Origin: a virus | Taxonomy: Duplodnaviria > Heunggongvirae > Uroviricota > Caudoviricetes | DNA length: 64,000 bases | Reading direction: 5' to 3' (one strand) | IMG/VR virus record: IMGVR_UViG_3300042946_001496 | Shown here: piece by piece, positions 1 to 64,000 of the stretch | Layout of the letters: the number at the start of each line of letters is the position of its first letter | Position numbering within the stretch: the first letter of the stretch is position 1 | Notes under the pieces: model-generated | Database searches by the model: none | Told to the model about the DNA's origin: nothing | The model's input: the letters and a program-made list of their open reading frames with translations, nothing else | Translations under genes and position numbers: made by a program

Positions 1-1
1 T

Positions 2-175
2 GATAAATGCAAAGATTATTTTGATTTAGAAGAAATTTATTGGTGTCAAAACAAAGAATGCCAAGAGCAATACAGATGCACAAAATGTTGTTCTTTAGAT
101 GATATTTCCGCACAATGCCTTGAGCCAGCTTCAAAGTATTCAGAAAGTCATAAAGCCTCGATTTTAAAAAAATGA
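2..175 (+). CDS. Zn-ribbon LLDSF-family small protein, 5'-truncated by window edge
   Basis: In-frame Cys-rich C-terminal half (CxxC..CxxC..CC); its TGA overlaps the next ATG (ATGA). Confidence 0.4.
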   Translation, partial: DKCKDYFDLEEIYWCQNKECQEQYRCTKCCSLDDISAQCLEPASKYSESHKASILKK

Positions 176-387
176 GTCTACTTGATAGCTTTGATCGAAA
201 TAAAACTAAGTGTAAAAATTGCAAAAAGTATTTTGATGAACTCATTTTTGCTGACGAGGGTTACACCTATACTTTTTTTTATGATTGGTGTTTGGAATGT
301 CGCACAAGAGAAAATTCAAAAAAGATTTCTATTGTTTACAGAACAATAGGCGATATAATCAAAATCAATGAACAAAAATCTAATTGA
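172..387 (+). CDS. Zn-ribbon LLDSF-family small protein
   Basis: MSLLDSFDRNKTKCKNCKKYFD N-terminus with two CxxC pairs; first full copy of the tandem paralog array. Confidence 0.6.
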   Translation: MSLLDSFDRNKTKCKNCKKYFDELIFADEGYTYTFFYDWCLECRTRENSKKISIVYRTIGDIIKINEQKSN

Positions 388-541
388 CAGTTTTGATGAA
401 AACAAAGTAAAGTGTATAGAATGTAAAAAATATACAGAAAAAAACATGTATAATATCAAATATTGCAATGACTGTGTTAACAAAATCATGACAGAATGCT
501 TCGATAGATTAAAAATGCAACCCCCTTACAAATTTAAGTAA
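368..541 (+). CDS. Zn-ribbon LLDSF-family small protein
   Basis: MNKNLIDSFDENKVKCIECKKY; 57 aa so below the ORF-track cutoff; start overlaps the previous stop. Confidence 0.5.
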   Translation: MNKNLIDSFDENKVKCIECKKYTEKNMYNIKYCNDCVNKIMTECFDRLKMQPPYKFK

Positions 542-554
542 AAAAGGAAAAACA

Positions 555-1253
555 ATGAACATTTATCAAATTAGCAAAGATGTAAAATACTCAGATGAAG
601 TAGAGTTTGACTATAATGTCGTGCATGACTGCTCTGAACAAGGTTGTCATGATGAAGGAATATGCCGTTGTGGCAAGATAGAAGACATAGAAATCAAAAA
701 AGTCAATCGAACTGTTGTCGATAGTCTTGTCAAGAAGATCAAACTCAGGAAAAATGCAAAAGTCAAAGAGACGGAAGGGCAGTTCGTTTTAGAAGACGAA
801 CAGTTTTTCATGTATTGTGTTGACAGATTGTTTACAATTAACAAGCTTTACGATGGTGATGTTTGGAACATAGATGTGCGTGGAGGATATTATGGAGAAG
901 AAATTGACAACGTTTCTCCTCCGCTTTCTTTTTCAGATGACGTTACTAAAATAGCCAAATTAGATCCACAGCAAAGAATTAAATATGTTCTTACTAGAGA
1001 GTACGGTTACCTTCACGACAAACTAAAAGATAAATCTTTCGTAGAAAGAACAGTTTCTACAAAAGATTTAGTTGTTGGAAACGAATACAGAAAAACAGAC
1101 GGCAAACTTTATGAATGTTCAGAATACCATCTTCCAATAGGAATTTATCTGAAGGACGAAAATTCAGATAAGTATGTTCTTATGGATGGGTATAATAGAT
1201 TTTATGGAATTGTTCCAAACAATAAAACTGTTCAAATTATAAGTGCAGAATAG
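555..1253 (+). CDS. hypothetical protein (232 aa)
   Basis: Long ORF with AGGA-type RBS 8 nt upstream; CxC..CxxC cluster near the N-terminus. Confidence 0.55.
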   Translation: MNIYQISKDVKYSDEVEFDYNVVHDCSEQGCHDEGICRCGKIEDIEIKKVNRTVVDSLVKKIKLRKNAKVKETEGQFVLEDEQFFMYCVDRLFTINKLYDGDVWNIDVRGGYYGEEIDNVSPPLSFSDDVTKIAKLDPQQRIKYVLTREYGYLHDKLKDKSFVERTVSTKDLVVGNEYRKTDGKLYECSEYHLPIGIYLKDENSDKYVLMDGYNRFYGIVPNNKTVQIISAE

Positions 1254-1425
1254 ATGTAGATATTACATGAGAAAAGTAACATCAGATCCTTTATCGAATA
1301 GACAAAAAAGCAAACGAGCTGGACTAGGTTTAAGTTGGTGTCATGGATGCGATCGTAACCTTATAGGAGATGGAGAAAAGTGTAAAGTTTGCGGATATCA
1401 TCATAAACCTAAAAAAATTCGTTAA
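1243..1425 (+). CDS. small basic Cys-rich (zinc-ribbon-like) protein
   Basis: CHGCDRN...CKVCGYHH; overlaps the upstream gene by a few nt. Confidence 0.4.
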   Translation: MQNRCRYYMRKVTSDPLSNRQKSKRAGLGLSWCHGCDRNLIGDGEKCKVCGYHHKPKKIR

Positions 1426-1426
1426 A

Positions 1427-1645
1427 ATGACTAATTTGCACAAAAATCTCGATAGCTTTGATGAAAATAAAGTAAAATGTAGAGACTGTAAAAAATATAT
1501 TGAAAAAGATAGTGCTTCGCCTTTTGTTGATTTAGATAAAAATTTTAATGCTATAAAAGATTATTATCTATGTGGCATCTGTATTGGCGAAAGAATGAAA
1601 AATGGTGTACCAATCCAGCCGTTTGAGCCTCCATTTTTACAGTAA
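1427..1645 (+). CDS. Zn-ribbon LLDSF-family small protein
   Basis: Internal ATG gives MTNLHKNLDSFDENKVKCRDCKKY. Confidence 0.55.
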   Translation: MTNLHKNLDSFDENKVKCRDCKKYIEKDSASPFVDLDKNFNAIKDYYLCGICIGERMKNGVPIQPFEPPFLQ

Positions 1646-1648
1646 CTT

Positions 1649-1882
1649 ATGAATAATCTCGACAGTTTTGACGAAAATAAAAAGAAGTGTGTTTCTTGTC
1701 AAAAATATTTTAATAAAGAAGATTTTAGCACAGAAAAACATGCATTAACAGGAAGAACATTAGTGGCTACTGCTTGTCCATCTTGTGAAGCAAAATCTTG
1801 GGATGAGTTTTGTAAAAAAAATAAATTAAATCGACATCTGCGACCATATACTCCAAAAAAAATCAATAATGAGCAAGCTTGA
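1649..1882 (+). CDS. Zn-ribbon LLDSF-family small protein
   Basis: MNNLDSFDENKKKCVSCQKYFNK with a second CPSC pair. Confidence 0.6.
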   Translation: MNNLDSFDENKKKCVSCQKYFNKEDFSTEKHALTGRTLVATACPSCEAKSWDEFCKKNKLNRHLRPYTPKKINNEQA

Positions 1883-2066
1883 TAGTTTTGATAAAAGTAA
1901 AAAGAAGTGTCAATATTGTGGGAAATATTTTGACAAAAAAGAGCTTAAACGATCAGCATTCCACCAGACTTCACTTTGCCCTAGCTGCTGGAAAAGAGAA
2001 AATGATATGCTGGATAATATAGTTGGCAATGATGATGATTTCTTTAACGAGTATGAATATGAGTGA
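1869..2066 (+). CDS. Zn-ribbon LLDSF-family small protein
   Basis: MSKLDSFDKSKKKCQYCGKYFDK..CPSC; overlapping junction with the previous copy. Confidence 0.6.
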   Translation: MSKLDSFDKSKKKCQYCGKYFDKKELKRSAFHQTSLCPSCWKRENDMLDNIVGNDDDFFNEYEYE

Positions 2067-2232
2067 TCTAGACAGTTTTAATAACTGTAAAATTAAATGC
2101 AAATACTGTAAACATTATTTTGATGTAGCGATAATTAACAAAAACAATTTATGTGAAAAATGTCAAGAAAAAACAGATACAGAGTTCTTGGCTAGCATCA
2201 GGCATTTAATTGGTTTGCTGAAAAATGAATAA
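2059..2232 (+). CDS. Zn-ribbon LLDSF-family small protein
   Basis: MSDLDSFNNCKIKCKYCKHYFD..CEKC. Confidence 0.55.
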   Translation: MSDLDSFNNCKIKCKYCKHYFDVAIINKNNLCEKCQEKTDTEFLASIRHLIGLLKNE

Positions 2233-2428
2233 GCTAGATAGCTTTGATAACAGTAAAGTTAAATGCACTGGCTGTTCTACTTATTTAGACAAAAAAACAT
2301 TGGTTTTTAATGTATGTGATATTTGCCTTCAAAAGGAGCTTGTGTTATGCTTCGCTCCGCTAGTTGAAAATTTAGAAAAAGATTTCTCGGGATTGCCCTA
2401 CCTGTCCGAAGGAAAAAAATGTGAGTGA
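2225..2428 (+). CDS. Zn-ribbon LLDSF-family small protein
   Basis: MNKLDSFDNSKVKCTGCSTYLDK..CDIC. Confidence 0.6.
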   Translation: MNKLDSFDNSKVKCTGCSTYLDKKTLVFNVCDICLQKELVLCFAPLVENLEKDFSGLPYLSEGKKCE

Positions 2429-2633
2429 AGATAACCTCTTGAATAGTTTCAAAGTTTGTTATTGTCCTGATTGTTTTCCTCAAAAAATAATATTACAAAA
2501 AAGCAAACCTGACTCTATGTATCTTGAAGACCGTAAGTGGCATCGAGCCATAGAAAACGACTATATCTATGAGTGTCCAGGGTGTAAATTTCTGTTTCAC
2601 AAAAATGATGCATTAGAATATTCTAATGAGTAA
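2421..2633 (+). CDS. Zn-ribbon LLDSF-family small protein (divergent)
   Basis: MSEDNLLNSFKVCYCPDCF...CPGC. Confidence 0.5.
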   Translation: MSEDNLLNSFKVCYCPDCFPQKIILQKSKPDSMYLEDRKWHRAIENDYIYECPGCKFLFHKNDALEYSNE

Positions 2634-2755
2634 ATTTAACAAAAGTCTATTAGATAATATCCCATCTTTTTTTTTGCAATGAGACAGGAAAAGTTTATTC
2701 ATGTTCATGTTGCCTAACGTATTTTAGCGAAAAATTTCTTATTGAGAGGCAAAAA

Positions 2756-3034
2756 ATGAGCAATCTTGAAAGTTTTGATGAAAGTAAAAAAAAGTGTCAT
2801 GGTTGCAAAAAATACTTTGAGGAATCATCTATTGTTGGTCTTAACGGACAATACTTATGCACACCTTGTTTAAAAGAATCTCGGGTAGCTGTTCAGCAAT
2901 TCATCGATAAAAATTATTTCAGTAAGGAAACCAGCAATTTGAATCAAGCCATGGATGAATTTTTGACATTTATGGAAAAATATGTTGAAATTCAAAAGAA
3001 TTTAATAGAAGATTTTAAAAATGAGCAAACTTGA
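2756..3034 (+). CDS. Zn-ribbon LLDSF-family small protein
   Basis: MSNLESFDESKKKCHGCKKYFEE..CTPC; C-terminus KNEQT overlaps the next start. Confidence 0.6.
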   Translation: MSNLESFDESKKKCHGCKKYFEESSIVGLNGQYLCTPCLKESRVAVQQFIDKNYFSKETSNLNQAMDEFLTFMEKYVEIQKNLIEDFKNEQT

Positions 3035-3194
3035 CAGCTTTGATTACAATAAAAAGAAGTGCCCAAATTGTAAAAATTATTTTTACAAGAAGGAAAAATT
3101 TAAATATTTTATTGATTTCTTTAATAATAAGCGTTATTTTTGTCGAAAGTGCTGGCATGGTTTTGGAGTCTCTTTAATGAAACCATTTAAATAA
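3021..3194 (+). CDS. Zn-ribbon LLDSF-family small protein
   Basis: MSKLDSFDYNKKKCPNCKNYF..CRKC; 57 aa, not in the ORF track. Confidence 0.5.
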   Translation: MSKLDSFDYNKKKCPNCKNYFYKKEKFKYFIDFFNNKRYFCRKCWHGFGVSLMKPFK

Positions 3195-3406
3195 TGAACA
3201 ATCTTGATAGTTTCGACAATAATAAGATTAAATGTAAAGTGTGTGGCAAGTATTTTGATAAAGAAAGTATCTTTTATGATCTATCTAAGTATTGTGAAAA
3301 ATGCTGGCAAGACGTAGGCTTTGACAAAAGCGTCTCAGTGTTTAGACAAAGCGGAAAGTGTATGTTAAGCTGGAACATTCTGAATGCAAAAAATGAGCAA
3401 ACTTGA
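3194..3406 (+). CDS. Zn-ribbon LLDSF-family small protein
   Basis: MNNLDSFDNNKIKCKVCGKYFDK..CEKC. Confidence 0.6.
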   Translation: MNNLDSFDNNKIKCKVCGKYFDKESIFYDLSKYCEKCWQDVGFDKSVSVFRQSGKCMLSWNILNAKNEQT

Positions 3407-3566
3407 TAGTTTCGACAACAATAAAACTAAGTGTAAAAATTGCAAAAAGTATTTTGATAAAGAAAAATTTAAATATTTCGCTCTTTGTGTAAATTGTTGG
3501 GATAGTTTTGTGCGAAATCCGTCCACGTTCCTACAGAACTATTATGATGAAAAACAAAAAATTTAA
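3384..3566 (+). CDS. Zn-ribbon LLDSF-family small protein
   Basis: MSKLDSFDNNKTKCKNCKKYFDK..CVNC. Confidence 0.6.
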   Translation: MQKMSKLDSFDNNKTKCKNCKKYFDKEKFKYFALCVNCWDSFVRNPSTFLQNYYDEKQKI

Positions 3567-3637
3567 TCTATAATGAATCTTGGAAGAAAGGTGGACACCG
3601 ACACAGAAAGTTGGTAGACTGTTTTAGTTGAAATCGA

Positions 3638-3913
3638 TCGAGAATAGTGTAATGGTAGCACAATTGACTTTTTTTTGGAGTGCTTAGAGGGAAACCTTTA
3701 ATGTAGAATCGCTTAAATTCGGTGGACGCTTAACTGCCAATACCGAGCCAAGCCTGGGTTAATTCTCAGGAAGGTGTAGAGACTTAACAGGCGACACCTA
3801 AAGTTTAAAAAACAATGGTGAAGATAAAGTCCAGACTACAAACTCATAAGAGGTAACGAAAGTTATAGTAGTATGTGGTTCAATTAGTCTAGGTCCGAAT
3901 CCTAGTTCTCGAA
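3638..3913 (+). tRNA. tRNA gene interrupted by a group I intron in the anticodon loop (about 205 nt); isotype ambiguous: Lys-UUU or Gln-UUG depending on the exact splice site
   Basis: Acceptor 5' tcgagaa pairs with 3' ttctcga plus discriminator a. D-arm gtgt/aatggta/gcac. Anticodon stem attga (3663-3667) pairs with tcaat (3880-3884) across the insert. T-arm ctagg-tccgaat-cctag. No CCA encoded. No ORF falls in this region. Confidence 0.6.
3673..3877 (+). ncRNA. group I self-splicing intron (candidate)
   Basis: S-like element aagataaagtcc (3821-3832) and R-like element gtagagacttaacag can form P7 (gactt/aagtc). 5' exon ends in U and the intron ends in G. Boundaries are +/- 2 nt. Confidence 0.45.
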
Positions 3914-3920
3914 TTTTTTT

Positions 3921-4406
3921 TTGCAGTCATCTTCAATTCTTGGAGAACCCACAATGGGCATTGATCTTAACACTTATGTTGGTTTTTATTTTACTTTAAG
4001 TAAACTTCCTACATTTGAAAAAAAGGTTAAAGTTCGTAGATGCTCTAATGAATCCCATGGCGTTTGTTACGATAATAAAATTAAATATTGCTCAACTTGT
4101 GGAGAAGCTATCGAATATTTTGAAACTATCGAAAAAGTATTTGATAGCGAATTGTTCTTAGGATCTGAATTCTATTTTACTGAATTCCATGACGAGATTT
4201 ATTTCATGCCAGACTGGAGCGGTTGCTGCACTCATAACTGCAAACATATCAACAACAAACAAGATCAAGTTGCCATAGACTTAAATGATGACTATAAAAA
4301 TAAAGCAAAAGATATATTTATTAAAAAATTAGCCAAACTACAAGAGAAACTTTCCCTTGATATTGAAATAAGTGTTAAATTTGGCGTTATTTGCTATATG
4401 AGTTGA
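3921..4406 (+). CDS. hypothetical Cys-rich protein (161 aa)
   Basis: Long ORF; CxxC-like pairs (CYDNKIKYCSTCGE; CCTHNC). Confidence 0.5.
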   Translation: MQSSSILGEPTMGIDLNTYVGFYFTLSKLPTFEKKVKVRRCSNESHGVCYDNKIKYCSTCGEAIEYFETIEKVFDSELFLGSEFYFTEFHDEIYFMPDWSGCCTHNCKHINNKQDQVAIDLNDDYKNKAKDIFIKKLAKLQEKLSLDIEISVKFGVICYMS

Positions 4407-4424
4407 ACTTTTAGGAGAAATTAA

Positions 4425-4766
4425 ATGTCAACAGTCTTTGTTATAATTACGTTGTTGTTTGGTATTTTTACTTGGTTTTTCTATAGTTCTTTAGATATGT
4501 TTCTTAATGGTGGAGAGTCACTATATAAGAATTTTTTGCAAAGCATGGGTTGGCTTTTTTCTAAAAAAAGAACACAATATATTAAAGATATGGTCAATAG
4601 ATTTGATAGTGGATATGTCGGAGAATATAGTTACCAAGAAATAAGAGAGCAAAATAGATATGCAGAAGTCGCAAATCAAGTTTTGCCAAGTCGATTTCAA
4701 ATAATTTTTATCAACTTTATAATGCCGATAATACCGGTCTTAATCTACGTTCTTTTACACCAATAA
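4425..4766 (+). CDS. small membrane protein
   Basis: AGGAGA RBS; N- and C-terminal hydrophobic helices. Confidence 0.55.
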   Translation: MSTVFVIITLLFGIFTWFFYSSLDMFLNGGESLYKNFLQSMGWLFSKKRTQYIKDMVNRFDSGYVGEYSYQEIREQNRYAEVANQVLPSRFQIIFINFIMPIIPVLIYVLLHQ

Positions 4767-4826
4767 ATGAATATATTGTTTTTCCTAAAAAATTAGCAGA
4801 AAAAATATTTCTTATGAAAACTTTCT

Positions 4827-5039
4827 ATGGTGGAAAGACTCTTGACTTTTTCGAGAAAATCCATGATCATTGAGTTCGCCAAAGAAATTGCAGTCAACTT
4901 AAAAAAATATATTGCGACGGCAGTATTATTTTTTTTATCTTTATTGGTTGTGACAGAAATTATAGAGTTTTTGGCGGGTATAGTAGCTGATAAGATTGAA
5001 TCTTTAATCAACTTTTTGTTAAAAAGGAGTTTAAAATGA
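4827..5039 (+). CDS. small membrane protein
   Basis: Hydrophobic core; chosen over the overlapping minus-strand ORF because of the plus-strand operon context. Confidence 0.35.
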   Translation: MVERLLTFSRKSMIIEFAKEIAVNLKKYIATAVLFFLSLLVVTEIIEFLAGIVADKIESLINFLLKRSLK

Positions 5040-6376
5040 ACAGCTTAACACCAACATTAGCATCATTAATATTTGGTTTAAGAGGCAAAATTTCACCAAA
5101 AGAATACAAAATTATAAAAAGACACCTTGATAGTCACAATAAAAAGTCTAAACCTAAGCCAAAGCCTGTAGTTAAATACAAGCTGCTAGATTCTATTACA
5201 GAATCTAACGATAAAAAGAAATTAATTTTTAATTTCAAGAACGATGCAAGCTTTACTTATAACTTAATAAATAAAAGTTTTAATTTAACGGGCAGTTTAT
5301 CTACTGTAGAGTTTATAAGCCCTGTATTGCCAAAAACTTTAAATTCTGAAAGAGAATTGTTTATAACATCTGCAAAAGAACCCTGGATACAAACCTTTTT
5401 TAAGATTTGTAGACATTGTGATATTTCTTTATTAAAAAGTCGTGGTGCCGGTAAAGCAACCTTAAATAGAATTGAAATAATTTCTAAAATTGAAAAATTT
5501 CAAAATCTAAGCAGCTATGATGGCATAGACAAATTAGTTAGAAACAGTAAATTTAAAACGTCGTTAAAAGACCTGGGGCTTGACTCTTGGTTTATTGACG
5601 CTGCTTTAAAAGATGGCAATCTTTGGCACCACATATCAGAATATCAGAATGCTAAAAAATCTAACTTAATTTCAGAATTTCAATTTTTATGGAACAATTA
5701 CAATTATACAAATATTTGTCGTTTGTATAAAAAGCTAGGAAGATTAATTAAAGATCATGATTATGATTTTATCAAAACAATTGATTATTTAAATGAAGGA
5801 ATGAATAATCAAGGAATTAGACCAATATTTAATCTTGATAACCATGGTATAAAGTACAAAGATGATTCACCATATTATAATTGTGATGATAACTACAAAG
5901 TAGCGATAGATCTGCTTTTAGATTATGTCAAATTTCAGACTGATAAAAATTTTGAAAAGTATCCGAGAAATTTAAAAACAGAAGTAGATAAAGCTTTTTA
6001 CAGAAAAAAATTAATTGAAAGTAAAGCTTTATACGAAGCCTCCAAAGAAAATTTTCAAAAATTAAAAGCTCTTGAATTTGAAGATGAAAATTATTGTATA
6101 ATTGCTCCGCAATCTATAGAAGATATAGTAAAAGAAGGAAGTGTTTTAAATCATTGTGTTGCAAATTATGCTCGCAAAGTAGCATCAGGAAGAAGTAGAA
6201 TACTTTTTATGAGAAAAATCACAAATAAAAATATTCCATTTATAACAATTTCGTTAAGCGGAAATAAAATTGAAATGGCTAGAAGGAAGAATAATAATTT
6301 GGTATATGATTCATCTGTAGAAAAAACATTTTTGAACAAATATACAAATCATTTAAAAAGCTTGTCTAAAAATTGA
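5036..6376 (+). CDS. protein with C-terminal PcfJ-like domain
   Basis: AAGGAG RBS. C-terminal IEDIVKEGSVLNHCVANYARKVASGRSRILFMRK...IPFITISL matches the PcfJ-like core as I recall it. Paralogous to the 37410 ORF (ILSLRDRKNIPHLTFIF..GEMKGKGN). Confidence 0.5.
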   Translation: MNSLTPTLASLIFGLRGKISPKEYKIIKRHLDSHNKKSKPKPKPVVKYKLLDSITESNDKKKLIFNFKNDASFTYNLINKSFNLTGSLSTVEFISPVLPKTLNSERELFITSAKEPWIQTFFKICRHCDISLLKSRGAGKATLNRIEIISKIEKFQNLSSYDGIDKLVRNSKFKTSLKDLGLDSWFIDAALKDGNLWHHISEYQNAKKSNLISEFQFLWNNYNYTNICRLYKKLGRLIKDHDYDFIKTIDYLNEGMNNQGIRPIFNLDNHGIKYKDDSPYYNCDDNYKVAIDLLLDYVKFQTDKNFEKYPRNLKTEVDKAFYRKKLIESKALYEASKENFQKLKALEFEDENYCIIAPQSIEDIVKEGSVLNHCVANYARKVASGRSRILFMRKITNKNIPFITISLSGNKIEMARRKNNNLVYDSSVEKTFLNKYTNHLKSLSKN

Positions 6377-6419
6377 TTTTTTGAAACAAAAACGAGTATT
6401 CTAAACTTTAGGAGAATTT

Positions 6420-7466
6420 ATGAAAGAAACTGAGCGAAAAGACGATGCGATTTCTGTAAAGTCAATGCAGATTCCAACCTTGAGTACGAATTCACCATAT
6501 TACACACATGATGAGTCCTGTTTATTAGAATTTTCTATTCGGCGTCAAAATTTAAATCTTAATACTCACAAAATTTCTATAGACATTATTACCTCTGATG
6601 GTGATCGGAAAAATATTTTAAAAGAATATTTAAGCAAAAAAAAATACACAACCATTAGTAATCAAAACGAGTTCATCGCTACCAGTGATTCTGTTTACAT
6701 TTGTCTTACCAGTGGTTTTATTAGTAATAAAACTTTTATAAAAATTGCTGGGGATTATGAGGAGGTAGAAAAAATAAAAGAAGACTTTTTAAACAAATAT
6801 GAATCAACGGAAAATCAAATTTATATTGATTGGAAATTTTTAACAGAAGAAGGTGTTAGAAATTTAAATTGTCCTTTAGATTTAGATCATACCCCTGTTC
6901 AGGAAATGTATCCTTTTTTGAATTGTTCTTTAAACGAATACTACGAAAAATTCATTCAATCAAAATCAAATATTCTAATACTCAAAGGGCCACCAGGGAC
7001 AGGAAAAACAACATTTATTAAAGGGCTATTACATTTTGCAAAAACTAGTGCTTCATTTGTTCAAGACGAATCACTATTGAATAAAGATATTCTTTTTGTT
7101 GACTTTTTTGAAAGTTCTCGAAAGTTTTTAGTTTGTGAAGATGCTGATATTTTCTTGACTCCAAGATGTAAAGGCAATCAATTCGTTCACAGATTTTTGA
7201 ATGTAGCAGAAGGTTTAATATCCAATAAAGAAAAGAAAATAATTCTAACAACTAATATTCCAAGTGTTAACGACATGGATCAAGCCTTGGTACGACCTGG
7301 GCGGTGCTTTGACATTTTAGAGTTTCCTGAACTTAACAAAGATCAAGCAGAAGCTTTAGCTAAAAAGTTTGATCTTGATTTAAACCTTTCTGATAAGACT
7401 TTTACTGTAGCAGAAATTTTAAACAACAAGAAAAATCAAAAAGTAAAATCTATTGGGTTTTGCTAA
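6420..7466 (+). CDS. AAA+ family ATPase
   Basis: Walker A GPPGTGKT, Walker B LVCEDAD, sensor-1 TTN, ALVRPGRCFD arginine-finger region; AGGAGA RBS. Confidence 0.8.
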   Translation: MKETERKDDAISVKSMQIPTLSTNSPYYTHDESCLLEFSIRRQNLNLNTHKISIDIITSDGDRKNILKEYLSKKKYTTISNQNEFIATSDSVYICLTSGFISNKTFIKIAGDYEEVEKIKEDFLNKYESTENQIYIDWKFLTEEGVRNLNCPLDLDHTPVQEMYPFLNCSLNEYYEKFIQSKSNILILKGPPGTGKTTFIKGLLHFAKTSASFVQDESLLNKDILFVDFFESSRKFLVCEDADIFLTPRCKGNQFVHRFLNVAEGLISNKEKKIILTTNIPSVNDMDQALVRPGRCFDILEFPELNKDQAEALAKKFDLDLNLSDKTFTVAEILNNKKNQKVKSIGFC

Positions 7467-7527
7467 AAACTTGACAAAAACCGTTGACTTGTTAAAATAA
7501 TTTTCCACTCTTTCAAAGGATTTTAAA

Positions 7528-8022
7528 ATGAAAAAACAAATTTTCACTGATCTTGTGTTTGTTGTTACTGTTAATTTTTTGCTCATCACAGGTAGTTTAC
7601 TATTTGTAAAATACAAAGAAGTAGGAAAAATTTCTAAAGAAGATCTTGACGAATATATTGCCACCGAATTAAATTTAAACAATGATTTTAATCTTGAAAA
7701 GCACGTTGTGGTTGAAGCAAAAACTATAGATGAAACTGTTGTTAAAGCGGTTGCTCCTCCGATAGAAGAAAAAGTTTTGACTGACGATTTGCAATCAAAG
7801 GCATATAATATTGGATACAAAAATGGACAGAGAGCTATGTATGTCCAGATGAATATGCAAGTCAACGAAGAAGAGAAGGTCACGGAATATACCAGTTTAG
7901 AAGAGTCGGAAGAAATAAAATCAGAAGAAGATAAAAAGAAGATTGAAGAAATCATCCAGAAGGGCTATGTGGATGGTTATCATCGTGCTTCTGAGAGTTT
8001 TTCTTGTCCTAGGAGTTACTGA
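7528..8022 (+). CDS. membrane-anchored acidic protein
   Basis: N-terminal TM helix then a Glu/Lys-rich region; RBS aaagga. The overlapping minus-strand ORF is rejected. Confidence 0.5.
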   Translation: MKKQIFTDLVFVVTVNFLLITGSLLFVKYKEVGKISKEDLDEYIATELNLNNDFNLEKHVVVEAKTIDETVVKAVAPPIEEKVLTDDLQSKAYNIGYKNGQRAMYVQMNMQVNEEEKVTEYTSLEESEEIKSEEDKKKIEEIIQKGYVDGYHRASESFSCPRSY

Positions 8023-8414
8023 TGAAAATTTTAAACCACATTGTAGACTTTTTTGAGCCAAAATGCTTCTGCTGGTATTGTGGCAAAAAAATGTGTAGTA
8101 TTTTTTATGGCTTCTACGACAGCCATAATGGTAAAAAAATATTTAAATATGCTTGTAGTGATGAAAAATGCAGCGGCTACGAAAAACCAAAAGATGGAAT
8201 TTTTCGTGATGGATACAACAATCCTTTAACGAAAGTGATAATGAAAATGTCTCAAAGAGACATAGTTGAAATTACCAAAGAAAACCAACAGATTAAAAAA
8301 ATCTTAATTGAATTGTTTGATTCTATCAATAATAAGTATCCCAATAAAGATCCTCAAAAATGGGACTGCCCGTATTTCCAACAACTTTCTGATCTGATCA
8401 AGTATAAAGCATGA
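8022..8414 (+). CDS. Cys-rich hypothetical protein
   Basis: CFCWYCGKKMC...ACSDEKCSGY; ATGA coupling to the upstream gene. Confidence 0.5.
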   Translation: MKILNHIVDFFEPKCFCWYCGKKMCSIFYGFYDSHNGKKIFKYACSDEKCSGYEKPKDGIFRDGYNNPLTKVIMKMSQRDIVEITKENQQIKKILIELFDSINNKYPNKDPQKWDCPYFQQLSDLIKYKA

Positions 8415-8419
8415 ACTAA

Positions 8420-8692
8420 ATGATTCATTTTAATGATATGACTACTTTGGGTTGCGATCCTGCAAATAGTGCAGAAGAGTTTTTCGAAAAACTATTGCTG
8501 TGGAAAAATGAAGAAAAGCCTTCAGAGGCTGCTGTGGCAACAGCTAAAAAATTCATTGAAATGATGCAAGAAAGACCATTGTCTTTAAGTGTGTTTGAAG
8601 ATATAATAATAATCTCTTACAAAGAAAAAAATCGTTTTAAAGAAATTGAAGTAAAAGACAGTGTTGGTGAATTTTTCACATATAAAACATGA
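8420..8692 (+). CDS. hypothetical protein
   Basis: ORF within the plus-strand operon. Confidence 0.45.
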   Translation: MIHFNDMTTLGCDPANSAEEFFEKLLLWKNEEKPSEAAVATAKKFIEMMQERPLSLSVFEDIIIISYKEKNRFKEIEVKDSVGEFFTYKT

Positions 8693-8839
8693 GTAAATTT
8701 ACCAACATAAAAATAGCTTTAAAAATTCTTAATTTTATTGACTCTTATATTTTTTATAAAAGAAAAAGAAAAGTAAAATTATTAAACACTTTCTTGAATG
8801 AAAGAATTTTGACAGAAGATACGGGACCAAGATAAATTA

Positions 8840-9472
8840 ATGACGCCAGACTTCAAACTATGTAATTCATTCGACTCATTGCGAGAAGCAATGCAGAACA
8901 CAAAACAGACAACGGAAATGTCTGTTTATGAACATGGTGTAGATGTATACAAACACTTCAATGATTTGTGTACAATCTTAAATGATTATTCTCAATCAGA
9001 TTACTGGAAAATTCCAGAATGTATTATCAATAATTCAAAACAAATTTTATCTAATCTCCACACACCAGAAGTTATATTTCAATACACTATTTGGCATGAT
9101 TGTGGCAAGCCGTTTGTAGAGACAACAGACAGTGAAGGAAAAATTCACTTCCCCAACCATGCAGAAGCATCAAAAAAACTATATTTTAGACTTACTGGAG
9201 ATGGAATTGTCTCTGATTTAATGGGTTGGGATATGGCTATTCATAGTGAGCCATCTGAGGAGATTGACCGTTTATTGAAAACCGAATGGTCAAAAAAAGA
9301 TGCTTTCACTTTACTTTTAGCCACCTTGGCTGAACTGCACAGCAATGCTAATATGTTTGGCGGAAAAGACACAACTAGTTTCAAGACTAAGTACACAAAA
9401 ATTGAAAGACGAGCCAAACAGATTTGCAAGTCGTTACTTGACGATCAACTAATGGGTATCGAAAGTTTTTAA
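8840..9472 (+). CDS. putative HD-domain phosphohydrolase
   Basis: H..(YEHGVDVYKH), HD (WHDCGKP), H/H (HFPNHAEAS) spacing resembles the HD superfamily. Confidence 0.45.
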   Translation: MTPDFKLCNSFDSLREAMQNTKQTTEMSVYEHGVDVYKHFNDLCTILNDYSQSDYWKIPECIINNSKQILSNLHTPEVIFQYTIWHDCGKPFVETTDSEGKIHFPNHAEASKKLYFRLTGDGIVSDLMGWDMAIHSEPSEEIDRLLKTEWSKKDAFTLLLATLAELHSNANMFGGKDTTSFKTKYTKIERRAKQICKSLLDDQLMGIESF

Positions 9473-9487
9473 AAAAAGGAAAAAAAA

Positions 9488-9925
9488 ATGAACTTAAACA
9501 CTATGATTGAATTTTTGAACTGCGATCTTAGAAATGAATGGAAGCATCTTCGCTTTTATCTTTATCATGCAAGTGTTGTGGTTGGCTTGCATCATGAAGA
9601 ATATAAAGAATTATTTTTAAAAGAAGCTGCGAATGAGATGCAACACGTAACAGAATTTTCTAGCCTTATTCTTGGTCTTGGTGGAACTCCTACAAATGAA
9701 TCAAACGATTTTCCTTTACTTGAAAAGCCAGAAGAAATTATTAAATATGCATTATCGATGGAAAGAGAAGTAGTTGCTAATTATGTTCGAAGAATAGATA
9801 ATGCAAATGAACTCGGAAATCAAGACAGTGTTGATGCACGTTGGATTGAAATATTTTTAGAAGGACAAATTCAAAAAAGTCGTGAAGATATTGACAAGTA
9901 TGAGCAGATAATCAAAGGGTTTTAA
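9488..9925 (+). CDS. hypothetical protein, possibly ferritin-like four-helix bundle
   Basis: ExxH-type motifs (EAANEMQH; EREVVANY); weak. Confidence 0.35.
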   Translation: MNLNTMIEFLNCDLRNEWKHLRFYLYHASVVVGLHHEEYKELFLKEAANEMQHVTEFSSLILGLGGTPTNESNDFPLLEKPEEIIKYALSMEREVVANYVRRIDNANELGNQDSVDARWIEIFLEGQIQKSREDIDKYEQIIKGF

Positions 9926-9927
9926 TA

Positions 9928-10188
9928 ATGAAAGAAAAAAAGATATCAGAAATTGCATACTTTCTTTGGCAAGAAGCTGGCTGTCCAGAAAACAAAGATT
10001 TAGATTTCTGGCTGGCTGCTGAAAAGAAATATAAGTTACTGCAAACTTTTGAAAACAATAAAACTGATGACGTTGCTCAATTTAAAAGGATTTACATTCC
10101 TCTTATTAAAAAATTAAAATTATATCCAAAGTTAATTAATTGGCAGTCCAGCTCTTCATATCAGATAGATCCTGCTGTGTTGAAGTGA
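9928..10188 (+). CDS. DUF2934-like protein
   Basis: ISEIAYFLWQEAGCPENKDLDFWLAAE matches the DUF2934 pattern IA..AY.LW...G.PEG.DL.DWL.AE; C-terminus YKLLQTFENNK. Confidence 0.65.
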   Translation: MKEKKISEIAYFLWQEAGCPENKDLDFWLAAEKKYKLLQTFENNKTDDVAQFKRIYIPLIKKLKLYPKLINWQSSSSYQIDPAVLK

Positions 10189-10195
10189 ATAAAAA

Positions 10196-10390
10196 ATGAA
10201 CAATAAAAATTTATTAACATCATTTGAAAAAAAATGTCCACTTTGCAAAAAAGGAAAATTAAAAGAAAACACGATCGAGAGAGTTCGAGTTGACGGATTA
10301 CTAACTGAGAGATATATTATCTTTAATTTTTGCGAAACATGTCCATACGCCTCCTACAAGGAGATTGAAAGTGTCCACAGCGAAAATTGA
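10196..10390 (+). CDS. Zn-ribbon LLDSF-family small protein (outlier copy)
   Basis: MNNKNLLTSFEKKCPLCKKG...CETCPY. Confidence 0.5.
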   Translation: MNNKNLLTSFEKKCPLCKKGKLKENTIERVRVDGLLTERYIIFNFCETCPYASYKEIESVHSEN

Positions 10391-10394
10391 AAAT

Positions 10395-10832
10395 ATGATA
10401 GATAAATTAAAAGAACTTGATAATAATACTTTTTCTTTAATTCAAGAAATAAATAATATTACTAAAGATATAAACCAGCGTGTAGACATTATATGGAGAA
10501 GTTTGTGCGATTTATCTGGTAGAAAAATAAATTGGTATAGTTTTAACAATGACTCTCCTCCATTCGATACAGGGGAAACCACTGGTGGTAGTTTTGATAT
10601 CAGAATACACAAAGACTTTATAAGCTTGGTTGGAGAATTTGACAAAATAGGACATGGTCATTTATATGATAACGGTTTCCCTACAGAATTTTTATATGAG
10701 TCTAACGAAAAATGGAACAAAAAAGTATTAGATGATCTTCAAAGAGTTAAAAAAGAAAAAGAAATACTCAATCAAATACAAAATAAACTATCTGCAGAAG
10801 AATGGGAGTATCTAAAAGATAGATTAAAATGA
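10395..10832 (+). CDS. hypothetical protein
   Basis: Start taken at the first ATG (MIDKLKEL); the ORF-track start is a TTG. Confidence 0.4.
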   Translation: MIDKLKELDNNTFSLIQEINNITKDINQRVDIIWRSLCDLSGRKINWYSFNNDSPPFDTGETTGGSFDIRIHKDFISLVGEFDKIGHGHLYDNGFPTEFLYESNEKWNKKVLDDLQRVKKEKEILNQIQNKLSAEEWEYLKDRLK

Positions 10833-11074
10833 ATCTTAAAGATATTGTAGAAATTTCTTACATTGCACAAACTATATGGGAAAGCTCTGGCTGTCCTTCA
10901 GAAGAAGATTCAACTATCTTAAAACAAGCAACATCTCAATATAAACTATTGAGTACATTTGAAGAAAACAAATCTGTATCTGGATCCGGTTTTGCGTGGT
11001 CGAATTATACTGTAGAAGATTTAGGCAAAATGATTAAAAGATGGTTTCCCTCAAAAAAGAACAAATTACAATAG
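10829..11074 (+). CDS. DUF2934-like protein (divergent)
   Basis: IVEISYIAQTIWESSGCPSEEDS..YKLLSTFEENK. Confidence 0.55.
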   Translation: MNLKDIVEISYIAQTIWESSGCPSEEDSTILKQATSQYKLLSTFEENKSVSGSGFAWSNYTVEDLGKMIKRWFPSKKNKLQ

Positions 11075-11113
11075 AACAGTTTAATGAACCAATGCTTTGC
11101 GAGGTAAAAGAGC

Positions 11114-11293
11114 ATGATGACTTTTTATGAATATTTATCTATAAAAGATAAAATTGAAATATCAGAAATTGCACGGTTTTTTTGGCAAGAAGCAGGCTGT
11201 CCAGAAAACAAAGATTTAGATTTCTGGCTGCTTGCTGAAAAGAAGTATAAATTATTAAAAACATTCAGTAATAGTGCCATATTGAAAATTTAA
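11114..11293 (+). CDS. DUF2934-like protein
   Basis: GAGG RBS; ISEIARFFWQEAGCPENKDLDFWLLAEKKYKLLKTF; about 65 nt nearly identical to the 9928 gene. Confidence 0.55.
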   Translation: MMTFYEYLSIKDKIEISEIARFFWQEAGCPENKDLDFWLLAEKKYKLLKTFSNSAILKI

Positions 11294-11380
11294 ATAATAA
11301 ATAAAATATTAAAAACCGCTGGACTTTCTCCTGTTTTGTGCTATAATATTGGTCTTGTTAAGGAAAAACAGGAGAAAAAA

Positions 11381-11578
11381 ATGCCTAAAAAATATGCTTT
11401 ACTTTCTGTAAAAAATGGAATAGCGACAGTAAAACATAGATGTTGGTTTTGCAAAAAAAAACATAAACTAGAATATCCTTTAGATGATGTTGGAACAAAA
11501 AATAAAGTAAATTCTTTGTGTTTAAAATGTGAAAACGATCTAGATTATTTTAAGAAAACAAATCCAGAAATTTGTTAA
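11381..11578 (+). CDS. small zinc-ribbon protein
   Basis: CAGGAG RBS; CWFCKKK...CLKCEND. Confidence 0.5.
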   Translation: MPKKYALLSVKNGIATVKHRCWFCKKKHKLEYPLDDVGTKNKVNSLCLKCENDLDYFKKTNPEIC

Positions 11579-11582
11579 ATTA

Positions 11583-11789
11583 ATGAATACCGATAATAAA
11601 GATAAATTATTTGATTCTTTTAAAAATGAAAATCTATACAAAAACGAAAATCTATACAAAAGAAAACTAAAAGCTATCTGGAGTGTTGAGACACATCAAG
11701 ATTTGCGTTCATTTTGTAATACCGAAGCAGAAGCTGAATTGTCTAAAATTTTATCAGAATTATTTCAAAGCTTAAAGGAAGAAACTTGA
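11583..11789 (+). CDS. hypothetical protein with KLFDSF N-terminus
   Basis: MNTDNKDKLFDSF; contains an 18-nt tandem duplication (NENLYK x2). Confidence 0.45.
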   Translation: MNTDNKDKLFDSFKNENLYKNENLYKRKLKAIWSVETHQDLRSFCNTEAEAELSKILSELFQSLKEET

Positions 11790-11857
11790 GCATTTGTGCA
11801 ACAACAGGTAAGACTAAGTATAACAGTGATAAAGAAGCTGCTGTTGGTCTTGAAAAT

Positions 11858-11962
11858 ATGAAAAAACATCGCCCTGAGTATGAAGGCGAACCTTATTTTT
11901 GTATGTATTGCAGCAGTTATCATTTTGGAAAAAGACCAGAAAAGAAAAAGAAAGTAAAATGA
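11858..11962 (+). CDS. small Cys-containing basic peptide (possible TTG start at 11786)
   Basis: MKKHRPEYEGEPYFCMYCSSYHFG; its TGA overlaps the downstream ATG. Confidence 0.3.
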   Translation: MKKHRPEYEGEPYFCMYCSSYHFGKRPEKKKKVK

Positions 11963-12285
11963 AAATTAAAAAATATTCGAATGATAAGATAGTTTACTGT
12001 GAGAGGTTTAATGGAGCTGAGATGATCGCGAATGTTTTCGATGACAATAGTGGATATTTTGTTATTAGTAAAAAAAACAAAGAGATATATCTTAGAGAAG
12101 ACGCTACACCAAAACACTGGCTTGCGGATATTGAATTAAAAATAAAGCAATACAACGCAGCAAAAAATTTTTTAGAAAAATTAATTGAAAATCAAAATAA
12201 AGAAAAATTAGCTAAAAAGCCTGCTGAAAAAAAACGTATAAAAGCTATAAAAAAAGTTGATAAGCCGGTTGAGGTAAAAAAGTAA
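11959..12285 (+). CDS. hypothetical Lys-rich protein
   Basis: MKIKKYSNDKIVYC...; Lys-rich C-terminus. Confidence 0.5.
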   Translation: MKIKKYSNDKIVYCERFNGAEMIANVFDDNSGYFVISKKNKEIYLREDATPKHWLADIELKIKQYNAAKNFLEKLIENQNKEKLAKKPAEKKRIKAIKKVDKPVEVKK

Positions 12286-12286
12286 A

Positions 12287-12580
12287 ATGAAAAATTTTCT
12301 TTTATTAATTTGTTGTATGTTAATAGTTGGCTGTGAGCCGCAGGATAGCAAACAAGAAAAAATTGAAGAAAATAATAAAGAAGTTGCGGGTGGCGGACAG
12401 GTTATTGCAACATTTCCAGATGGAACAAAGATTAGATGTTATATTTTAAATGTACCCTATGTTGATAATACTTGGGGAAATCGTAAGGAAACATATCTTG
12501 TTGTTGAACCAAAAGACCCTAATAGTAAAAGCATATTAATCAATGGTCAGCTTTACGCCCCTGCCGAAGAAGATAAATGA
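12287..12580 (+). CDS. lipoprotein
   Basis: Signal peptide with lipobox LIVGC (MKNFLLLICCMLIVGC). Confidence 0.6.
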   Translation: MKNFLLLICCMLIVGCEPQDSKQEKIEENNKEVAGGGQVIATFPDGTKIRCYILNVPYVDNTWGNRKETYLVVEPKDPNSKSILINGQLYAPAEEDK

Positions 12581-12611
12581 TGAAGGGTAAAAATACTTAG
12601 GAGTTTTTTTC

Positions 12612-12797
12612 ATGGAAGAAATTGAATACAAAATAAGCTTTCCTGCTACGAATGAGACAAAGTCTTTTAAAATAAATGACAAGAACAATAACTTCATAGG
12701 AAGTATTTATATTTCTAACGATGGAATATATATTACCTTAAAAGATCATGAAATAACACCGTTTAACAAAACTAGACCTAGGGAGATAAAGTATTGA
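12612..12797 (+). CDS. hypothetical protein
   Basis: AGGAG RBS. Confidence 0.45.
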   Translation: MEEIEYKISFPATNETKSFKINDKNNNFIGSIYISNDGIYITLKDHEITPFNKTRPREIKY

Positions 12798-13039
12798 TTC
12801 TTAAAGTAAATGGAAAAATTGCAGCTAAAACATTAGTTGACATGAACAAAAAAACAATTGTTTGTGTAAATTGCAAATTTTTTGAAAATTCTCCAACAAT
12901 TGAGAGAGAATTTGATTGCTACGGAATGCTAGACGATGTTTTGAAAACGGGCTGCCTAGAAGGCTTGCGGGTTGAAAAAATTGTGCTCGATTGGTTTGAA
13001 AAGGTAAAAAATGACGCTACCTCATCTAATATTGCATGA
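12794..13039 (+). CDS. hypothetical protein (TTG start)
   Basis: GGGAG about 9 nt upstream of the TTG; CVNC..C. Confidence 0.4.
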   Translation: MILKVNGKIAAKTLVDMNKKTIVCVNCKFFENSPTIEREFDCYGMLDDVLKTGCLEGLRVEKIVLDWFEKVKNDATSSNIA

Positions 13040-13137
13040 AACCTTAGTTTTTTGCATAATATATTCTTATTATAATATGTTTATGGAAGATATGAAATGC
13101 ATCAAAGAAAAAAATATGAATGACTAACTATAGTAGT

Positions 13138-13165
13138 AGTTTCTTTCTGGTACGCTGCTACTGTG
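13138..13165 (+). promoter_or_regulatory. conserved GGTACGCTG promoter-like motif (variant tttctttctggtacgctg)
   Basis: One of 13 copies; lies about 40 nt upstream of a GC-rich small gene. Confidence 0.5.
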
Positions 13166-13197
13166 TATCGGAACCATTTTCACAAAGGATATTTGCT

Positions 13198-13368
13198 ATG
13201 GCTAGCGTCGTTGGATACAATAAGTTGGTCGCCGTTATTTTTCAGAAGTATCGTGAGGGCGGCAAGTCGATCAATCTTGCAGAGGCTCGTAAGAAGGCTG
13301 ATAAGATCAGCAAGAATGTTGATTTGAACAACGACGCGGCAATTATCGCTGCTGCCGATATGGTGTGA
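13198..13368 (+). CDS. small GC-rich-codon protein
   Basis: MASVVGYNKLVAVIFQKYREGGKS...; downstream of the conserved motif. Confidence 0.5.
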   Translation: MASVVGYNKLVAVIFQKYREGGKSINLAEARKKADKISKNVDLNNDAAIIAAADMV

Positions 13369-13488
13369 ATTTTAGTCACAAGGGACAGTAGCCGCTATTC
13401 CATATAAGTATGGCGTGGGTGGCTTTGGGGTTGGATCGTAAATGACCCGCTGACCTTATTTTCATTTCATTTAACAAGGAGAATTAAA

Positions 13489-13641
13489 ATGGCTCAGATG
13501 GGTGTTATTGTTCTTGATGGTTCGATTAACGCCGAGGCATGGGCTGCTAAGGTCAAGGCTGAGACTCCCAAGGCTGTTGTCGGTAAGACAGAAACTACGA
13601 TTCAGGGCGTTAATTACATTGTTATCGACAAAGATGGTTGA
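13489..13641 (+). CDS. small GC-rich-codon protein (50 aa)
   Basis: AAGGAG RBS; MAQMGVIVLDGSINAEAWAAKVK...; followed by a terminator. Confidence 0.5.
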   Translation: MAQMGVIVLDGSINAEAWAAKVKAETPKAVVGKTETTIQGVNYIVIDKDG

Positions 13642-13694
13642 TTAAACACACTTGCTACACCGCTCCTTTTGTGATGTGTATAATTGGCAAGTTT

Positions 13695-13728
13695 AAAAGG
13701 GAGGGGTGAAAACCCCTCCCTTTTTTTG
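13695..13728 (+). terminator. rho-independent terminator
   Basis: agggaggggt-gaaa-acccctccct hairpin followed by a T7 run. Confidence 0.8.
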
Positions 13729-13764
13729 TTTTTCATTTATCAATTAAAATAAAAAGAGAATAAA

Positions 13765-14175
13765 ATGGGAATGAAACTTTTCAGTTCAAGCAGCTATGAT
13801 CGTAAAGGAGATTGTCGTTGTGATCCGCCACCGCCATCAACAACAATTAATAACTCGTCAACAATAATTAACAACTATGCAACTCTTCAAAATCCAGATC
13901 CAAACAACTACTCAATTATTGATTCTGCTTATTACTCAAAGTTGACTCATGACGTTCTAGTTGTTAGAATCAAGTATCCAGATTGCACCAATTATGAAGG
14001 AGTAAAGATTCTAGTTTATGAAAACGTGAGTTTGGATGATTTGAAGTCCCAAAAAAGCATTGATCCTCACTTTTCAGAAAACAAGAAATATTACTCCCCT
14101 ATTGCTAGATTTGAACCAACAGAAAAAGGTTGGAAGAACGCAAACAATTTTGCAAAAAGTCTTTTGTCCAATTAA
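13765..14175 (+). CDS. hypothetical protein
   Basis: ORF. Confidence 0.5.
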   Translation: MGMKLFSSSSYDRKGDCRCDPPPPSTTINNSSTIINNYATLQNPDPNNYSIIDSAYYSKLTHDVLVVRIKYPDCTNYEGVKILVYENVSLDDLKSQKSIDPHFSENKKYYSPIARFEPTEKGWKNANNFAKSLLSN

Positions 14176-14194
14176 TCTTTAAAGAAAGAATAAA

Positions 14195-14689
14195 ATGTTT
14201 ATCAGTCATATTATCGCTTGTGGGTATGGCAAGTTTCCGGTTGAAATGCTAGCCAAAGAAAATTGCTATCCAAAAGAAACTGACGATGCAATAATCATTG
14301 CAGAAACCTTTGTTAAAAATGATCATTGGAAAGTAAAACTTTACAAGATTGGAGACGGGTGGCAAACAAACGAATGGAATAAGCGAGGGGCATATCTAGT
14401 TTTTGATATTCCTGCTTCTAAACCTGATCCAGAAGATTTTGTTGGTATTCCAAAAGACAAAAGCGATGATGGTTGTAGTCCCAAGAAACCTTATTGGGTT
14501 GGTAATAACGATCCAGAAGCATTTTATAAGTGGCTGGATGAGGTTCAGCCTAAAGCTAAAGAACTTAAAGATAAGTTTTACAAAGAAGTACTTGGTAAAA
14601 CAGAAGAATTGTTTAATAGCAGTGAAAATTTTCTTAAAGAAGTTTTTGAAAATTTTGAAAAAAATATCAGAAAGTTTAAAGAAAAATGA
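14195..14689 (+). CDS. hypothetical protein
   Basis: ORF; the overlapping alternate-frame ORF is rejected. Confidence 0.5.
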   Translation: MFISHIIACGYGKFPVEMLAKENCYPKETDDAIIIAETFVKNDHWKVKLYKIGDGWQTNEWNKRGAYLVFDIPASKPDPEDFVGIPKDKSDDGCSPKKPYWVGNNDPEAFYKWLDEVQPKAKELKDKFYKEVLGKTEELFNSSENFLKEVFENFEKNIRKFKEK

Positions 14690-14928
14690 ATTGGTTTAAA
14701 AAGCCAGATCCTTTAACAAGCGAACCTGTAGTGGTTACTACTGTCAAGGGTGATAGTGTTCTTTATAGAATGGTCACAGAGGCAGATATTAGACAAGAAG
14801 CATATTTTCTATGGGAGAAAAATGGCAAAGTCGGTTCTAGTGAACGGTATTGGTATGAGGCTGAACAGAAAATAAGAAAAATTTTGCTAAATCAGAAAAA
14901 TGAACAAACCACTAAACAGTTTTCTTAA
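14686..14928 (+). CDS. DUF2934-like protein
   Basis: IRQEAYFLWEKNGKVGSSERYWYEAEQKIR; ends ..KNEQTTKQFS. Confidence 0.5.
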   Translation: MNWFKKPDPLTSEPVVVTTVKGDSVLYRMVTEADIRQEAYFLWEKNGKVGSSERYWYEAEQKIRKILLNQKNEQTTKQFS

Positions 14929-15214
14929 TCTTAAAAAGATTGATATTGTTTTAGAAATACACAACAAAGAAGATTGTTTTTTAGTAATTTGCATTAATGA
15001 TGAACTAATTTGCAAATTAAAAAAACCAGAGTTATTTGGAAGCACTCCAAACGATAGGGATCTTAGTGCCTACGAGTACTTAGTTGAAAACAACTATCTT
15101 CCTTATAGAGATCCTCTTTATCCTCTTTATCTTGAAGGTTATTGTAGAGATCATGATGTCAAATTTAGTAGTATTTCAAAAACTTACATCAAAGGATTTA
15201 AACACCAAAGATGA
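14900..15214 (+). CDS. hypothetical protein
   Basis: ORF. Confidence 0.45.
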   Translation: MNKPLNSFLNLKKIDIVLEIHNKEDCFLVICINDELICKLKKPELFGSTPNDRDLSAYEYLVENNYLPYRDPLYPLYLEGYCRDHDVKFSSISKTYIKGFKHQR

Positions 15215-15420
15215 CTCGAAAACTGCCCGCAGTTAAAGAAAGAGTAGAAACAGGAAATTTAAAATTTGGGGACGATTGGACAGGTCTTTTCATAAGAGGA
15301 GATGACGCTTTTGCTTATGCTCTATTCCTTGAAAAGGTCTTAGAAGATAAGGCAGATGTTCTAGACAAAATACAACTAAAAAGTTTGCTTGTACTTTTAA
15401 GAGGAACTTTAGAAAAGTGA
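15211..15420 (+). CDS. hypothetical protein
   Basis: ORF, ATGA-coupled. Confidence 0.45.
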   Translation: MTRKLPAVKERVETGNLKFGDDWTGLFIRGDDAFAYALFLEKVLEDKADVLDKIQLKSLLVLLRGTLEK

Positions 15421-16322
15421 ACAGATATGGAATTTGCTGCATAATTCTTTCTTTAGCAGATAATAATCCTCCAAAGAAATTTCAAAGAATTACGTATAAG
15501 AAGTTTAGTCAAACTCCAAGAAGTGAGGCAATATCTGTTCTTAGCAAGCGAATCTTAAACAATATTGATGTTACATTTCATGCAATAAAATATTGCTATG
15601 AAAGAAACTATTGCTACAGACTAAGCAGCGATCTTTTTCCGCTGATTACTTATGATAAAGCAGAATTATCTCTTGAAGATTTGCCTGATTACAACACTCT
15701 TCTTGATTTGTATGAGCAAATAAAAGCATACATACAAAAAAACAATGTTAGAATTTCTTTGCACCCAAGCGAATACAATTCACTTGCCAGTGAGAATGAA
15801 GTTGTTGTAAACAAGACTATTCGTGAACTAAATTTTTATTCTAAGTTCATGGATCAAATCGGCTGTCCTGCTGACTACAATTCGCCTGTTAATTTTCATA
15901 TTAACAACAACCAAGGAACTTGCGAAGAAATAGTAGACCGTCTTGCTAGAAATTTAGAAAAACTTGATGAAAATTGCTATAGGCGGGTGGTGTTTGAAAA
16001 TGACGATAAGCCTAAATGTTGGAGCGTCAAGAAGCTAAACGAGTATTATCACAAAGTTACAAAAAAACCAATTACATTCGACTTCTTGCACCATAAATGC
16101 CACCCGGATAACCTAACAGAAGAAGAAGCATTTAATATTTGTTATGAAACTTGGGGAAACTATAGACCTATTTTTCACTATAGTGAGAGTAGAAGTGAAA
16201 AACAAATAAGAGCACACGCAGATTATCCTGAAAATAAACCAAATACTTATGGAAAATCGTTTGATGTTGATATAGAACTTAAAATGAAAGAGAAAGCAGT
16301 AGAAAGGATTCTACAGTTATGA
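15417..16322 (+). CDS. uvsE: UV DNA damage endonuclease (UvdE/UvsE family)
   Basis: Blockwise match to Bacillus UvsE as recalled from memory: YRLSSDLFPL, RISLHPSEYNSLAS, VVFENDDK, ITFDFLHHK, SEKQIRAHADY, FDVDIELKMKEKAVERILQL. Confidence 0.85.
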   Translation: MNRYGICCIILSLADNNPPKKFQRITYKKFSQTPRSEAISVLSKRILNNIDVTFHAIKYCYERNYCYRLSSDLFPLITYDKAELSLEDLPDYNTLLDLYEQIKAYIQKNNVRISLHPSEYNSLASENEVVVNKTIRELNFYSKFMDQIGCPADYNSPVNFHINNNQGTCEEIVDRLARNLEKLDENCYRRVVFENDDKPKCWSVKKLNEYYHKVTKKPITFDFLHHKCHPDNLTEEEAFNICYETWGNYRPIFHYSESRSEKQIRAHADYPENKPNTYGKSFDVDIELKMKEKAVERILQL

Positions 16323-16717
16323 TTAAAGTTAGATTTCACCTTGGAAGAGGAGAAAATTATAAGCATTGGCAAATTGTAGAATTTCCAAATGTTAAATACT
16401 TTGATCCAAATGAAAACAACTTAATTCTTACTAATTGTCTTTTAAAAAATAATAAAAATGTAGCAGAAAAAATATACAAAGGAGAAAACAAAACAGTTTG
16501 TGCTTGGATACTTTGTGAAAAAGTTGACATTGTTTTAAACAGTAACTTCAATAAAAAGAAATATAAAAAAATATCTTACAATCCTAAAAAGTTTCCATAT
16601 TGGATTAATCTAAGCGAGAACGAACTTCTACAGACCTTTGATGACAATAGATCTATAGATAACTATAAATTTTCTGAAATAAGAAGTATTGGTAAAACTT
16701 TATACGCAATTGAATAA
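16319..16717 (+). CDS. hypothetical protein
   Basis: ORF. Confidence 0.5.
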   Translation: MIKVRFHLGRGENYKHWQIVEFPNVKYFDPNENNLILTNCLLKNNKNVAEKIYKGENKTVCAWILCEKVDIVLNSNFNKKKYKKISYNPKKFPYWINLSENELLQTFDDNRSIDNYKFSEIRSIGKTLYAIE

Positions 16718-16728
16718 TTTACCGCCGG

Positions 16729-16753
16729 TCTGGTGGTACGCTGGTCTGGTGTC
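16729..16753 (+). promoter_or_regulatory. conserved GGTGGTACGCTGG promoter-like motif
   Basis: tctggtggtacgctggtctggtgtc; 34 nt upstream of the HTH gene. Confidence 0.5.
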
Positions 16754-16786
16754 TCCTTTCAATCATCCCACATAGAGAGTATAGCC

Positions 16787-17218
16787 ATGTTCCGAGATAT
16801 TTACACCGATCATTTGGACGATAACAAGAACAGTGTTGACTATAGCAAGAGTTATAACGAGCGTAATTTTTATGCTCCTAAGAAGCGTGCGGGTAAGATG
16901 CACGTTAAGCATCGTAAATTTGTGGAAACTATCAAGCGTGTTTTCAGCGAAGGTGGTAATTATTCCGATGTTGCTCGTGAATTGATGGTTAGCCCTAGTG
17001 CCGTCTACACCAGGGTCAAGAAACTCAAGGCTCAAGGCGACAATAGTCTTCCTGCGATTTCTAGTGGTCGTAGTAGTGATGCTGCCGCTGATGCTGTTGG
17101 TATTCTTAATGAACTTGGTGTTCAAGTTGAATATACTCCTCCCGCTTCTCTTGAAAGTATGAGTGCAAGCGTGGCTGTTGAAGCGAATGAGATTCTTCGT
17201 CAGCTTGGAATGAACTAA
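16787..17218 (+). CDS. small HTH DNA-binding protein (sigma-region-4-like paralog family)
   Basis: DVARELMVSPSAVYTRVKKLKAQG plus C-terminal ANEILRQLGMN; GC-rich codons; internal ATG taken as the start. Confidence 0.6.
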   Translation: MFRDIYTDHLDDNKNSVDYSKSYNERNFYAPKKRAGKMHVKHRKFVETIKRVFSEGGNYSDVARELMVSPSAVYTRVKKLKAQGDNSLPAISSGRSSDAAADAVGILNELGVQVEYTPPASLESMSASVAVEANEILRQLGMN

Positions 17219-17225
17219 TCATTTG

Positions 17226-17268
17226 CCGGGGAGTGATGATGAAAAACTCTCACTCCCCGGCATTTTTG
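17226..17268 (+). terminator. rho-independent terminator
   Basis: ccggggagtga...tcactccccgg hairpin followed by cattttt. Confidence 0.75.
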
Positions 17269-17324
17269 GTTTTATTGCATTTGCCGAATGGTTTGCGATC
17301 AAGAAAAATTAAAAGGGTAAAACA

Positions 17325-17627
17325 ATGAAGGTAAATCCAACTGAACTTGAGTTGATTCTTGGCAAGGCAAGTCGTTTGGCAGATGAGATGGAAAGAAAGC
17401 ATCTTGATACTGCTGAACATAATCTTGAGTTGCTTAAGACTCTTGCTGTCATCAAGACCAATCTTGAACGAGCAGTAAAGCAACAGCCTAACAATCTTGC
17501 GACCGCTGTTTACGACAGTATTGATCTTGCAAGAAAGTTTACTCCCTACACTAATAACGGCAAGATTCAATATGATCCTCCTTTGACTGATGCTGAAAAA
17601 ACCTTAAACATTACTGTTGCATCATGA
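17325..17627 (+). CDS. hypothetical protein (GC-richer codons)
   Basis: ORF. Confidence 0.5.
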   Translation: MKVNPTELELILGKASRLADEMERKHLDTAEHNLELLKTLAVIKTNLERAVKQQPNNLATAVYDSIDLARKFTPYTNNGKIQYDPPLTDAEKTLNITVAS

Positions 17628-18004
17628 AAAAATTACTTAACATTAGTCTAAAACTAACATGTGGTGCAGAGAAGTTTGGTCTTTGTGATACACTCAACAT
17701 CAATTTAAATTTAGATTTGGAAGTCCAATCAAGTAATGATGAATTGTGTAGACCTGAAATTTCCAGCCATATTGTTGATTATGCTACTTTTTCTCCAAAA
17801 AAATTAAACGGACTTGAATCTTTTGTTGATAAAAACCACAAGGATATTTGGGATGATTTAACCGACGATCAAAAAGAAGATATTCATTCTTGGATAACTA
17901 AAAGATTAAAAGAAGAAGAAATAAAGGATCTAGTTGAGGAAGAATTCGTTAATAAATGTATTTCAGAGGCAGAAAGATACTACGAAAGAATTTCTGAAAG
18001 GTGA
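17624..18004 (+). CDS. hypothetical protein
   Basis: ORF. Confidence 0.5.
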   Translation: MKKLLNISLKLTCGAEKFGLCDTLNINLNLDLEVQSSNDELCRPEISSHIVDYATFSPKKLNGLESFVDKNHKDIWDDLTDDQKEDIHSWITKRLKEEEIKDLVEEEFVNKCISEAERYYERISER

Positions 18005-18198
18005 AAATGAACATAGTCAAAAGCATTTTTAAGCGAAATTATAACAAGAAAAAGATTCCAAGTTATATTTCTGCTGCTATTCGTAAAGTTCTTGAGATCA
18101 AGAAAAACAAAAGCAAAGAAGAAGAAGAGTTTCATCGTCTTTGCGAAAGTGGTTACATTCTTTTTGATGAATACAGCAATGATATGGAGGGTTACTAA
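18001..18198 (+). CDS. hypothetical protein
   Basis: ORF. Confidence 0.45.
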   Translation: MKMNIVKSIFKRNYNKKKIPSYISAAIRKVLEIKKNKSKEEEEFHRLCESGYILFDEYSNDMEGY

Positions 18199-18200
18199 AA

Positions 18201-18482
18201 ATGGGCTTCTACATTCAGTGTCAAAATAACAAAAACAAAGCAGATGAAATTATTTCCACTTTTGATGCAAGGCGTGTATCAAAAGAAATGGCTGAGGCTT
18301 TCGCTGAAAGTGAAAAGGCTGTTATTTGCGTGGTGGATAATGGTCTTTTTGAGGCGGCTGCATACTGTTACAATATGAGTGAGTTTAAAGCTTTCAACAG
18401 GGAGAGCGACAATAGACCCAAGGTATGGCTTATTGTTGACAACAAGGACTCGATTGAAAAAGCCAGCGGTAAATCAAAATGA
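18201..18482 (+). CDS. hypothetical protein
   Basis: ORF. Confidence 0.5.
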   Translation: MGFYIQCQNNKNKADEIISTFDARRVSKEMAEAFAESEKAVICVVDNGLFEAAAYCYNMSEFKAFNRESDNRPKVWLIVDNKDSIEKASGKSK

Positions 18483-19174
18483 ACACTCTTCCTAAAGACT
18501 TTATTGATAAAGCAAACAGAAATCTTAATTTGAATGATTATGCAAACAAAAGCACTCCTGTTCCTTTGTTTCTCTGTAAGGACAAGCCAGAAGTAGACAA
18601 TCAATACATTCTTAGAATGCTTGTAAAATCACCAGAAACTAATGGGTTTAAGATTCCAGAAGTTCTTGATTGGTTGAAGCCTGCAATTCTTGAGTGCGAC
18701 AATATTCAAAGAAACAACAATCTAAATAATCCTTATGTTTATGTAACCGTAAGACATGGTGAAGTTTCTTCTGTGACTGATGATGTTTGGCATGTGGGCG
18801 GCTTTTCAATGAGAACCCCCCACTACCCAGAGCAAGGATATTTTTGTTCAAATTGTTATTCTACCGAATGGCAAAATAAAGAATTTCCTATTCCAGCCGA
18901 CTTTGATCCTTTTAAACATAATCTTCATGATTATGTTGCCAGCGTTGCCGATGATAGCAATACTGTAGGGTGTTCTTCAGAAGTTGTTTACGCTTTTGAT
19001 CCTTATCTTGTTCATCGTAGACCAAATGTTCCGGTTGGCGTGAAAAGAACATTTTGGAGAATTTCTTTTATCGCAATTGAAATCGAAGATGATTCATGCA
19101 CCCAAAACCCTCTCCTTCCAGTTAAAAAGTATGGAAGAGAAGATATTAGAAAAAAACTTGTAAAGTATATTTGA
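18479..19174 (+). CDS. hypothetical protein (231 aa)
   Basis: ORF. Confidence 0.55.
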   Translation: MNTLPKDFIDKANRNLNLNDYANKSTPVPLFLCKDKPEVDNQYILRMLVKSPETNGFKIPEVLDWLKPAILECDNIQRNNNLNNPYVYVTVRHGEVSSVTDDVWHVGGFSMRTPHYPEQGYFCSNCYSTEWQNKEFPIPADFDPFKHNLHDYVASVADDSNTVGCSSEVVYAFDPYLVHRRPNVPVGVKRTFWRISFIAIEIEDDSCTQNPLLPVKKYGREDIRKKLVKYI

Positions 19175-19175
19175 A

Positions 19176-19403
19176 ATGAAAAACTTTTTGCCTGTTACTG
19201 GAAACAAAAACTTTTTGCTTATTGCTGGAAATAAAGACTATCAAAAAGCAACTGGTGATTGGATTGGATTTTTTAGTACGCATAAAGAAGCTCAGGATCA
19301 AATTTGCCCAACAATCAATGGTGGTTACTTTCATGTTTCTACAATGAAGAAGTTTGATTGGTGTGAAATTGTTGATATTTCAAAATGGACTCCCAAACCA
19401 TGA
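19176..19403 (+). CDS. hypothetical protein
   Basis: ORF with a 27-nt internal duplication. Confidence 0.45.
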   Translation: MKNFLPVTGNKNFLLIAGNKDYQKATGDWIGFFSTHKEAQDQICPTINGGYFHVSTMKKFDWCEIVDISKWTPKP

Positions 19404-19741
19404 CTACAATTGAAATTGAAGATTCTGAAAATCTTTTTGGTGAAGATTTAATTTTTGAAGTAGAAGTTGATTATCACATAACTCCTTATTTCAGCGGAAA
19501 TTATGAAAACCCACCAGAAGGTGGCGATTTAGAAATTAACAGTTTTAGTTGGTGTGTCAAATCAGAGGATGGAAAAGATAAAAATCTAATTTTATCTTTT
19601 TATAGTAAAGAGAAAATCAAAGAAATTGATGGATGGATTGAAGATAAGCTAAACAATGACAGTCGTATTTTAGAACATTTGGAGGAATATTACTCTCCAA
19701 ATGAATACGAATACGATCCAGATGATCGTTGTGATTATTGA
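19385..19741 (+). CDS. acidic hypothetical protein
   Basis: ORF; its 3' end lies in the 37-bp direct repeat. Confidence 0.45.
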   Translation: MDSQTMTTIEIEDSENLFGEDLIFEVEVDYHITPYFSGNYENPPEGGDLEINSFSWCVKSEDGKDKNLILSFYSKEKIKEIDGWIEDKLNNDSRILEHLEEYYSPNEYEYDPDDRCDY

Positions 19742-19747
19742 AAAGAC

Positions 19748-20056
19748 ATGATTACACGAGTCGCCAATCTTGTTGAGTTTCGTGGAATGGAATCAGAAGG
19801 TATGTTTTTGTTTATTGGCGATAAAGGCGAAAGGCACCATGATTTATTTTGGAAATACCTAATATCACATCAACCAGATGAGGGCGATGCATCAGAATGT
19901 GTTCAGGGATTTGTAGATGAACAAGGTAGGTTTTATGACAGAACACAAGGTGCAAAACACGCCATAGAATGCGGTCAGGTAATAAAGGATCAAGATTTAG
20001 TTGGTTGGGGACATATCTTTAACGGCTATACGCTTTATAGCGAAGATTTGTGGTAA
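19748..20056 (+). CDS. hypothetical protein
   Basis: ORF. Confidence 0.45.
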   Translation: MITRVANLVEFRGMESEGMFLFIGDKGERHHDLFWKYLISHQPDEGDASECVQGFVDEQGRFYDRTQGAKHAIECGQVIKDQDLVGWGHIFNGYTLYSEDLW

Positions 20057-20066
20057 AGGAAACAAA

Positions 20067-20264
20067 ATGTATTTTGATATTTTTGCTTTGATTGCTTTCC
20101 TTAATCTTGGCTATATTACTTGGCTTTTTAAAAACAAAATTGATAATCTTGAACATCAAGTAAATAAACTCGATAAAGTTGTTCGCAAACTCAATGGTGA
20201 GAAAATTGAATCCAAAAATGGAGTTATGATCATAACTCAAGAAAATTTCATGGAGCCTTCATGA
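20067..20264 (+). CDS. small membrane protein
   Basis: Internal ATG with aaagga RBS; one TM helix. Confidence 0.4.
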   Translation: MYFDIFALIAFLNLGYITWLFKNKIDNLEHQVNKLDKVVRKLNGEKIESKNGVMIITQENFMEPS

Positions 20265-20695
20265 ATAACGAGGAAGATGCGTCCAAGATTGCTGAAATAA
20301 AAAGAACAGCAAAGCTTCTTGATACTTTTGATAAAAGAACCAATAAGTGGGTTGTTAGTATTAAAGGAAAAGTAGAATCACAAGACTTTGAAGTTAGCGT
20401 TCTTCGTGATGACAATAAACATGGAAAATTATCTTATGGTTGGTTTGGTGATAACAAACTATTGATCATTCAGCACGGTTGCGGTGCTTATGGAATTAGA
20501 ATTACCTCGCCTCTGATAAGAAAGATTGTATTGGATAAATCTGTTAAATTTGCACAAGAATTAGCAGATGAATTGAATTTTTCTGAACTTCACGGTAGTA
20601 TTGCAAATTCATGCAACAGTTTTTGTGGTGATCTTGAATGTAATATGAATCAAGAAATAAACCCAAACATCTGCAAAAGAATACGATCCAGATGA
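20261..20695 (+). CDS. hypothetical protein (paralog of the 20724 gene)
   Basis: VSVLRDDNKHGKLSYGWFGDNKLLII...VKFAQELADELN; contains AKLLDTFDKR. Confidence 0.5.
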   Translation: MNNEEDASKIAEIKRTAKLLDTFDKRTNKWVVSIKGKVESQDFEVSVLRDDNKHGKLSYGWFGDNKLLIIQHGCGAYGIRITSPLIRKIVLDKSVKFAQELADELNFSELHGSIANSCNSFCGDLECNMNQEINPNICKRIRSR

Positions 20696-20723
20696 TCGTT
20701 GTGATTATTGAAAAGGAAAAACT

Positions 20724-20996
20724 ATGAAGGCAAAATGGGTTGTCGATGTTAAAGGTAGCGTACCACCAAACCAAGGGGTTAAAGATTCGCCCATCGACAT
20801 GGAGATTAGCGTTCTTCGTGATGATTTTGAACACGGAAAAAGATCTTGGGGTTGGTCTTGTGAAGACAAACTAATAATTAGTTGTGAGGGTGGACCTTGT
20901 AATATTATGGTAAAACAGATAATTTTGGACAAACTTGTAAAAGTAGCACAAGAAGTTGCAGACGAACTAAATCATCCACTCGCAACATTTCAATAA
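20724..20996 (+). CDS. hypothetical protein (paralog of the 20261 gene)
   Basis: ISVLRDDFEHGKRSWGWSCEDKLIIS...VKVAQEVADELN. Confidence 0.5.
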   Translation: MKAKWVVDVKGSVPPNQGVKDSPIDMEISVLRDDFEHGKRSWGWSCEDKLIISCEGGPCNIMVKQIILDKLVKVAQEVADELNHPLATFQ

Positions 20997-21009
20997 AAAA
21001 CTTATCATG

Positions 21010-21041
21010 GTTTCTTTCTGGTACGCTGGGATGGTGTGTCG
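21010..21041 (+). promoter_or_regulatory. conserved GGTACGCTGGG promoter-like motif
   Basis: tttctttctggtacgctgggatggtgtgtcg; 69 nt upstream of the HTH gene. Confidence 0.5.
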
Positions 21042-21109
21042 GTAGGTGTCGAATGAAAGCGTTTTTCATTCGATTGTTCGGATTTTTGTTTTCATAATGA
21101 GGTTTAATT

Positions 21110-21358
21110 ATGGCTGGTCGTCGTGAAGGTCAGGGTGCAGTTCCGCTTAAGGAGTTTCTTACGGTTGTTGTTCAGACGGTCAATGATGGTGGCACGGTTA
21201 AGATGGCTGCTGATGAGCTTAATCTTACCTCCTCTGCCGTTTCGGCTCGTCTTAGGTATCTGCGTGAGAAGGGCGTTAAGGTTCCTGAGTTTGCTGCAAG
21301 TCGCTCCGTGAATACGGTTGAGCAGGCTAATGCTATTCTTGAACAGTTGATGGGTTGA
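21110..21358 (+). CDS. small HTH DNA-binding protein (sigma-region-4-like paralog family)
   Basis: LKEFLTVVVQTVNDGGTVKMAADELNLTSSAVSARLRYLREKGVKVPEF..ANAILEQLMG. Confidence 0.65.
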   Translation: MAGRREGQGAVPLKEFLTVVVQTVNDGGTVKMAADELNLTSSAVSARLRYLREKGVKVPEFAASRSVNTVEQANAILEQLMG

Positions 21359-21364
21359 TTTTTT

Positions 21365-21403
21365 GCCAAGGGGGAGGTATAATCTCCCCCTTGGCAATTT
21401 TTT
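21365..21403 (+). terminator. rho-independent terminator
   Basis: gccaagggggag..ctcccccttggc hairpin followed by a T run. Confidence 0.8.
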
Positions 21404-21433
21404 GCACTAACCATAAAATAAAGGAAACTTAAA

Positions 21434-21850
21434 ATGAATAACAACACCATTCCCCCTTATACCGTCATTCAGTATATTCGCCGCAAGCGTAAGAATGAAA
21501 GTTTGATTAAGAGTGCAATTAGTAAGCTCACGATTGAAGAGCAAAAGGCTCTTGGAGTTTACAATATGAGGAATCGTACTCCTTATGGAGTTATGGTTGC
21601 TGTAAAGAATTCTGATGGTACTTTTAATACCGGATACTCTATTTGCAACAGGAAGGATCAGTTCAATAAAAAGCGAGCACTTAAGATTGCAATTGATCGT
21701 GCTGCTGCATATGAGCATCCTGGGTTTTTTCACCATGATAATGAAGGCAATAATTTTATGCCACATGATCTTGAAAAGCACTTTGCTTCATTTGTTAATC
21801 GTTGCAAGAAGTATTACAAGATTAATTCGTCCCTTGACGGGCAATCTTGA
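21434..21850 (+). CDS. hypothetical protein
   Basis: ORF; the overlapping minus-strand ORFs are rejected. Confidence 0.5.
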   Translation: MNNNTIPPYTVIQYIRRKRKNESLIKSAISKLTIEEQKALGVYNMRNRTPYGVMVAVKNSDGTFNTGYSICNRKDQFNKKRALKIAIDRAAAYEHPGFFHHDNEGNNFMPHDLEKHFASFVNRCKKYYKINSSLDGQS

Positions 21851-21926
21851 TTAAATGGTTGTGACTTGAGGGTGCCTTTGGCTTTTATGGATTTTCCAGC
21901 CCTCATGTTACAACCATACAATTACT

Positions 21927-22343
21927 TCACTTAAATTCTGCATCCTTAATGTTTTTGTTTTTATGAAGAAGTTCTAAAAAAGATAATCTACTTTTTTTTG
22001 TAGAAACTTTTACTTCATAAAAAGAACCGTTTTGTTTAAGACTAATAATTTTTCCTCCGCTATTTGAAACAATTTCTGATATTGTTTCAGGATCAACATT
22101 TTCATTAAGACCGACAACAACAGTCATTTGTTGTGTTGATGCATAGTTTAATATTGTTGTTGTTCCAATAAATAAACAAATAGCGACAGCAAGAATTAAT
22201 TGAAAAGGAAGTCTTTTTTTCTTTTCAACAATTTTTCCCATATCAACCATAACACAAGAATCTTCATTGTTTGAGCTTGATCTGTTGGAGTTTAGGTATC
22301 CCGGTAGTTTGCCAAGTGGCATTGGATTTTCGTTTTTTGACAT
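21927..22343 (-). CDS. membrane-anchored hypothetical protein
   Basis: Minus-strand ORF with one TM helix (LILAVAICLFIGTTTIL). Confidence 0.5.
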   Translation of the reverse strand: MSKNENPMPLGKLPGYLNSNRSSSNNEDSCVMVDMGKIVEKKKRLPFQLILAVAICLFIGTTTILNYASTQQMTVVVGLNENVDPETISEIVSNSGGKIISLKQNGSFYEVKVSTKKSRLSFLELLHKNKNIKDAEFK

Positions 22344-22477
22344 TTTTCCCCTTTTCTTTTATTTAGGAACTCATATGAAAGAATTTCCACTTTTTCAGCC
22401 TACTGATATTGATTTCCATGCAAAAAACTCAAAGAATATTGAGTCTAATCCTTTTGAAGAAAGCGACCCTAGACATA

Positions 22478-22759
22478 ATGAATGGATTGAATGCTTCAAC
22501 AAATGTAAAAAGCGAGCTACTAGAGACTTTTCTGCCTGAGAGTATACGTTTTGCATTTTATTCAAAACTCGCATCTGAAAGATATGGTTATGCCGTTTAT
22601 ACGAACAAAACAACCTTAGAAAACATAAAAGTTACTGGTTTGTATCAGGACATAAACGCCAAAAATTATCTTTGGGAAGATAAAGAGCTTGTAGGAGAAA
22701 TTGATTTAAACTTTTGGTATTGTTCATCTGCTCTCGGTCTAGCTCTTCGCCTCGAATGA
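22478..22759 (+). CDS. hypothetical protein with ELLETF motif
   Basis: MNGLNASTNVKSELLETFLPES; the alternative overlapping frame (22375-22539) is not excluded. Confidence 0.35.
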   Translation: MNGLNASTNVKSELLETFLPESIRFAFYSKLASERYGYAVYTNKTTLENIKVTGLYQDINAKNYLWEDKELVGEIDLNFWYCSSALGLALRLE

Positions 22760-22783
22760 ACATAAAAACTGAATGGATTCAAA

Positions 22784-23041
22784 ATGAAAAAACTTTGTTC
22801 TGATTGTGGGTCTGAGATTAAACTTGGCAAAGAAAAGTGTTGCATTTGTCAATATAGAGAAGCTAATGAAAAATTGGTTTCTTTAGAAGTCAAACTATTT
22901 GATTATCAAGTTATTTCAGAAGCTCTTGAAATCGCATCTAAAACAAAATTCAACAACACAGAAAAAACAAAAGAATTCAAAGAAGTAGCAAAGAACTGGG
23001 AAAAACTGTCTGGTAGATTTAGTCCTTTAAAGATTTATTAA
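22784..23041 (+). CDS. small zinc-ribbon protein
   Basis: MKKLCSDCGSEIKLGKEKCCICQY. Confidence 0.45.
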   Translation: MKKLCSDCGSEIKLGKEKCCICQYREANEKLVSLEVKLFDYQVISEALEIASKTKFNNTEKTKEFKEVAKNWEKLSGRFSPLKIY

Positions 23042-23048
23042 AACCGAC

Positions 23049-23075
23049 TCTGGTGGTACGCTGGGAGAGTGGAGG
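23049..23075 (+). promoter_or_regulatory. conserved GGTGGTACGCTGGG promoter-like motif
   Basis: tctggtggtacgctgggagagtggagg; the 3' ggagg doubles as an SD 7 nt before the ATG. Confidence 0.5.
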
Positions 23076-23081
23076 AAATCT

Positions 23082-23339
23082 ATGGATGACTTTATTGATT
23101 ATGGTTTTGAGGAAATAGAAGATTCTGTTAGTTCAAAAGCTAACCGAGTGCCTTTAAAAGATTTTTTGAAAGCCTACGTTCTTGTTGTTAACAAGAACGG
23201 CAACAGCGTTGATGTTGCTAGTATGTTGGGAATTAGCCCACAGGCAGTTAGGCAGCGTGTTGCTAAGTTAATTCTTGGTGGTGCTAAGCTTCCTAAACTT
23301 GGTAACATTTGTCGTAAACAACAATCGTTGGTGTCTTGA
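23082..23339 (+). CDS. small HTH DNA-binding protein (sigma-region-4-like paralog family)
   Basis: LKDFLKAYVLVVNKNGNSVDVASMLGISPQAVRQRVAKLILGGAKLPKLG. Confidence 0.6.
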   Translation: MDDFIDYGFEEIEDSVSSKANRVPLKDFLKAYVLVVNKNGNSVDVASMLGISPQAVRQRVAKLILGGAKLPKLGNICRKQQSLVS

Positions 23340-23536
23340 TGAAAAACATCTTTAGATTTTTTTTTAATTGGATCATGTTCACTTCTTGTTTTTTGCTTTT
23401 TCAGCAAATTAGCAATAGACAATACAGCGTTGCTTTTTTCACATTTTTTCTCATGTTTTGTTTGTATATTCTTCGTCATACAATTATTCACAGCCTCATT
23501 GTTGCCATGAGCGAAGATCAAAACCAGAACTATTAA
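23336..23536 (+). CDS. small hydrophobic protein
   Basis: ORF, ATGA-coupled. Confidence 0.35.
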   Translation: MMKNIFRFFFNWIMFTSCFLLFQQISNRQYSVAFFTFFLMFCLYILRHTIIHSLIVAMSEDQNQNY

Positions 23537-23552
23537 TCAAGGAGTGATAATA

Positions 23553-23825
23553 ATGAAGACTATCGTTGCTGGTAAGACTAAAAAGGGTAACAATTACTAC
23601 AAGTTCTCCATGAGCGAATCTGAATTTACTGGTCTTGATAATGACAATGAAGGAATTTGTGTTTTTTGCGGAGAAACCCAAAACGGTTGTGAGCCTGATG
23701 CAAGAATGTATGAGTGTGAAAGTTGTGAAAAGAAGGGTGTTTACGGTGCATCAGAGTTGCTTATGATGGGTCTTATTTCCTTCAGTGGGGATGATTTGGA
23801 GGAAAATAAAGATGATCAACCTTAG
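23553..23825 (+). CDS. small Cys-rich protein
   Basis: AAGGAG RBS; CVFCGE...CESCEKKG. Confidence 0.5.
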   Translation: MKTIVAGKTKKGNNYYKFSMSESEFTGLDNDNEGICVFCGETQNGCEPDARMYECESCEKKGVYGASELLMMGLISFSGDDLEENKDDQP

Positions 23826-24027
23826 TCCTTTCAACAATATTTTTGATGATCCTTTTTGGCGAAATTTCTGGAATACGCATTATAGGATCAATCTTTTCGC
23901 TATTCCATTTCTAATCGTTTTTATGTGGTATCATTCCGGATATTTTGCATATCAACTTCTTGCCTCATATGTTTTTTGTTACACTTTTGTCAACTACTCT
24001 ATCTACTGCGAGGAAAAAAACCGATGA
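23812..24027 (+). CDS. small membrane protein
   Basis: GGAGG RBS 8 nt upstream; two hydrophobic segments. Confidence 0.4.
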   Translation: MINLSPFNNIFDDPFWRNFWNTHYRINLFAIPFLIVFMWYHSGYFAYQLLASYVFCYTFVNYSIYCEEKNR

Positions 24028-24299
24028 ACAAAATCATTTACGCTAGAATTTCAGGTCGTGGTGAGTTTCCTGTTGATATGCTAAGGAGGGATCTTTGCAG
24101 TCCTGCAACCGAAGAAGATAGTGGTCTTATCAGCAGTACTTTTAAAAGTTTTGATAAGTGGGTAATCTTTGTCAAGCGACCTTTGCTTGAACGCCGACGA
24201 AAAAATGATCCAGTTTTTACTATCGGGAGATGGAACAGTTTTGGTTGTGAAATTGTTGAAGTTAGTTCGCCTTATCAAGACCGCCCAGCCTTGGTGTAA
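24024..24299 (+). CDS. hypothetical protein
   Basis: ATGA-coupled internal start MNKIIYARISGRGEF. Confidence 0.4.
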   Translation: MNKIIYARISGRGEFPVDMLRRDLCSPATEEDSGLISSTFKSFDKWVIFVKRPLLERRRKNDPVFTIGRWNSFGCEIVEVSSPYQDRPALV

Positions 24300-24301
24300 A
24301 C

Positions 24302-24988
24302 ATGCGAATTATTTCTGAATTTCATGACTATTACGATTCGGTGCAAGCGATGGGTCAAGATCAATCGCTACTCTATATTCGTAATGAAAGAGAAGATTCC
24401 GTTAGGGGTAAGGATTATCCTTTTCCTTATATGTATGATTCTCCTGATGCTCATCAATATGCCATAGGTTTTTGCGGAAAAATCTATCCTGTTATTAATG
24501 TTTTTCGTTGGGGAGGCGTTCAACCTATAAAAGCTTGGTGCTACACACTAGATGATGTAGATCAATTTGTTGAATCTCTTTTCAAAAAGAAAGAAGTTGA
24601 AGCATATCACACACGGCAAAGACGATCTCTATGGGGTAGAAGAGTATCATTGGTAAGAGAAGATGTTAAAGAGCTGTTTGATGAGTTTGAAGTTAAAAAA
24701 GAAGACTACCGGGAAATATTCATCAAGGAAAGGTGTCCAGTAATTGTTGGCAAATATCATTCGTCACACCTTGGCAAACCATGTAAAATGATATTTAATG
24801 CTTCTTTGAAGGAATATGAATTCTTTAGAGTGATGCCACATTATATGGCTTTTCAAGAAATTCAGATGTTTATGAGCAATCTGGCAGTTCCATTGAAACC
24901 TGTTCCTGAAATTTCAGATAAAATTATGGTCGATATTAAAGGTTTTGATAAATGGAGTTTCCGTAAACCACCACAGGATAAAAAATGA
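24302..24988 (+). CDS. hypothetical protein (228 aa)
   Basis: ORF. Confidence 0.55.
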   Translation: MRIISEFHDYYDSVQAMGQDQSLLYIRNEREDSVRGKDYPFPYMYDSPDAHQYAIGFCGKIYPVINVFRWGGVQPIKAWCYTLDDVDQFVESLFKKKEVEAYHTRQRRSLWGRRVSLVREDVKELFDEFEVKKEDYREIFIKERCPVIVGKYHSSHLGKPCKMIFNASLKEYEFFRVMPHYMAFQEIQMFMSNLAVPLKPVPEISDKIMVDIKGFDKWSFRKPPQDKK

Positions 24989-25242
24989 AGCATTTTGAAG
25001 AAGTTAAAACTCTTGAAGTAACAAGTATTACTTGTGATGTTTGTAACGGTGAATGCAAAAAAGAATTCAGCATAGAGTCTGCAAACATTAAAGCATCGTG
25101 GGGATATGAGTCAGACCATGATCTTGACCATTATGATTTTGACTTGTGCGAAGTTTGTTTTTTGAAAGCTGTTAGCTACCTGAAAACTATTGCAGTAAAT
25201 CCTGAAAAACTCAATCCAAAAGAATTCTCGCTAGATGGCTAA
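24985..25242 (+). CDS. hypothetical Cys-containing protein
   Basis: ORF. Confidence 0.45.
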   Translation: MKHFEEVKTLEVTSITCDVCNGECKKEFSIESANIKASWGYESDHDLDHYDFDLCEVCFLKAVSYLKTIAVNPEKLNPKEFSLDG

Positions 25243-25564
25243 AAATAAATCTTTAAATTTCACGGAGGTTCAAGCTATGATTCAGTGGGTCACTTTTGCA
25301 TTTGCTGTTATCGGATTTGTTTATAACGGATATAAGCAATCCCAAATTTTTCCTCCTCAAAATGTTCAGGGTGTAATTCAAAATTCACCTGTGGTTCACC
25401 CTGCACCTAGTGCTATGCCAGTCATGTATTGGCAAGTTGCATTTGATCCTAACAATGGAAGATTTTATCATCTTCACAGTGACGGTAAGTGGTACGATCA
25501 GCCACCTCAAATTCAAGTTCAGCAAGTTCAAAACACACAGACGATCAATCCTTGGGTTCGATGA
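25235..25564 (+). CDS. membrane-anchored Gln/Pro-rich protein
   Basis: ORF with an N-terminal TM helix. Confidence 0.45.
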   Translation: MAKNKSLNFTEVQAMIQWVTFAFAVIGFVYNGYKQSQIFPPQNVQGVIQNSPVVHPAPSAMPVMYWQVAFDPNNGRFYHLHSDGKWYDQPPQIQVQQVQNTQTINPWVR

Positions 25565-25585
25565 ACCATAAACAAAAAAAATTCT

Positions 25586-25792
25586 ATGAATTTAATTTAC
25601 TTCTTAGTTTTTGCTCCTTTTGGCTTGGTGGCAATGATTTTTTCTTTTTTTGCTATGATTTTTTGGCTTGTTGCTAGTTTTTTCAAATGGATTAGCAATA
25701 ATTTGGTAGCAGCAGCAGACTTTGTTGCAGAATATGGTTTTTCAATAACAGGTAGTTTAGTAGATATTTTTGATAAACAGAACCATCAATAA
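25586..25792 (+). CDS. small membrane protein
   Basis: Two TM helices. Confidence 0.4.
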   Translation: MNLIYFLVFAPFGLVAMIFSFFAMIFWLVASFFKWISNNLVAAADFVAEYGFSITGSLVDIFDKQNHQ

Positions 25793-26043
25793 AAAAGGAG
25801 AATCCAAATGTCTAACTATCCCTCTTTAAAGCAGTCCGTATTTTTTATTGCCTGGACCGTTTTCTGTTTTGTTGCTTTCCCATTCCTTTTGCAAATGATT
25901 TGGTAATTATTAAAAATAACCACAACTCTTTTGAAGTAACGTGTGAACGATTTCATGACCCCCCACTAATAAATAATAAGAAATCACCAGCCGTAAACAA
26001 CAACCCCCGAGCCGTAAACAGCAACCCCCGAAAGGACCAATTA

Positions 26044-26640
26044 ATGGGATACGCCACAACTAAAATTGCAATTTATGGAATTGAGATTGAAGGATTTATT
26101 GACGCCGAGGATCGAGATGCAGACCCTAGCAACAAATTGCAAGTTTTGCATAATTTGATTTATGATGAAGAAGGCGATTATTTGGTCAAACTTCCACTTT
26201 ATGTGGATGGATCTTTTGAAATTCCACATCATAAAGACCTAAGCTCTTTTGATTCCCGTATGCGTCATTTTCTAAATGGAAGAGAACCTTCCAAAACATC
26301 TGCTGACATTCTGGGTATGGACGAAAAAGATTTTGTCAAGATGGTTGAATACATTCAAAAGAACAAAATTGAATTGCGATCGGATCGCTATAAAATCGAG
26401 CTTATGGGAGACGGAGCAGACGTAAGAATTAGTGATGAGGAAGCTGGGGTTGATACTTATGCTTTTGGAATCTTATTGGCAAGTAAAGGATACGCATATA
26501 ACGATAATCTAAAGGATTACACAAATCCTGTTAATCCGATTGCTATTCAACGCTGGAATGATTATTGCGTTCCGCTTCTTACAAAAGCAGGCATCGAAAT
26601 TACTAAACCAGAAGTTGTGAAAATTTCTCAAGTTTGGTGA
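26044..26640 (+). CDS. hypothetical protein
   Basis: Internal ATG with aaagga RBS; 21-nt direct repeat upstream (25987-26030). Confidence 0.5.
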   Translation: MGYATTKIAIYGIEIEGFIDAEDRDADPSNKLQVLHNLIYDEEGDYLVKLPLYVDGSFEIPHHKDLSSFDSRMRHFLNGREPSKTSADILGMDEKDFVKMVEYIQKNKIELRSDRYKIELMGDGADVRISDEEAGVDTYAFGILLASKGYAYNDNLKDYTNPVNPIAIQRWNDYCVPLLTKAGIEITKPEVVKISQVW

Positions 26641-26664
26641 TGACCTTAAAGGAAAATAAAAACT

Positions 26665-27021
26665 ATGGCAAAATCATTTGAGCATTTAGTTAAAAAGACA
26701 GCAACCAAAAAGTCTAAAGCTACTGCTAAAAAAAGGACAAAAGAGCTTCTTGATACTTTTGACAAAAGAATCAAGACCTGCTCTTACATTGACAGCAGCG
26801 AATTGTTTAAAGATTGCGAAGAGGCATGGAATCTTTTTGTTGATTTTAGTAAGGATTGTAGTTGGGGAGATAACGATCTTAGTTTAATTGCTGCCAGCCT
26901 TATTGGTGATACTTTGGATAATAGTGATCCATCCACTAAAGAGGAAGAAAAGCAAATCAAAATTATCTTCAAAAGAATTGATGAACTTGGTTTAGATTTT
27001 TTTGTTAATTTGGAAAACTAA
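26665..27021 (+). CDS. hypothetical protein with ELLDTFDKR motif
   Basis: KKRTKELLDTFDKRIKTC. Confidence 0.5.
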   Translation: MAKSFEHLVKKTATKKSKATAKKRTKELLDTFDKRIKTCSYIDSSELFKDCEEAWNLFVDFSKDCSWGDNDLSLIAASLIGDTLDNSDPSTKEEEKQIKIIFKRIDELGLDFFVNLEN

Positions 27022-27023
27022 TA

Positions 27024-27385
27024 TGAGTGCAGAAAATATTATCTCAAAAAATGAAAAAAGAAAAGAGTTTTCAGAAAAATCAGCAGCAATTAGTGCAAAA
27101 TTGCTCGATGTCGCTACGCAGATAGTCGCTGGCGGCGTTGATAGCACTTTGCGTAATGAAGTAATTGAATTGCGTAATGAAGTAATTGAATTGCTTCAAA
27201 AAACATACCACGATTTTAATAAAGCTAGATTAGCTGCTGGGGTAGCCGCAGGAGCTTTAAATGGCGTAGCCGCTGTTATTTCTTCATATGAAAAAAATCC
27301 TGTAGCCGATCTTCTTGTTTATGCTAAATTTTTTGCAGAAAAACAAGCCTCTTTAATCAAAGAAAGTGTTACTGAGCTAGGGTGA
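27024..27385 (+). CDS. hypothetical protein
   Basis: ORF with a 21-nt tandem repeat (RNEVIEL x2). Confidence 0.45.
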
Positions 27386-27478
27386 GTGATTGACAAAGCT
27401 TGAGATTTTTGTATCTTGATTTCTTACAGTAGGCGTTCTACTGTTGTTTGTTTGTTTTTTTAACTAAGAAGGATTTAT

Positions 27479-27862
27479 ATGCGTTCTTTGATTGCTTTGA
27501 TGGTTTTGTTGATGGGTGTGTTTGGTGGACAAGTTCATGGTGCGTTGAAGATCATGAAGACTCCCGTTCCGGCAATTACCCATGTAAGCCCATCAACGAA
27601 GGGGAATATTACTATCTGGCGTGGGTGGATTACAATTCTATTTCCAGATGGACGAAAGGTATCGGGTTATGCTGATTGGAGGGGCTATCCAGACAGTGTT
27701 CCGTTGTGGGATTCTTACACCAATATCTATTCAGGGTCTGGCATGAGTTGGCATCTCCTCTCTGATAAGGAGAGGAGAGGGATTGCTGTAATCCTTGTCG
27801 AGATTGATTTGGGATACGGAAATGGACCCTACAAGCCAGGTTCTAGTTCTACTGGACTTTGA
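27479..27862 (+). CDS. secreted small protein (signal peptide), GC-richer codons
   Basis: MRSLIALMVLLMGVFGGQVHGA signal peptide; terminator follows. Confidence 0.55.
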   Translation: MRSLIALMVLLMGVFGGQVHGALKIMKTPVPAITHVSPSTKGNITIWRGWITILFPDGRKVSGYADWRGYPDSVPLWDSYTNIYSGSGMSWHLLSDKERRGIAVILVEIDLGYGNGPYKPGSSSTGL

Positions 27863-27883
27863 TCCAGTAGTTAGTTAAGATAA

Positions 27884-27920
27884 AGGGAGGTTAGCCTAAA
27901 TGGCTAACCTCCCTTTTTTT
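27884..27920 (+). terminator. rho-independent terminator
   Basis: agggaggttagcc..ggctaacctccct hairpin followed by a T7 run. Confidence 0.8.
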
Positions 27921-27932
27921 ATGTACTTATTT

Positions 27933-28232
27933 TCAGTTAAGTTTAGCTTTAATGCACATTGGGTCAATTAAAACTTTATCTCTCTCGGTTCCATCATAGT
28001 TTGGAACAGGAGTAACCATGCCTGAAATTAACACTCTATCTCCGACAGCAAATCCATAGGTATCACTAACCAAGGGTCCAATTCCAACTACTATTCCTTG
28101 AAACTCTCTCATTGTTTTTGAGTTTTCACTAACAATAAGTTTTGTTCCAAGCATTTCTTGAGGAGTAAGCATTTCAAGCAATACTTGGTTTCCACAAGGT
28201 GTGCACTTTTTTACAGGGTCTAATTTAGTCAT
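27933..28232 (-). CDS. groES: GroES-like co-chaperonin (Cpn10)
   Basis: AGGAGA RBS; aligns to E. coli GroES blocks: GIVVGIGPL~GEVLAVGNG, FAVGDRVLISG~VKVGDIVIFND, DGTERDKVLIDPMCIKA~DNEEVLIMSESDILA; 99 aa. Confidence 0.65.
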   Translation of the reverse strand: MTKLDPVKKCTPCGNQVLLEMLTPQEMLGTKLIVSENSKTMREFQGIVVGIGPLVSDTYGFAVGDRVLISGMVTPVPNYDGTERDKVLIDPMCIKAKLN

Positions 28233-28318
28233 GTTTTCTCCTAACGGTTTAAGTTAATATAGTGTAAATTTTTATTTTCAAAACTATAATAAACATACAA
28301 AACAATATATAATTTTGT

Positions 28319-28687
28319 ATGTTAAAAAAATTAACAATAGAAAATTTTGACAATTTTGTCAAAAAAACAAGAAGAATAGCATTTGAAACGCCTTTTAAAC
28401 TTGCTAAAAAACTAAAACTAGCAAAATTAGCAACTGAGGAAGACATAGAGCAAATTATATCTTTTAAAGAAGTAAAATTATTAATACTTGACCAATATTC
28501 AAAAGAATATAATGATGAATATGTAATAATTGACAATGACTATGAAAACTGTTCACAGATACTAGAAAGTGTGATTAGTAGATTGGTTAATAATGAACTA
28601 AACAAAATGGCAAGTGACGGGGAACTTGAGTGTTATTTTGATAACGAAATTAATGATTTTCGCTTTCAAATGAAAAAAGATAATTAA
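28319..28687 (+). CDS. hypothetical protein
   Basis: ORF. Confidence 0.45.
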   Translation: MLKKLTIENFDNFVKKTRRIAFETPFKLAKKLKLAKLATEEDIEQIISFKEVKLLILDQYSKEYNDEYVIIDNDYENCSQILESVISRLVNNELNKMASDGELECYFDNEINDFRFQMKKDN

Positions 28688-29574
28688 TGGGATATAAAAT
28701 ACTTCGTAGAGTTGATAATAAAAATTATATTTGGAGACCATCAACAGATGTATATAAAATATACTTTGATGGAGTAACTCCAACTCCAGATTGTCCTGCT
28801 CCTTGGATGAGAATTCTTTTAAGCAATGGAGAAAAAATTCCTGCTGGTGATCTTAAGGTTGGAATGAAGGTTAGAACTTTTCATGAAAAAACAATGGAGC
28901 ATGGTGATTATGAAGTATCTTATGTAAAGATTTTACAAAGTAATAGACTGTCTTTAAAGTTTGATCATGTAGATTTTATTTGTTCTGAAAGTCATAAATT
29001 CTTTATAAACAATGATTGGATAAAAGCAAAAGATTTAATAATAGGAAGTGTTATTAGTGGGCACAAATTGGAATCTATTTCTGATTATGATTATGGAGAA
29101 ATAGTAAAAATAACAGTAGATGAAGCACACACTTATGTTTGTGAAGATTTATTCAGCCATAATAAAGAACCACCCCCACCAACACCAACGGCTACAATAC
29201 CACCAACACCAACGGCTACAATACCACCAACACCAACGGCTACAATACCACCAACACCAACGGCTACAATACCACCAACATCGACACCTACATCGACACC
29301 TACGCCAACGCCTACAGCTACTGTGATTTGCGGTACTAGTCGATGGCTTTGCATTAATGGAAGTCCACCCAGCGTGGTAGAATACTGTGATCCTGAAAGT
29401 GGAGCGGCTTGCTATGTATCTTATGATTCGAACAATGTTCCTATTGGTTTTGATACATGTGCTGATTGCGTATCTAATAGTCCTGGACCGGGTAATGTTT
29501 GTGGTCCTAATGAGGATCCTGGTGCTAATGAAAATGATCCATATTATGTGTTTTTCCCATGCGTTCCAAGATAA
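28687..29574 (+). CDS. Hint (intein-like) domain protein with Pro/Thr tandem-repeat linker and Cys-rich C-terminal domain
   Basis: Hint-like blocks IPAGDLKVGMKVRTF and GEIVKITVDEAHTYVCEDLFSHN; 4.5 copies of PPTPTATI; 12-Cys C-terminal domain. Confidence 0.55.
   Translation: MGYKILRRVDNKNYIWRPSTDVYKIYFDGVTPTPDCPAPWMRILLSNGEKIPAGDLKVGMKVRTFHEKTMEHGDYEVSYVKILQSNRLSLKFDHVDFICSESHKFFINNDWIKAKDLIIGSVISGHKLESISDYDYGEIVKITVDEAHTYVCEDLFSHNKEPPPPTPTATIPPTPTATIPPTPTATIPPTPTATIPPTSTPTSTPTPTPTATVICGTSRWLCINGSPPSVVEYCDPESGAACYVSYDSNNVPIGFDTCADCVSNSPGPGNVCGPNEDPGANENDPYYVFFPCVPR
29165..29283 (+). repeat. 24-nt tandem repeat (ccaccaacaccaacggctacaata) x about 4.5 inside the CDS
   Basis: Perfect copies are visible in the sequence. 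Confidence 0.9.
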
Positions 29575-29771
29575 AACATAATTAAAATTAAAAACAATAA
29601 ATAATAATAACACGGAGGTTATTATTATGGATATAATTACAATTATTTATGATTTAATACTTTGGCATAAAAAAAATAAAATTCATGCCAATAAAAAACA
29701 AAAAGAAATATTTGAGATAAAAGAATATAAACTTAAAAAGATAATTAATTTAATAAAAAGCGAACAATATC

Positions 29772-29815
29772 ACTAAAATAACAAGAGCCCTGGTGATTGT
29801 TTTCACCAGGGCTCT
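29772..29815. terminator. bidirectional intrinsic terminator between convergent genes
   Basis: caagagccctggtga..tcaccagggctcttg hairpin with U-rich tracts on both sides. Confidence 0.75.
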
Positions 29816-29824
29816 TGTTTTCTT

Positions 29825-30217
29825 TCACCAAGGAACATCTTTGATATCACCACCTGCTAATGCGGGTGTTTCATTCTCAGAAACTTCCTCTTCGCTATCT
29901 TCTCTTCTAACAGGATTTAACCTTAACTCTAATTCATTAACACCAACAAAATGTTTTTGACGCTTCTTGCCAGTGTCTTTATCTTCCCATTCATTTTCCA
30001 ACAATCTTCCGGTGATAAAGACTTTTTTGCCACGCTTTAGGTAATCTACTGCACGGGTAGGATTCCACCATTCGCAGTCTATGTAGGTGGTTCGTTTTTC
30101 TCCGTTACTGACGCACAGGCGGAACTTTGCCAGTACGCTGTCTCCTATTGGCTTTGTGACGCAATCCCCGGCTAGATTTCCCTCTAGGCATAGGTTGTTA
30201 ATGTCTCTTGACTTCAT
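29825..30217 (-). CDS. ssb: single-stranded DNA-binding protein
   Basis: OB-fold blocks YLKRGKKVFITGRLLENEWEDKDTGKKRQKHFVGVN match E. coli SSB [34 protein letters not shown]; acidic C-terminal tail DIKDVPW resembles DDDIPF; AAGGAG RBS. Confidence 0.85.
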   Translation of the reverse strand: MKSRDINNLCLEGNLAGDCVTKPIGDSVLAKFRLCVSNGEKRTTYIDCEWWNPTRAVDYLKRGKKVFITGRLLENEWEDKDTGKKRQKHFVGVNELELRLNPVRREDSEEEVSENETPALAGGDIKDVPW

Positions 30218-30328
30218 TTAATATCTCCTTTTAAAAAGAATCACTACATCAATGTAGCAAAATATTTGATAGAATCAACAGTTGAAATAAAAATTATTTT
30301 ACTTTATACTTTGCTTTGGAGGTTTAAA

Positions 30329-30859
30329 ATGACACTAATAGTAAATTTTTTTGGTGGTCCAGGTTGCGGCAAAAGCACCATTGCTGCTGGTGTTTTTTAT
30401 CAACTAAAAAGAAAAATGTTTAATGCAGAGCTTGTCACAGAGTTTGCCAAAGATCTTGTTTGGGAAAAAAGAAAAAGTGCTTTAGATTGTCAACCTTATG
30501 TTTTTGGAAAACAGCTTCATAAAATAGAAAGACTAATAAATCAAACAGACGTTATTGTTACAGATTCTCCAATACTTTTAAGTGTAATTTATAACAAAAA
30601 ATATCCGGAATCTTTCACAAACTCTGTTGTTGAAATTTTCAATAATATGAATAATCTAAGCTATTTCATTGATAGAAACGAAGATAAATACGATAGTATT
30701 GGTAGAGAGCAAACAGTAGAAGAAGCAGTTGAAATAGACAATAAAATCAAAAGCTTTTTAAATTATAAAAATATAAAATATCAAAATATAATTAAGCATT
30801 ATGATAATATCGATAAGGTCATCAGTGATATAGAAAACGAAAATCCTATCGCTTATTGA
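30329..30859 (+). CDS. P-loop NTPase / nucleotide or polynucleotide kinase-like protein
   Basis: GGAGG RBS; Walker A FFGGPGCGKST; VIVTDSP Walker-B-like; start moved to the internal ATG. Confidence 0.55.
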   Translation: MTLIVNFFGGPGCGKSTIAAGVFYQLKRKMFNAELVTEFAKDLVWEKRKSALDCQPYVFGKQLHKIERLINQTDVIVTDSPILLSVIYNKKYPESFTNSVVEIFNNMNNLSYFIDRNEDKYDSIGREQTVEEAVEIDNKIKSFLNYKNIKYQNIIKHYDNIDKVISDIENENPIAY

Positions 30860-30872
30860 TATATAAATTCAT

Positions 30873-31322
30873 ATGAAAACATTCAATAAATGGCTAGAAA
30901 ATTTATCACAAGGCTGGGAGCTTTTTCACGGATCAAATAGCGAAGAGTTTGTTGGTCAAATTAGAGCTAACGAGCGTGATAGTGGTTGGTTTGGTTCCGG
31001 GTTTTATCTTAGTGCAATACCATCTTATGCTAAACGATGGGGTAAAAATGTGCACAAAATGATTGTTCCTTTCGGAAAATTTGCAAAGATTCAAGTAATT
31101 GGAAATTATAAAGAAATATTATTTGGAGACGCTGAATTTGCTAATCAAGAAGCTGGAGGGCAGGAAGCGTTTAATGATAATGAACATCTTTGGTCTAAAA
31201 AATTCACCGAAGCACTAAAAAAACAAGGATATGATGGAGTTAGAGTTGATTTTGATGAACATAAAGACGTAGAAGTAGTAATCTTTGATCCTTCAAAAAT
31301 ACAAGTGCTTGGAAAAATTTAA
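30873..31322 (+). CDS. hypothetical protein with MKTFNKWL leader; possible ADP-ribosyltransferase-like fold (weak)
   Basis: LFHGSN..GSGFYLS..E pattern is only suggestive. Confidence 0.45.
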   Translation: MKTFNKWLENLSQGWELFHGSNSEEFVGQIRANERDSGWFGSGFYLSAIPSYAKRWGKNVHKMIVPFGKFAKIQVIGNYKEILFGDAEFANQEAGGQEAFNDNEHLWSKKFTEALKKQGYDGVRVDFDEHKDVEVVIFDPSKIQVLGKI

Positions 31323-31408
31323 AACTTTCTGCTTGTCATACAATCTTTTTTATGCTATGTTTTTCGACGGAAGTTCTCCATTGTGATATTTCTATCGAAA
31401 GGGCAAAC

Positions 31409-32716
31409 ATGAAATGGCTTAATGAAAATTGGCTTAAAATATTTATGCTAATTCTTCTTGTGTTCGGGTACTCGCTAGCCTCTAATCAATATTTTTTACA
31501 GCGACAAAAAGCAGACACCTCCGTTGCTTTAGAAAATTTTCAAGAAAACAAAACACCTGAAAGAAATATCTCCAATCTAGAAAGTGGTGGATATATTTTT
31601 GGTTGGATGGTTGTGGGTCTAATTTCTTTTCTTACACTGAAAGGTTCTATTAAATTGAGTAATTCAACAAAAGTTGCCGGCATTGTTCTTCTTGCTTTAA
31701 GCACAACTGGCTGTGGACTCATAAAACCGTTTAAGCCTGTTAAACTTGAAGCTATTGAGAGTCATGAAGTAGCATTTCTGATTCCTTATCTCCAAGATGG
31801 AACAACTCAAGAAAGCTCAAAAAACGAAGAATTCTATAAGCAGCGACTTGTTTTTGCACAGCAAGTTCAAATTCCCCAGCAATGGGTTCAACAAGGTTAT
31901 GAATTTATCGGCTATAATGGTCAATGGCGAGATGCTGCTGTATTAATTAAGGTGGACACACAACCAGTGACGAGAGAATGGACTGCTGATCCTAATAGCG
32001 GTACTAGCGACAGAAATGAAGCTATTTGGGTTATGACGAGTGACCAAGTAGAATTTTCAACTGGCTGGAATGTTACTGCTAGAATTAAAGATCGTGATGA
32101 TTCTGTTAAATTCCTGTCTAACTATCCTAATGGTAGTTTGCAAAAAGTTCTAGATCAAGAAGTTCATGCTAAATTGCAAACCACGTTTGCCCTTGCTGTA
32201 ACTGATCTTCCAATGGATACTCTGAGAAAGGCAGCAACTCCAGTTATTGAGAAAACCTCTAAAGAGGTTATTGATTTCTTTGAGAAAAGAGGAGTAACTA
32301 TTACCAATCTTGGTATCACCGGCGGATTTGTCTATAAAGATAAGACAATTATGGACACTCTTGTGAAGGTATTTAATGCTGAACAAGATAAAAACATCGC
32401 CGCTGCCGCTACTGCTGCACAGGAAGAAAAGAACAAGAAAATTCTTTTAGAGGCTAGTGGTAAAGCCGACGCTCTTCTTAAGGAGAAAAAAGCGGAAGCT
32501 GATGGTATCAAAGCTATTGCTGAGGCAAAGTTTTATGAGCTTGAGAAGGCAAAGCAGAATCTACAAGATTATGTATCACTTAAGAACCTTGAATTGACTA
32601 AGGAACTTATCAATAAGTGGGATGGTAATTTTCCAGAATACTATATGGGTAGTGGTGGGGATCATCCCAACACTCTCTTGCAACTGCCCGCATTTGGAAC
32701 TCAAAAGAAAGAGTGA
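31409..32716 (+). CDS. membrane protein, possible SPFH/band-7 (flotillin-like) family
   Basis: N-terminal TM helices; C-terminal Ala/Glu/Lys coiled region (AEADGIKAIAEAKFYELEKAK). Confidence 0.4.
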   Translation: MKWLNENWLKIFMLILLVFGYSLASNQYFLQRQKADTSVALENFQENKTPERNISNLESGGYIFGWMVVGLISFLTLKGSIKLSNSTKVAGIVLLALSTTGCGLIKPFKPVKLEAIESHEVAFLIPYLQDGTTQESSKNEEFYKQRLVFAQQVQIPQQWVQQGYEFIGYNGQWRDAAVLIKVDTQPVTREWTADPNSGTSDRNEAIWVMTSDQVEFSTGWNVTARIKDRDDSVKFLSNYPNGSLQKVLDQEVHAKLQTTFALAVTDLPMDTLRKAATPVIEKTSKEVIDFFEKRGVTITNLGITGGFVYKDKTIMDTLVKVFNAEQDKNIAAAATAAQEEKNKKILLEASGKADALLKEKKAEADGIKAIAEAKFYELEKAKQNLQDYVSLKNLELTKELINKWDGNFPEYYMGSGGDHPNTLLQLPAFGTQKKE

Positions 32717-32726
32717 ATAAATATTG

Positions 32727-32762
32727 ACTTCGCCGCCCATACCAAATAGTATGGGCGGCGAA
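32727..32762 (+). terminator. strong GC hairpin (terminator-like, no T tract)
   Basis: cttcgccgcccata..tatgggcggcgaag. Confidence 0.35.
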
Positions 32763-32786
32763 GCCACCTATTAAAGAGAGATTTTT

Positions 32787-33536
32787 ATGTTTAAATTTCT
32801 TGGACCAAGATTTAGAGTTAATTACTGGAGCTGCTCTAAGCTGGCTGATAGAGTCAGAGGAACAAACAAACCAGAAGTAGGATTAACTCATGAGGGTTGG
32901 CAGGAGTGGCGTAATAACGCCAAAGCGAAACATCCTGTTAGGTTTTATATTGCAGAAGAACTACTGGACAATATTCAAGATTTTTTTTGTTTTCCCAAAG
33001 ATGTTTATAGGGCAATAAGAAATTATATTAACAACAGATATATTCATAAAACTCATTATCTAAAAACAGGGTTAAAACCTGGTAATTTTTATGAATTTGA
33101 TACTCGAATGTTACATGGACTATTCAACGAATTAGTTGATTTTGTTGAAATAGAAAAAGCCCATATGTGTTTAATCACAAATGATGATGAATCAAAGAAA
33201 TATAAATTTAAAAAAGAAAGATGTATAGAAGCAGGCTTGGACTATCTTGATTGGGAGTCGAAGCTCACATATAAAGATGAGCCTACGCCGCAAGCTGAAT
33301 CGGCTATAAAAATACTTAAGCTTTATAATTGGTGGAAAAACAGAATAAATCGACCCGATCCGATGGATGAAAGCGGCTGGAGCGAATACTGTGACAGCAC
33401 GGAGTATGAATCAAAAATAAACGATGAAGGAAGAGAAAAATTAAACAAATTGAATGAATTAGAAGAAAAATACGACCAAGAAGATGAAGATATGATGATT
33501 GAATTAATTAAAATCAGAAGAAGTTTGTGGACTTGA
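32787..33536 (+). CDS. hypothetical protein (MFKFL leader-like N-terminus)
   Basis: ORF; acidic C-terminus. Confidence 0.5.
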   Translation: MFKFLGPRFRVNYWSCSKLADRVRGTNKPEVGLTHEGWQEWRNNAKAKHPVRFYIAEELLDNIQDFFCFPKDVYRAIRNYINNRYIHKTHYLKTGLKPGNFYEFDTRMLHGLFNELVDFVEIEKAHMCLITNDDESKKYKFKKERCIEAGLDYLDWESKLTYKDEPTPQAESAIKILKLYNWWKNRINRPDPMDESGWSEYCDSTEYESKINDEGREKLNKLNELEEKYDQEDEDMMIELIKIRRSLWT

Positions 33537-33552
33537 AAACAGGAGAGTATAT

Positions 33553-33684
33553 ATGAACGGAAAAGGTTGCAAGCCAAGAAAAAGATTTGTAAATCAAAAA
33601 ACTTGGAGTGAAAATTGGGATAAGATTTTTAAGAAGGCTAAAGATGGAAAATCAATCAAAAATAATAATAAAAACAAAAGATGA
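33553..33684 (+). CDS. small basic protein (43 aa)
   Basis: Strong AGGAGAG RBS; MNGKGCKPRKRF...; overlaps the alternative-frame ORF 33608-33817. Confidence 0.35.
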   Translation: MNGKGCKPRKRFVNQKTWSENWDKIFKKAKDGKSIKNNNKNKR

Positions 33685-33944
33685 AAATGGTTGTGAGGTC
33701 AATGGTGAAGGATATATCATAAAACAGTTAAATAAAAAAACATTTGAAGTATGGAGTGAAAACCTCAATTCAGTCATAATAATTGCTGGTAGGGACTTTT
33801 CTTTTTCAGAAAATTAAAAGACCGATTCTTTCGAGAAAAAATCTAATAGCGTACCCAGACATTAACATAATCATAACTATAAAGATTAAAAATATTTCAA
33901 AAGAATGATTTTCTTTATTTTCTTGCAATGGACTCCTTGGTGAA

Positions 33945-34151
33945 CTATTTTGGTTTTTTATTGCCAATCAATATATTTCCAAAATAAGAATAATACCACT
34001 CTTTGTTTTTATCTTTATATCTTTCGCTTAATGTATATTGATGTATACTTTTTTTACCTGCCGCTATGAATGTGGGAATAGGATCCTTTTCATTAATTTC
34101 TACAATTTCGCCATCATAAGGACCGCCAACTAATTCTGCTTTATTTTGCAT
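33945..34151 (-). CDS. hypothetical protein
   Basis: Minus-strand ORF inside the minus-strand block. Confidence 0.4.
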   Translation of the reverse strand: MQNKAELVGGPYDGEIVEINEKDPIPTFIAAGKKSIHQYTLSERYKDKNKEWYYSYFGNILIGNKKPK

Positions 34152-34206
34152 AGTATAAATATATACTCATGAAATGAAATATATATTCACAGTAAGATTA
34201 TCTAAT

Positions 34207-34665
34207 CTAGTGCCAAGTAACATTTATTATACGATTGGCTGGTATATCTTCCATGATTACAAATGTTTTTGTTAAATCTATGAATTCCTCAACTAGATTT
34301 CCATCATATAGTTCTTCATAATCATATTCTTCTTCTTTAAATTTTTCTTGAACATTTGATTTTTTTTCAAAATAAAATCCATTTTCATCAATTATTGCTC
34401 CATGATCAATCAAGCTTCCTAAATCTGCACCTTTTTTAAGACCCTTAACATTAATTGTTAATTGAACACCCTCTTTATAAGAGGTTTTTGATAAACTTAA
34501 AAATATTGGCACGATTCCATAAGCTCTTTTTAACCAATCATTGGATCCCTTTGTATAAAAAGATTTTTGGTTTATTTTTAATCCTTTCTGTTTTATCTCT
34601 TCGTAATTTTCAACATTTGTTGTGTGAAAGCCTATATCTTTTAATAAATATTGTTTGAAATTCAT
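34207..34665 (-). CDS. hypothetical protein with MNFKQYL leader
   Basis: Minus-strand ORF. Confidence 0.5.
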   Translation of the reverse strand: MNFKQYLLKDIGFHTTNVENYEEIKQKGLKINQKSFYTKGSNDWLKRAYGIVPIFLSLSKTSYKEGVQLTINVKGLKKGADLGSLIDHGAIIDENGFYFEKKSNVQEKFKEEEYDYEELYDGNLVEEFIDLTKTFVIMEDIPANRIINVTWH

Positions 34666-34673
34666 TTTTAACC

Positions 34674-35105
34674 TTACTTTACGTTACCAATAGTAATATG
34701 GTATTCATTTCTTTTAACTCCACCAAAAAGAGAATCATCTCTATATCTCTGTAGACCCAACTCTTCTCTTATATCACCTATATCTTCACTGTAGGCGTTT
34801 ATCCAAAAATATTTATCGTCTCTTTGAACGTCTGTGTCATACTCGAAAGATATTTTTTTCCCTTCATGTTTTCCCCAATTTTCCATTTTAGTTGGCTGTT
34901 CTTTTTTTAACCTAACTATGGTTATATGAGCAGGATACATTTGCGGCTTTACATTATAATATTTTGGAATTAAACTTCGATAATAGTTACTTATATTTTG
35001 ATCTATATTTGCAACAACCTTAATCCCAGGACCGTATTTTACAATAGCGGTTCCTTGAAATTTATATTCTTCAAACAGCCTCATCCAATCAAGAAAATTT
35101 TGCAT
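34674..35105 (-). CDS. 2H phosphoesterase superfamily protein (LigT / cyclic phosphodiesterase-like)
   Basis: Two H-x-T-x motifs (AHITIVRL and YHITIGNV) about 80 residues apart in a 143-aa protein. Confidence 0.6.
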   Translation of the reverse strand: MQNFLDWMRLFEEYKFQGTAIVKYGPGIKVVANIDQNISNYYRSLIPKYYNVKPQMYPAHITIVRLKKEQPTKMENWGKHEGKKISFEYDTDVQRDDKYFWINAYSEDIGDIREELGLQRYRDDSLFGGVKRNEYHITIGNVK

Positions 35106-35119
35106 ATAATATATAATAT

Positions 35120-35713
35120 ATGAGAAATATTTTCTTTTATTTTCTTTTCTTTTTATTAATTCCTTTGTTTTTATTTTATCTGTTGCTCTGTCTAACTTTA
35201 CCTTTGATCAAAATTGGGAAAAAAAATAAAGAAAAAGAAGAAGTTGAGATTTACATTGTAAAAGACTTTATTCATTCTGACTTTGTGTTTAAAAGCGAAG
35301 ACATTAAAGACATTTTTAAGAGTAATGAAAAATATTTAAAGATTGGATGGGGCGATAGGAAAATATTTCTTGAAACAAAAAGTTGGAGTGAACTTAAAGT
35401 AGAAAACTTTTTAAAGGCTTTTTTTGGATTAACCAAAACTGTTCTTAGGGCAGAAGACTTAAAAGAATTACCTGAAAAGTATAAAACATTAAAAATAAGC
35501 AAAAAACAACTCGAAATACTAAAAAAATATATTAAAAACTCACACACTAATATTAAAATTGAAAAAAAAGAAGACTATTATCAATTTGGCTCTTATTATG
35601 AATCAAAACTATATTACAATTGTTTGGCTACTTGTAATAATTGGACAAATACAGGCATGAAAAAAATGAAAATTAGTAATAGAATTTGGTGTCCAATTTC
35701 ATTATATATCTGA
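35120..35713 (+). CDS. hypothetical membrane-anchored protein
   Basis: Low-complexity hydrophobic N-terminus. Confidence 0.4.
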   Translation: MRNIFFYFLFFLLIPLFLFYLLLCLTLPLIKIGKKNKEKEEVEIYIVKDFIHSDFVFKSEDIKDIFKSNEKYLKIGWGDRKIFLETKSWSELKVENFLKAFFGLTKTVLRAEDLKELPEKYKTLKISKKQLEILKKYIKNSHTNIKIEKKEDYYQFGSYYESKLYYNCLATCNNWTNTGMKKMKISNRIWCPISLYI

Positions 35714-35714
35714 T

Positions 35715-36224
35715 ATGTTAAAGTTTAAAATTTGGGTAGAATATAACGATACTATACAAGAAATTAATTCTATATTACATGAATATAGTGCATTAATCCC
35801 AAGATTGGAACTAAAATTTAATAATCTCGATAAATTAGAAGAAATAATAAAAGGCGGTTATGCAAAGGAAGTTTCAATACAAAGCAGACACGGAAGAAGA
35901 ATAGCTGAACCGGCAGCAATTGTTTTTAATAAAATAAGACATTTATTTACAAATTATGATGAAATAAGAGATAGATTAAATAAACATGTTCAACTTGGAG
36001 ACATACCAATTTGCGAAGAACTTGAAATGCTTGAAAGTATTTACTCTCAAATGAAAAAATTGGTAATAATGATAATAAACAGTATAAATTATCCTTTTAA
36101 CGTATATGATAATGTAACAATAAGAAAAAAAGACGAAATTGCAAGAGCTGCAATGAAGTATTTTAACAGAGAATCATCAAACATAGATGCTTCTCGCAAG
36201 AAATATTGCTTACAAGAAAGTTGA
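35715..36224 (+). CDS. hypothetical protein (MLKFKIWV leader-like)
   Basis: ORF. Confidence 0.45.
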   Translation: MLKFKIWVEYNDTIQEINSILHEYSALIPRLELKFNNLDKLEEIIKGGYAKEVSIQSRHGRRIAEPAAIVFNKIRHLFTNYDEIRDRLNKHVQLGDIPICEELEMLESIYSQMKKLVIMIINSINYPFNVYDNVTIRKKDEIARAAMKYFNRESSNIDASRKKYCLQES

Positions 36225-36228
36225 AATT

Positions 36229-37413
36229 ATGAACAAAATAACAGGCGAATATTGGATAATAGATGGAAGGGCTGATTTTGCTGATGGTGATGTTGGAGAT
36301 AAGAATCACGAAATGATAGCAATAGAGCATATTTGTTCTAAATATTTAGATCAAATTTATGATTGTGCCAAAGAGTTGAATTTAAATATACCTAGTTTAC
36401 ACTCAATGGAAGATGAATCCGTAGAATCTGCTCATTCTTTATTATCTTTGATTTTTGAAAAACTAAAGTCTTGGGAAATGGTACAAAAAGAATGTAATAT
36501 TGATATTGAAACGCTTAAAATAATAACAAGTAATAATAGTGATCCTAGACTTTATGTCATGAAAAGAGAAAATTGGATTGCTGTAAGAAATAATAATATA
36601 GAGCTATACAGCTTAGATCAAAAAAAATTAAAAGAATTAGGTTCTGGGCTTGATGATATTGTTGAACAGGAGTTCATGGGGGATGACATTAATGATGAAG
36701 AATTAGAATTTAATCTTTATGATCATAAAAATAACAAAAGCATATATTTAACACTTCAAGATATAAAAGAAAAAAGTGCGTTTAGACCTCAAACAGCACC
36801 CCAAACCACATACAATAGACTTGCTTTACCTGCTGCTAAAGGAAAAATGTATGGAAGAGAATTGTGGAGAGGAACAAGCGAAAGTTTTAAAAACTGGTTA
36901 AGCTTAGTCGAGAATATTCAATTGAACGAAAGCAAACACATGCAGAATAATAGTGCCGCATGTGAGCATTGCAAGAAAAGTTTAAAAGTTGTCGACATTA
37001 TTATTGGGAGACACATGTTTCCTATCGGGCAACTTTTTGAATGCGTTTGCAAAAAATCAAAAGTTTTTACCAATACTATACGAAACATTGAAAACTTATT
37101 GGAATATATTGATGGAAACAGATCAAGTTACTATAATGGTTTTTGCAATGATAGAAAGTGCGGATATTGTTTTAATTATTTAACACCTCTACTTAATGGT
37201 GTAGATGTTTCAAAAGACATGGAACTAAGCACACATGATACGAGAGCAGATAGATATGGTTGTTTAAAATGTCCTGAAAATCAAAATATACTAATAGTAG
37301 GGCAGGCTTTTTTACCAGAAGGAGATAAAACAAGTAACCATTTCATAGAGTTTTATACTAAAAACAAAGATAAAGTTGAAGCTTTGTACAAGAAATTAAA
37401 AGGAGAGACATGA
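36229..37413 (+). CDS. hypothetical Cys-rich protein (394 aa)
   Basis: Internal ATG taken as the start; several CxxC pairs in the C-terminal half. Confidence 0.5.
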   Translation: MNKITGEYWIIDGRADFADGDVGDKNHEMIAIEHICSKYLDQIYDCAKELNLNIPSLHSMEDESVESAHSLLSLIFEKLKSWEMVQKECNIDIETLKIITSNNSDPRLYVMKRENWIAVRNNNIELYSLDQKKLKELGSGLDDIVEQEFMGDDINDEELEFNLYDHKNNKSIYLTLQDIKEKSAFRPQTAPQTTYNRLALPAAKGKMYGRELWRGTSESFKNWLSLVENIQLNESKHMQNNSAACEHCKKSLKVVDIIIGRHMFPIGQLFECVCKKSKVFTNTIRNIENLLEYIDGNRSSYYNGFCNDRKCGYCFNYLTPLLNGVDVSKDMELSTHDTRADRYGCLKCPENQNILIVGQAFLPEGDKTSNHFIEFYTKNKDKVEALYKKLKGET

Positions 37414-38738
37414 ATTTCCACAAACTTTATCAATTAATTAATGAAAATACAATAAGCCAAGAACTTAAAAAGTTTGACAAAGTAATACTAAAAACTGCAG
37501 TAGACATGGCAGACAAAAAAATGAGTACACAGTTCCCAAGTCTAAACGTAAATTCAAAAAACATTTTTATAAAATGGTTTTTATTCGTAGCACTAAAAAA
37601 TCTAAACTTGGATAAAGATTCACGACATCTGACCGATCAAGAGATCGATCGACTTGATCTAATCGGTCCTTGGATAGAAGAACTAAGAGGCGAATTTGGA
37701 GATTTTATTGCACATAACATTGATGATGATGGCAATTTAAGTGCCCAACTTGCAAGTAAATTTAATAACCCAGCGTTTAAAATAGATGATTTACGTATTT
37801 TAGACCGTAAATATCATGAAGCCTTAGCTAAAGGTGCCATCGTAAAACAAGGAGCAAAAGGAAAACCAATATTAACTTTTAATGATGGTTATAGCTGGGT
37901 AGATCTTGAAAAAGGATATTGTGAAAAAGAAGGCAGAAGCATGGGTCACTGTGGTAATGTTAATACTCAACCGGGTGATAGCATTCTTAGTCTTAGAGAT
38001 AGAAAAAATATACCGCATCTTACATTTATTTTTAACAATGGTTATTTAGGAGAAATGAAAGGCAAAGGCAACAGTAAGCCCTCTCAATCTTATCACAAGT
38101 ATATTGTTGAATTGCTTAAACTTCCAATAATTAAAAATATAATTGATGGAAGATATTTAACTGAAAATGATTTTAAGCTAAGTGATTTAACTGATGAGCA
38201 AAGAGAAGAAATTTTTAATGTTAATCCTAAGTTTAAAACTAGATATATGGTTGAAAAATTAAAAGAAAACCAAAATCTTTCAAAAGAAGAGTTTAATGAA
38301 CTTGAAAGTTTTGCCTTATCCAGAACCGGGGCTTCTTTTTCAGAAAGACAAAAAGTAAAAGCAAGTTTGGCAAAAAATACTAACACTCCTGGTGAGGTTT
38401 TAACTGCTTTGTTTAATCAATCAAAAGAAGATAATTTTGATGGTGATGACAGAATGATACTGCAGTATATTGCTGGAAATCCTAACACTCCGACAAAGGT
38501 TTTAAAAGGATTGGCAGAACTTAACAGTATTCGAATCAGATCAGAATTAGCAAAAAATGACAACACACCTTTAGAAGCTTTAGAAATTCTTGCAAATGAT
38601 GTTTTTGCTAGCATAAGAATGTATGCTGCTATGAATGCCAATGTTTCAAAAGAACTTTTAATAAAATTAAGCAAAGATAAAGAACCGGATGTAAAAAACA
38701 CAGCATTGGCATACATAAAAGAGCGTGGATTCAATTAG
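37410..38738 (+). CDS. PcfJ-like domain protein with C-terminal leucine-rich-repeat-variant (LRV)-type repeats
   Basis: MNFHKLYQL leader; GRSMGHCGNV...ILSLRDRKNIPHLTFIF core; repeats LAKNTNTPGEVL / AGNPNTPTKVL / LAKNDNTPLEAL. Confidence 0.55.
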   Translation: MNFHKLYQLINENTISQELKKFDKVILKTAVDMADKKMSTQFPSLNVNSKNIFIKWFLFVALKNLNLDKDSRHLTDQEIDRLDLIGPWIEELRGEFGDFIAHNIDDDGNLSAQLASKFNNPAFKIDDLRILDRKYHEALAKGAIVKQGAKGKPILTFNDGYSWVDLEKGYCEKEGRSMGHCGNVNTQPGDSILSLRDRKNIPHLTFIFNNGYLGEMKGKGNSKPSQSYHKYIVELLKLPIIKNIIDGRYLTENDFKLSDLTDEQREEIFNVNPKFKTRYMVEKLKENQNLSKEEFNELESFALSRTGASFSERQKVKASLAKNTNTPGEVLTALFNQSKEDNFDGDDRMILQYIAGNPNTPTKVLKGLAELNSIRIRSELAKNDNTPLEALEILANDVFASIRMYAAMNANVSKELLIKLSKDKEPDVKNTALAYIKERGFN

Positions 38739-39174
38739 ACTTAGGCTTTAAACCTATTTTGCAAAGAATCTTGAAACCATCATGACCAATTGCTCCATAA
38801 TTATATTCTTTGCCTCTATACTCAAAAGTAACGTGATTTCTAAATTCTTCGCCCATCCTAATTACGAAGTTTGCAATTCCTGATTGAACTTTTGGAGGTT
38901 GAACTTTTGCCATCCATGGAGCATTTTTACTTGCCCAATATCTTTGAAATTTATTTACAACTGATCTAATTTCATCTGGGCTAATGGGTTCATAGCCAAA
39001 TTTTTCTGCGAGACTGGCTGCGATTTCATAACAATTATGATCTGCTTGGTTCCAAGCATTTGGACCTTTTATTAAATTTTGGCTAGCGGCTAACTCTGAG
39101 CCTAGTCTGTTTACATGCGGTTTTCTTTCATAACCAACACTTGAAAAATCTTCTAGCCACTGCTTAAACTTCAT
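38731..39174 (-). CDS. hypothetical protein with MKFKQWL leader
   Basis: Minus-strand ORF. Confidence 0.5.
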   Translation of the reverse strand: MKFKQWLEDFSSVGYERKPHVNRLGSELAASQNLIKGPNAWNQADHNCYEIAASLAEKFGYEPISPDEIRSVVNKFQRYWASKNAPWMAKVQPPKVQSGIANFVIRMGEEFRNHVTFEYRGKEYNYGAIGHDGFKILCKIGLKPKSN

Positions 39175-39235
39175 AATAAATATATACTATTTAAATATAT
39201 AAAATATCGTGAGTTTTTACAAATTACGGATATCA

Positions 39236-41341
39236 ATGTTAAACTTTAAACAATATATTAACGAAATTAGACAAAAAGATCTTGAAAATATAGATTTAAA
39301 CAGGAACTTATTGTTTAACAATATATTTGGAGATAAGTTAAGAGTATTAATTCCTTTAGGAGAAGATCTAGAAACCAGGGAGTTTATGGATGAGCTAGAA
39401 GACCTGGGTTATATAGTAAACTACAGTGATTTGATTCATAAAAAAATAATATACAAAAAAATAAAAACAAAAGAAGGAACAAAAGAAAGAGCTGAAAAAG
39501 TAGGAAAAGTTCTACAAAATGAAATTAAAAAATTATCATCACAGTCGCAATTAGACGTTGTGAGCAGAGATAATGTACCCCCAGAATCGTGGCAAGAATA
39601 TATTAAAAAATACACCAAAATGTTAGATTGGTGGCAAAAAAATAGTGAAAATTTAAAAAATAGTGACAGTGGCTCAAGCGTAATAATAAGCAGAAGTCCT
39701 ATCGATCTTGTTAGAATGAGTGATCATGACAATATATCAAGTTGCCATAGTCCTGATGGCAGTTATTTTAAATGTGCCAAACAAGAAGCTAAAACTGGTG
39801 GTGCTGTTGCTTATGTCGTTAAGAACAGTGATTTAAAAGACGTCGATATACAAAAGCCAGAATTGTTTGAAGACGAAGAAAGAAAAATAGAAGGAATAGT
39901 TCCTCTTGAAAGACTTAGACTAAGAAGATTCTCTAAAGGAGAGATAGATTTATTGGTTCCGGAAATAAAAACTTATGGAACATCAAATATCGGATTTTAC
40001 GGCAAAGTTAAACAATGGGCTAAAGATTCTCAAAAAGATACTTTAGAAAAGTTAGATCCAGAAAAAGATTATGAAAATTTTGATTTAAAAGGAGGAAGCT
40101 ATCAGGATAGTCCAGCAGAAAAAATTTGGAGTAATTTTTTTGACAATAGCGTTAAAGGACATAAAACAAGTTTAGACGATGAAGATGAGAATGAAGGTGA
40201 AAATACTGCGGATGATATTTATAATGCGGCTGAAGCTCAAATAAGACAACATCAAAGAGTTTGGAAGCACTTTAGTGTTCATCACGACATATATGATAAT
40301 GAAAACAATGTTTTAGACTATACCGCTTATTGTAGCATTTCTATTCCTAGAAAACTATTTACATTAGAATTTTCAGATGAATGGAATGATAAAAATTATA
40401 GAGAAATAAAAAACGTAATAGAAAGCAATATTGATATTTATAGTATTTCCGATATAAGTCTTAATGACGAAGATGATAAAAACTATCACTTTAATATATC
40501 AGTTCAGAATGAAGATCCCTATCATCAAAACAATCAACTAGTCAGGTTGGAGCACTTCTTGGATTACATTGATGACATAGACGGAAACTTTGACACACAC
40601 GTTTCAAAAGTTTATAGAGGGTTAATCAACAAAGGTTATATTAAATCTGTTGGTGGTAAACTAACGTTTAAAAACTTTACAATAGAAGAAGATGATTATG
40701 AAGGAACAACAATAAAAAGTGTAGAAGAAAAAATAGCATACTTAAAAGACTTTCCTGTAATTGAAAATATTGGTGGAAATTATAGAGACAAGCAAATGTT
40801 TACAAGTAAACAAAAAATATACATAAATGATTTTAGAAACAAACTTATAAACTCCGCTGAATTTAAAAGTCTTAAAATATTTCCTTTTAATTTAAATCAA
40901 AATGAAATAAATTTTTATTTAATAGAAGGAATAACCAAGATTGATAGAACAAAAGAGCCAGCATTTTCAGGAAGTTATAGCGATCCTGATAATTTTGATC
41001 CTATTGCTCCTAAAATAACAAAGCTTACTGGATGGGTTTATTTTGAATTAGAAAAAACAATTGGATTTGATATAACCTCAAACACAAAAACAATACAGTT
41101 CTTAAAAAATATTGATAATAATTGGGACTTTTATATTAAAAAATTAAATAAATTTTTTGAATCATTTTTAAAAATGAAATATAGTCCAATTGATCAATGG
41201 GACAACTCCATGGATAAACCTCGATCCCCGAAGCCAGAAGACCATATTAATTTTAACAAAAAAATCTTCCCTCAAAAACCAGTAGTCAAAAAATCAGAAA
41301 AACAACTAACATTCAAAGATTTCGTCAATAAAAAGCGATAA
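39236..41341 (+). CDS. large hypothetical protein (about 700 aa) with MLNFKQYI leader and a weak PcfJ-like core
   Basis: NISSCHSPDGSYFKC..GGAVAYVV; start chosen at the leader Met (the ORF track starts 27 nt upstream). Confidence 0.5.
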   Translation: MLNFKQYINEIRQKDLENIDLNRNLLFNNIFGDKLRVLIPLGEDLETREFMDELEDLGYIVNYSDLIHKKIIYKKIKTKEGTKERAEKVGKVLQNEIKKLSSQSQLDVVSRDNVPPESWQEYIKKYTKMLDWWQKNSENLKNSDSGSSVIISRSPIDLVRMSDHDNISSCHSPDGSYFKCAKQEAKTGGAVAYVVKNSDLKDVDIQKPELFEDEERKIEGIVPLERLRLRRFSKGEIDLLVPEIKTYGTSNIGFYGKVKQWAKDSQKDTLEKLDPEKDYENFDLKGGSYQDSPAEKIWSNFFDNSVKGHKTSLDDEDENEGENTADDIYNAAEAQIRQHQRVWKHFSVHHDIYDNENNVLDYTAYCSISIPRKLFTLEFSDEWNDKNYREIKNVIESNIDIYSISDISLNDEDDKNYHFNISVQNEDPYHQNNQLVRLEHFLDYIDDIDGNFDTHVSKVYRGLINKGYIKSVGGKLTFKNFTIEEDDYEGTTIKSVEEKIAYLKDFPVIENIGGNYRDKQMFTSKQKIYINDFRNKLINSAEFKSLKIFPFNLNQNEINFYLIEGITKIDRTKEPAFSGSYSDPDNFDPIAPKITKLTGWVYFELEKTIGFDITSNTKTIQFLKNIDNNWDFYIKKLNKFFESFLKMKYSPIDQWDNSMDKPRSPKPEDHINFNKKIFPQKPVVKKSEKQLTFKDFVNKKR

Positions 41342-41349
41342 ATTTAAAG

Positions 41350-41381
41350 TTTCTTTCTGGTACGCTGGGATGTTGACGGTC
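41350..41381 (+). promoter_or_regulatory. conserved GGTACGCTGGG promoter-like motif
   Basis: tttctttctggtacgctgggatgttgacggtc. Confidence 0.5.
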
Positions 41382-41471
41382 AAAGTCTGTCAAAGGACTT
41401 GATTTCTGTTTGGCTTGTTGTTATACTCAACCTGTGTCATGTTTGTGTGGCACTTATTTAAGGAGAATTGT

Positions 41472-41765
41472 ATGAAGAGTGTAATGTTTGCATGGATGGT
41501 TCTGATTGCTGGTGTTTGTTATGGTGGTCAGGAGGCTAGCGTTGTTGTTAGCCCAACTCCTGCTCCTGCTGTAGTTGTTGCTCCTGCTCCTGTTGTTGTG
41601 ACCGCAACCCCTGTTGTTGTTGGTTGTAATGGCGGTTGTTGCAGTGGTAAGTGCGACCCTGTTTACACCACAAAGACTGATGAGCGATCCAGTTGCCGTC
41701 GTACAGTTTTTGGCAAGGTAGTTCGCCGTGATGTTAGGCGAACTGTTGTTGCCCCTGTTCGCTGA
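41472..41765 (+). CDS. secreted small Pro/Val/Ala- and Cys-rich protein
   Basis: AAGGAG RBS; signal peptide MKSVMFAWMVLIAGVCYG; PAPAVVVAPAPVVV; CNGGCCSGKC; GC-rich codons; terminator follows. Confidence 0.55.
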   Translation: MKSVMFAWMVLIAGVCYGGQEASVVVSPTPAPAVVVAPAPVVVTATPVVVGCNGGCCSGKCDPVYTTKTDERSSCRRTVFGKVVRRDVRRTVVAPVR

Positions 41766-41785
41766 AAAACTAACTAATTAGTTTA

Positions 41786-41832
41786 GCCAAGCCCCCTTAA
41801 TCTTTATTGGTTAAGGGGGCTTGGTTTTTTAT
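41786..41832 (+). terminator. rho-independent terminator
   Basis: gccaagccccctta..taagggggcttgg hairpin followed by a T6 run. Confidence 0.8.
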
Positions 41833-42039
41833 TCAGTCTTTTTTCACGCTATGAAGTTTTAAATTACTCCAAGCTACTACTAAGCTATAATTCTCTACCA
41901 GCACGTTATCTACAAGTGCTATTTGAGCAATAACGTTTATCTTTGAATCTTTGTGGCTTATAACTTCCACAATGGTTCCTTCTGGTACATAGAAATCTTC
42001 GCCTACAGCAGATGCTTTCAATGTGCATAAAAGTTTCAT
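41833..42039 (-). CDS. hypothetical small protein
   Basis: Minus-strand ORF between plus-strand cassettes. Confidence 0.35.
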   Translation of the reverse strand: MKLLCTLKASAVGEDFYVPEGTIVEVISHKDSKINVIAQIALVDNVLVENYSLVVAWSNLKLHSVKKD

Positions 42040-42096
42040 ACATTTAAATTAGTTAAAATTTTAACTTTCCAAAACAAACTTCCTAACTAATACCCG

Positions 42097-42124
42097 TAGT
42101 GGTGGTACGCTGGGAGGGTGTCCG
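42097..42124 (+). promoter_or_regulatory. conserved GGTGGTACGCTGGGAGGGTGTC promoter-like motif
   Basis: Best match to the motif consensus. Confidence 0.5.
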
Positions 42125-42163
42125 ACAAAGATACTCTGTAATTCTGGAAAAGGTGGTTTTCTT

Positions 42164-42379
42164 ATGGCTACGGTAATTACCGGCGACAATATCCAACGAT
42201 TTCGACTTCAAGTAATCAAGCAAGCTCTTTACCTTGAAACTAGGGGTATGCGATCTTCAAGGGTTAGTGCCGCTGCTACTGCTAGGGATATTCTGGTTAA
42301 GGTTGGCATCAAGGCGGCTCATAACAAGGCTGCTCTTCTTGTTCAGTTTACCGATTACATCAACAATCTGGAGGGTTAA
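42164..42379 (+). CDS. small GC-rich-codon protein
   Basis: MATVITGDNIQRFRLQVIKQALYLETRG.. Confidence 0.5.
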   Translation: MATVITGDNIQRFRLQVIKQALYLETRGMRSSRVSAAATARDILVKVGIKAAHNKAALLVQFTDYINNLEG

Positions 42380-42382
42380 ATT

Positions 42383-42766
42383 ATGTGGAACTTTAGTGAA
42401 ATTACTCGTAGTGAAGATCGTGCTAAGTTGAGCCTCACTATGAAGTTTAGCCACAGCAATCCTACCGCTGTAGCTGGTGGTGTTTGGACAATTAAGTATA
42501 AGCTCCGTAACCGTCAGGGCAAGTTGACTAATTTGTTCAGCATTAGTGCTCCCGATAGGCTTAAGCCTCGTCGTGAGCATCGTCTTGATGATGTGATGGA
42601 TACTGTTAAGTTCGCTGCATTTCACGATCGCAATAACACTACTGGTCTGCTTGGGTTTAAGACCTTTAAGGTCCGGCTTCGTGAAATTGTTGGTGTTGAT
42701 CTTGCTAATCAAGTTGCTACTATGTTTGCTGAACGTATTAAGAGTGAAATTACCGTCAAAAGTTGA
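42383..42766 (+). CDS. hypothetical protein (GC-rich codons)
   Basis: ORF. Confidence 0.5.
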   Translation: MWNFSEITRSEDRAKLSLTMKFSHSNPTAVAGGVWTIKYKLRNRQGKLTNLFSISAPDRLKPRREHRLDDVMDTVKFAAFHDRNNTTGLLGFKTFKVRLREIVGVDLANQVATMFAERIKSEITVKS

Positions 42767-42777
42767 AAGGAATTACT

Positions 42778-43068
42778 ATGGACGACATTACTCGAAGAGA
42801 AGCGTTGCTTAGGCTTAAGAGAACTCTTACCAAGCAACAAATTGAAGATTTGCAAATTGTAATTAATAGTAAGAAAGCCGCAGGAGATTATACTGGAGTA
42901 GATGATGACGGCGGAAGTTTTTGGGAAGAAAGTATAAGTTCAACTCTTGCGTCTCTTGCTGCTGAACTTAATTTTGATAATGATGCTTTTGATGTTCAAA
43001 ATGAAGATGAAGATGATGATGAAGATGATGAATCTTGGGGATCAGAAGCCTGCTATGAAGGAGAATAA
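42778..43068 (+). CDS. acidic hypothetical protein
   Basis: AAGGA RBS; ATG chosen over the ORF-track TTG; poly-Asp/Glu C-terminus. Confidence 0.5.
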   Translation: MDDITRREALLRLKRTLTKQQIEDLQIVINSKKAAGDYTGVDDDGGSFWEESISSTLASLAAELNFDNDAFDVQNEDEDDDEDDESWGSEACYEGE

Positions 43069-43070
43069 AT

Positions 43071-43331
43071 ATGCACACTCTTCGATTTAGTGCTTATTGT
43101 GGTATGGGTTGGAGTATTAAGTCTGGAACTCTTGATGAATGTAGAGTTGCTGCTGCTAAAATCCTGCGTAAGCGTAAGCGTGAAGGACACAATATTGTTA
43201 AATTGAAAGAAAACAAATGGGAGTGTCAGGAACCTGAAAATTGTATGATGGTTCCAGATACAGCAGGGGTTCTTGTTTTGGAAAACAACAATAAGGATGA
43301 TGATTATGAAGAAGAGTATAACGAAGAATAA
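43071..43331 (+). CDS. hypothetical protein
   Basis: ORF. Confidence 0.5.
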   Translation: MHTLRFSAYCGMGWSIKSGTLDECRVAAAKILRKRKREGHNIVKLKENKWECQEPENCMMVPDTAGVLVLENNNKDDDYEEEYNEE

Positions 43332-43632
43332 TCTTCTTGATACTTTCGTAGAAGTTGAAAGTATTTTTATTATTGGGCGAAGATGGTTTGAAAAAACCAA
43401 TGGAAATACTTATCATACATCCGAGATTTATGTGAATAATAATTTTGTTCACAAAATCAGCATGACCTATGGTTATGGACAACAATACTTGTGGACTGCT
43501 CTTAATTGGCTTAAGAACAATAAGTATTTAAGTTCAATCTCTGAAAAAGATAACCCTTCAATTTTTTGTCGAGAAAACAACATTAAGTTAAATCACACTG
43601 TTGCTGATGTTGGTAGAAAAAAAGATTTGTAA
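43306..43632 (+). CDS. hypothetical protein with NNLLDTF motif
   Basis: MKKSITKNNLLDTFVEVE. Confidence 0.4.
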   Translation: MKKSITKNNLLDTFVEVESIFIIGRRWFEKTNGNTYHTSEIYVNNNFVHKISMTYGYGQQYLWTALNWLKNNKYLSSISEKDNPSIFCRENNIKLNHTVADVGRKKDL

Positions 43633-43677
43633 TCACTAGATTTTACTTTCTTATCAAAAACTTACTTACCAACGCGG

Positions 43678-43705
43678 GTTGGTGGTACGCTAGGGTGGTG
43701 TCGGG
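43678..43705 (+). promoter_or_regulatory. conserved GGTGGTACGCTAGGGTGGTGTCGGG promoter-like motif
   Basis: 46 nt upstream of the HTH gene. Confidence 0.5.
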
Positions 43706-43750
43706 TTGATACGGTTCAGAAAATCCTATAACACTGAAAGGTGGGTTTTT

Positions 43751-44059
43751 ATGGCTGGTCGTAAGGAGGGTCAAAAGGCTGTTGATCTTCGTAAGTTCCT
43801 CACTACTCTTGTTGAGGTTCACAACGAGGGCGGCACGCTTAAGATGGTTGCTGATGCTCTTGGTATTAGTTCGGCTGCGGTCAGTAGCCGAGTTAGCACT
43901 CTTCGCAAGAAGGGTGTTAAGCTGCCTGAGTTTCAGCGTGGACGTTCGGCAAACATTGCCGATGAGGCTACTAACATCCTTGATGAGCTGGGTTTTGCCG
44001 GCGATGAGGATGAGGATGAGGATTCCGATGAGGATGAGGATTCCGATGAGGATGAGTGA
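43751..44059 (+). CDS. small HTH DNA-binding protein (sigma-region-4-like paralog family)
   Basis: LRKFLTTLVEVHNEGGTLKMVADALGISSAAVSSRVSTLRKKGVKLPEF..ATNILDELG plus a poly-DE tail; close paralog of the 21110 gene. Confidence 0.65.
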   Translation: MAGRKEGQKAVDLRKFLTTLVEVHNEGGTLKMVADALGISSAAVSSRVSTLRKKGVKLPEFQRGRSANIADEATNILDELGFAGDEDEDEDSDEDEDSDEDE

Positions 44060-44085
44060 TCGTTAAGATCAACCCTCAAAAAAAC

Positions 44086-44125
44086 TGCCCACCCGCTTGA
44101 AATATAGCGGGTGGGCTTTTTTTTT
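44086..44125 (+). terminator. rho-independent terminator
   Basis: gcccacccgc..gcgggtgggc hairpin followed by a T9 run. Confidence 0.85.
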
Positions 44126-44173
44126 GTTGAATTGTTGATTCTTGTTTTTAATTATGATATACTAAATATCATA

Positions 44174-44386
44174 ATGATTAAACAAGAAATTTACAAATAC
44201 GCTTACAATGTTTTTAATTATTGGCAAATGGAATATGATAACCACATTGGCGATGAATTTGAAGATTTAATTAACAATCACGTATTGAGCATGATTGTTA
44301 ATGATTGCTATAAACTAAAAATAAAACCTTGCAACTGCTGTGTTGTGATTCACAATACATTTTTTAATTTTAAAGAAGAAGATTAA
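44174..44386 (+). CDS. hypothetical protein
   Basis: ORF; no clear RBS. Confidence 0.3.
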   Translation: MIKQEIYKYAYNVFNYWQMEYDNHIGDEFEDLINNHVLSMIVNDCYKLKIKPCNCCVVIHNTFFNFKEED

Positions 44387-44478
44387 CTAAAAATGAAAAA
44401 TCAATTTGAAACCGACAAAAGTTATTATACAGGGGGTTTGTCGGTTATCAGTCTGCATAATCTTAAAAAGGAGATGAC

Positions 44479-44673
44479 ATGGTTGAAAATTACACCATCA
44501 ACAGATTGTGGAACGAATGGCTAGATAAAAAACAACCTGTTGTTAATATAGGGGATAAATCTGTATCTAACAGGGAAAGATACGAGGATATAACTCAATT
44601 CATGGAACTTGCTTTCTATGCGGGATTTGAAGCAAAGTTAAAATATACAACAGAAGAAAATTTACAAAAATAA
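44479..44673 (+). CDS. hypothetical protein
   Basis: AAGGAG RBS. Confidence 0.45.
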   Translation: MVENYTINRLWNEWLDKKQPVVNIGDKSVSNRERYEDITQFMELAFYAGFEAKLKYTTEENLQK

Positions 44674-44689
44674 TTTAATCTACCCACCG

Positions 44690-44714
44690 TTCTGGTGGTA
44701 CGCTATTTCCCCGG
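44690..44714 (+). promoter_or_regulatory. conserved GGTGGTACGCT promoter-like motif (3' half divergent)
   Basis: ttctggtggtacgctatttccccgg. Confidence 0.45.
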
Positions 44715-44745
44715 AGCGACAATTTCCTCTTTAAAGGGTGAATCA

Positions 44746-45003
44746 ATGGAGTTTAGTTGCACGGCAAGAATTGCGATTGAAAGTCGTAAGAAGACCATTG
44801 TTGAGGAAATCAATAAACTCAAGGAAAAAATTGATAAGTTTGATATTGAAAAGCCCGAGCTTAGTATGATTTCGATTAACATGAGTATTGAAAATATCAA
44901 TCGTCTGTCAATCGCAATCTCTACTATCGAAAGCATGGATTGTATTCAAACTGAGTTTAGCAAAAATCCTATTTATCGATATGCTACTGTTGATGCAAAC
45001 TGA
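44746..45003 (+). CDS. hypothetical protein
   Basis: Downstream of the conserved motif. Confidence 0.5.
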   Translation: MEFSCTARIAIESRKKTIVEEINKLKEKIDKFDIEKPELSMISINMSIENINRLSIAISTIESMDCIQTEFSKNPIYRYATVDAN

Positions 45004-45038
45004 TTTTTAAACTCCATTTAACTTTGGAAAGGATTCCA

Positions 45039-45182
45039 ATGAACAACAAGTTTTGGAACGAATTAATTCGTAGTTTGTTTCTTATTCGTCTAGGGCAGGA
45101 GTTAGGAACAAATAGTCATCTTAGCCAAATCATTGCAAATAGCATTGATTTGTTTGTCAATCAATTTAGCAAAGTTTTTTGA
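45039..45182 (+). CDS. small hypothetical protein (47 aa)
   Basis: AAAGGA RBS. Confidence 0.35.
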   Translation: MNNKFWNELIRSLFLIRLGQELGTNSHLSQIIANSIDLFVNQFSKVF

Positions 45183-45208
45183 AATAAATAAACATAGGAT
45201 AAAATATC

Positions 45209-45748
45209 ATGCAGACTGTTGAAAATCTTCGTAAGAGTGGCTGGAAGGTTCGGGTTCTTCATTACCGTAATGATGAAAGTTGTGAAGGGAAAGTAAAGTC
45301 TTCACACTCGAAGGAATATAAGATCAATCCTAAGGGCGGTAAGACTGTGGTTATTCTTGATAGTCCTTTTGGGGAGCATTTTGAAGGTCTTGCAATCTGC
45401 AACGCTGGTGATCTTTACAACAAAAAGATTGGTGTTAAGATTGCTATTGGTCGAGCACTTTTCTCTAAAGATGAAGGGTCTATTGAGAATATTCATGATA
45501 AGTGGCAACGAAAAATTATCGAAAATTTCAAACTTCACCGTAAAGAAGTTCTTGAAACTTTTTGTGAAATTGCTGGCAAGTTGGCGATCTTGAAAGGAAA
45601 AATTGCCAACTTGCCCGTTTCTGTAGAAGTGTGTAATGAACTTAGGGAAATAATCAATGATTGCCAAGAGATTATGGCAATTAAAGCAGATGTTGCTCCG
45701 ATAAGGTTGATTTCGGGGGAGTTTCTCAAAAATCCAAAGGCTGATTAA
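45209..45748 (+). CDS. hypothetical protein (GC-richer codons)
   Basis: ORF; the overlapping minus-strand ORF is rejected. Confidence 0.5.
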   Translation: MQTVENLRKSGWKVRVLHYRNDESCEGKVKSSHSKEYKINPKGGKTVVILDSPFGEHFEGLAICNAGDLYNKKIGVKIAIGRALFSKDEGSIENIHDKWQRKIIENFKLHRKEVLETFCEIAGKLAILKGKIANLPVSVEVCNELREIINDCQEIMAIKADVAPIRLISGEFLKNPKAD

Positions 45749-46189
45749 ATGAAAATCACCTTTCACGCTAAAAAGCGTTTATCTGAAAGATTTCCTAAAG
45801 TAAAAGAAAAAGTTGAATCGTTAATCAACAAATCTATTCCGTTTGGTGAAGGAGAAAAAGAAAAATTTCTTTTGAATCAAGAGTATGATATTGTTTTTGT
45901 AGTATGTAAGGTTGGTAAAAGCGATCAGTTAAGAACTGTTTTGACCAAAGATCAACACTTTTCTCAAAACCCTAAAAAAATAACTAAACCATCGCTATCT
46001 GATATTGAAATTAAATTAATTGCAAAAGAGTTTTGTGAAAACTGCGACTTTTCTTGTCCAAACAAGAAAAAAAGAAAAGAGTTTACAAAAACGATAATTG
46101 AAAAAGGCATCAACCCAGAAAAAATTAATCAATTTTGGAACTGTGTAATGAAAATGATTTATCAACATCACAATAAAACTGGAGGTTAA
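45749..46189 (+). CDS. hypothetical protein
   Basis: ORF. Confidence 0.5.
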   Translation: MKITFHAKKRLSERFPKVKEKVESLINKSIPFGEGEKEKFLLNQEYDIVFVVCKVGKSDQLRTVLTKDQHFSQNPKKITKPSLSDIEIKLIAKEFCENCDFSCPNKKKRKEFTKTIIEKGINPEKINQFWNCVMKMIYQHHNKTGG

Positions 46190-46195
46190 ATAATC

Positions 46196-46564
46196 ATGTT
46201 CACCAGCTACAGTCAATATGAAGAGTGGTATAACGAAGCCAAGAAAAGATTTCCTAAGATTCGCAAGAAGACAGTAAAAGAAGTTGAATTTGAAAATTAC
46301 CATGATCTTGTGGAGTATTATCTTGTTAGTGAATACTGCACCCTTCCTTTTAGTGAAATTTTCTATGGTAATGTTTCAATAGAAGATTTTCAAAATGAAA
46401 TTATGACCCCTGCTGAATCTAAGGGTTATATGATTCAGGACCAAACTTATGGGATGATTAAAATTGGTTTTGAAGGAAAAATTAGCGTTCCTGAAACTGC
46501 TGCTAACATACATGCTTATTTGAAGCAAGTAAAAGCAGTAAAAAATAATGAAGAGATTGAATAA
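46196..46564 (+). CDS. hypothetical protein
   Basis: ORF. Confidence 0.5.
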   Translation: MFTSYSQYEEWYNEAKKRFPKIRKKTVKEVEFENYHDLVEYYLVSEYCTLPFSEIFYGNVSIEDFQNEIMTPAESKGYMIQDQTYGMIKIGFEGKISVPETAANIHAYLKQVKAVKNNEEIE

Positions 46565-46596
46565 ATAATAGAAGAACAAGAATTAAAAAAGATTGA

Positions 46597-46995
46597 TTGA
46601 AGGTATGCCCAGAAGTAACGAATGCTTCTAAAGATAGGATGAACGTGCCTTATCCTTCAATCAAATATAACATAGATTTACCTAGGATTTTTAAGGAAAG
46701 CACAATGCAAACACAAGTATGTATGCAAAAGCGTGTTTCAGTTGAATCAAATAAATGGACGCCTGTTAATGAAGCAGTTCCACAAAATAATGGCATTGAA
46801 TATTTTGTCACAGTCTGCAATCAACGAGGTGATAAAAACATTCGTTGGGTTTCCGAAGCTAAGTATCTACAAAATGATTATTGGCATTGGAGAATGAATT
46901 ATGAGGATGGAGAAGAAAGATTTCCAGAACAAGATGGGTGGAAAGTAATTGCTTGGATGCCAAAACCTTTATATCCTGAGCCGTATAGGGGTTGA
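46597..46995 (+). CDS. DUF551-domain protein
   Basis: KWTPVNEAVPQNNG ... GWKVIAWMPKPLYPEP matches the DUF551 W..V...LP / HWMPLPEPP signature. Confidence 0.6.
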   Translation: MKVCPEVTNASKDRMNVPYPSIKYNIDLPRIFKESTMQTQVCMQKRVSVESNKWTPVNEAVPQNNGIEYFVTVCNQRGDKNIRWVSEAKYLQNDYWHWRMNYEDGEERFPEQDGWKVIAWMPKPLYPEPYRG

Positions 46996-47160
46996 CTTTT
47001 TGGAAAAAGCTTTTATAAACACATAAAACAGGACAAAGCATCTTGGATAAAGAATATCGTTATATCGACAGCAAAAAGTTTAGGTGGTTCGGTAAAGACC
47101 AATTTTTCAAACATTTTAAGAAACTTGCAACCCGAATGGGTAGACGTAAAGGAAAAAATC

Positions 47161-47331
47161 ATGTCAAGGAGAAAGAAACCCACACAGAAGATTAAGCTTA
47201 ATATCCGCCCTATCTATGAATTGCCTAAAGGGCATCACAATCATATTAGTGGCAGCGGAGTTCATAATAATGCCCCTAAAAGGGAACGAACCAGGGGCGA
47301 TATTATTCGCAAAATACTTAAAGAGGAATAA
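47161..47331 (+). CDS. small basic protein
   Basis: AAAGGA RBS; MSRRKKPTQKIKLNIRP. Confidence 0.4.
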   Translation: MSRRKKPTQKIKLNIRPIYELPKGHHNHISGSGVHNNAPKRERTRGDIIRKILKEE

Positions 47332-47335
47332 AAAA

Positions 47336-47515
47336 ATGCTTGAAGGTATTCGATCTTTAAACGAACAAATTAAAAGTATGCTTGAAGCTGTTCGTTCTTT
47401 TCAAGAAGAACAAACTCTTTCACAAGCGGAAGTTGATTCTCTAATGAAATCAAAACCAAGACCTAAAATTAAACCTAAGCTATTGCCTAAGCGTCCCGAT
47501 CAACCAATATCTTAA
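47336..47515 (+). CDS. small coiled-coil / basic protein
   Basis: MLEGIRSLNEQIKSMLEAVRSF..KPRPKIKPKLLPKRP. Confidence 0.4.
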   Translation: MLEGIRSLNEQIKSMLEAVRSFQEEQTLSQAEVDSLMKSKPRPKIKPKLLPKRPDQPIS

Positions 47516-47528
47516 TTGTAGTGGCAAG

Positions 47529-47556
47529 TCTGGTGGTACGCTCGTTGGGTGTCGCC
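47529..47556 (+). promoter_or_regulatory. conserved GGTGGTACGCT..GGGTGTCGCC promoter-like motif
   Basis: 88 nt upstream of the 47644 gene. Confidence 0.5.
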
Positions 47557-47643
47557 GTATTAGTTGGTCCCCGTGGGACAAAAAGCCGATAAGTAAGATA
47601 TAGATCCCTTAATTAGTAAAACAAAAAAAGTAAAAGGAAAATT

Positions 47644-48132
47644 ATGCCTATCGACCATGAAGATCACGCACGGCTTCATTCTGCTATCAAGGTTGTCGAA
47701 AACGCTGAGTTTAAACTTCTCACAGCACATAAGAACGAAGATACTTCTTGTGCAGTTAAAAGTGTAATCAATGCTTTGGATCGTGCAAAATCTATTGCAA
47801 GCGAAATGCTTGATAAGATTGAAAACAAGGTGAACAAAGCTCCTCATCAAATTAGCGTTAAGGTTTATGATCTCGGCGGAATTGATTGCCTTGAAGGTTC
47901 GTGTCCTTTTAAAAAGGAGTGTGCTAATCACGAAACTGCTGGCGACTTTAGGAGTGAAGACGGGTTTACTCCTGAGCTTTACAAAGAAGGAGAAGTTTTC
48001 TTTTGCAAGACTAAAAACAAGCCTGCAAATGCAAAATATCCTGAACTTCCGTTTGAAACTAAAGGAAATGGATCACTTATAATTAAAAATAGTGAATTGG
48101 TAATTCATGATGACCGGCTCGAAGCGTTTTAG
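47644..48132 (+). CDS. hypothetical Cys-containing protein
   Basis: ORF downstream of the conserved motif. Confidence 0.5.
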   Translation: MPIDHEDHARLHSAIKVVENAEFKLLTAHKNEDTSCAVKSVINALDRAKSIASEMLDKIENKVNKAPHQISVKVYDLGGIDCLEGSCPFKKECANHETAGDFRSEDGFTPELYKEGEVFFCKTKNKPANAKYPELPFETKGNGSLIIKNSELVIHDDRLEAF

Positions 48133-48143
48133 GGATAAAACTA

Positions 48144-48473
48144 ATGCAACAACAAATCAATGAATGGCTTGAGGTTCTGGTTGAAAAATCCAATGATGTT
48201 CATTTGCCGCATAGAGACATTAAATATGTTCTTGAGCCTGGACGTAAATATACTAAAGTTGTAAGAGAAGAATGGTGGGATAATTCCGATAGAGTCTCAA
48301 AAAGCGTTCATGCGTTCATTGATAATTCTAACGGTGATATTTACAAAGCGGCTGGATGGAAGGCTCCTGCTAAAAATGGAGCAAGATTCAATGTAGTAAA
48401 TGACATTGAAACTTTGCTTCAAGTTTGTGATCCATTCGGTAGTTATCTTTACAAACTAAACAGGAGTTTTTAA
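48144..48473 (+). CDS. hypothetical protein
   Basis: ORF. Confidence 0.5.
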   Translation: MQQQINEWLEVLVEKSNDVHLPHRDIKYVLEPGRKYTKVVREEWWDNSDRVSKSVHAFIDNSNGDIYKAAGWKAPAKNGARFNVVNDIETLLQVCDPFGSYLYKLNRSF

Positions 48474-48652
48474 TGGAAAGTTTGGTAGGAAAAACGGTGT
48501 CTGCCGTTAGGTATGTTGATCCTTGGGAAAATGGACTAAAAATCACGTTTACTGATGGGACAACCCTTGAGGTAACAGAAGCCAGACAAGCGGGTGAAAT
48601 TAAAGTATCTATTGACAACAAAGTAATCAAATCAGAAACACCACTGACATGA
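48473..48652 (+). CDS. small hypothetical protein (59 aa)
   Basis: CAGGAG RBS; ATGA coupling at both ends. Confidence 0.4.
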   Translation: MESLVGKTVSAVRYVDPWENGLKITFTDGTTLEVTEARQAGEIKVSIDNKVIKSETPLT

Positions 48653-49167
48653 TCCCAATCAGTAAAATCAAAAAAAGTGTTGTTGAAGATGTTCGTAACT
48701 TCAAAAACAAATGGAAGTGTTGCTTTAATGATCCTCCTCCAAAGGGTTCAAATATCTTTGCACTAATGATTTGCAAAGATATTTATCCTAGCACTAAGTT
48801 TGATGAAGACAACGCCCCAGATATTGTTCATGTTTATGTTGGGGAAGAAATTCCTTATCCTTGTAGCCGATATTATTTTATCGGACATGGTGATGGAAGC
48901 GGTGGTAAAATCCCTCCTTCAAATGATAATGTGTTTGAAAGGCGTGATTATGAACTTATTCTTTGGATTGATGAGAATGATTACTACAACTTCTCAATGT
49001 CTGTGAATGAGTATAATCCTAATCCTTGGATTTTCGTAAAAGAATATAACGGAAATTACGAAGAAGCATTTCAAGAAATGGCTAAACTTCAAGAAAATGA
49101 TCCTGAATACGCCTATCGTATTTGGGATGATAGAGAAAATATCAACAATCCCATAAATCAAAAGTAA
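48649..49167 (+). CDS. hypothetical protein
   Basis: ORF. Confidence 0.5.
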   Translation: MIPISKIKKSVVEDVRNFKNKWKCCFNDPPPKGSNIFALMICKDIYPSTKFDEDNAPDIVHVYVGEEIPYPCSRYYFIGHGDGSGGKIPPSNDNVFERRDYELILWIDENDYYNFSMSVNEYNPNPWIFVKEYNGNYEEAFQEMAKLQENDPEYAYRIWDDRENINNPINQK

Positions 49168-49202
49168 TTTACTTCTTTTCATCCTAAATCTGGTAAAGAC
49201 CA

Positions 49203-49613
49203 ATGAACACTCACGCCATCTTGTTGAACTTGAATGATCTTGAGATTAAGCTGCTTCGTGATGCAACTGCTAATCTTGACACTGACTGCGTTAATAACGT
49301 CACCCTCCAACTTAAGATTGCTAATGCAATTCTTGATAGCAGTTATCGCCTTCCGCCAATTCAACAAGAACCTTTTGTTGATTTTTCCGGTCTTGGTGTT
49401 ACTAAAAGCTCGTCAATTGATACAATTAAGCCACTCGACAGGGTTAGGATCAAGTGCGGCGAAGGTCATGTAGCAAAAGTTATCAATACATGTAATGGCG
49501 ACATGATTAAAGTTGTTCTTGACCAAGCTATGGAAGTTCGTTGTTATAATGGTGATGTTGCACACCTGCACAGCGTTTGGGTTACACCCTCAGACGGCAT
49601 AAAAAAGATTTAA
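49203..49613 (+). CDS. hypothetical protein
   Basis: ORF. Confidence 0.5.
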   Translation: MNTHAILLNLNDLEIKLLRDATANLDTDCVNNVTLQLKIANAILDSSYRLPPIQQEPFVDFSGLGVTKSSSIDTIKPLDRVRIKCGEGHVAKVINTCNGDMIKVVLDQAMEVRCYNGDVAHLHSVWVTPSDGIKKI

Positions 49614-49615
49614 AT

Positions 49616-49714
49616 ATGGGCGTTATGCCATGTAGTTGCAAAAATTGTAAGAAAATCATGTGTGACTACTATTTCGAGAATATTGGCTATCTTTGCAATC
49701 ATGTCAATTCATAA
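49616..49714 (+). CDS. small Cys-rich peptide (paralog of the N-terminus of the 55240 ORF)
   Basis: MGVMPCSCKNCKKIMCDYYFENIGYLCN versus MGVMSCSRSQCYNIMCDLCIYDIGYVCS. Confidence 0.4.
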   Translation: MGVMPCSCKNCKKIMCDYYFENIGYLCNHVNS

Positions 49715-49742
49715 TGAATACTCGCAGGGAAGAGAGGTAAAT

Positions 49743-49988
49743 ATGAACTATGGAAATTGTTTAGTTTGTGCGTTTTTCATATACTTTAAGGAAAGACACA
49801 ACAATCCAAAGTTCATACTTACCAATAGACCTGGAACCTTAGTGCCACACTTTATGGTAAGATCGACAACTGGATTTCATCACTACAAAACCGTTAAAGA
49901 TATTCTTCCTTTTCCTTTTTGCTACTTGCTTTTCAAAGGCGAATTTCAAACAATCCCTGCTGTGGATGGGTGGTCACTTGAAAAGTAA
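49743..49988 (+). CDS. hypothetical protein
   Basis: AGAGAGG RBS. Confidence 0.4.
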   Translation: MNYGNCLVCAFFIYFKERHNNPKFILTNRPGTLVPHFMVRSTTGFHHYKTVKDILPFPFCYLLFKGEFQTIPAVDGWSLEK

Positions 49989-50026
49989 CCTTAACAAGGA
50001 TTGGTAACTAACCAACGAATCATCAT

Positions 50027-50236
50027 ATGTGTTCAAATTGCTTAGCACTTCAAAATAAACTTGAACACTCTAAATTTGAGAATGAGCAAAAAATAGCTCG
50101 TCAACGATATGAGCTAAAATCAAAGCTAGAACATTGTTTAAATGAAGCTCTGCTTCTTATCGACAGACCATCACCTAACCTTGATATGGCAATAAGTCGA
50201 ATTCTACTGGCTAAAGAGATTTTAAAAAACAATTAA
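50027..50236 (+). CDS. hypothetical protein
   Basis: ORF. Confidence 0.4.
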   Translation: MCSNCLALQNKLEHSKFENEQKIARQRYELKSKLEHCLNEALLLIDRPSPNLDMAISRILLAKEILKNN

Positions 50237-50246
50237 TTGCTATCGT

Positions 50247-50274
50247 AGTTGGTGGTACGCTGGGAGGGTGTCGC
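50247..50274 (+). promoter_or_regulatory. conserved GGTGGTACGCTGGGAGGGTGTCGC promoter-like motif
   Basis: Consensus copy; 74 nt upstream of the start. Confidence 0.5.
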
Positions 50275-50347
50275 TAATATCCATCACAAGCCACCTAGAA
50301 AGCCTGTAGAGGGCGAGTATAGGTGGAGAAACAAGAGGGCTACAAAA

Positions 50348-50809
50348 ATGGACAACCACGTTAGACTCGCAATCAGCAAGGTTAAAGACGATGGTGTTAG
50401 GGACAATGTTGCTCCCGGTGAGTATAATATTGATGCCACTATTAGGATTCGTGGAAATCTTGTGGTTGGCGAAGATTATGAGCGAGCCACAAGTACGGTT
50501 TTGCCGCACACTGAAGTTTTGGCTTACGCTTTGCATCTTGCTGGTATTCAGCAAGATAGGGCAATCAGCATCATCAGAGATAGCGTTAAGGCTTGTTTGA
50601 CCAATGGCGAAAGTGCCGTTGGTAAGATTAGGGATAACATTCCTACTATTGAGGCTGAGATCAATCGAATCAAGCAAGAGATCGTCAACCAACTTCCCAA
50701 GCAACAGTGTAAGGGTAATGTTAAGTTTGCTCTTACTACTATTGAGTCTGTTGAGGGGGACAAGACTATTCAGGAAGCTAACGATATTCTTCGTGAGCTT
50801 ATGGGTTAA
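50348..50809 (+). CDS. member of the HTH-paralog family, sharing the family's C-terminal signature
   Basis: C-terminal EANDILRELMG matches EQANAILEQLMG / ANEILRQLGMN / ATNILDELG. Confidence 0.5.
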   Translation: MDNHVRLAISKVKDDGVRDNVAPGEYNIDATIRIRGNLVVGEDYERATSTVLPHTEVLAYALHLAGIQQDRAISIIRDSVKACLTNGESAVGKIRDNIPTIEAEINRIKQEIVNQLPKQQCKGNVKFALTTIESVEGDKTIQEANDILRELMG

Positions 50810-50826
50810 CAACAAGGAAATAAATC

Positions 50827-51204
50827 ATGAAGGATTGGGAAGTCCAAGCTAATCGCATGATGATAGGTGTTGTTGTCTTTCTTGCTGCGTTGGTTCCGGC
50901 GACTTTTTGGTATGATGTTAATGTAAAGCAACCAAAAGACAAGATTAATTTTGAAAATCAAATCAAAGAATTAATTGAACTTCGTGCTAAAACTTTTGCG
51001 TTTGGCGGCGAAGTAGTTGGAAAGTTAAGAGATGGCAGAACCGTTACTTTGTATGTTGTAAGAACAACAAGTTTTCCCCATCATGTTTATGTAGTTGATA
51101 ACAGTTCAAGCGTTAGCACAAACAAAACAGTTCAAACCAGCAAGAATAGTTTTGAAAATCAAGTTGAAACCTTTGTAGAAAGTGAAATTGAAAGTGGACA
51201 CTAA
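50827..51204 (+). CDS. membrane-anchored hypothetical protein
   Basis: N-terminal TM helix. Confidence 0.5.
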   Translation: MKDWEVQANRMMIGVVVFLAALVPATFWYDVNVKQPKDKINFENQIKELIELRAKTFAFGGEVVGKLRDGRTVTLYVVRTTSFPHHVYVVDNSSSVSTNKTVQTSKNSFENQVETFVESEIESGH

Positions 51205-51490
51205 AACCAATTACAGTAATCTTACCACATTCAGAAACAAGCCAGTCTACAGTTTTTATGATGCTCGTTACATGATGGATCTTGGCTGTGGGGATGATGT
51301 TTGGCGTATTTGCGGCATTAGAGACGGAAAACCAATTATGCCAGGCTTTCCTATCAGTATTGATAGGGAGAGCGATACTTTTGAAACAACCAGAAGTATT
51401 TACAAAATCGAAAATTATGATTGCGATAAAACTAAGTTTTGGGATCAAGTTGAAAGTGATATGAAACGTGGTGGATTTGAAATTCACTAA
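51182..51490 (+). CDS. hypothetical protein
   Basis: ORF. Confidence 0.45.
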   Translation: MKLKVDTKTNYSNLTTFRNKPVYSFYDARYMMDLGCGDDVWRICGIRDGKPIMPGFPISIDRESDTFETTRSIYKIENYDCDKTKFWDQVESDMKRGGFEIH

Positions 51491-51529
51491 AATATTCTGC
51501 TTAAGCAGAAAAAATAAACTCTAACATAG

Positions 51530-51568
51530 AAGGTATGTTGCTTAATCGGCAACATACCTTTTTTTGTT
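51530..51568 (+). terminator. rho-independent terminator
   Basis: aaggtatgttgc..ggcaacatacctt hairpin followed by a T7 run; preceded by a smaller ctgcttaagcag hairpin. Confidence 0.8.
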
Positions 51569-51586
51569 TATAAGAAGGAAAAGAAA

Positions 51587-52138
51587 ATGATATACATTAT
51601 TAGCGATCCACATTTTGGACACTCTAATATAATTTCTTATTGTAATCGTCCATTTGATAATGTTCACGAGATGGATCAATATATCCTAGATCAGATAAAT
51701 CTTGTGGTTAAAGAGAAAGATATTCTTTATTTTCTTGGAGACTTTTGTCATAAAAACAAAAGTCCACTTGAGTACAGGAATAAAATAAAATGCAAGAAGG
51801 TTCATCTAATACTTGGAAACCATGATCTCATACATCACAAAAAAAATCTTTTTAACGAAGGTTTTGAAAGTGTTGATTTTGTAAAAGAGATAATCTATTG
51901 TAATCAAAAAATATTTATGAGTCATTATTGCCATAAGGTATGGCCCTCTAGTCATAAGGGATCATTTATGTGCTATGGTCATACACACTCAAAATTTGAT
52001 AAAGATGACAAAAAGGCTAATCTTAAAGTTTTAGATGTTGGTGTTGATAATTGTGTAAATTACAACAAACCTTTTGGGCAACCATTTAGTTTTAAAGAAA
52101 TTCAAAATATAATGTTTAAGATGAGACCACAAAATTAA
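51587..52138 (+). CDS. calcineurin-like metallophosphoesterase
   Basis: Motifs DPHFGH, GDF, GNHD, GHTH in canonical order. Confidence 0.8.
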   Translation: MIYIISDPHFGHSNIISYCNRPFDNVHEMDQYILDQINLVVKEKDILYFLGDFCHKNKSPLEYRNKIKCKKVHLILGNHDLIHHKKNLFNEGFESVDFVKEIIYCNQKIFMSHYCHKVWPSSHKGSFMCYGHTHSKFDKDDKKANLKVLDVGVDNCVNYNKPFGQPFSFKEIQNIMFKMRPQN

Positions 52139-52144
52139 ATTTTT

Positions 52145-52264
52145 ATGAAAAACAAAAATAAATTATTTAAAAGCTTTGTGAATAAAACTTGCAAAAAATG
52201 CAAAGAGAGTATAAAACTCGTTCCAGGGAGTAAGAAAATTTACTTTTGTGGTTGTTGGCGATAA
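52145..52264 (+). CDS. small Zn-ribbon LLDSF-like peptide (39 aa)
   Basis: MKNKNKLFKSFVNKTCKKCKE...CGCW. Confidence 0.4.
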   Translation: MKNKNKLFKSFVNKTCKKCKESIKLVPGSKKIYFCGCWR

Positions 52265-52317
52265 AAAGCAGTTTAGGAGAATTTGTGGCAAAATTACTAG
52301 CCCGAAACTGATCAAAA

Positions 52318-53046
52318 ATGGAATATAAAAATATTTTTAGACACAGAGGGCAGTCTTACGATCTAGCCATGAGGAACTATCCTGATGCTAGAAACGAAGA
52401 ATTTTATCAACTATTTGATAGATATCCAATTAAAAACAAAGAGACCATATTAGACATACCATCTCTTGGCGGGTATTTAAAAAAATATTGTCCAGAAGAC
52501 AGTACTGTATTATCATTAGATTTTTCTGAATCTATTAATAGTATAGCGGTAGTATCTCCTTATGAAAAATGGCCAACCCCCAAACTTGATAGAATAGTAT
52601 GCCTTGCATCAATTCATCATGTGCAAAAATTAGATTTATTTTTAGATAATATTGCATTGCACACGAAAGACAAAGGATTAATTCATTTAGCAGATGTCTC
52701 ACTTGGTAGTAATATTTCGTTTTTTTTAGACGAATTCGTTGGTAAGTACACCTCAACAGGTGAACACAAAGGACTTTACTATGATTGGAATGTGGTTAAA
52801 TTTCCCAAAGACTTGTCTATATTAAATATTTCCGACATATCGTGTCCTTGGATATTTAATTCAAAAAACGACATGATCAATTATTCTAGACTATTGTTTG
52901 ATTTACAGAATATTACTGATGGTGAGATATTGAGTGGATTAGAAAAATATATAGGGTACAAAAAAGAGGCTAATAGTTCTGTGTTTTTGAATTGGCATTT
53001 AACATATATTGATCTTGAGTATAATTTAAATGAAAAACCTACTTGA
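52318..53046 (+). CDS. hypothetical protein (possible Rossmann-like fold; weak)
   Basis: ORF; its C-terminus NEKPT-stop overlaps an LLDSF-family start. Confidence 0.5.
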   Translation: MEYKNIFRHRGQSYDLAMRNYPDARNEEFYQLFDRYPIKNKETILDIPSLGGYLKKYCPEDSTVLSLDFSESINSIAVVSPYEKWPTPKLDRIVCLASIHHVQKLDLFLDNIALHTKDKGLIHLADVSLGSNISFFLDEFVGKYTSTGEHKGLYYDWNVVKFPKDLSILNISDISCPWIFNSKNDMINYSRLLFDLQNITDGEILSGLEKYIGYKKEANSSVFLNWHLTYIDLEYNLNEKPT

Positions 53047-53101
53047 TAGTTTTGTAGACTTAAAATGTCCATGGTGTCCTTCTGTTAAGCTAGAACGTTG
53101 A
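53030..53101 (+). pseudogene. truncated Zn-ribbon LLDSF-family remnant (23 aa)
   Basis: MKNLLDSFVDLKCPWCPSVKLER-stop. Confidence 0.3.
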
Positions 53102-53150
53102 AATATATGTATAGTAGAATTATTGCTAATGATCAATATATAAAGTTATT

Positions 53151-54416
53151 ATGAACTTTTATGAATTCTACAATCTAGTCGCTGAAAACGTTGAAGAAAA
53201 TTTTGACAAATGGCTAGATGCTTTGATTAAGTATGCAAAAAAAGATGAATTAGTATTCAGCGGCTGGTTCGATGTGCGTGCATTTAATCGAGTTGTTATC
53301 ATAAATGTTCTTAAAGAGCAAAATCTTGAAAACTTTAATTGGTTTAGTTTCTGTATTGGTTACTATGCTGTCAAACCAGCGTTTAGAAAAGAAGACTTAG
53401 AGATGGCAATAACTGCAACCAAAAAAGCTGTTGATAGTGGCGAGTTGCCTAAAGCTGAGATAGGAGTCAAGGGTTGGTTTAAAATTGGCTTCGAAGCACC
53501 TGAAAGAGTAAGAAAATATCTTGCAGGTCAAAATCAATTAAGTAACAGAGAAGCTTTAAAAAGAAAAAAGCTTGGTCAAGCAGAATTAGACCGTAAGTTT
53601 GTACAATTAATAGCAAGTGAAAAAGAATATAAAATATACTATTTGCCTAAAAATGCAATAGCTTATGCTGACAATGAACTAAACGCAAATATTGAAGACA
53701 TAAAACAAAGACACCAAATATTATGCAAGTTAGGAAAAGATACCGAGTGGTGTACCGCTCAACCTAGTTGGGATGCTCACGAAAGCTACATCAATGATGA
53801 TATTTACATTATTCATCAAATAATAAATATGGATGAAATTCCAATTTATCAATTTACAGATTGTGGAAATCCTAATGAACAGTTTATGGACAATGAAAAT
53901 AATGATGTTGAATATTTGCCTGGAAAGGTTTTCAATATTTTAAAAATACACTTACCAGAAATAATAAGTTGTTATGGTTTAAAAAAAGAATTAGAAGGTG
54001 TTGAAGACTTCTTAAATAGAGAGCTTAAAGATTTAGACGGAATTAAAATAAAAGAAATGGATAAATTGCTCTTATCTTTATTCAAAAAGAAAGACATTAA
54101 TAAAATAAAAGATGTAATGAACAAACTTATTGAATACATAGACAATAAAATAAATTTTATTAAATGGTCAAGCCGGGCGATGAGGTTAACACCAAGCTAC
54201 ACCAAAATTTTAAACTTTACATACATAATTGTTAAAGAAATCGCTCAGCTATCAAGAGAGTCGGGAATCGTTTTCAATATGCCGCAAGCTGAAAAGTTAA
54301 AAGATTTGTTGAAAACAATGGTTGATCTAGACAAAGCTGTAACACACCACTGGCAGAATAAAGATCTTTATAGAAATGTTGACTCACTATTAGCAAAAGA
54401 AACTGGTGAAGATTGA
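53151..54416 (+). CDS. PcfJ-like domain protein with MNFYEFY leader
   Basis: LGKDTEWCTAQPSWDAHESYINDDIYIIHQI core. Confidence 0.5.
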   Translation: MNFYEFYNLVAENVEENFDKWLDALIKYAKKDELVFSGWFDVRAFNRVVIINVLKEQNLENFNWFSFCIGYYAVKPAFRKEDLEMAITATKKAVDSGELPKAEIGVKGWFKIGFEAPERVRKYLAGQNQLSNREALKRKKLGQAELDRKFVQLIASEKEYKIYYLPKNAIAYADNELNANIEDIKQRHQILCKLGKDTEWCTAQPSWDAHESYINDDIYIIHQIINMDEIPIYQFTDCGNPNEQFMDNENNDVEYLPGKVFNILKIHLPEIISCYGLKKELEGVEDFLNRELKDLDGIKIKEMDKLLLSLFKKKDINKIKDVMNKLIEYIDNKINFIKWSSRAMRLTPSYTKILNFTYIIVKEIAQLSRESGIVFNMPQAEKLKDLLKTMVDLDKAVTHHWQNKDLYRNVDSLLAKETGED

Positions 54417-54594
54417 TTAAAAAATTATTTGACTTCTTTAAGAAAAAAGTAGGAGCAAGCGGTAAACTAGTTATTACTGTGACGCCTTCTCCAGACAACA
54501 GGAAGAAAAAACAAGAAGAGCAAAATAAAAAATCACTTCCAACGAGACGACCTTTAAGTGGATAATAAAATCAAAAATTCTGCATAAATAATTC

Positions 54595-54735
54595 ATGTCG
54601 CTTAATTTTTATAAATTACATTTGTTGATAAACGAGTACGGTGAAAAAACAATAGAAGCTCTTGTTCAAAAGTTTAAAAAAGAAGAGCCTGGTCTTACTG
54701 ATCAGATAATAAGATCATTGTACTCGTTGTCTTGA
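54595..54735 (+). CDS. leader-only small ORF (46 aa)
   Basis: MSLNFYKLHLLINEYGEK resembles the MNFHKLYQLINEN / MNFYKL leaders of the large proteins. Confidence 0.35.
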   Translation: MSLNFYKLHLLINEYGEKTIEALVQKFKKEEPGLTDQIIRSLYSLS

Positions 54736-54787
54736 AGGATTTAACCCAAATAATCCTAAAATCAAAAAACCAAATTAAAAAATCTGC

Positions 54788-54815
54788 TCTAGTGGTACGC
54801 TGGGTTTCTGGAGAG
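54788..54815 (+). promoter_or_regulatory. conserved GTGGTACGCTGGG promoter-like motif
   Basis: tctagtggtacgctgggtttctggagag. Confidence 0.5.
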
Positions 54816-54848
54816 AGACTCTGGTTTGAGTTCTTTTAAGGAACAACA

Positions 54849-55031
54849 ATGACTAATTCAGACGAACAAGTATTGATGGGATGTTTGTATGTAGTTTTTG
54901 CGTTGTTGGTTCCGATCATCGCAATTTCGTGCACCAACACTTTATTTGGTCTTCAAATTCAGCCTACTTGGTACAATTATTTGGCTATGGCAATTCTTTT
55001 GTTCATACTTAGAGTGCCGACTGGCAGATAA
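54849..55031 (+). CDS. small membrane protein
   Basis: Two TM helices; downstream of the motif. Confidence 0.45.
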   Translation: MTNSDEQVLMGCLYVVFALLVPIIAISCTNTLFGLQIQPTWYNYLAMAILLFILRVPTGR

Positions 55032-55239
55032 AATCTAGCTTCATTGCAGATTCTAAACACTATGATTTCATAAAACAGTGTAAAAACAAAATGAACAAAA
55101 AGTTCTACTTGAGTTGGGTGTGGAATCCTTTATTCTGGACTATCGAAAAAACCAGAAGATTCAACGGCGGCAATCCTTATGATTGTTATAGGTTTGGACC
55201 GCTCTTTTTAAGAGTATATCTTTAAAAGGAACCAATTTA

Positions 55240-55482
55240 ATGGGCGTTATGTCTTGTAGCCGATCTCAATGCTATAATATCATGTGTGACCTTTGCATTT
55301 ATGACATAGGTTACGTTTGCTCTGATTGTGAAGAAGAATTCAAGGCTGGGTATACTGGTGGTGAAGGTTTCGATGAAATTCGTGAATCGCTTAAGACTTT
55401 CATGGAATCGCCTAAAGTAAAGGTTTGCGTATCTTCAAGCAAAGAGGCTGTGGAAGATTTTTTTAATACTTATCGTTCTTAG
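55240..55482 (+). CDS. small Cys-rich protein
   Basis: MGVMSCSRSQCYNIMCDLCIYDIGYVCSDCEEEF. Confidence 0.5.
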   Translation: MGVMSCSRSQCYNIMCDLCIYDIGYVCSDCEEEFKAGYTGGEGFDEIRESLKTFMESPKVKVCVSSSKEAVEDFFNTYRS

Positions 55483-55489
55483 GAAAAAA

Positions 55490-55717
55490 ATGAAAGTCTC
55501 TGACCTTATTGAACTACTTAGTAATCTTGATCCAAACTCCAGGGTTATTGTACGAAACAAAACCGAGCCAGTAATTTGGGCTGAGGGCGAAGTTACTTGG
55601 TTTCAAGAACTTGCTGTGATCGGTGATGAAGATGAACTTGGATATAGTGTTAGTTGGTGGGAAGAAACCAAACTGTTTAAGGATCTTCTTGAAGGAGAAA
55701 CAAATGAAAATGGATGA
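55490..55717 (+). CDS. hypothetical protein
   Basis: ORF. Confidence 0.45.
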   Translation: MKVSDLIELLSNLDPNSRVIVRNKTEPVIWAEGEVTWFQELAVIGDEDELGYSVSWWEETKLFKDLLEGETNENG

Positions 55718-55907
55718 CTTTAATAAAGTTGATCGGCTGAATATCAAGTTGCTATCAGGTAAAGAGTATATTGGTATGCACTGTATTCGCAATTTCACCA
55801 ATCCTGAAAGCAAAAGACTAACTTTCTTTAATCCAAAAGAAGGTTCCATCATGTCAATTAATTGGAAACTAATTGAGCATGTTTACTTTTATGAAAATGA
55901 AGATTGA
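55704..55907 (+). CDS. hypothetical protein
   Basis: AAGGAG RBS upstream of an internal ATG. Confidence 0.4.
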   Translation: MKMDDFNKVDRLNIKLLSGKEYIGMHCIRNFTNPESKRLTFFNPKEGSIMSINWKLIEHVYFYENED

Positions 55908-55914
55908 TAAAATC

Positions 55915-55941
55915 TCTGTTCGGTGGTACGCTGGTGCTAAG
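55915..55941 (+). promoter_or_regulatory. conserved GGTGGTACGCTGG promoter-like motif
   Basis: tctgttcggtggtacgctggtgctaag. Confidence 0.5.
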
Positions 55942-55973
55942 TTACAGTTTCATAACAAAAAATTGGATAAAAA

Positions 55974-56321
55974 ATGCCGCACCTTGAACGCTTTTACAAC
56001 ATCGGTCATTTGGTAAGCACTTTGCTGAAAAGTATTGAACTTCCGAACCAAAAGAATTACGATCTTCGTAATTTGACAGATGAACAAGCCACTCAAATTA
56101 TTCTTAAGGTGAAAGAATTTTTTGAGTCACGCTTTAATGATTGGTGTGATGGAACATACGATGTAATGAGATGTTGTTTTGTTGATGGTAGTTGTAGTTG
56201 GTTGCTTGACCCACCTACAGACCTCAATAACGATGAAGTTGAAAAACTGATTGATGATTGCTACGATAGCCTTGGTGAAAAAATTCTAAAGCAGAGAGGC
56301 GTGAATGAAAATCAGAATTAA
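55974..56321 (+). CDS. hypothetical protein
   Basis: Downstream of the motif. Confidence 0.5.
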   Translation: MPHLERFYNIGHLVSTLLKSIELPNQKNYDLRNLTDEQATQIILKVKEFFESRFNDWCDGTYDVMRCCFVDGSCSWLLDPPTDLNNDEVEKLIDDCYDSLGEKILKQRGVNENQN

Positions 56322-56649
56322 AGGAATTTCAGTTCCAATTGACGTTAATGATATTGAAGACCCTAATCTTTTGGGTGAATCGCTTAGGGATTTGTTTTTT
56401 GGTACTGAAAAGGGGCGTGGTTGTTATGAAAACTTTGAAGTAGAACCAGGTGTTGAGTATTTAGGTGAGGAACGAGATCCCACTGATTACACTGATCCTG
56501 AATACGCAGTTGTTTACAAAACCTATCAATTTGAAAACATCAAAATGATGTATTATTGGGATGGGGATGGAACTTTGATCTTTATTCTGGGTGATAGGAC
56601 TCTTATGAATAATGATTGCAAGAAAAACTACATTTGGGACTTTGTTTAA
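56305..56649 (+). CDS. hypothetical protein
   Basis: ORF; terminator follows. Confidence 0.5.
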   Translation: MKIRIKGISVPIDVNDIEDPNLLGESLRDLFFGTEKGRGCYENFEVEPGVEYLGEERDPTDYTDPEYAVVYKTYQFENIKMMYYWDGDGTLIFILGDRTLMNNDCKKNYIWDFV

Positions 56650-56673
56650 CACAATTATATAACTTAACGGAAA

Positions 56674-56713
56674 CTCAGGCAAGGACTAACTATCCTTGCC
56701 TGAGTTTTTTTGT
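56674..56713 (+). terminator. rho-independent terminator
   Basis: ctcaggcaagga..tccttgcctgag hairpin followed by a T8 run. Confidence 0.85.
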
Positions 56714-56728
56714 AATTAACACTAAAAA

Positions 56729-56956
56729 TTGACTAACATTAATTCTAAACTTAAAATGAATGAAACTAAAAAAGATCTACTTGACAAATTCGTTTCTTAC
56801 AATTGCCCATATTGTAAGAACATTTTAATCAAAGAGTCTAAAGAAAATTGGCGTACGTTTGATATTGAATCAGGTGAAGAAACTTTTTTTGGAGTTTATG
56901 GTTGCAAAAAGTGTGGATCTTACTTTAGTGGAAAAGTGTTATATGAATGCAAATAA
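56729..56956 (+). CDS. Zn-ribbon LLDSF-family small protein (array 2)
   Basis: KKDLLDKFVSYNCPYCKN...CKKCG; the start may be the internal Met at 56756. Confidence 0.5.
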   Translation: MTNINSKLKMNETKKDLLDKFVSYNCPYCKNILIKESKENWRTFDIESGEETFFGVYGCKKCGSYFSGKVLYECK

Positions 56957-57185
56957 AAAAAAATTGCTTGAAAGCTTTTTGGACCATAAATGTCCTTGGC
57001 ATAACAAAGAATTAGATGATAATAGTAAAATTTTATTTTGTAACGTTGTCGTAACAACTGGACAGTATTGTTGTGGAATTTGGGATAATCACAGAGTAAA
57101 CACTATTCTTGGCAGAATAAAGATTCAAGGATCTGCTTACAAAAGACTTTTAAAAATAAAAGAATACTATGAAAAACTCGCTTGA
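56943..57185 (+). CDS. Zn-ribbon LLDSF-family small protein
   Basis: MNANKKKLLESFLDHKCPWHN..; ends KEYYEKLA. Confidence 0.55.
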   Translation: MNANKKKLLESFLDHKCPWHNKELDDNSKILFCNVVVTTGQYCCGIWDNHRVNTILGRIKIQGSAYKRLLKIKEYYEKLA

Positions 57186-57402
57186 TAGTTTCACAAAACA
57201 TTTTTGCCCTAAATGTTATGAAGAAACTTATGCTCAGCTAAATCCTTCTAACGGAAATAAAATAAGGATTTGTTTGAATAATAATTGTGAAGATCTAGCC
57301 AGAGTTTACACAAAAAATTCAAACTCTCAAGTTTATGTTCACACTCATTCTGTCCCGCCCCATATTGTGCCAGAGCTAAAAAGATTGAAAGATGAACAAT
57401 AA
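57169..57402 (+). CDS. Zn-ribbon LLDSF-family small protein
   Basis: MKNSLDSFTKHFCPKCYE...CLNNNC. Confidence 0.55.
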   Translation: MKNSLDSFTKHFCPKCYEETYAQLNPSNGNKIRICLNNNCEDLARVYTKNSNSQVYVHTHSVPPHIVPELKRLKDEQ

Positions 57403-57712
57403 AAAATTGCTTGAGACTTTTGAAACAGTTTACTACTGTGGATTTTGTTCTGCGTCAATATTCCCGACAAAAACTATAGCAACATTAATTACTGATAAAG
57501 ATTTAATAAAAAAGTGTGACAAATACTGTGTTCCTTCATCAAAAGATTTAGAAAAGCTTCAAGAATCTTTTGATATTACTGAACAGCATGAAAGATTTTA
57601 TTGTAGTTTTTGTGGTAGTTATTCTGCGGTTAACTTGGAATCAAAAAGTATTCACTATATTACAAAGTCTTACAGTTTGTGGCGGTCGCTAAACGAAGGC
57701 TATGAAACATAA
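57392..57712 (+). CDS. Zn-ribbon LLDSF-family small protein
   Basis: MNNKKLLETFETVYYCGFCS...CSFCG. Confidence 0.55.
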   Translation: MNNKKLLETFETVYYCGFCSASIFPTKTIATLITDKDLIKKCDKYCVPSSKDLEKLQESFDITEQHERFYCSFCGSYSAVNLESKSIHYITKSYSLWRSLNEGYET

Positions 57713-57748
57713 ATTGCTTGAAAACTTTGTTAGTTGTTATTTATAAAA

Positions 57749-57850
57749 ATGAAGAAAAAATTACTTTCTAGTTTTTTAGAATACGAATGTCCTTGGCGTG
57801 ATGAGCCTGATAGAAAATGTACTAAAAAATTAAACATAATAAAGTCATGA
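57749..57850 (+). pseudogene. truncated Zn-ribbon LLDSF-family remnant (33 aa)
   Basis: MKKKLLSSFLEYECPWRDEPDRKC.. then a stop; an even shorter remnant MKHKLLENF lies at 57709. Confidence 0.3.
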
Positions 57851-57979
57851 ATTATATTAAAACTATAGGTGAAGAAAAGTTAGAAGAAATATTAGGCATG
57901 GATCGATCGTGGGATACACGCCCTGAATTTGAAAATTATAGTTTAGTTGATGATATTATCAAAAATTATATTGCGTAAT

Positions 57980-58210
57980 ATGAACAGAAAAAAACTGCTA
58001 AGTAGTTTTATTGAATACTGCTGTCCTTTTTCACACTGTGGTGAAAAACTAACCTTTTCAAAAGATATTTTTTATTGTAAAAAACATAAATCATGGGATC
58101 TTGATAATACTGTCTTTTTTTTACACCTTCATCCTAACCCCTCTTACTTAAATAGAGAAAGATTAATTAAACTAAAAGAATACTATGAGTCAGAAATTAG
58201 CTCGCCGTGA
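57980..58210 (+). CDS. Zn-ribbon LLDSF-family small protein
   Basis: MNRKKLLSSFIEYCCPFSHCGEK..; ends LKEYYESE. Confidence 0.5.
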   Translation: MNRKKLLSSFIEYCCPFSHCGEKLTFSKDIFYCKKHKSWDLDNTVFFLHLHPNPSYLNRERLIKLKEYYESEISSP

Positions 58211-58283
58211 GCGAGTAATAAGTAGGTCTAAATCTTATTGAAGAGCTTTTTTAAATTACTTATTTTCATTCATATATAAAAAC

Positions 58284-58928
58284 ATGGAATTCAAAAATTG
58301 GCTTATAGAACATGATTATTTAAAAGACCTTGATCCACTCTCACATGAAAAAGAAAACGATAGAGCAAACGCATTAAATAAATTTTTTCCTGACGGCGAT
58401 ACATATCCGCAAATTAATCTTGAAAACAAAAGAATTGTAATGAGTAAGTACAGGCAGCCGCCAATTGTTATACCATACAAAGGCACGCGGAGCGATAAAC
58501 CAAAAGGTGGATTGTGGTATGGAGAAGGCAATGAGTGGATTAGCTTTATACAATATAATATCCCAAATCTTATTGCCATGTTTGTTCATGAAATTTTTAT
58601 AAATCCATCAAGAATGTGTATAATTCATGATGAAAAAACATTAGAAGATTTTACTTGGAAATATCGTCTAGATGCCGAATCTGAAGTAATTGATTGGGAT
58701 AAAGTTGCTAGCGAATTTGATGGAATAGAGTGTTTTGGCAATGGATTCGATAAAGAAAATTGGCAATATAGTTGGGATGTTCCAAGCGGTTGTATTTGGA
58801 ACAACACAGCATTAAAAGATTCTAAATTGTTATCTGTCTACGATGTGCATAACAAAAAATTCAGAAAAGCAAACGAATTAGGCGTGTATGCAGGAAACGC
58901 AAGTAAAATAAAAAATCCAATTAGATAA
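58284..58928 (+). CDS. hypothetical protein with MEFKNWL leader
   Basis: ORF; interrupts the Zn-ribbon array. Confidence 0.5.
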   Translation: MEFKNWLIEHDYLKDLDPLSHEKENDRANALNKFFPDGDTYPQINLENKRIVMSKYRQPPIVIPYKGTRSDKPKGGLWYGEGNEWISFIQYNIPNLIAMFVHEIFINPSRMCIIHDEKTLEDFTWKYRLDAESEVIDWDKVASEFDGIECFGNGFDKENWQYSWDVPSGCIWNNTALKDSKLLSVYDVHNKKFRKANELGVYAGNASKIKNPIR

Positions 58929-58955
58929 AAGTAAGTATGAGCGATCGAAATCTAA

Positions 58956-59201
58956 ATGATAAAAAAATTATTAGACACTTTTGTTGAAGAAAAGATTTTT
59001 TGTCCATCTAGATGTTATACTTGGGCAGAAACTCGTGATCACACTGGTCATTATCCGACAAAAGACATTTTTTTAAAAAAGATTACCTATATTGATGGTG
59101 TAATAATTTACAAGTGTCCAGGATGTGGTGGTAAATATTCTAAAGAGTTTCTTATTGCTTATGAAATTCATCATGACATAAAGCTTTTTTTGAAACCTTA
59201 A
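58956..59201 (+). CDS. Zn-ribbon LLDSF-family small protein
   Basis: MIKKLLDTFVEEKIFCPSRC...CPGCGG. Confidence 0.55.
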   Translation: MIKKLLDTFVEEKIFCPSRCYTWAETRDHTGHYPTKDIFLKKITYIDGVIIYKCPGCGGKYSKEFLIAYEIHHDIKLFLKP

Positions 59202-59202
59202 A

Positions 59203-59538
59203 ATGAACAAACTGCTTGATAGATTTTTAGGCTTAAAGTGTCCTACCTGTGGCAAGTCTCTAGAACTAAAAACTAAAAAAGAAATTTTACTTTTTACTGC
59301 ACTGTCACCGCCCGTTTACTCTTATCTTGAAAAATTAAACTTAGAAGATAAAGTGCCTGTTTGTTTAGATCACAAAAATAAGAGCGGAAAAGAAATTGGT
59401 ATGTGGGTTTGGACACCATTTTCTACATATGCTATTGAAAAAATGCATAAACAATGTCCATCTGGTTGGGTGCTTCATCCTAACGGAATTGAACCTTTAA
59501 ACAAACTAAAAGAATACTTCAATGAACAAACTGCTTGA
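59203..59538 (+). CDS. Zn-ribbon LLDSF-family small protein
   Basis: MNKLLDRFLGLKCPTCGKS...; ends LKEYFNEQTA. Confidence 0.55.
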   Translation: MNKLLDRFLGLKCPTCGKSLELKTKKEILLFTALSPPVYSYLEKLNLEDKVPVCLDHKNKSGKEIGMWVWTPFSTYAIEKMHKQCPSGWVLHPNGIEPLNKLKEYFNEQTA

Positions 59539-59641
59539 TAGATTTTTAGATTTAAAGTGTCCTACCTGTGGCAAGTCTCTAGAACTAAAAACTAAAAAAG
59601 AAATTTTACTTTTTTTGTTCCACCTAATATTACCGGGTCGC
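59522..59641 (+). pseudogene. truncated duplicate of the 59203 gene (first about 100 nt nearly identical), reading into inserted DNA
   Basis: MNKLLDRFLDLKCPTCGKSLELKTKKEILLF then unrelated sequence and a stop. Confidence 0.45.
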
Positions 59642-59708
59642 TAAGATGGCTAACAGAAAGCTAATTTTATGGATTACTATTCATATTGAAAAGAAGTGAA
59701 GATAACAA

Positions 59709-59933
59709 ATGATTCAAGTTTATTGTGACAATCCATTAAATGCCTCATTAGAATTTGTGAAGGGGCTGCCTTCTATGAGATCGTGCCGTCTTTGGTCACG
59801 GCGGGAGTATCCAGTCGTATCTGTTAAAGTGTTTATTTCCAACAATTTTAATTTCGTCAACAAAAAAGAAGCTCAGCTACATGAAGTGTCCGATGTTGTA
59901 ATTCAGTTCAATTTGATAGAGACCTGTCATTAA
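59709..59933 (+). CDS. hypothetical protein inside the inserted segment
   Basis: ORF; GC-richer DNA. Confidence 0.3.
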   Translation: MIQVYCDNPLNASLEFVKGLPSMRSCRLWSRREYPVVSVKVFISNNFNFVNKKEAQLHEVSDVVIQFNLIETCH

Positions 59934-59980
59934 CTTGATGTGCCCGAATTTTTTGCTATACTTAGATAAGGAGAAAAATA

Positions 59981-60268
59981 ATGACCACTAAACAAAGAAT
60001 TCAAAATATCAAAAGAGAAATTGAATGGTATGGTGTTCGTAAAACTATTGCTGAGGCTATGGTTGAATGTGGCAAATTAGGATTTGAATTTTCTGGTCAT
60101 GGAGCAGGGTTTGGTGGTGAAGACTTTAATTTAGTAGATAATAAAAAAAACCTTTACATAAATTTTTGTGACAAGGGTAGAAGTTGCGAAGTTATGATAT
60201 GCGAAAATGAAATCGCCGTATTTATAGGAACGATTGGAAAGGCAATGAAGTTTCTACATAATTCATAA
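59981..60268 (+). CDS. hypothetical protein inside the inserted segment
   Basis: AAGGAG RBS; MTTKQRIQNIKREIEWYG.. Confidence 0.4.
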   Translation: MTTKQRIQNIKREIEWYGVRKTIAEAMVECGKLGFEFSGHGAGFGGEDFNLVDNKKNLYINFCDKGRSCEVMICENEIAVFIGTIGKAMKFLHNS

Positions 60269-60394
60269 TATCCATCGCCAAATAAAATTAAGAATGGTAC
60301 AAATGCCAGACAAAAAGCATACTATTGTAACGGCTATTAAAAAGCATCCAGAAATAACAAATTGTGATTGAATTTGGGTTCTTCTTTTATATTC

Positions 60395-60477
60395 TCTATA
60401 CGCTAAATAAGACCCGATTTCTACCTTAAAAAACTATCTGAACTAAAAGAATACTTCAATGAACAAACTGCTTGATA
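60395..60477 (+). pseudogene. C-terminal remnant of a Zn-ribbon LLDSF-family gene (...DFYLKKLSELKEYFNEQTA-stop)
   Basis: Matches the C-terminus of the 60736 and 59203 paralogs; no upstream body. Confidence 0.4.
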
Positions 60478-60698
60478 GTTTCTTAGATTTAAAGTGTCCT
60501 TGGCATGACACAAAAATAAGCATACAAAATGAAACTTTATTTTGTATGAAATGTGATGCGGAAACCCTCTCTGGAAATTGGAATATTAATAGAATTAATA
60601 CTCTTTTAGCCGCCACCGAATCTGTTTGGAGAAATAGAATTGAACGTTTAAAAAAACTAAAAGAATACTATAAAAAACAAGAACAAACTACTTTATAG
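60459..60698 (+). CDS. Zn-ribbon LLDSF-family small protein
   Basis: MNKLLDSFLDLKCPWHDTKIS..CMKCD; ends LKEYYKKQEQTTL. Confidence 0.55.
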   Translation: MNKLLDSFLDLKCPWHDTKISIQNETLFCMKCDAETLSGNWNINRINTLLAATESVWRNRIERLKKLKEYYKKQEQTTL

Positions 60699-60699
60699 T

Positions 60700-60927
60700 T
60701 TTTTAGATTTAAAGTGTCCTATTCATGGTTGTAAATTGAAACCGTTAGAAGGAAGTTTATTTTGTCCAACTGAAATAATACTAAAGCTCCATCCAGACGA
60801 AATTTTTTGTGGAAATTGGAATCTTGAAAGAATTGAAAACGTTTTGAGCCTCAACGGATCATATATATCCGATTTCTACCTTAAAAAACTAAATGAACTA
60901 AAAGAATACTTTAATGAACAGAAATAA
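60700..60927 (+). CDS. Zn-ribbon LLDSF-family paralog lacking an ATG (junction ATG mutated to AAG); TTG-initiated or pseudogene
   Basis: ..KLLYSFLDLKCPIHGCKLKPLEGSLFCP..; ends LKEYFNEQK. Confidence 0.35.
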   Translation, partial: FLDLKCPIHGCKLKPLEGSLFCPTEIILKLHPDEIFCGNWNLERIENVLSLNGSYISDFYLKKLNELKEYFNEQK

Positions 60928-60999
60928 ACTATTTGATAGTTTTGTTGAACGAAAACGTTTTGTTGTAGGATATGATCAAAATGGAAATTTAATTTTTAA

Positions 61000-61212
61000 A
61001 TGAAAAAATCTAACAAAGAACTGCTAGACAGCTTTAAAGTTTATTATTGTCCTAATTCTGGAAGATCCTACCCAGTAAACAACCACCCTAAAACAAAATT
61101 AATTAAAACCTTGTTTCAAAATAAATTTAATTATACTTGGTACGAAGGTTACGAGTGTCCAATTTGTCTTTGGCACTGGCTGGAGCATGAATTAAATGAA
61201 CAAACTAAGTAG
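61000..61212 (+). CDS. Zn-ribbon LLDSF-family small protein
   Basis: MKKSNKELLDSFKVYYCPNSG...CPICLWHW; preceded by a 29-aa remnant (60914-61003). Confidence 0.55.
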   Translation: MKKSNKELLDSFKVYYCPNSGRSYPVNNHPKTKLIKTLFQNKFNYTWYEGYECPICLWHWLEHELNEQTK

Positions 61213-61423
61213 TTTTATAGAAAAAAAATGTCCTTGGCACAATCTTCAATTAACAGGACCAGACTTAAGTTGTGAAAAGTGTGGATTCTGGACGAATGAA
61301 AGAGTCAATAGTTTATCCACCTGGCAAAACTATTTTTTATTTATTAAAAGTGCTATGCGCAATGTTGAAGACGGAAGTGAACTACGATTGCAATTACTTA
61401 AAGAATATTATGATGAACAATAA
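61196..61423 (+). CDS. Zn-ribbon LLDSF-family small protein
   Basis: MNKLSSFIEKKCPWHNLQ..CEKCG; ends LKEYYDEQ. Confidence 0.55.
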   Translation: MNKLSSFIEKKCPWHNLQLTGPDLSCEKCGFWTNERVNSLSTWQNYFLFIKSAMRNVEDGSELRLQLLKEYYDEQ

Positions 61424-61565
61424 AAACCAAAAACTGCTTGATTCTTTCGCCAAACCAGTGTGCAAATACTGTAATAAGGAATTGAATATTTACAAAGTCA
61501 TAATGCGTGGTATTTGTTTTAACGAAAAATGTAGCCATAGATTTAAACCTGTAAATATATCATAA
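61410..61565 (+). CDS. Zn-ribbon LLDSF-family small protein
   Basis: MMNNKNQKLLDSFAKPVCKYCNKE...NEKCSHRFK. Confidence 0.5.
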   Translation: MMNNKNQKLLDSFAKPVCKYCNKELNIYKVIMRGICFNEKCSHRFKPVNIS

Positions 61566-61622
61566 AAACTATATTCGAGAAATACGCACTAATTGTCACC
61601 GTTGGTATGGTGTCATGCAATC

Positions 61623-61856
61623 ATGAATCATTCTAACAAAAACTTATTAGATAGCTTCTCTTGGACCATTAACAATGGACAGCCTACAGATTATAAATAT
61701 ATTGAAGCCATGTCTCGCCAAGGACGTTGCTATTGCTGTGCCGTTACTCACCCCCGTCTTCTTGTGATTTTAGATAGAGATGACGATATAATTAAATACA
61801 GAGAAATTAGTATGAGAGATTATCTTAAATACCCTTTGCCCCAGCATGTAAAATGA
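61623..61856 (+). CDS. Zn-ribbon LLDSF-family small protein
   Basis: MNHSNKNLLDSFSWTINNGQ...CYCC. Confidence 0.5.
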   Translation: MNHSNKNLLDSFSWTINNGQPTDYKYIEAMSRQGRCYCCAVTHPRLLVILDRDDDIIKYREISMRDYLKYPLPQHVK

Positions 61857-62026
61857 ACGAATCTAACAAAAAACTCTTAGACAGCTTTGAAATTCCTGAA
61901 TGCTGCAGATGTGGCAGCACTTTGGTTAACCGTGTATCTACCAAGAATTTACAGCGAATTTACTATTGTCAGCCTTGCTCGTGTTACACTGTATATCCTG
62001 AAAACGAAACAAAACAAGCTTCTTAA
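61853..62026 (+). CDS. Zn-ribbon LLDSF-family small protein
   Basis: MNESNKKLLDSFEIPECCRCGS...CQPCSC; 57 aa. Confidence 0.5.
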   Translation: MNESNKKLLDSFEIPECCRCGSTLVNRVSTKNLQRIYYCQPCSCYTVYPENETKQAS

Positions 62027-62058
62027 TTAGATTTGAAAAATGAAATTATTATCAACAA

Positions 62059-62077
62059 TTTGGTGATACGCTAGGGT
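62059..62077 (+). promoter_or_regulatory. conserved GGTGATACGCTAGGGT promoter-like motif immediately abutting the start codon
   Basis: The motif's 3' half is replaced by the ATG; this would give a leaderless or very short-leader transcript. Confidence 0.4.
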
Positions 62078-62290
62078 ATGATGAACAAAAACACTAAAAA
62101 ACTACTTGACTCTTTCACTAAACCAATTTGCAAAAATTGTAATGAAGAATTAGAATTATTTGCCTTTTCTTTATCAGATGATTCAAAACCAATTAAAATC
62201 ATTGATGCCGCTGGTAATTTCGGAGGACGGTGTATTAACGAAAAATGTAGCCATAGATTTAAAACCGTTAGGATAGATAATTATCAGTGA
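62078..62290 (+). CDS. Zn-ribbon LLDSF-family small protein
   Basis: MMNKNTKKLLDSFTKPICKNCNEE...INEKCSHRFK; close paralog of the 61410 gene. Confidence 0.55.
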   Translation: MMNKNTKKLLDSFTKPICKNCNEELELFAFSLSDDSKPIKIIDAAGNFGGRCINEKCSHRFKTVRIDNYQ

Positions 62291-62347
62291 TGCTTTTTAC
62301 CTAAAAACTAAAAAACAAGTTGGCATCGAAGGGATGTAAAGATAATC

Positions 62348-64000
62348 ATGAATTTCTACAAACTAGACTTTTTATTAGAAGGATTGGCAGAAGATTTCAT
62401 AGTCAAAAATCCAGATTTAAAGGTCGCCTATGACAAAGGTATTAAAAACATAGGACTATTGACATGGTTAAATAGTGTTAAAAATCAAGAGCCAATAGAA
62501 GATATAATTCCTGTTATACTAAGTTTTAATAACAACAAACAAAGATTAAAAGAAAAAGATATTAATGCTTATAAAACGGCAGCAAATTTAAGACAAACTT
62601 TAGAAAATCTAGGTAGATCAAAAACTAAACAAGATAAAATATTAAAAAGTGAAGAAACTACTAAAATAGGTGAATTTGGAGACTGGCTTGTTGTTATGCC
62701 TCATACTAGAGAAAGTAGTTGTTTATGGGGAAAAGGAACAAGCTGGTGTACTGCTGCAACAGCATCAGGAAACTTATTTTTAAGTTATACAGGAAAAAAA
62801 CAAAGAAAGATTTTTTTATATTATTTAATTAAAAAAGGAGCAGATTCTGTAAAAGATCCTGATTCAAAGATAAGCATAGGGATCAAGAATAAAGTCATGA
62901 TAATGGATGGTATGGATGGAGGATTAACAGTTAACGCTGCAAATATTGGAATGAATGAGGAAAAACTAAAATCGGTATTAGGTTCAAATTATGATCAAAT
63001 AATCAATGCTATAAAACAGCATAATAATACTATAGAAAAACATCCTGCTCTAGATCAGATAGAAAAAATAGCAAGCAGCAAAAACCCAGAAGACTTAGAA
63101 AATTTTATTAGAGGTATGAGTGAATATGAAGCAATCGATTTTATAGAAAATTTAATGGACCACAATCTTTCACCAGAATTGTTTTTATATGTAATAAAAA
63201 GAAAAAGTGTTGGGGACAGAAGATTTAGTGGAATAAACAAAGAAGATATTGCAATTTTACTTAAAAATGAAAACTTACTGCTTTCTATACTAGAGAAAAA
63301 CTTATCTGATGATGACGTTTATGCTATTTTAGATAGTTTATATTCTAATTCTGGACTCGGATTTTCCCGTGCTCTTGTTGATCCGGAAAATATAATCTTG
63401 AATGTAGCAAAACATAAAAAAGAACTAACTCCTAGAAATGTTTACGACATATTATATTATGCTAATATTACAAACAATTCTCATAGTTTATACTTGGATT
63501 TGATCAAGATTTTAGGAAAAGAAAACTTAATCAAATTAAGAGATTATCCTGATGAAAAATTTGTTTTGATGGACATAGTTTATACTCTACTTTTAGTAGC
63601 TCCTAACAAAAAAGAAACGGCAGATATTTTAGGTAAAAAAAATATTAACAAACTAAGTTCTGATCGTGTTCTTGATCTGTTGCACTACGACTCAGATAAA
63701 AATACAATGGCAGAAATTCTTGGACAAGAAAACATAAACAAACTGAGTGATGGTGAAATTAGAAGATTTAAGAATTATAAAGATAAAGATGAAATTATAA
63801 ACATAATCATAGATTATAAAAAAGAGCTAACTTCAGACAATATTCTTTGGCTTTTACAAAATTCTTCTGACAAAGAAAATTTAGCAAGAAAAATAAAAAA
63901 AGATATTGACAAACTGAGTGGGTATGAAATTTTCATTTCAATTATGAGTACAAATAACCATAATGAAATGGTAAATCTTTTAGGAAAAGAAAACTTTGAA
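62348..64000 (+). CDS. large PcfJ-like domain protein with MNFYKL leader and C-terminal repeats (3' end beyond the window)
   Basis: ESSCLWGKGTSWCTAA...IFLYYLIKKG core; repeated ILGKENI.KLS modules; no stop before the window end. Confidence 0.55.
   Translation, partial: MNFYKLDFLLEGLAEDFIVKNPDLKVAYDKGIKNIGLLTWLNSVKNQEPIEDIIPVILSFNNNKQRLKEKDINAYKTAANLRQTLENLGRSKTKQDKILKSEETTKIGEFGDWLVVMPHTRESSCLWGKGTSWCTAATASGNLFLSYTGKKQRKIFLYYLIKKGADSVKDPDSKISIGIKNKVMIMDGMDGGLTVNAANIGMNEEKLKSVLGSNYDQIINAIKQHNNTIEKHPALDQIEKIASSKNPEDLENFIRGMSEYEAIDFIENLMDHNLSPELFLYVIKRKSVGDRRFSGINKEDIAILLKNENLLLSILEKNLSDDDVYAILDSLYSNSGLGFSRALVDPENIILNVAKHKKELTPRNVYDILYYANITNNSHSLYLDLIKILGKENLIKLRDYPDEKFVLMDIVYTLLLVAPNKKETADILGKKNINKLSSDRVLDLLHYDSDKNTMAEILGQENINKLSDGEIRRFKNYKDKDEIINIIIDYKKELTSDNILWLLQNSSDKENLARKIKKDIDKLSGYEIFISIMSTNNHNEMVNLLGKENFE

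What the first reader, a model, noticed from the sequence alone, without database searches (positions are those of the whole stretch)
30873..64000. Shared N-terminal leader MNFKxWL / MNFYKL on at least 10 otherwise unrelated large proteins, plus a 46-aa leader-only ORF
- Proteins at 30873, 34207(-), 34674(-), 35715, 37410, 38731(-), 39236, 53151, 58284 and 62348 begin with near-identical M(K/N)F(K/Y)x(W/Y/F)(L/I) leaders.
- The 39236 protein carries it after a possible mis-called upstream start.
- Bodies downstream of the leader are unrelated.
- ORF 54595-54735 encodes essentially only the leader (MSLNFYKLHLLINEYGEK...).

A common N-terminal peptide on diverse large proteins is reminiscent of capsid-targeting or ejection signals (compare T4 CTS and phiKZ inner-body proteins) or of secretion-system signals.
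Basis: seen in the sequence. Interest (0 to 1): 0.75.

Follow-up and report, generated by a model that had tools for sequence, protein, structure and literature searches.

The report
T4-like capsid-targeting leader on phage cargo
Eleven genes in this fragment of an uncultured freshwater jumbo phage begin with the same 10-14-residue peptide, which looks and behaves like the phage T4 signal that loads proteins into the capsid for injection, so it probably marks anti-defence enzymes shipped inside the virion.

Summary
Eleven ORFs between 30.8 and 64 kb start with M-x(0-2)-F-x-x-(W/Y/F/L)-(L/I/V), usually followed by Glu. Sequence simulations give 0.03 such ORFs.

Selection acts on the peptide, not the RNA. 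Codons vary synonymously, the register shifts, and the same leader recurs in related jumbo-phage contigs of 31-56% GC.

The conserved positions match the mapped determinants of the T4 capsid targeting sequence MKTYQEFIAE: aromatic residues 4 and 7 for targeting, aliphatic 8 and Glu 10 for cleavage. In two protein families the leader/body junction is (L/I)-x-E, the T4 gp21 protease site.

Most leader genes lack a Shine-Dalgarno site. They sit 4-8 nt after an ATATATAA box that resembles the T4 late promoter. In relatives the same box drives tail-tube, neck and adaptor genes, and one relative encodes gp23-like and gp21-like head proteins.

Cargo includes an AcrIF11-like ADP-ribosyltransferase, an Acb1-like phosphodiesterase and a polyvalent-protein domain.

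- Half the proteins are small (143-214 aa).
- Two bodies share a motif and are distant paralogues.
- The 46-aa "leader-only" ORF is a truncated remnant.

Packaging and cleavage are inferred, not shown. I call this a new variant of a known kind.

The parts
30859..30866 (+). ATATATAA box, 6 nt before ATG 30873; no Shine-Dalgarno site. Read as a T4-late-type promoter giving a leaderless or nearly leaderless mRNA.
30873..31322 (+). 149-aa ADP-ribosyltransferase with leader MKTFNKWLE. The leader is a separate low-confidence helix (residues 2-13) ahead of a confidently folded ART domain.
   Evidence: Pfam ART-PolyVal 1.6e-6. AlphaFold pLDDT 88 overall, 53 for the leader block. Foldseek top hits: 6kyf, deposited as an anti-CRISPR protein (AcrIF11 from my own knowledge), at 8e-7, and cyanophage A4 pre-ejectosome chain at 3e-4. 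Most of 20 homologues carry the leader 4-5 residues before the HGS strand.
34207..34665 (-). 152-aa protein of unknown function with leader MNFKQYLLKD. It has an SD-like upstream sequence and lies downstream of 35105(-). Residue 10 is Asp, not Glu.
34674..35105 (-). 143-aa 2H phosphodiesterase of the Acb1 type (anti-CBASS family) with leader MQNFLDWMRLFE. Homologues in RaK2 and LR756511 lack the leader.
   Evidence: phrog_12204 1e-18 and weak 2H-SAK. tblastn hits to jumbo phages including phage G gp116, which PMC12484599 annotates as Acb1. Leaderless-peptide homologues seen.
35106..35119 (.). 14-bp palindromic spacer ATAATATATAATAT between divergent starts 35105(-) and 35120(+). It supplies a TATATA box to both genes.
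35715..36224 (+). 169-aa protein of unknown function with leader MLKFKIWVE. TATATA box at 35703-35708, 6 nt before the ATG.
37410..38738 (+). 442-aa protein with leader MNFHKLYQLINE, then conserved NTISQ. It has a normal SD and overlaps the stop of the upstream gene. Its core domain (about residues 117-285) recurs inside 2-3 kaa polyvalent proteins; LRV/HEAT-like repeats lie at the C-terminus.
38731..39174 (-). 147-aa near-orphan protein with leader MKFKQWLED. TATATA box at 39181-39186, 6 nt before the ATG.
39196..41341 (+). TATATA box (39196-39201), GTG 39209, then ATG 39236, opening a 701/710-aa protein. Leader MLNFKQYINE is preceded by a second leader-like copy, VSFYKLRIS. Which start is used is unresolved.
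   Evidence: a tandem leader in another family is seen
53137..54416 (+). TATATA box (53137-53142) plus a 421-aa protein with leader MNFYEFYNLVAE. Its family has the N-terminus MxF(Y/K)E(W/L)xxL(I/L)NE|NVExNF, and its members sit on contigs up to 362 kb.
54595..54735 (+). 46-aa ORF MSLNFYKLHLLINEYGEK.... This is the truncated N-terminal remnant of a roughly 474-aa leader-bearing protein.
58273..58928 (+). TATATA box (58273-58278) plus a 214-aa protein with leader MEFKNWLIE (phrog_8582, unknown function).
62348..64000 (+). >=550-aa protein running off the window end, with leader MNFYKLDFLLE. It is distantly related to PA5oct gp205, a virion protein by mass spectrometry, and to the 53151 family through the GKxTxWCTA motif.
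28306..28687 (+). Same ATATATAA-N6-ATG arrangement in front of a 122-aa gene WITHOUT the leader (MLKKLTIENF). This shows that box and leader are separable. Two further box genes without a leader are 35120-35713(+) and 33945-34151(-).

Best explanation
The shared N-terminus is a capsid-targeting propeptide of the T4 type.

Proposed mechanism:
1. The genes are transcribed late, together with virion genes, from a short T4-late-like box (ATATATAA). The box sits so close to the ATG that the mRNA has no leader, or almost none.
2. The first 10-14 residues form an amphipathic helix. Its two aromatic positions (F at 3/4, W/Y/F/L three residues on) dock the protein onto the scaffolding core of the assembling prohead.
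3. A gp21-family prohead protease then cuts after the Glu that closes the leader, typically at (L/I)-x-E.
4. The mature enzyme stays inside the DNA-filled head and enters the next host together with the DNA.
5. The cargo is a varied set of host-takeover and anti-defence proteins: an AcrIF11-like ADP-ribosyltransferase, an Acb1-like 2H phosphodiesterase, a domain otherwise found in injected polyvalent proteins, and many unknowns.

What is shown:
- The motif, its restriction to N-termini, and its peptide-level conservation across genomes of 31-56% GC.
- Its modular presence or absence on otherwise homologous proteins.
- Its statistical coupling to the box.
- Use of the same box by structural genes in relatives.
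- A T4-type head module in a distant relative and T4-type neck/tail genes on a contig linked by the ART gene.
- The (L/I)-x-E junction.

What is inferred: that the box is a late promoter and the mRNAs are leaderless, that the leader binds the core, that it is cleaved, and that the proteins are packaged and ejected.
For: - N-terminus-specific and far above chance.
- Peptide-level selection. In the 595-kb relative LR756511, about 50 ORFs carry the leader. Codons vary freely (F is TTT 32 / TTC 18; L is TTA/CTT/TTG; E is GAA/GAG) and the register varies. The same leader occurs in IMG/VR jumbo contigs of 31-56% GC.
- Match to the T4 CTS. T4 IpII/IpIII begin MKTYQEFIAE. T4 targeting maps to residues 4 and 7 and processing to residues 8 and 10, and gp21 cuts after L/I-X-E (PMC9026906). 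The leader's conserved positions are the same ones.
- Glu at residues 8-14 occurs in 38/47 leader ORFs against 311/999 others (p=1e-11).
- The junction is LxE or IxE in 37/45 representatives of the 37410 family, and the commonest leader length is 12. The 53151 family shows the same ...L(I/L)NE|NVE junction.
- Modularity. The Acb1-like domain lacks the leader in RaK2 and LR756511. Some ART homologues lack it too.
- The AlphaFold model puts the leader in a detached, low-confidence helix.
- Coupling to the box. TAnATA 4-7 nt before the ATG is associated with the leader at p=8e-22 in LR756511 and p=3e-8 in the window. Spacing in LR756511 is 4-5 nt and there is no -35 element. The T4 late promoter TATAAATA spans -13 to -6 (PMC1524935).
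- The same box precedes genes for tail tube, head-tail adaptor, virion structural and tail proteins and a gp13-like neck protein.
- T4-type head module in LR756511, a distant relative sharing 6-7 proteins with the window: gp23-like E 6e-35, gp21-like E 7e-23.
- T4 gp13/gp15/sheath/gp19 genes surround the ART+Acb1 pair on a contig that shares only the ART (60% identity) with the window by tblastn.
- Cargo typical of injected proteins: ART-PolyVal, 2H-SAK, HAD-SAK, NADAR and papain-like peptidases. The 37410 domain sits inside polyvalent proteins with 2-4 ART-PolyVal domains. The ART fold matches a cyanophage pre-ejectosome chain.
- PA5oct gp205, a distant homologue of 62348 with N-terminus MKLFEVFTLYED, is a virion protein by mass spectrometry.
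Against: - There are no virion proteomics, N-terminal sequences or transcript 5' ends for this phage or any close relative. No cultured phage with the leader was found.
- The window is a 64.9-kb contig fragment with no head genes of its own. The T4-type head module is shown only in LR756511, which shares just 6-7 proteins with the window. The T4-type neck/tail genes are on a contig linked to the window only by the ART.
- A profile of the leader scores the T4 CTS at only 4.6 bits, in the top 2% of other N-termini. The resemblance is one of pattern, not statistically decisive homology.
- The canonical [LIV]xE is present in only 13/47 LR756511 leaders. Many read W-L-E. Window gene 34665(-) has Asp instead of Glu.
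- About 50 cargo species per genome, some over 1000 aa, is far more than T4 packs.
- The box in front of the major capsid gene of LR756511 is not conserved across its clade. The "late promoter" reading therefore rests on tail, neck and adaptor genes.
- A few leader hits carry HTH or sigma-like domains that need not be packaged. A Toprim/DnaG hit is likely a chance match to the regex.
Confidence: 0.6

Rival explanations
1. The leader is a real peptide tag used late in infection, but it does not load the capsid interior. It could be a docking helix for another phage assembly or hub: tail or baseplate, a chaperone, a membrane-proximal factory, or a protease that activates the enzymes.
For: The evidence shows co-regulation with structural genes in general, mainly tail, neck and adaptor genes, not specifically head genes. 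Leader genes lie next to tail and neck genes in one contig linked by the ART gene. Peptidase C39/C70-like proteins themselves carry the leader.
Against: The position-by-position match to the T4 CTS determinants and the (L/I)-x-E junction point to the head core and the gp21-type protease. A gp21 homologue exists in the distant relative LR756511. No other known phage assembly uses such a tag.
Confidence: 0.14
2. The conserved first codons serve translation of leaderless mRNAs. The 5'-terminal coding sequence, or the nascent peptide, would promote 70S initiation or early elongation when there is no Shine-Dalgarno site.
For: Box and leader are strongly coupled (p=8e-22 and 3e-8). Most leader genes lack an SD.
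Against: - Codons vary synonymously and the register shifts by one to two codons.
- The leader also sits on genes with a normal SD: 34665(-) and 37410 in the window (62348 also has no box), and 17 of 41 strict-regex matches in LR756511 lack the box.
- Sixty box genes in LR756511, including structural ones, and three in the window have no leader.
- The leader is kept from 31% to 56% GC.
Confidence: 0.08
3. The similarity is only inherited. A promoter-plus-first-codons cassette has been copied by recombination in front of new genes, or the genes are old paralogues, and the peptide itself has no function.
For: - 53151, 62348 and the ancestor of the 54595 remnant are distant paralogues.
- Tandem leader copies exist.
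- Leader genes are scattered on both strands like inserted cassettes.
Against: - A neutral remnant would not keep four specific positions across phages whose other genes share 30-60% identity and whose GC ranges over 25 points.
- It would not keep a Glu-ending junction in 37/45 divergent family members.
- Most bodies show no detectable relationship.
Confidence: 0.06
4. The motif is an artefact of AT-rich composition and biased N-terminal amino-acid usage (Lys, Asn, Phe are AT-rich codons).
For: The window is 32% GC. K, N, F, Y and I are favoured by such genomes.
Against: - 11 observed against 0.03 in composition-matched simulations, and 0.08 after shuffling the real N-termini.
- Only 6 of 18 occurrences are not at an ORF start.
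- The same leader appears at 42% and 56% GC.
Confidence: 0.01

Closest known systems
Capsid targeting sequence (CTS) of phage T4 internal proteins IPI, IPII, IPIII (MKTYQEFIAE)
   Same: - A 10-14-residue N-terminal peptide shared by otherwise unrelated proteins.
- Hydrophobic or aromatic residues at positions 4 and 7, an aliphatic at 8 and Glu at the end. The junction fits the gp21 L/I-X-E site.
- Cargo with anti-defence roles.
- A phage lineage with T4-type head, neck and tail genes (PMC3012670; PMC9026906).
   Different: - The consensus is F/W rather than Y/F, and many leaders read W-L-E.
- The repertoire is about 11 genes in 33 kb here and about 50 per genome in a relative, against three in T4. 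It includes proteins over 1000 aa.
- T4 ip genes have a normal Shine-Dalgarno leader. Here most genes abut a late-promoter-like box with no SD.
- Packaging is proven for T4 and only inferred here.
T4 Alt, the packaged and injected ADP-ribosyltransferase
   Same: An ADP-ribosyltransferase made late and predicted to travel in the head to act at the start of the next infection. Its termini are processed by the prohead protease (PMC9026906).
   Different: The window enzyme is a 149-aa minimal ART. Its closest fold match is 6kyf, deposited as an anti-CRISPR protein, which I recognise from my own knowledge as AcrIF11. It is not an Alt homologue, and its target is unknown.
Propeptides of ejection and inner-body proteins of giant phages phiKZ, 201phi2-1 and SPN3US
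   Same: Many head-internal proteins are processed by a gp21-related protease C-terminal to Glu. Paralogues can share an identical N-terminus, such as SPN3US gp53/gp54 MANFVKSKLARESVE (PMC5694885).
   Different: Those propeptides are mostly 80-130 residues and the cleavage motif is A/S/G-X-E. No short consensus tag shared across unrelated proteins has been described there. Those phages belong to a different lineage with virion RNA polymerases.
Polyvalent proteins of phages and conjugative elements (Iyer et al. 2017, as cited in PMC7824862)
   Same: The domain repertoire overlaps: ART-PolyVal, 2H-SAK, HAD-SAK and papain-like peptidases. The 37410 core domain occurs inside such proteins. Both are proposed to be delivered with the DNA to counter host defence.
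   Different: Polyvalent proteins are single giant polypeptides. Here each domain is a separate small protein with its own tag and its own promoter.

Membership tests
T4-type capsid targeting sequence (N-terminal propeptide of head-internal proteins) | Short (about 10-20 residue) peptide at the extreme N-terminus, shared by proteins whose mature parts are unrelated | tested here: met
   Eleven ORFs carry it. It is restricted to N-termini. BLASTP finds no relation between bodies except one weak pair. The commonest leader length is 12 in the 37410 family.
T4-type capsid targeting sequence (N-terminal propeptide of head-internal proteins) | Targeting determinants at residues 4 and 7 (Tyr4, Phe7 in T4; PMC9026906) | tested here: met
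   F is nearly invariant at residue 3-5, and W/F/Y three residues later, in 52 LR756511 leaders and the window leaders. This is a pattern match only; function was not tested.
T4-type capsid targeting sequence (N-terminal propeptide of head-internal proteins) | Leader ends in a prohead-protease site, L/I-X-E in T4 | tested here: inconclusive
   - Met in six window leaders: LFE, INE (three times), LIE, LLE. One more has VAE.
- LxE or IxE in 37/45 representatives of the 37410 family.
- Glu is enriched at residues 8-14 (p=1e-11).
- Only 13/47 LR756511 leaders have [LIV]xE. Three window leaders read W-L/V-E and one has Asp.
T4-type capsid targeting sequence (N-terminal propeptide of head-internal proteins) | The phage builds its head on a T4-type core with a gp21-family protease | tested here: inconclusive
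   - The window holds no head genes; the contig is only 64.9 kb.
- The distant relative LR756511 (6-7 shared proteins) has gp23-like (6e-35) and gp21-like (7e-23) genes and a scaffold-like gene between them.
- A contig sharing the ART at 60% identity has T4 gp13, gp15, sheath and gp19 genes.
T4-type capsid targeting sequence (N-terminal propeptide of head-internal proteins) | Synthesis late in infection, together with head assembly | tested here: inconclusive
   The box resembles TATAAATA and has no -35 element. In relatives it precedes tail-tube, adaptor, neck and virion genes. There are no transcript data. The box upstream of the capsid gene is not conserved.
T4-type capsid targeting sequence (N-terminal propeptide of head-internal proteins) | The protein is physically incorporated into proheads, the leader is removed, and the mature protein is ejected with the DNA | not testable with these tools
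   The phage is uncultured and no cultured relative carries the leader. The only indirect hint is that PA5oct gp205, a distant homologue of 62348, is a virion protein by mass spectrometry.
Polyvalent proteins | Many effector domains fused in one very large polypeptide | tested here: not met
   The window proteins are single-domain, 143-701 aa. Only the domain types overlap.
Sec/Tat or other secretion signal peptides | Positively charged n-region followed by a hydrophobic h-region of 10 or more residues (or a twin-arginine motif) and a signal-peptidase site | tested here: not met
   Read directly from the sequences. The leaders are 10-14 residues, alternate polar and aromatic residues, contain Glu, have no hydrophobic run and have no RR motif.

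The most novel reading that the evidence does not exclude
A large clade of uncultured T4-related jumbo phages carries a portable three-part cassette: an 8-bp late promoter, a start codon at the transcript's 5' end, and a 12-residue capsid-targeting propeptide. The cassette can be placed in front of any gene, on either strand. With it these phages would load dozens of different enzymes into the capsid. The load would include an anti-CRISPR-like ADP-ribosyltransferase and an anti-CBASS-like phosphodiesterase, so counter-defence would arrive with the DNA before any phage gene is expressed. If so, the leader motif alone would let one read the "injected proteome" of uncultured phages from sequence. 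It would also show a split, modular alternative to polyvalent proteins.
Probability: 0.4. Interest if true: 0.8.

Novelty: new variant of a known kind. Interest (0 to 1): 0.62.

Why it matters
Which proteins a phage injects with its DNA decides the first minutes of infection, yet this is known for only a handful of cultured phages.

If this leader works like the T4 CTS, a simple sequence rule would predict the packaged cargo of a whole clade of uncultured jumbo phages. The related capsid gene alone has 388 relatives in IMG/VR.

That cargo appears rich in anti-defence enzymes that other phages express only after entry. Candidates include an AcrIF11-like ADP-ribosyltransferase, an Acb1-like phosphodiesterase, NADAR and RNA-repair domains.

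Two further consequences follow:
- The known CTS principle would extend from three T4 proteins to about 50 proteins per genome.
- Late genes in these phages may be expressed from leaderless mRNAs, which is unusual for T4-like phages.

The leader could also serve as a tool for packaging foreign proteins into large capsids.

Tried and rejected
- **Composition artefact.** Rejected by Markov simulations, N-terminal shuffles and recurrence at 42-56% GC.
- **RNA-level element.** Rejected because codons vary synonymously, the register shifts, and the leader and box occur apart.
- **Secretion signal.** Rejected from the sequences, which have no hydrophobic core.
- **Two different leaders (MNFKxWL and MNFYKL).** Rejected because orthologues interconvert between them.
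- **"Leader-only" gene at 54595.** Rejected; it is a truncated remnant.
- **Close relatives in the phage collection.** megablast and tblastn with the 701-aa protein found nothing. IMG/VR held no relative of that protein. The 147-aa protein has only three homologues among 5.8 billion proteins.
- **Recovering a longer source contig.** This failed. The longest is 64,901 bp.
- **PA5oct as a proteomic test bed.** Its first 50 kb hold no leader genes, so I did not fetch the rest.
- **Cultured phages with the leader family.** None found.
- **Statistical link to the T4 CTS.** A leader HMM gave only a top-2% score.
- **T4 gp55 late sigma factor.** phmmer did not find it in LR756511 or the window. A sigma70_r2-like 173-aa gene lies near the tail genes on the ART-linked contig but was not analysed.
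- **Conserved box upstream of the capsid gene across 26 clade members.** Not conserved.
- **PcfJ relationship of the 53151 family.** Rejected.

Full report
**1. What the window is**

The window is 32% GC. It has no tRNA genes and almost no Pfam-annotatable genes. It is nearly the whole of a 64,901-bp freshwater metagenome contig, seen in Lake Mendota and related JGI and Logan samples.

It has no close relative among 50,697 deposited phage genomes. Its few recognisable proteins point to jumbo phages:
- The 2H phosphodiesterase at 34674-35105(-) matches RaK2-like phages, phage G and Atu_ph07. Its best match, at 51% identity, is the 595-kb uncultured phage LR756511.
- Several other window genes match IMG/VR contigs of 251 and 323 kb.

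**2. The observation**

I tested chance with a regex built from the leaders.
- It hits 18 times in all six reading frames. Twelve hits sit directly behind the first Met of a long ORF, and one more sits behind GTG 39209.
- Composition-matched third-order Markov simulations give 0.03 matching ORFs (max 1 in 200), against 11 observed.
- Shuffling residues 2-14 of the real N-termini gives 0.08.
- The motif was defined after seeing the data, but the difference is far too large for that to matter.

All leader genes lie between 30.8 and 64 kb. The first 30 kb is an array of small plus-strand genes with strong Shine-Dalgarno (SD) sites.

- Half of the proteins are small (143-214 aa).
- The bodies are unrelated by BLASTP. 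However, the 53151 family and 62348 share a CxxGKxTxWCTA motif (hhalign probability 88%), and a related 474-aa protein shares the region. That subgroup is a diversified paralogue family.
- The 46-aa ORF at 54595 is 64% identical (E 8e-16) to the first 39 residues of that 474-aa protein and is followed by 500 bp without an ORF. It is a truncated remnant, not a leader-only gene.
- For 39209/39236, public gene calls use ATG 39236. The stretch from GTG 39209 encodes a second leader-like copy. A tandem leader also occurs in one ART homologue.

**3. The peptide is selected, not the RNA, and it is one leader**

I fetched the whole of LR756511 (42% GC). About 50 of its ORFs, scattered on both strands, start the same way: MKTFNQWLE, MLNFKEWLIDE, MKTFAEWMEE and similar.
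- At the conserved positions codons vary freely: F is TTT 32 / TTC 18; L is TTA/CTT/TTG; E is GAA/GAG.
- The Phe sits at residue 3, 4 or 5.

A pattern scan of IMG/VR for box plus MKTFxEW gave 13 hits, mostly on contigs of 181-527 kb and 31-56% GC. Each roughly 10-kb locus held one to four further leader genes that the pattern had not selected.

Within the 53151 family and within the 37410 family (8,172 hits at E<=0.001), orthologous N-termini switch between MNFYEFYNLINE and MxFKEWLLLNE or MKTFIEWLNE.

The leader is modular.
- The Acb1-like domain has no leader in RaK2 or LR756511.
- Some ART homologues lack it.
- In the AlphaFold model of the 30873 protein (pLDDT 88) the leader is a helix, residues 2-13, with low confidence (53), in front of a well-predicted domain.

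**4. A second feature travels with it**

Most leader genes have no SD. Instead an ATATATAA/TATATAT box ends 4-8 nt before the start codon. Of 18 TATATA sites in the window, ten stand in that position in front of a long ORF.

In LR756511 the equivalent is (A/C)(A/C)TAnATA(A), ending 4 or 5 nt before the ATG, with no conserved -35 region. The association between box and leader is p=8e-22 in LR756511 and p=3e-8 in the window.

The T4 late promoter is TATAAATA at -13 to -6 (PMC1524935). By analogy these transcripts would start at or within about 2 nt of the AUG, so the mRNAs would be leaderless.

The two features are separable.
- Window genes 34665(-) and 37410 have the leader with an ordinary SD.
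- Window genes 28319, 35120 and 34151(-) have the box without the leader.
- In LR756511, 60 box genes lack the leader.

Those leader-less box genes include a tail tube protein (phrog_4542, 8e-23), a virion structural protein (phrog_1645, 3e-69), a head-tail adaptor, tail proteins, a K1-lyase-type tailspike domain and an SU10 adaptor. On a contig that carries the ART at 60% identity next to an Acb1-like gene, the pair lies among T4 gp13, gp15, sheath and gp19 genes. The gp13-like gene itself has TATATA-N5-ATG. That contig shares only the ART with the window by tblastn.

I therefore read the box as the late, structural promoter of this lineage. This is an inference. There are no transcript data, and the box in front of the LR756511 capsid gene is not conserved in its clade.

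**5. Comparison with T4**

T4 IpII and IpIII both begin MKTYQEFIAE, read directly from a T4 record.

The literature establishes the following:
- These ten residues suffice to put any fused protein into the prohead (PMC8442874).
- Targeting depends mainly on residues 4 and 7, and processing on residues 8 and 10.
- Asp at position 10 blocks cleavage but not targeting.
- gp21 cuts after L/I-X-E (PMC9026906).
- The T-even internal proteins are diverse anti-defence proteins that share only the CTS (PMC3012670).

The leader here conserves the same positions: an aromatic at 3/4, an aromatic three residues later, an aliphatic next, then Glu. MKTFNKWLEN aligns with MKTYQEFIAE residue for residue.

Glu at residues 8-14 is present in 38/47 leader ORFs of LR756511 against 311/999 others (p=1e-11). 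In the 37410 family the junction between the leader and the conserved NTVSQ segment is LxE or IxE in 37 of 45 cluster representatives, with a commonest leader length of 12. The 53151 family has ...L(I/L)NE|NVE.

LR756511 encodes a gp23-like capsid protein (E 6e-35), a gp21-like protease (E 7e-23) and a scaffold-like protein between them.

Limits of the comparison:
- A leader HMM scores the T4 CTS only in the top 2% of other N-termini.
- Canonical [LIV]xE is present in only 28% of LR756511 leaders; many read W-L-E.
- The window itself carries no head genes.

**6. The cargo**

- **30873** is a minimal ADP-ribosyltransferase. Pfam gives ART-PolyVal. The best fold matches are 6kyf, deposited as an anti-CRISPR protein, at E 8e-7, and a chain of the cyanophage A4 pre-ejectosome at 3e-4, followed by PARPs and exotoxin A. 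I identify 6kyf as AcrIF11, an ADP-ribosylating anti-CRISPR, from my own knowledge.
- **35105(-)** belongs to the 2H family whose phage G member is annotated Acb1, an anti-CBASS nuclease (PMC12484599).
- **37410** has a core domain that recurs inside 2-3 kaa polyvalent proteins carrying up to four ART-PolyVal domains plus GNAT domains. Such proteins are held to be injected with the DNA (PMC7824862).
- **Leader proteins in LR756511** also carry NADAR, HAD-SAK, tRNA-ligase-type 2H, CCA/poly(A)-polymerase, papain-like peptidase and CAP domains.
- **62348** is distantly related to PA5oct gp205, whose N-terminus is MKLFEVFTLYED and which is a virion protein by mass spectrometry.

This is the kind of repertoire expected for proteins that must act the moment the DNA enters.

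**7. Verdict**

The best explanation is a T4-type capsid-targeting propeptide on late-expressed, largely leaderless genes (confidence about 0.6).

The rivals, in order:
- A late-acting docking tag for something other than the head core.
- A translation feature of leaderless mRNAs, which the codon data and the separability of box and leader contradict.
- A functionless inherited cassette, which deep conservation contradicts.
- Composition, which is refuted.

The principle is known from T4. What is new is the distinct consensus, the scale (about 11 genes here and about 50 per related genome), the enzyme cargo, the coupling to a promoter that abuts the start codon, and the occurrence in a large uncultured jumbo-phage clade. 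I found no paper describing it. I rate it a new variant of a known kind.

Noticed in passing
window 28306-28311, 30860-30865, 34160-34165, 35110-35115, 35703-35708, 39181-39186, 39196-39201, 53137-53142, 58273-58278; LR756511 genome-wide: Late-promoter-like box (ATATATAA here, TAnATA in LR756511) ends 4-8 nt before start codons that lack a Shine-Dalgarno site. This implies leaderless late mRNAs, including those for tail-tube, neck and adaptor genes in relatives. Leaderless late genes are unusual for T4-related phages.
   Followed up: partly
window 56859-57185, 57169-57402, 57392-57712, 57947-58210, 58956-59201, 59203-59538, 61000-61212, 61196-61423: A second shared N-terminus, M(N)KKLL(E/D)(S/T)F followed by CPxC-type cysteines and a C-terminal LKEYY(E/D) motif, on eight small (70-110 aa) proteins. 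They look like a tandemly expanded family of small zinc-ribbon proteins with ordinary Shine-Dalgarno sites.
   Followed up: no
window 9928-10188 and 11544-11786: Two small ORFs contain 25-33-residue stretches 60-64% identical to segments of the gp23-like capsid protein of LR756511 (for example DVAQFKRIYIPLIKKL). T4 gp23 itself hits 11544-11786 at E 3e-4. They could be capsid-gene fragments or decoy peptides. ORFs 9928 and 10829 also share an N-terminal IAYxxWxxxGCPE motif.
   Followed up: no
window 39209-39262; protein P0009: Tandem duplication of the leader. VSFYKLRIS precedes MLNFKQYINE in the 701/710-aa protein, and MKTFWEFVQDL precedes RFSRWLEV in one ART homologue.
   Followed up: partly
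window 21110-21358 and 43751-44059; repeat at 19724 and 20694: Two paralogous small proteins (MAGRREGQGAVPLKEFL... and MAGRKEGQKAVDLRKFL..., the second with an acidic DE-rich tail) also have homologues in the 323-kb IMG/VR contig. A 22-bp exact repeat, GATCGTTGTGATTATTGAAAAG, precedes two genes about 1 kb apart.
   Followed up: no
window 31409-32716: The 454-aa ORF called from 31352 more likely starts at ATG 31409, which has an AAAGGG Shine-Dalgarno site. That gives MKWLNENWLKIFMLILLVFG: a leader-like KWLNE directly followed by a transmembrane helix.
   Followed up: no
LR756511 242243-243154(-) and 243133-243588(-); window 13765-14175: LR756511 has a second, diverged gp21-like protease paralogue (E 2e-6). 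The gene next to it is 44% identical to window ORF 13765-14175.
   Followed up: no
locus L127 (ENA ERZ18669989 scaffold_15, 172 kb) 4337-16367: Four tandem or near-tandem paralogues of the 53151/62348 superfamily (542, 452, 814 and 474 aa). Each has the leader and three have a TAnATA box, which suggests a rapidly diversifying cargo family.
   Followed up: partly
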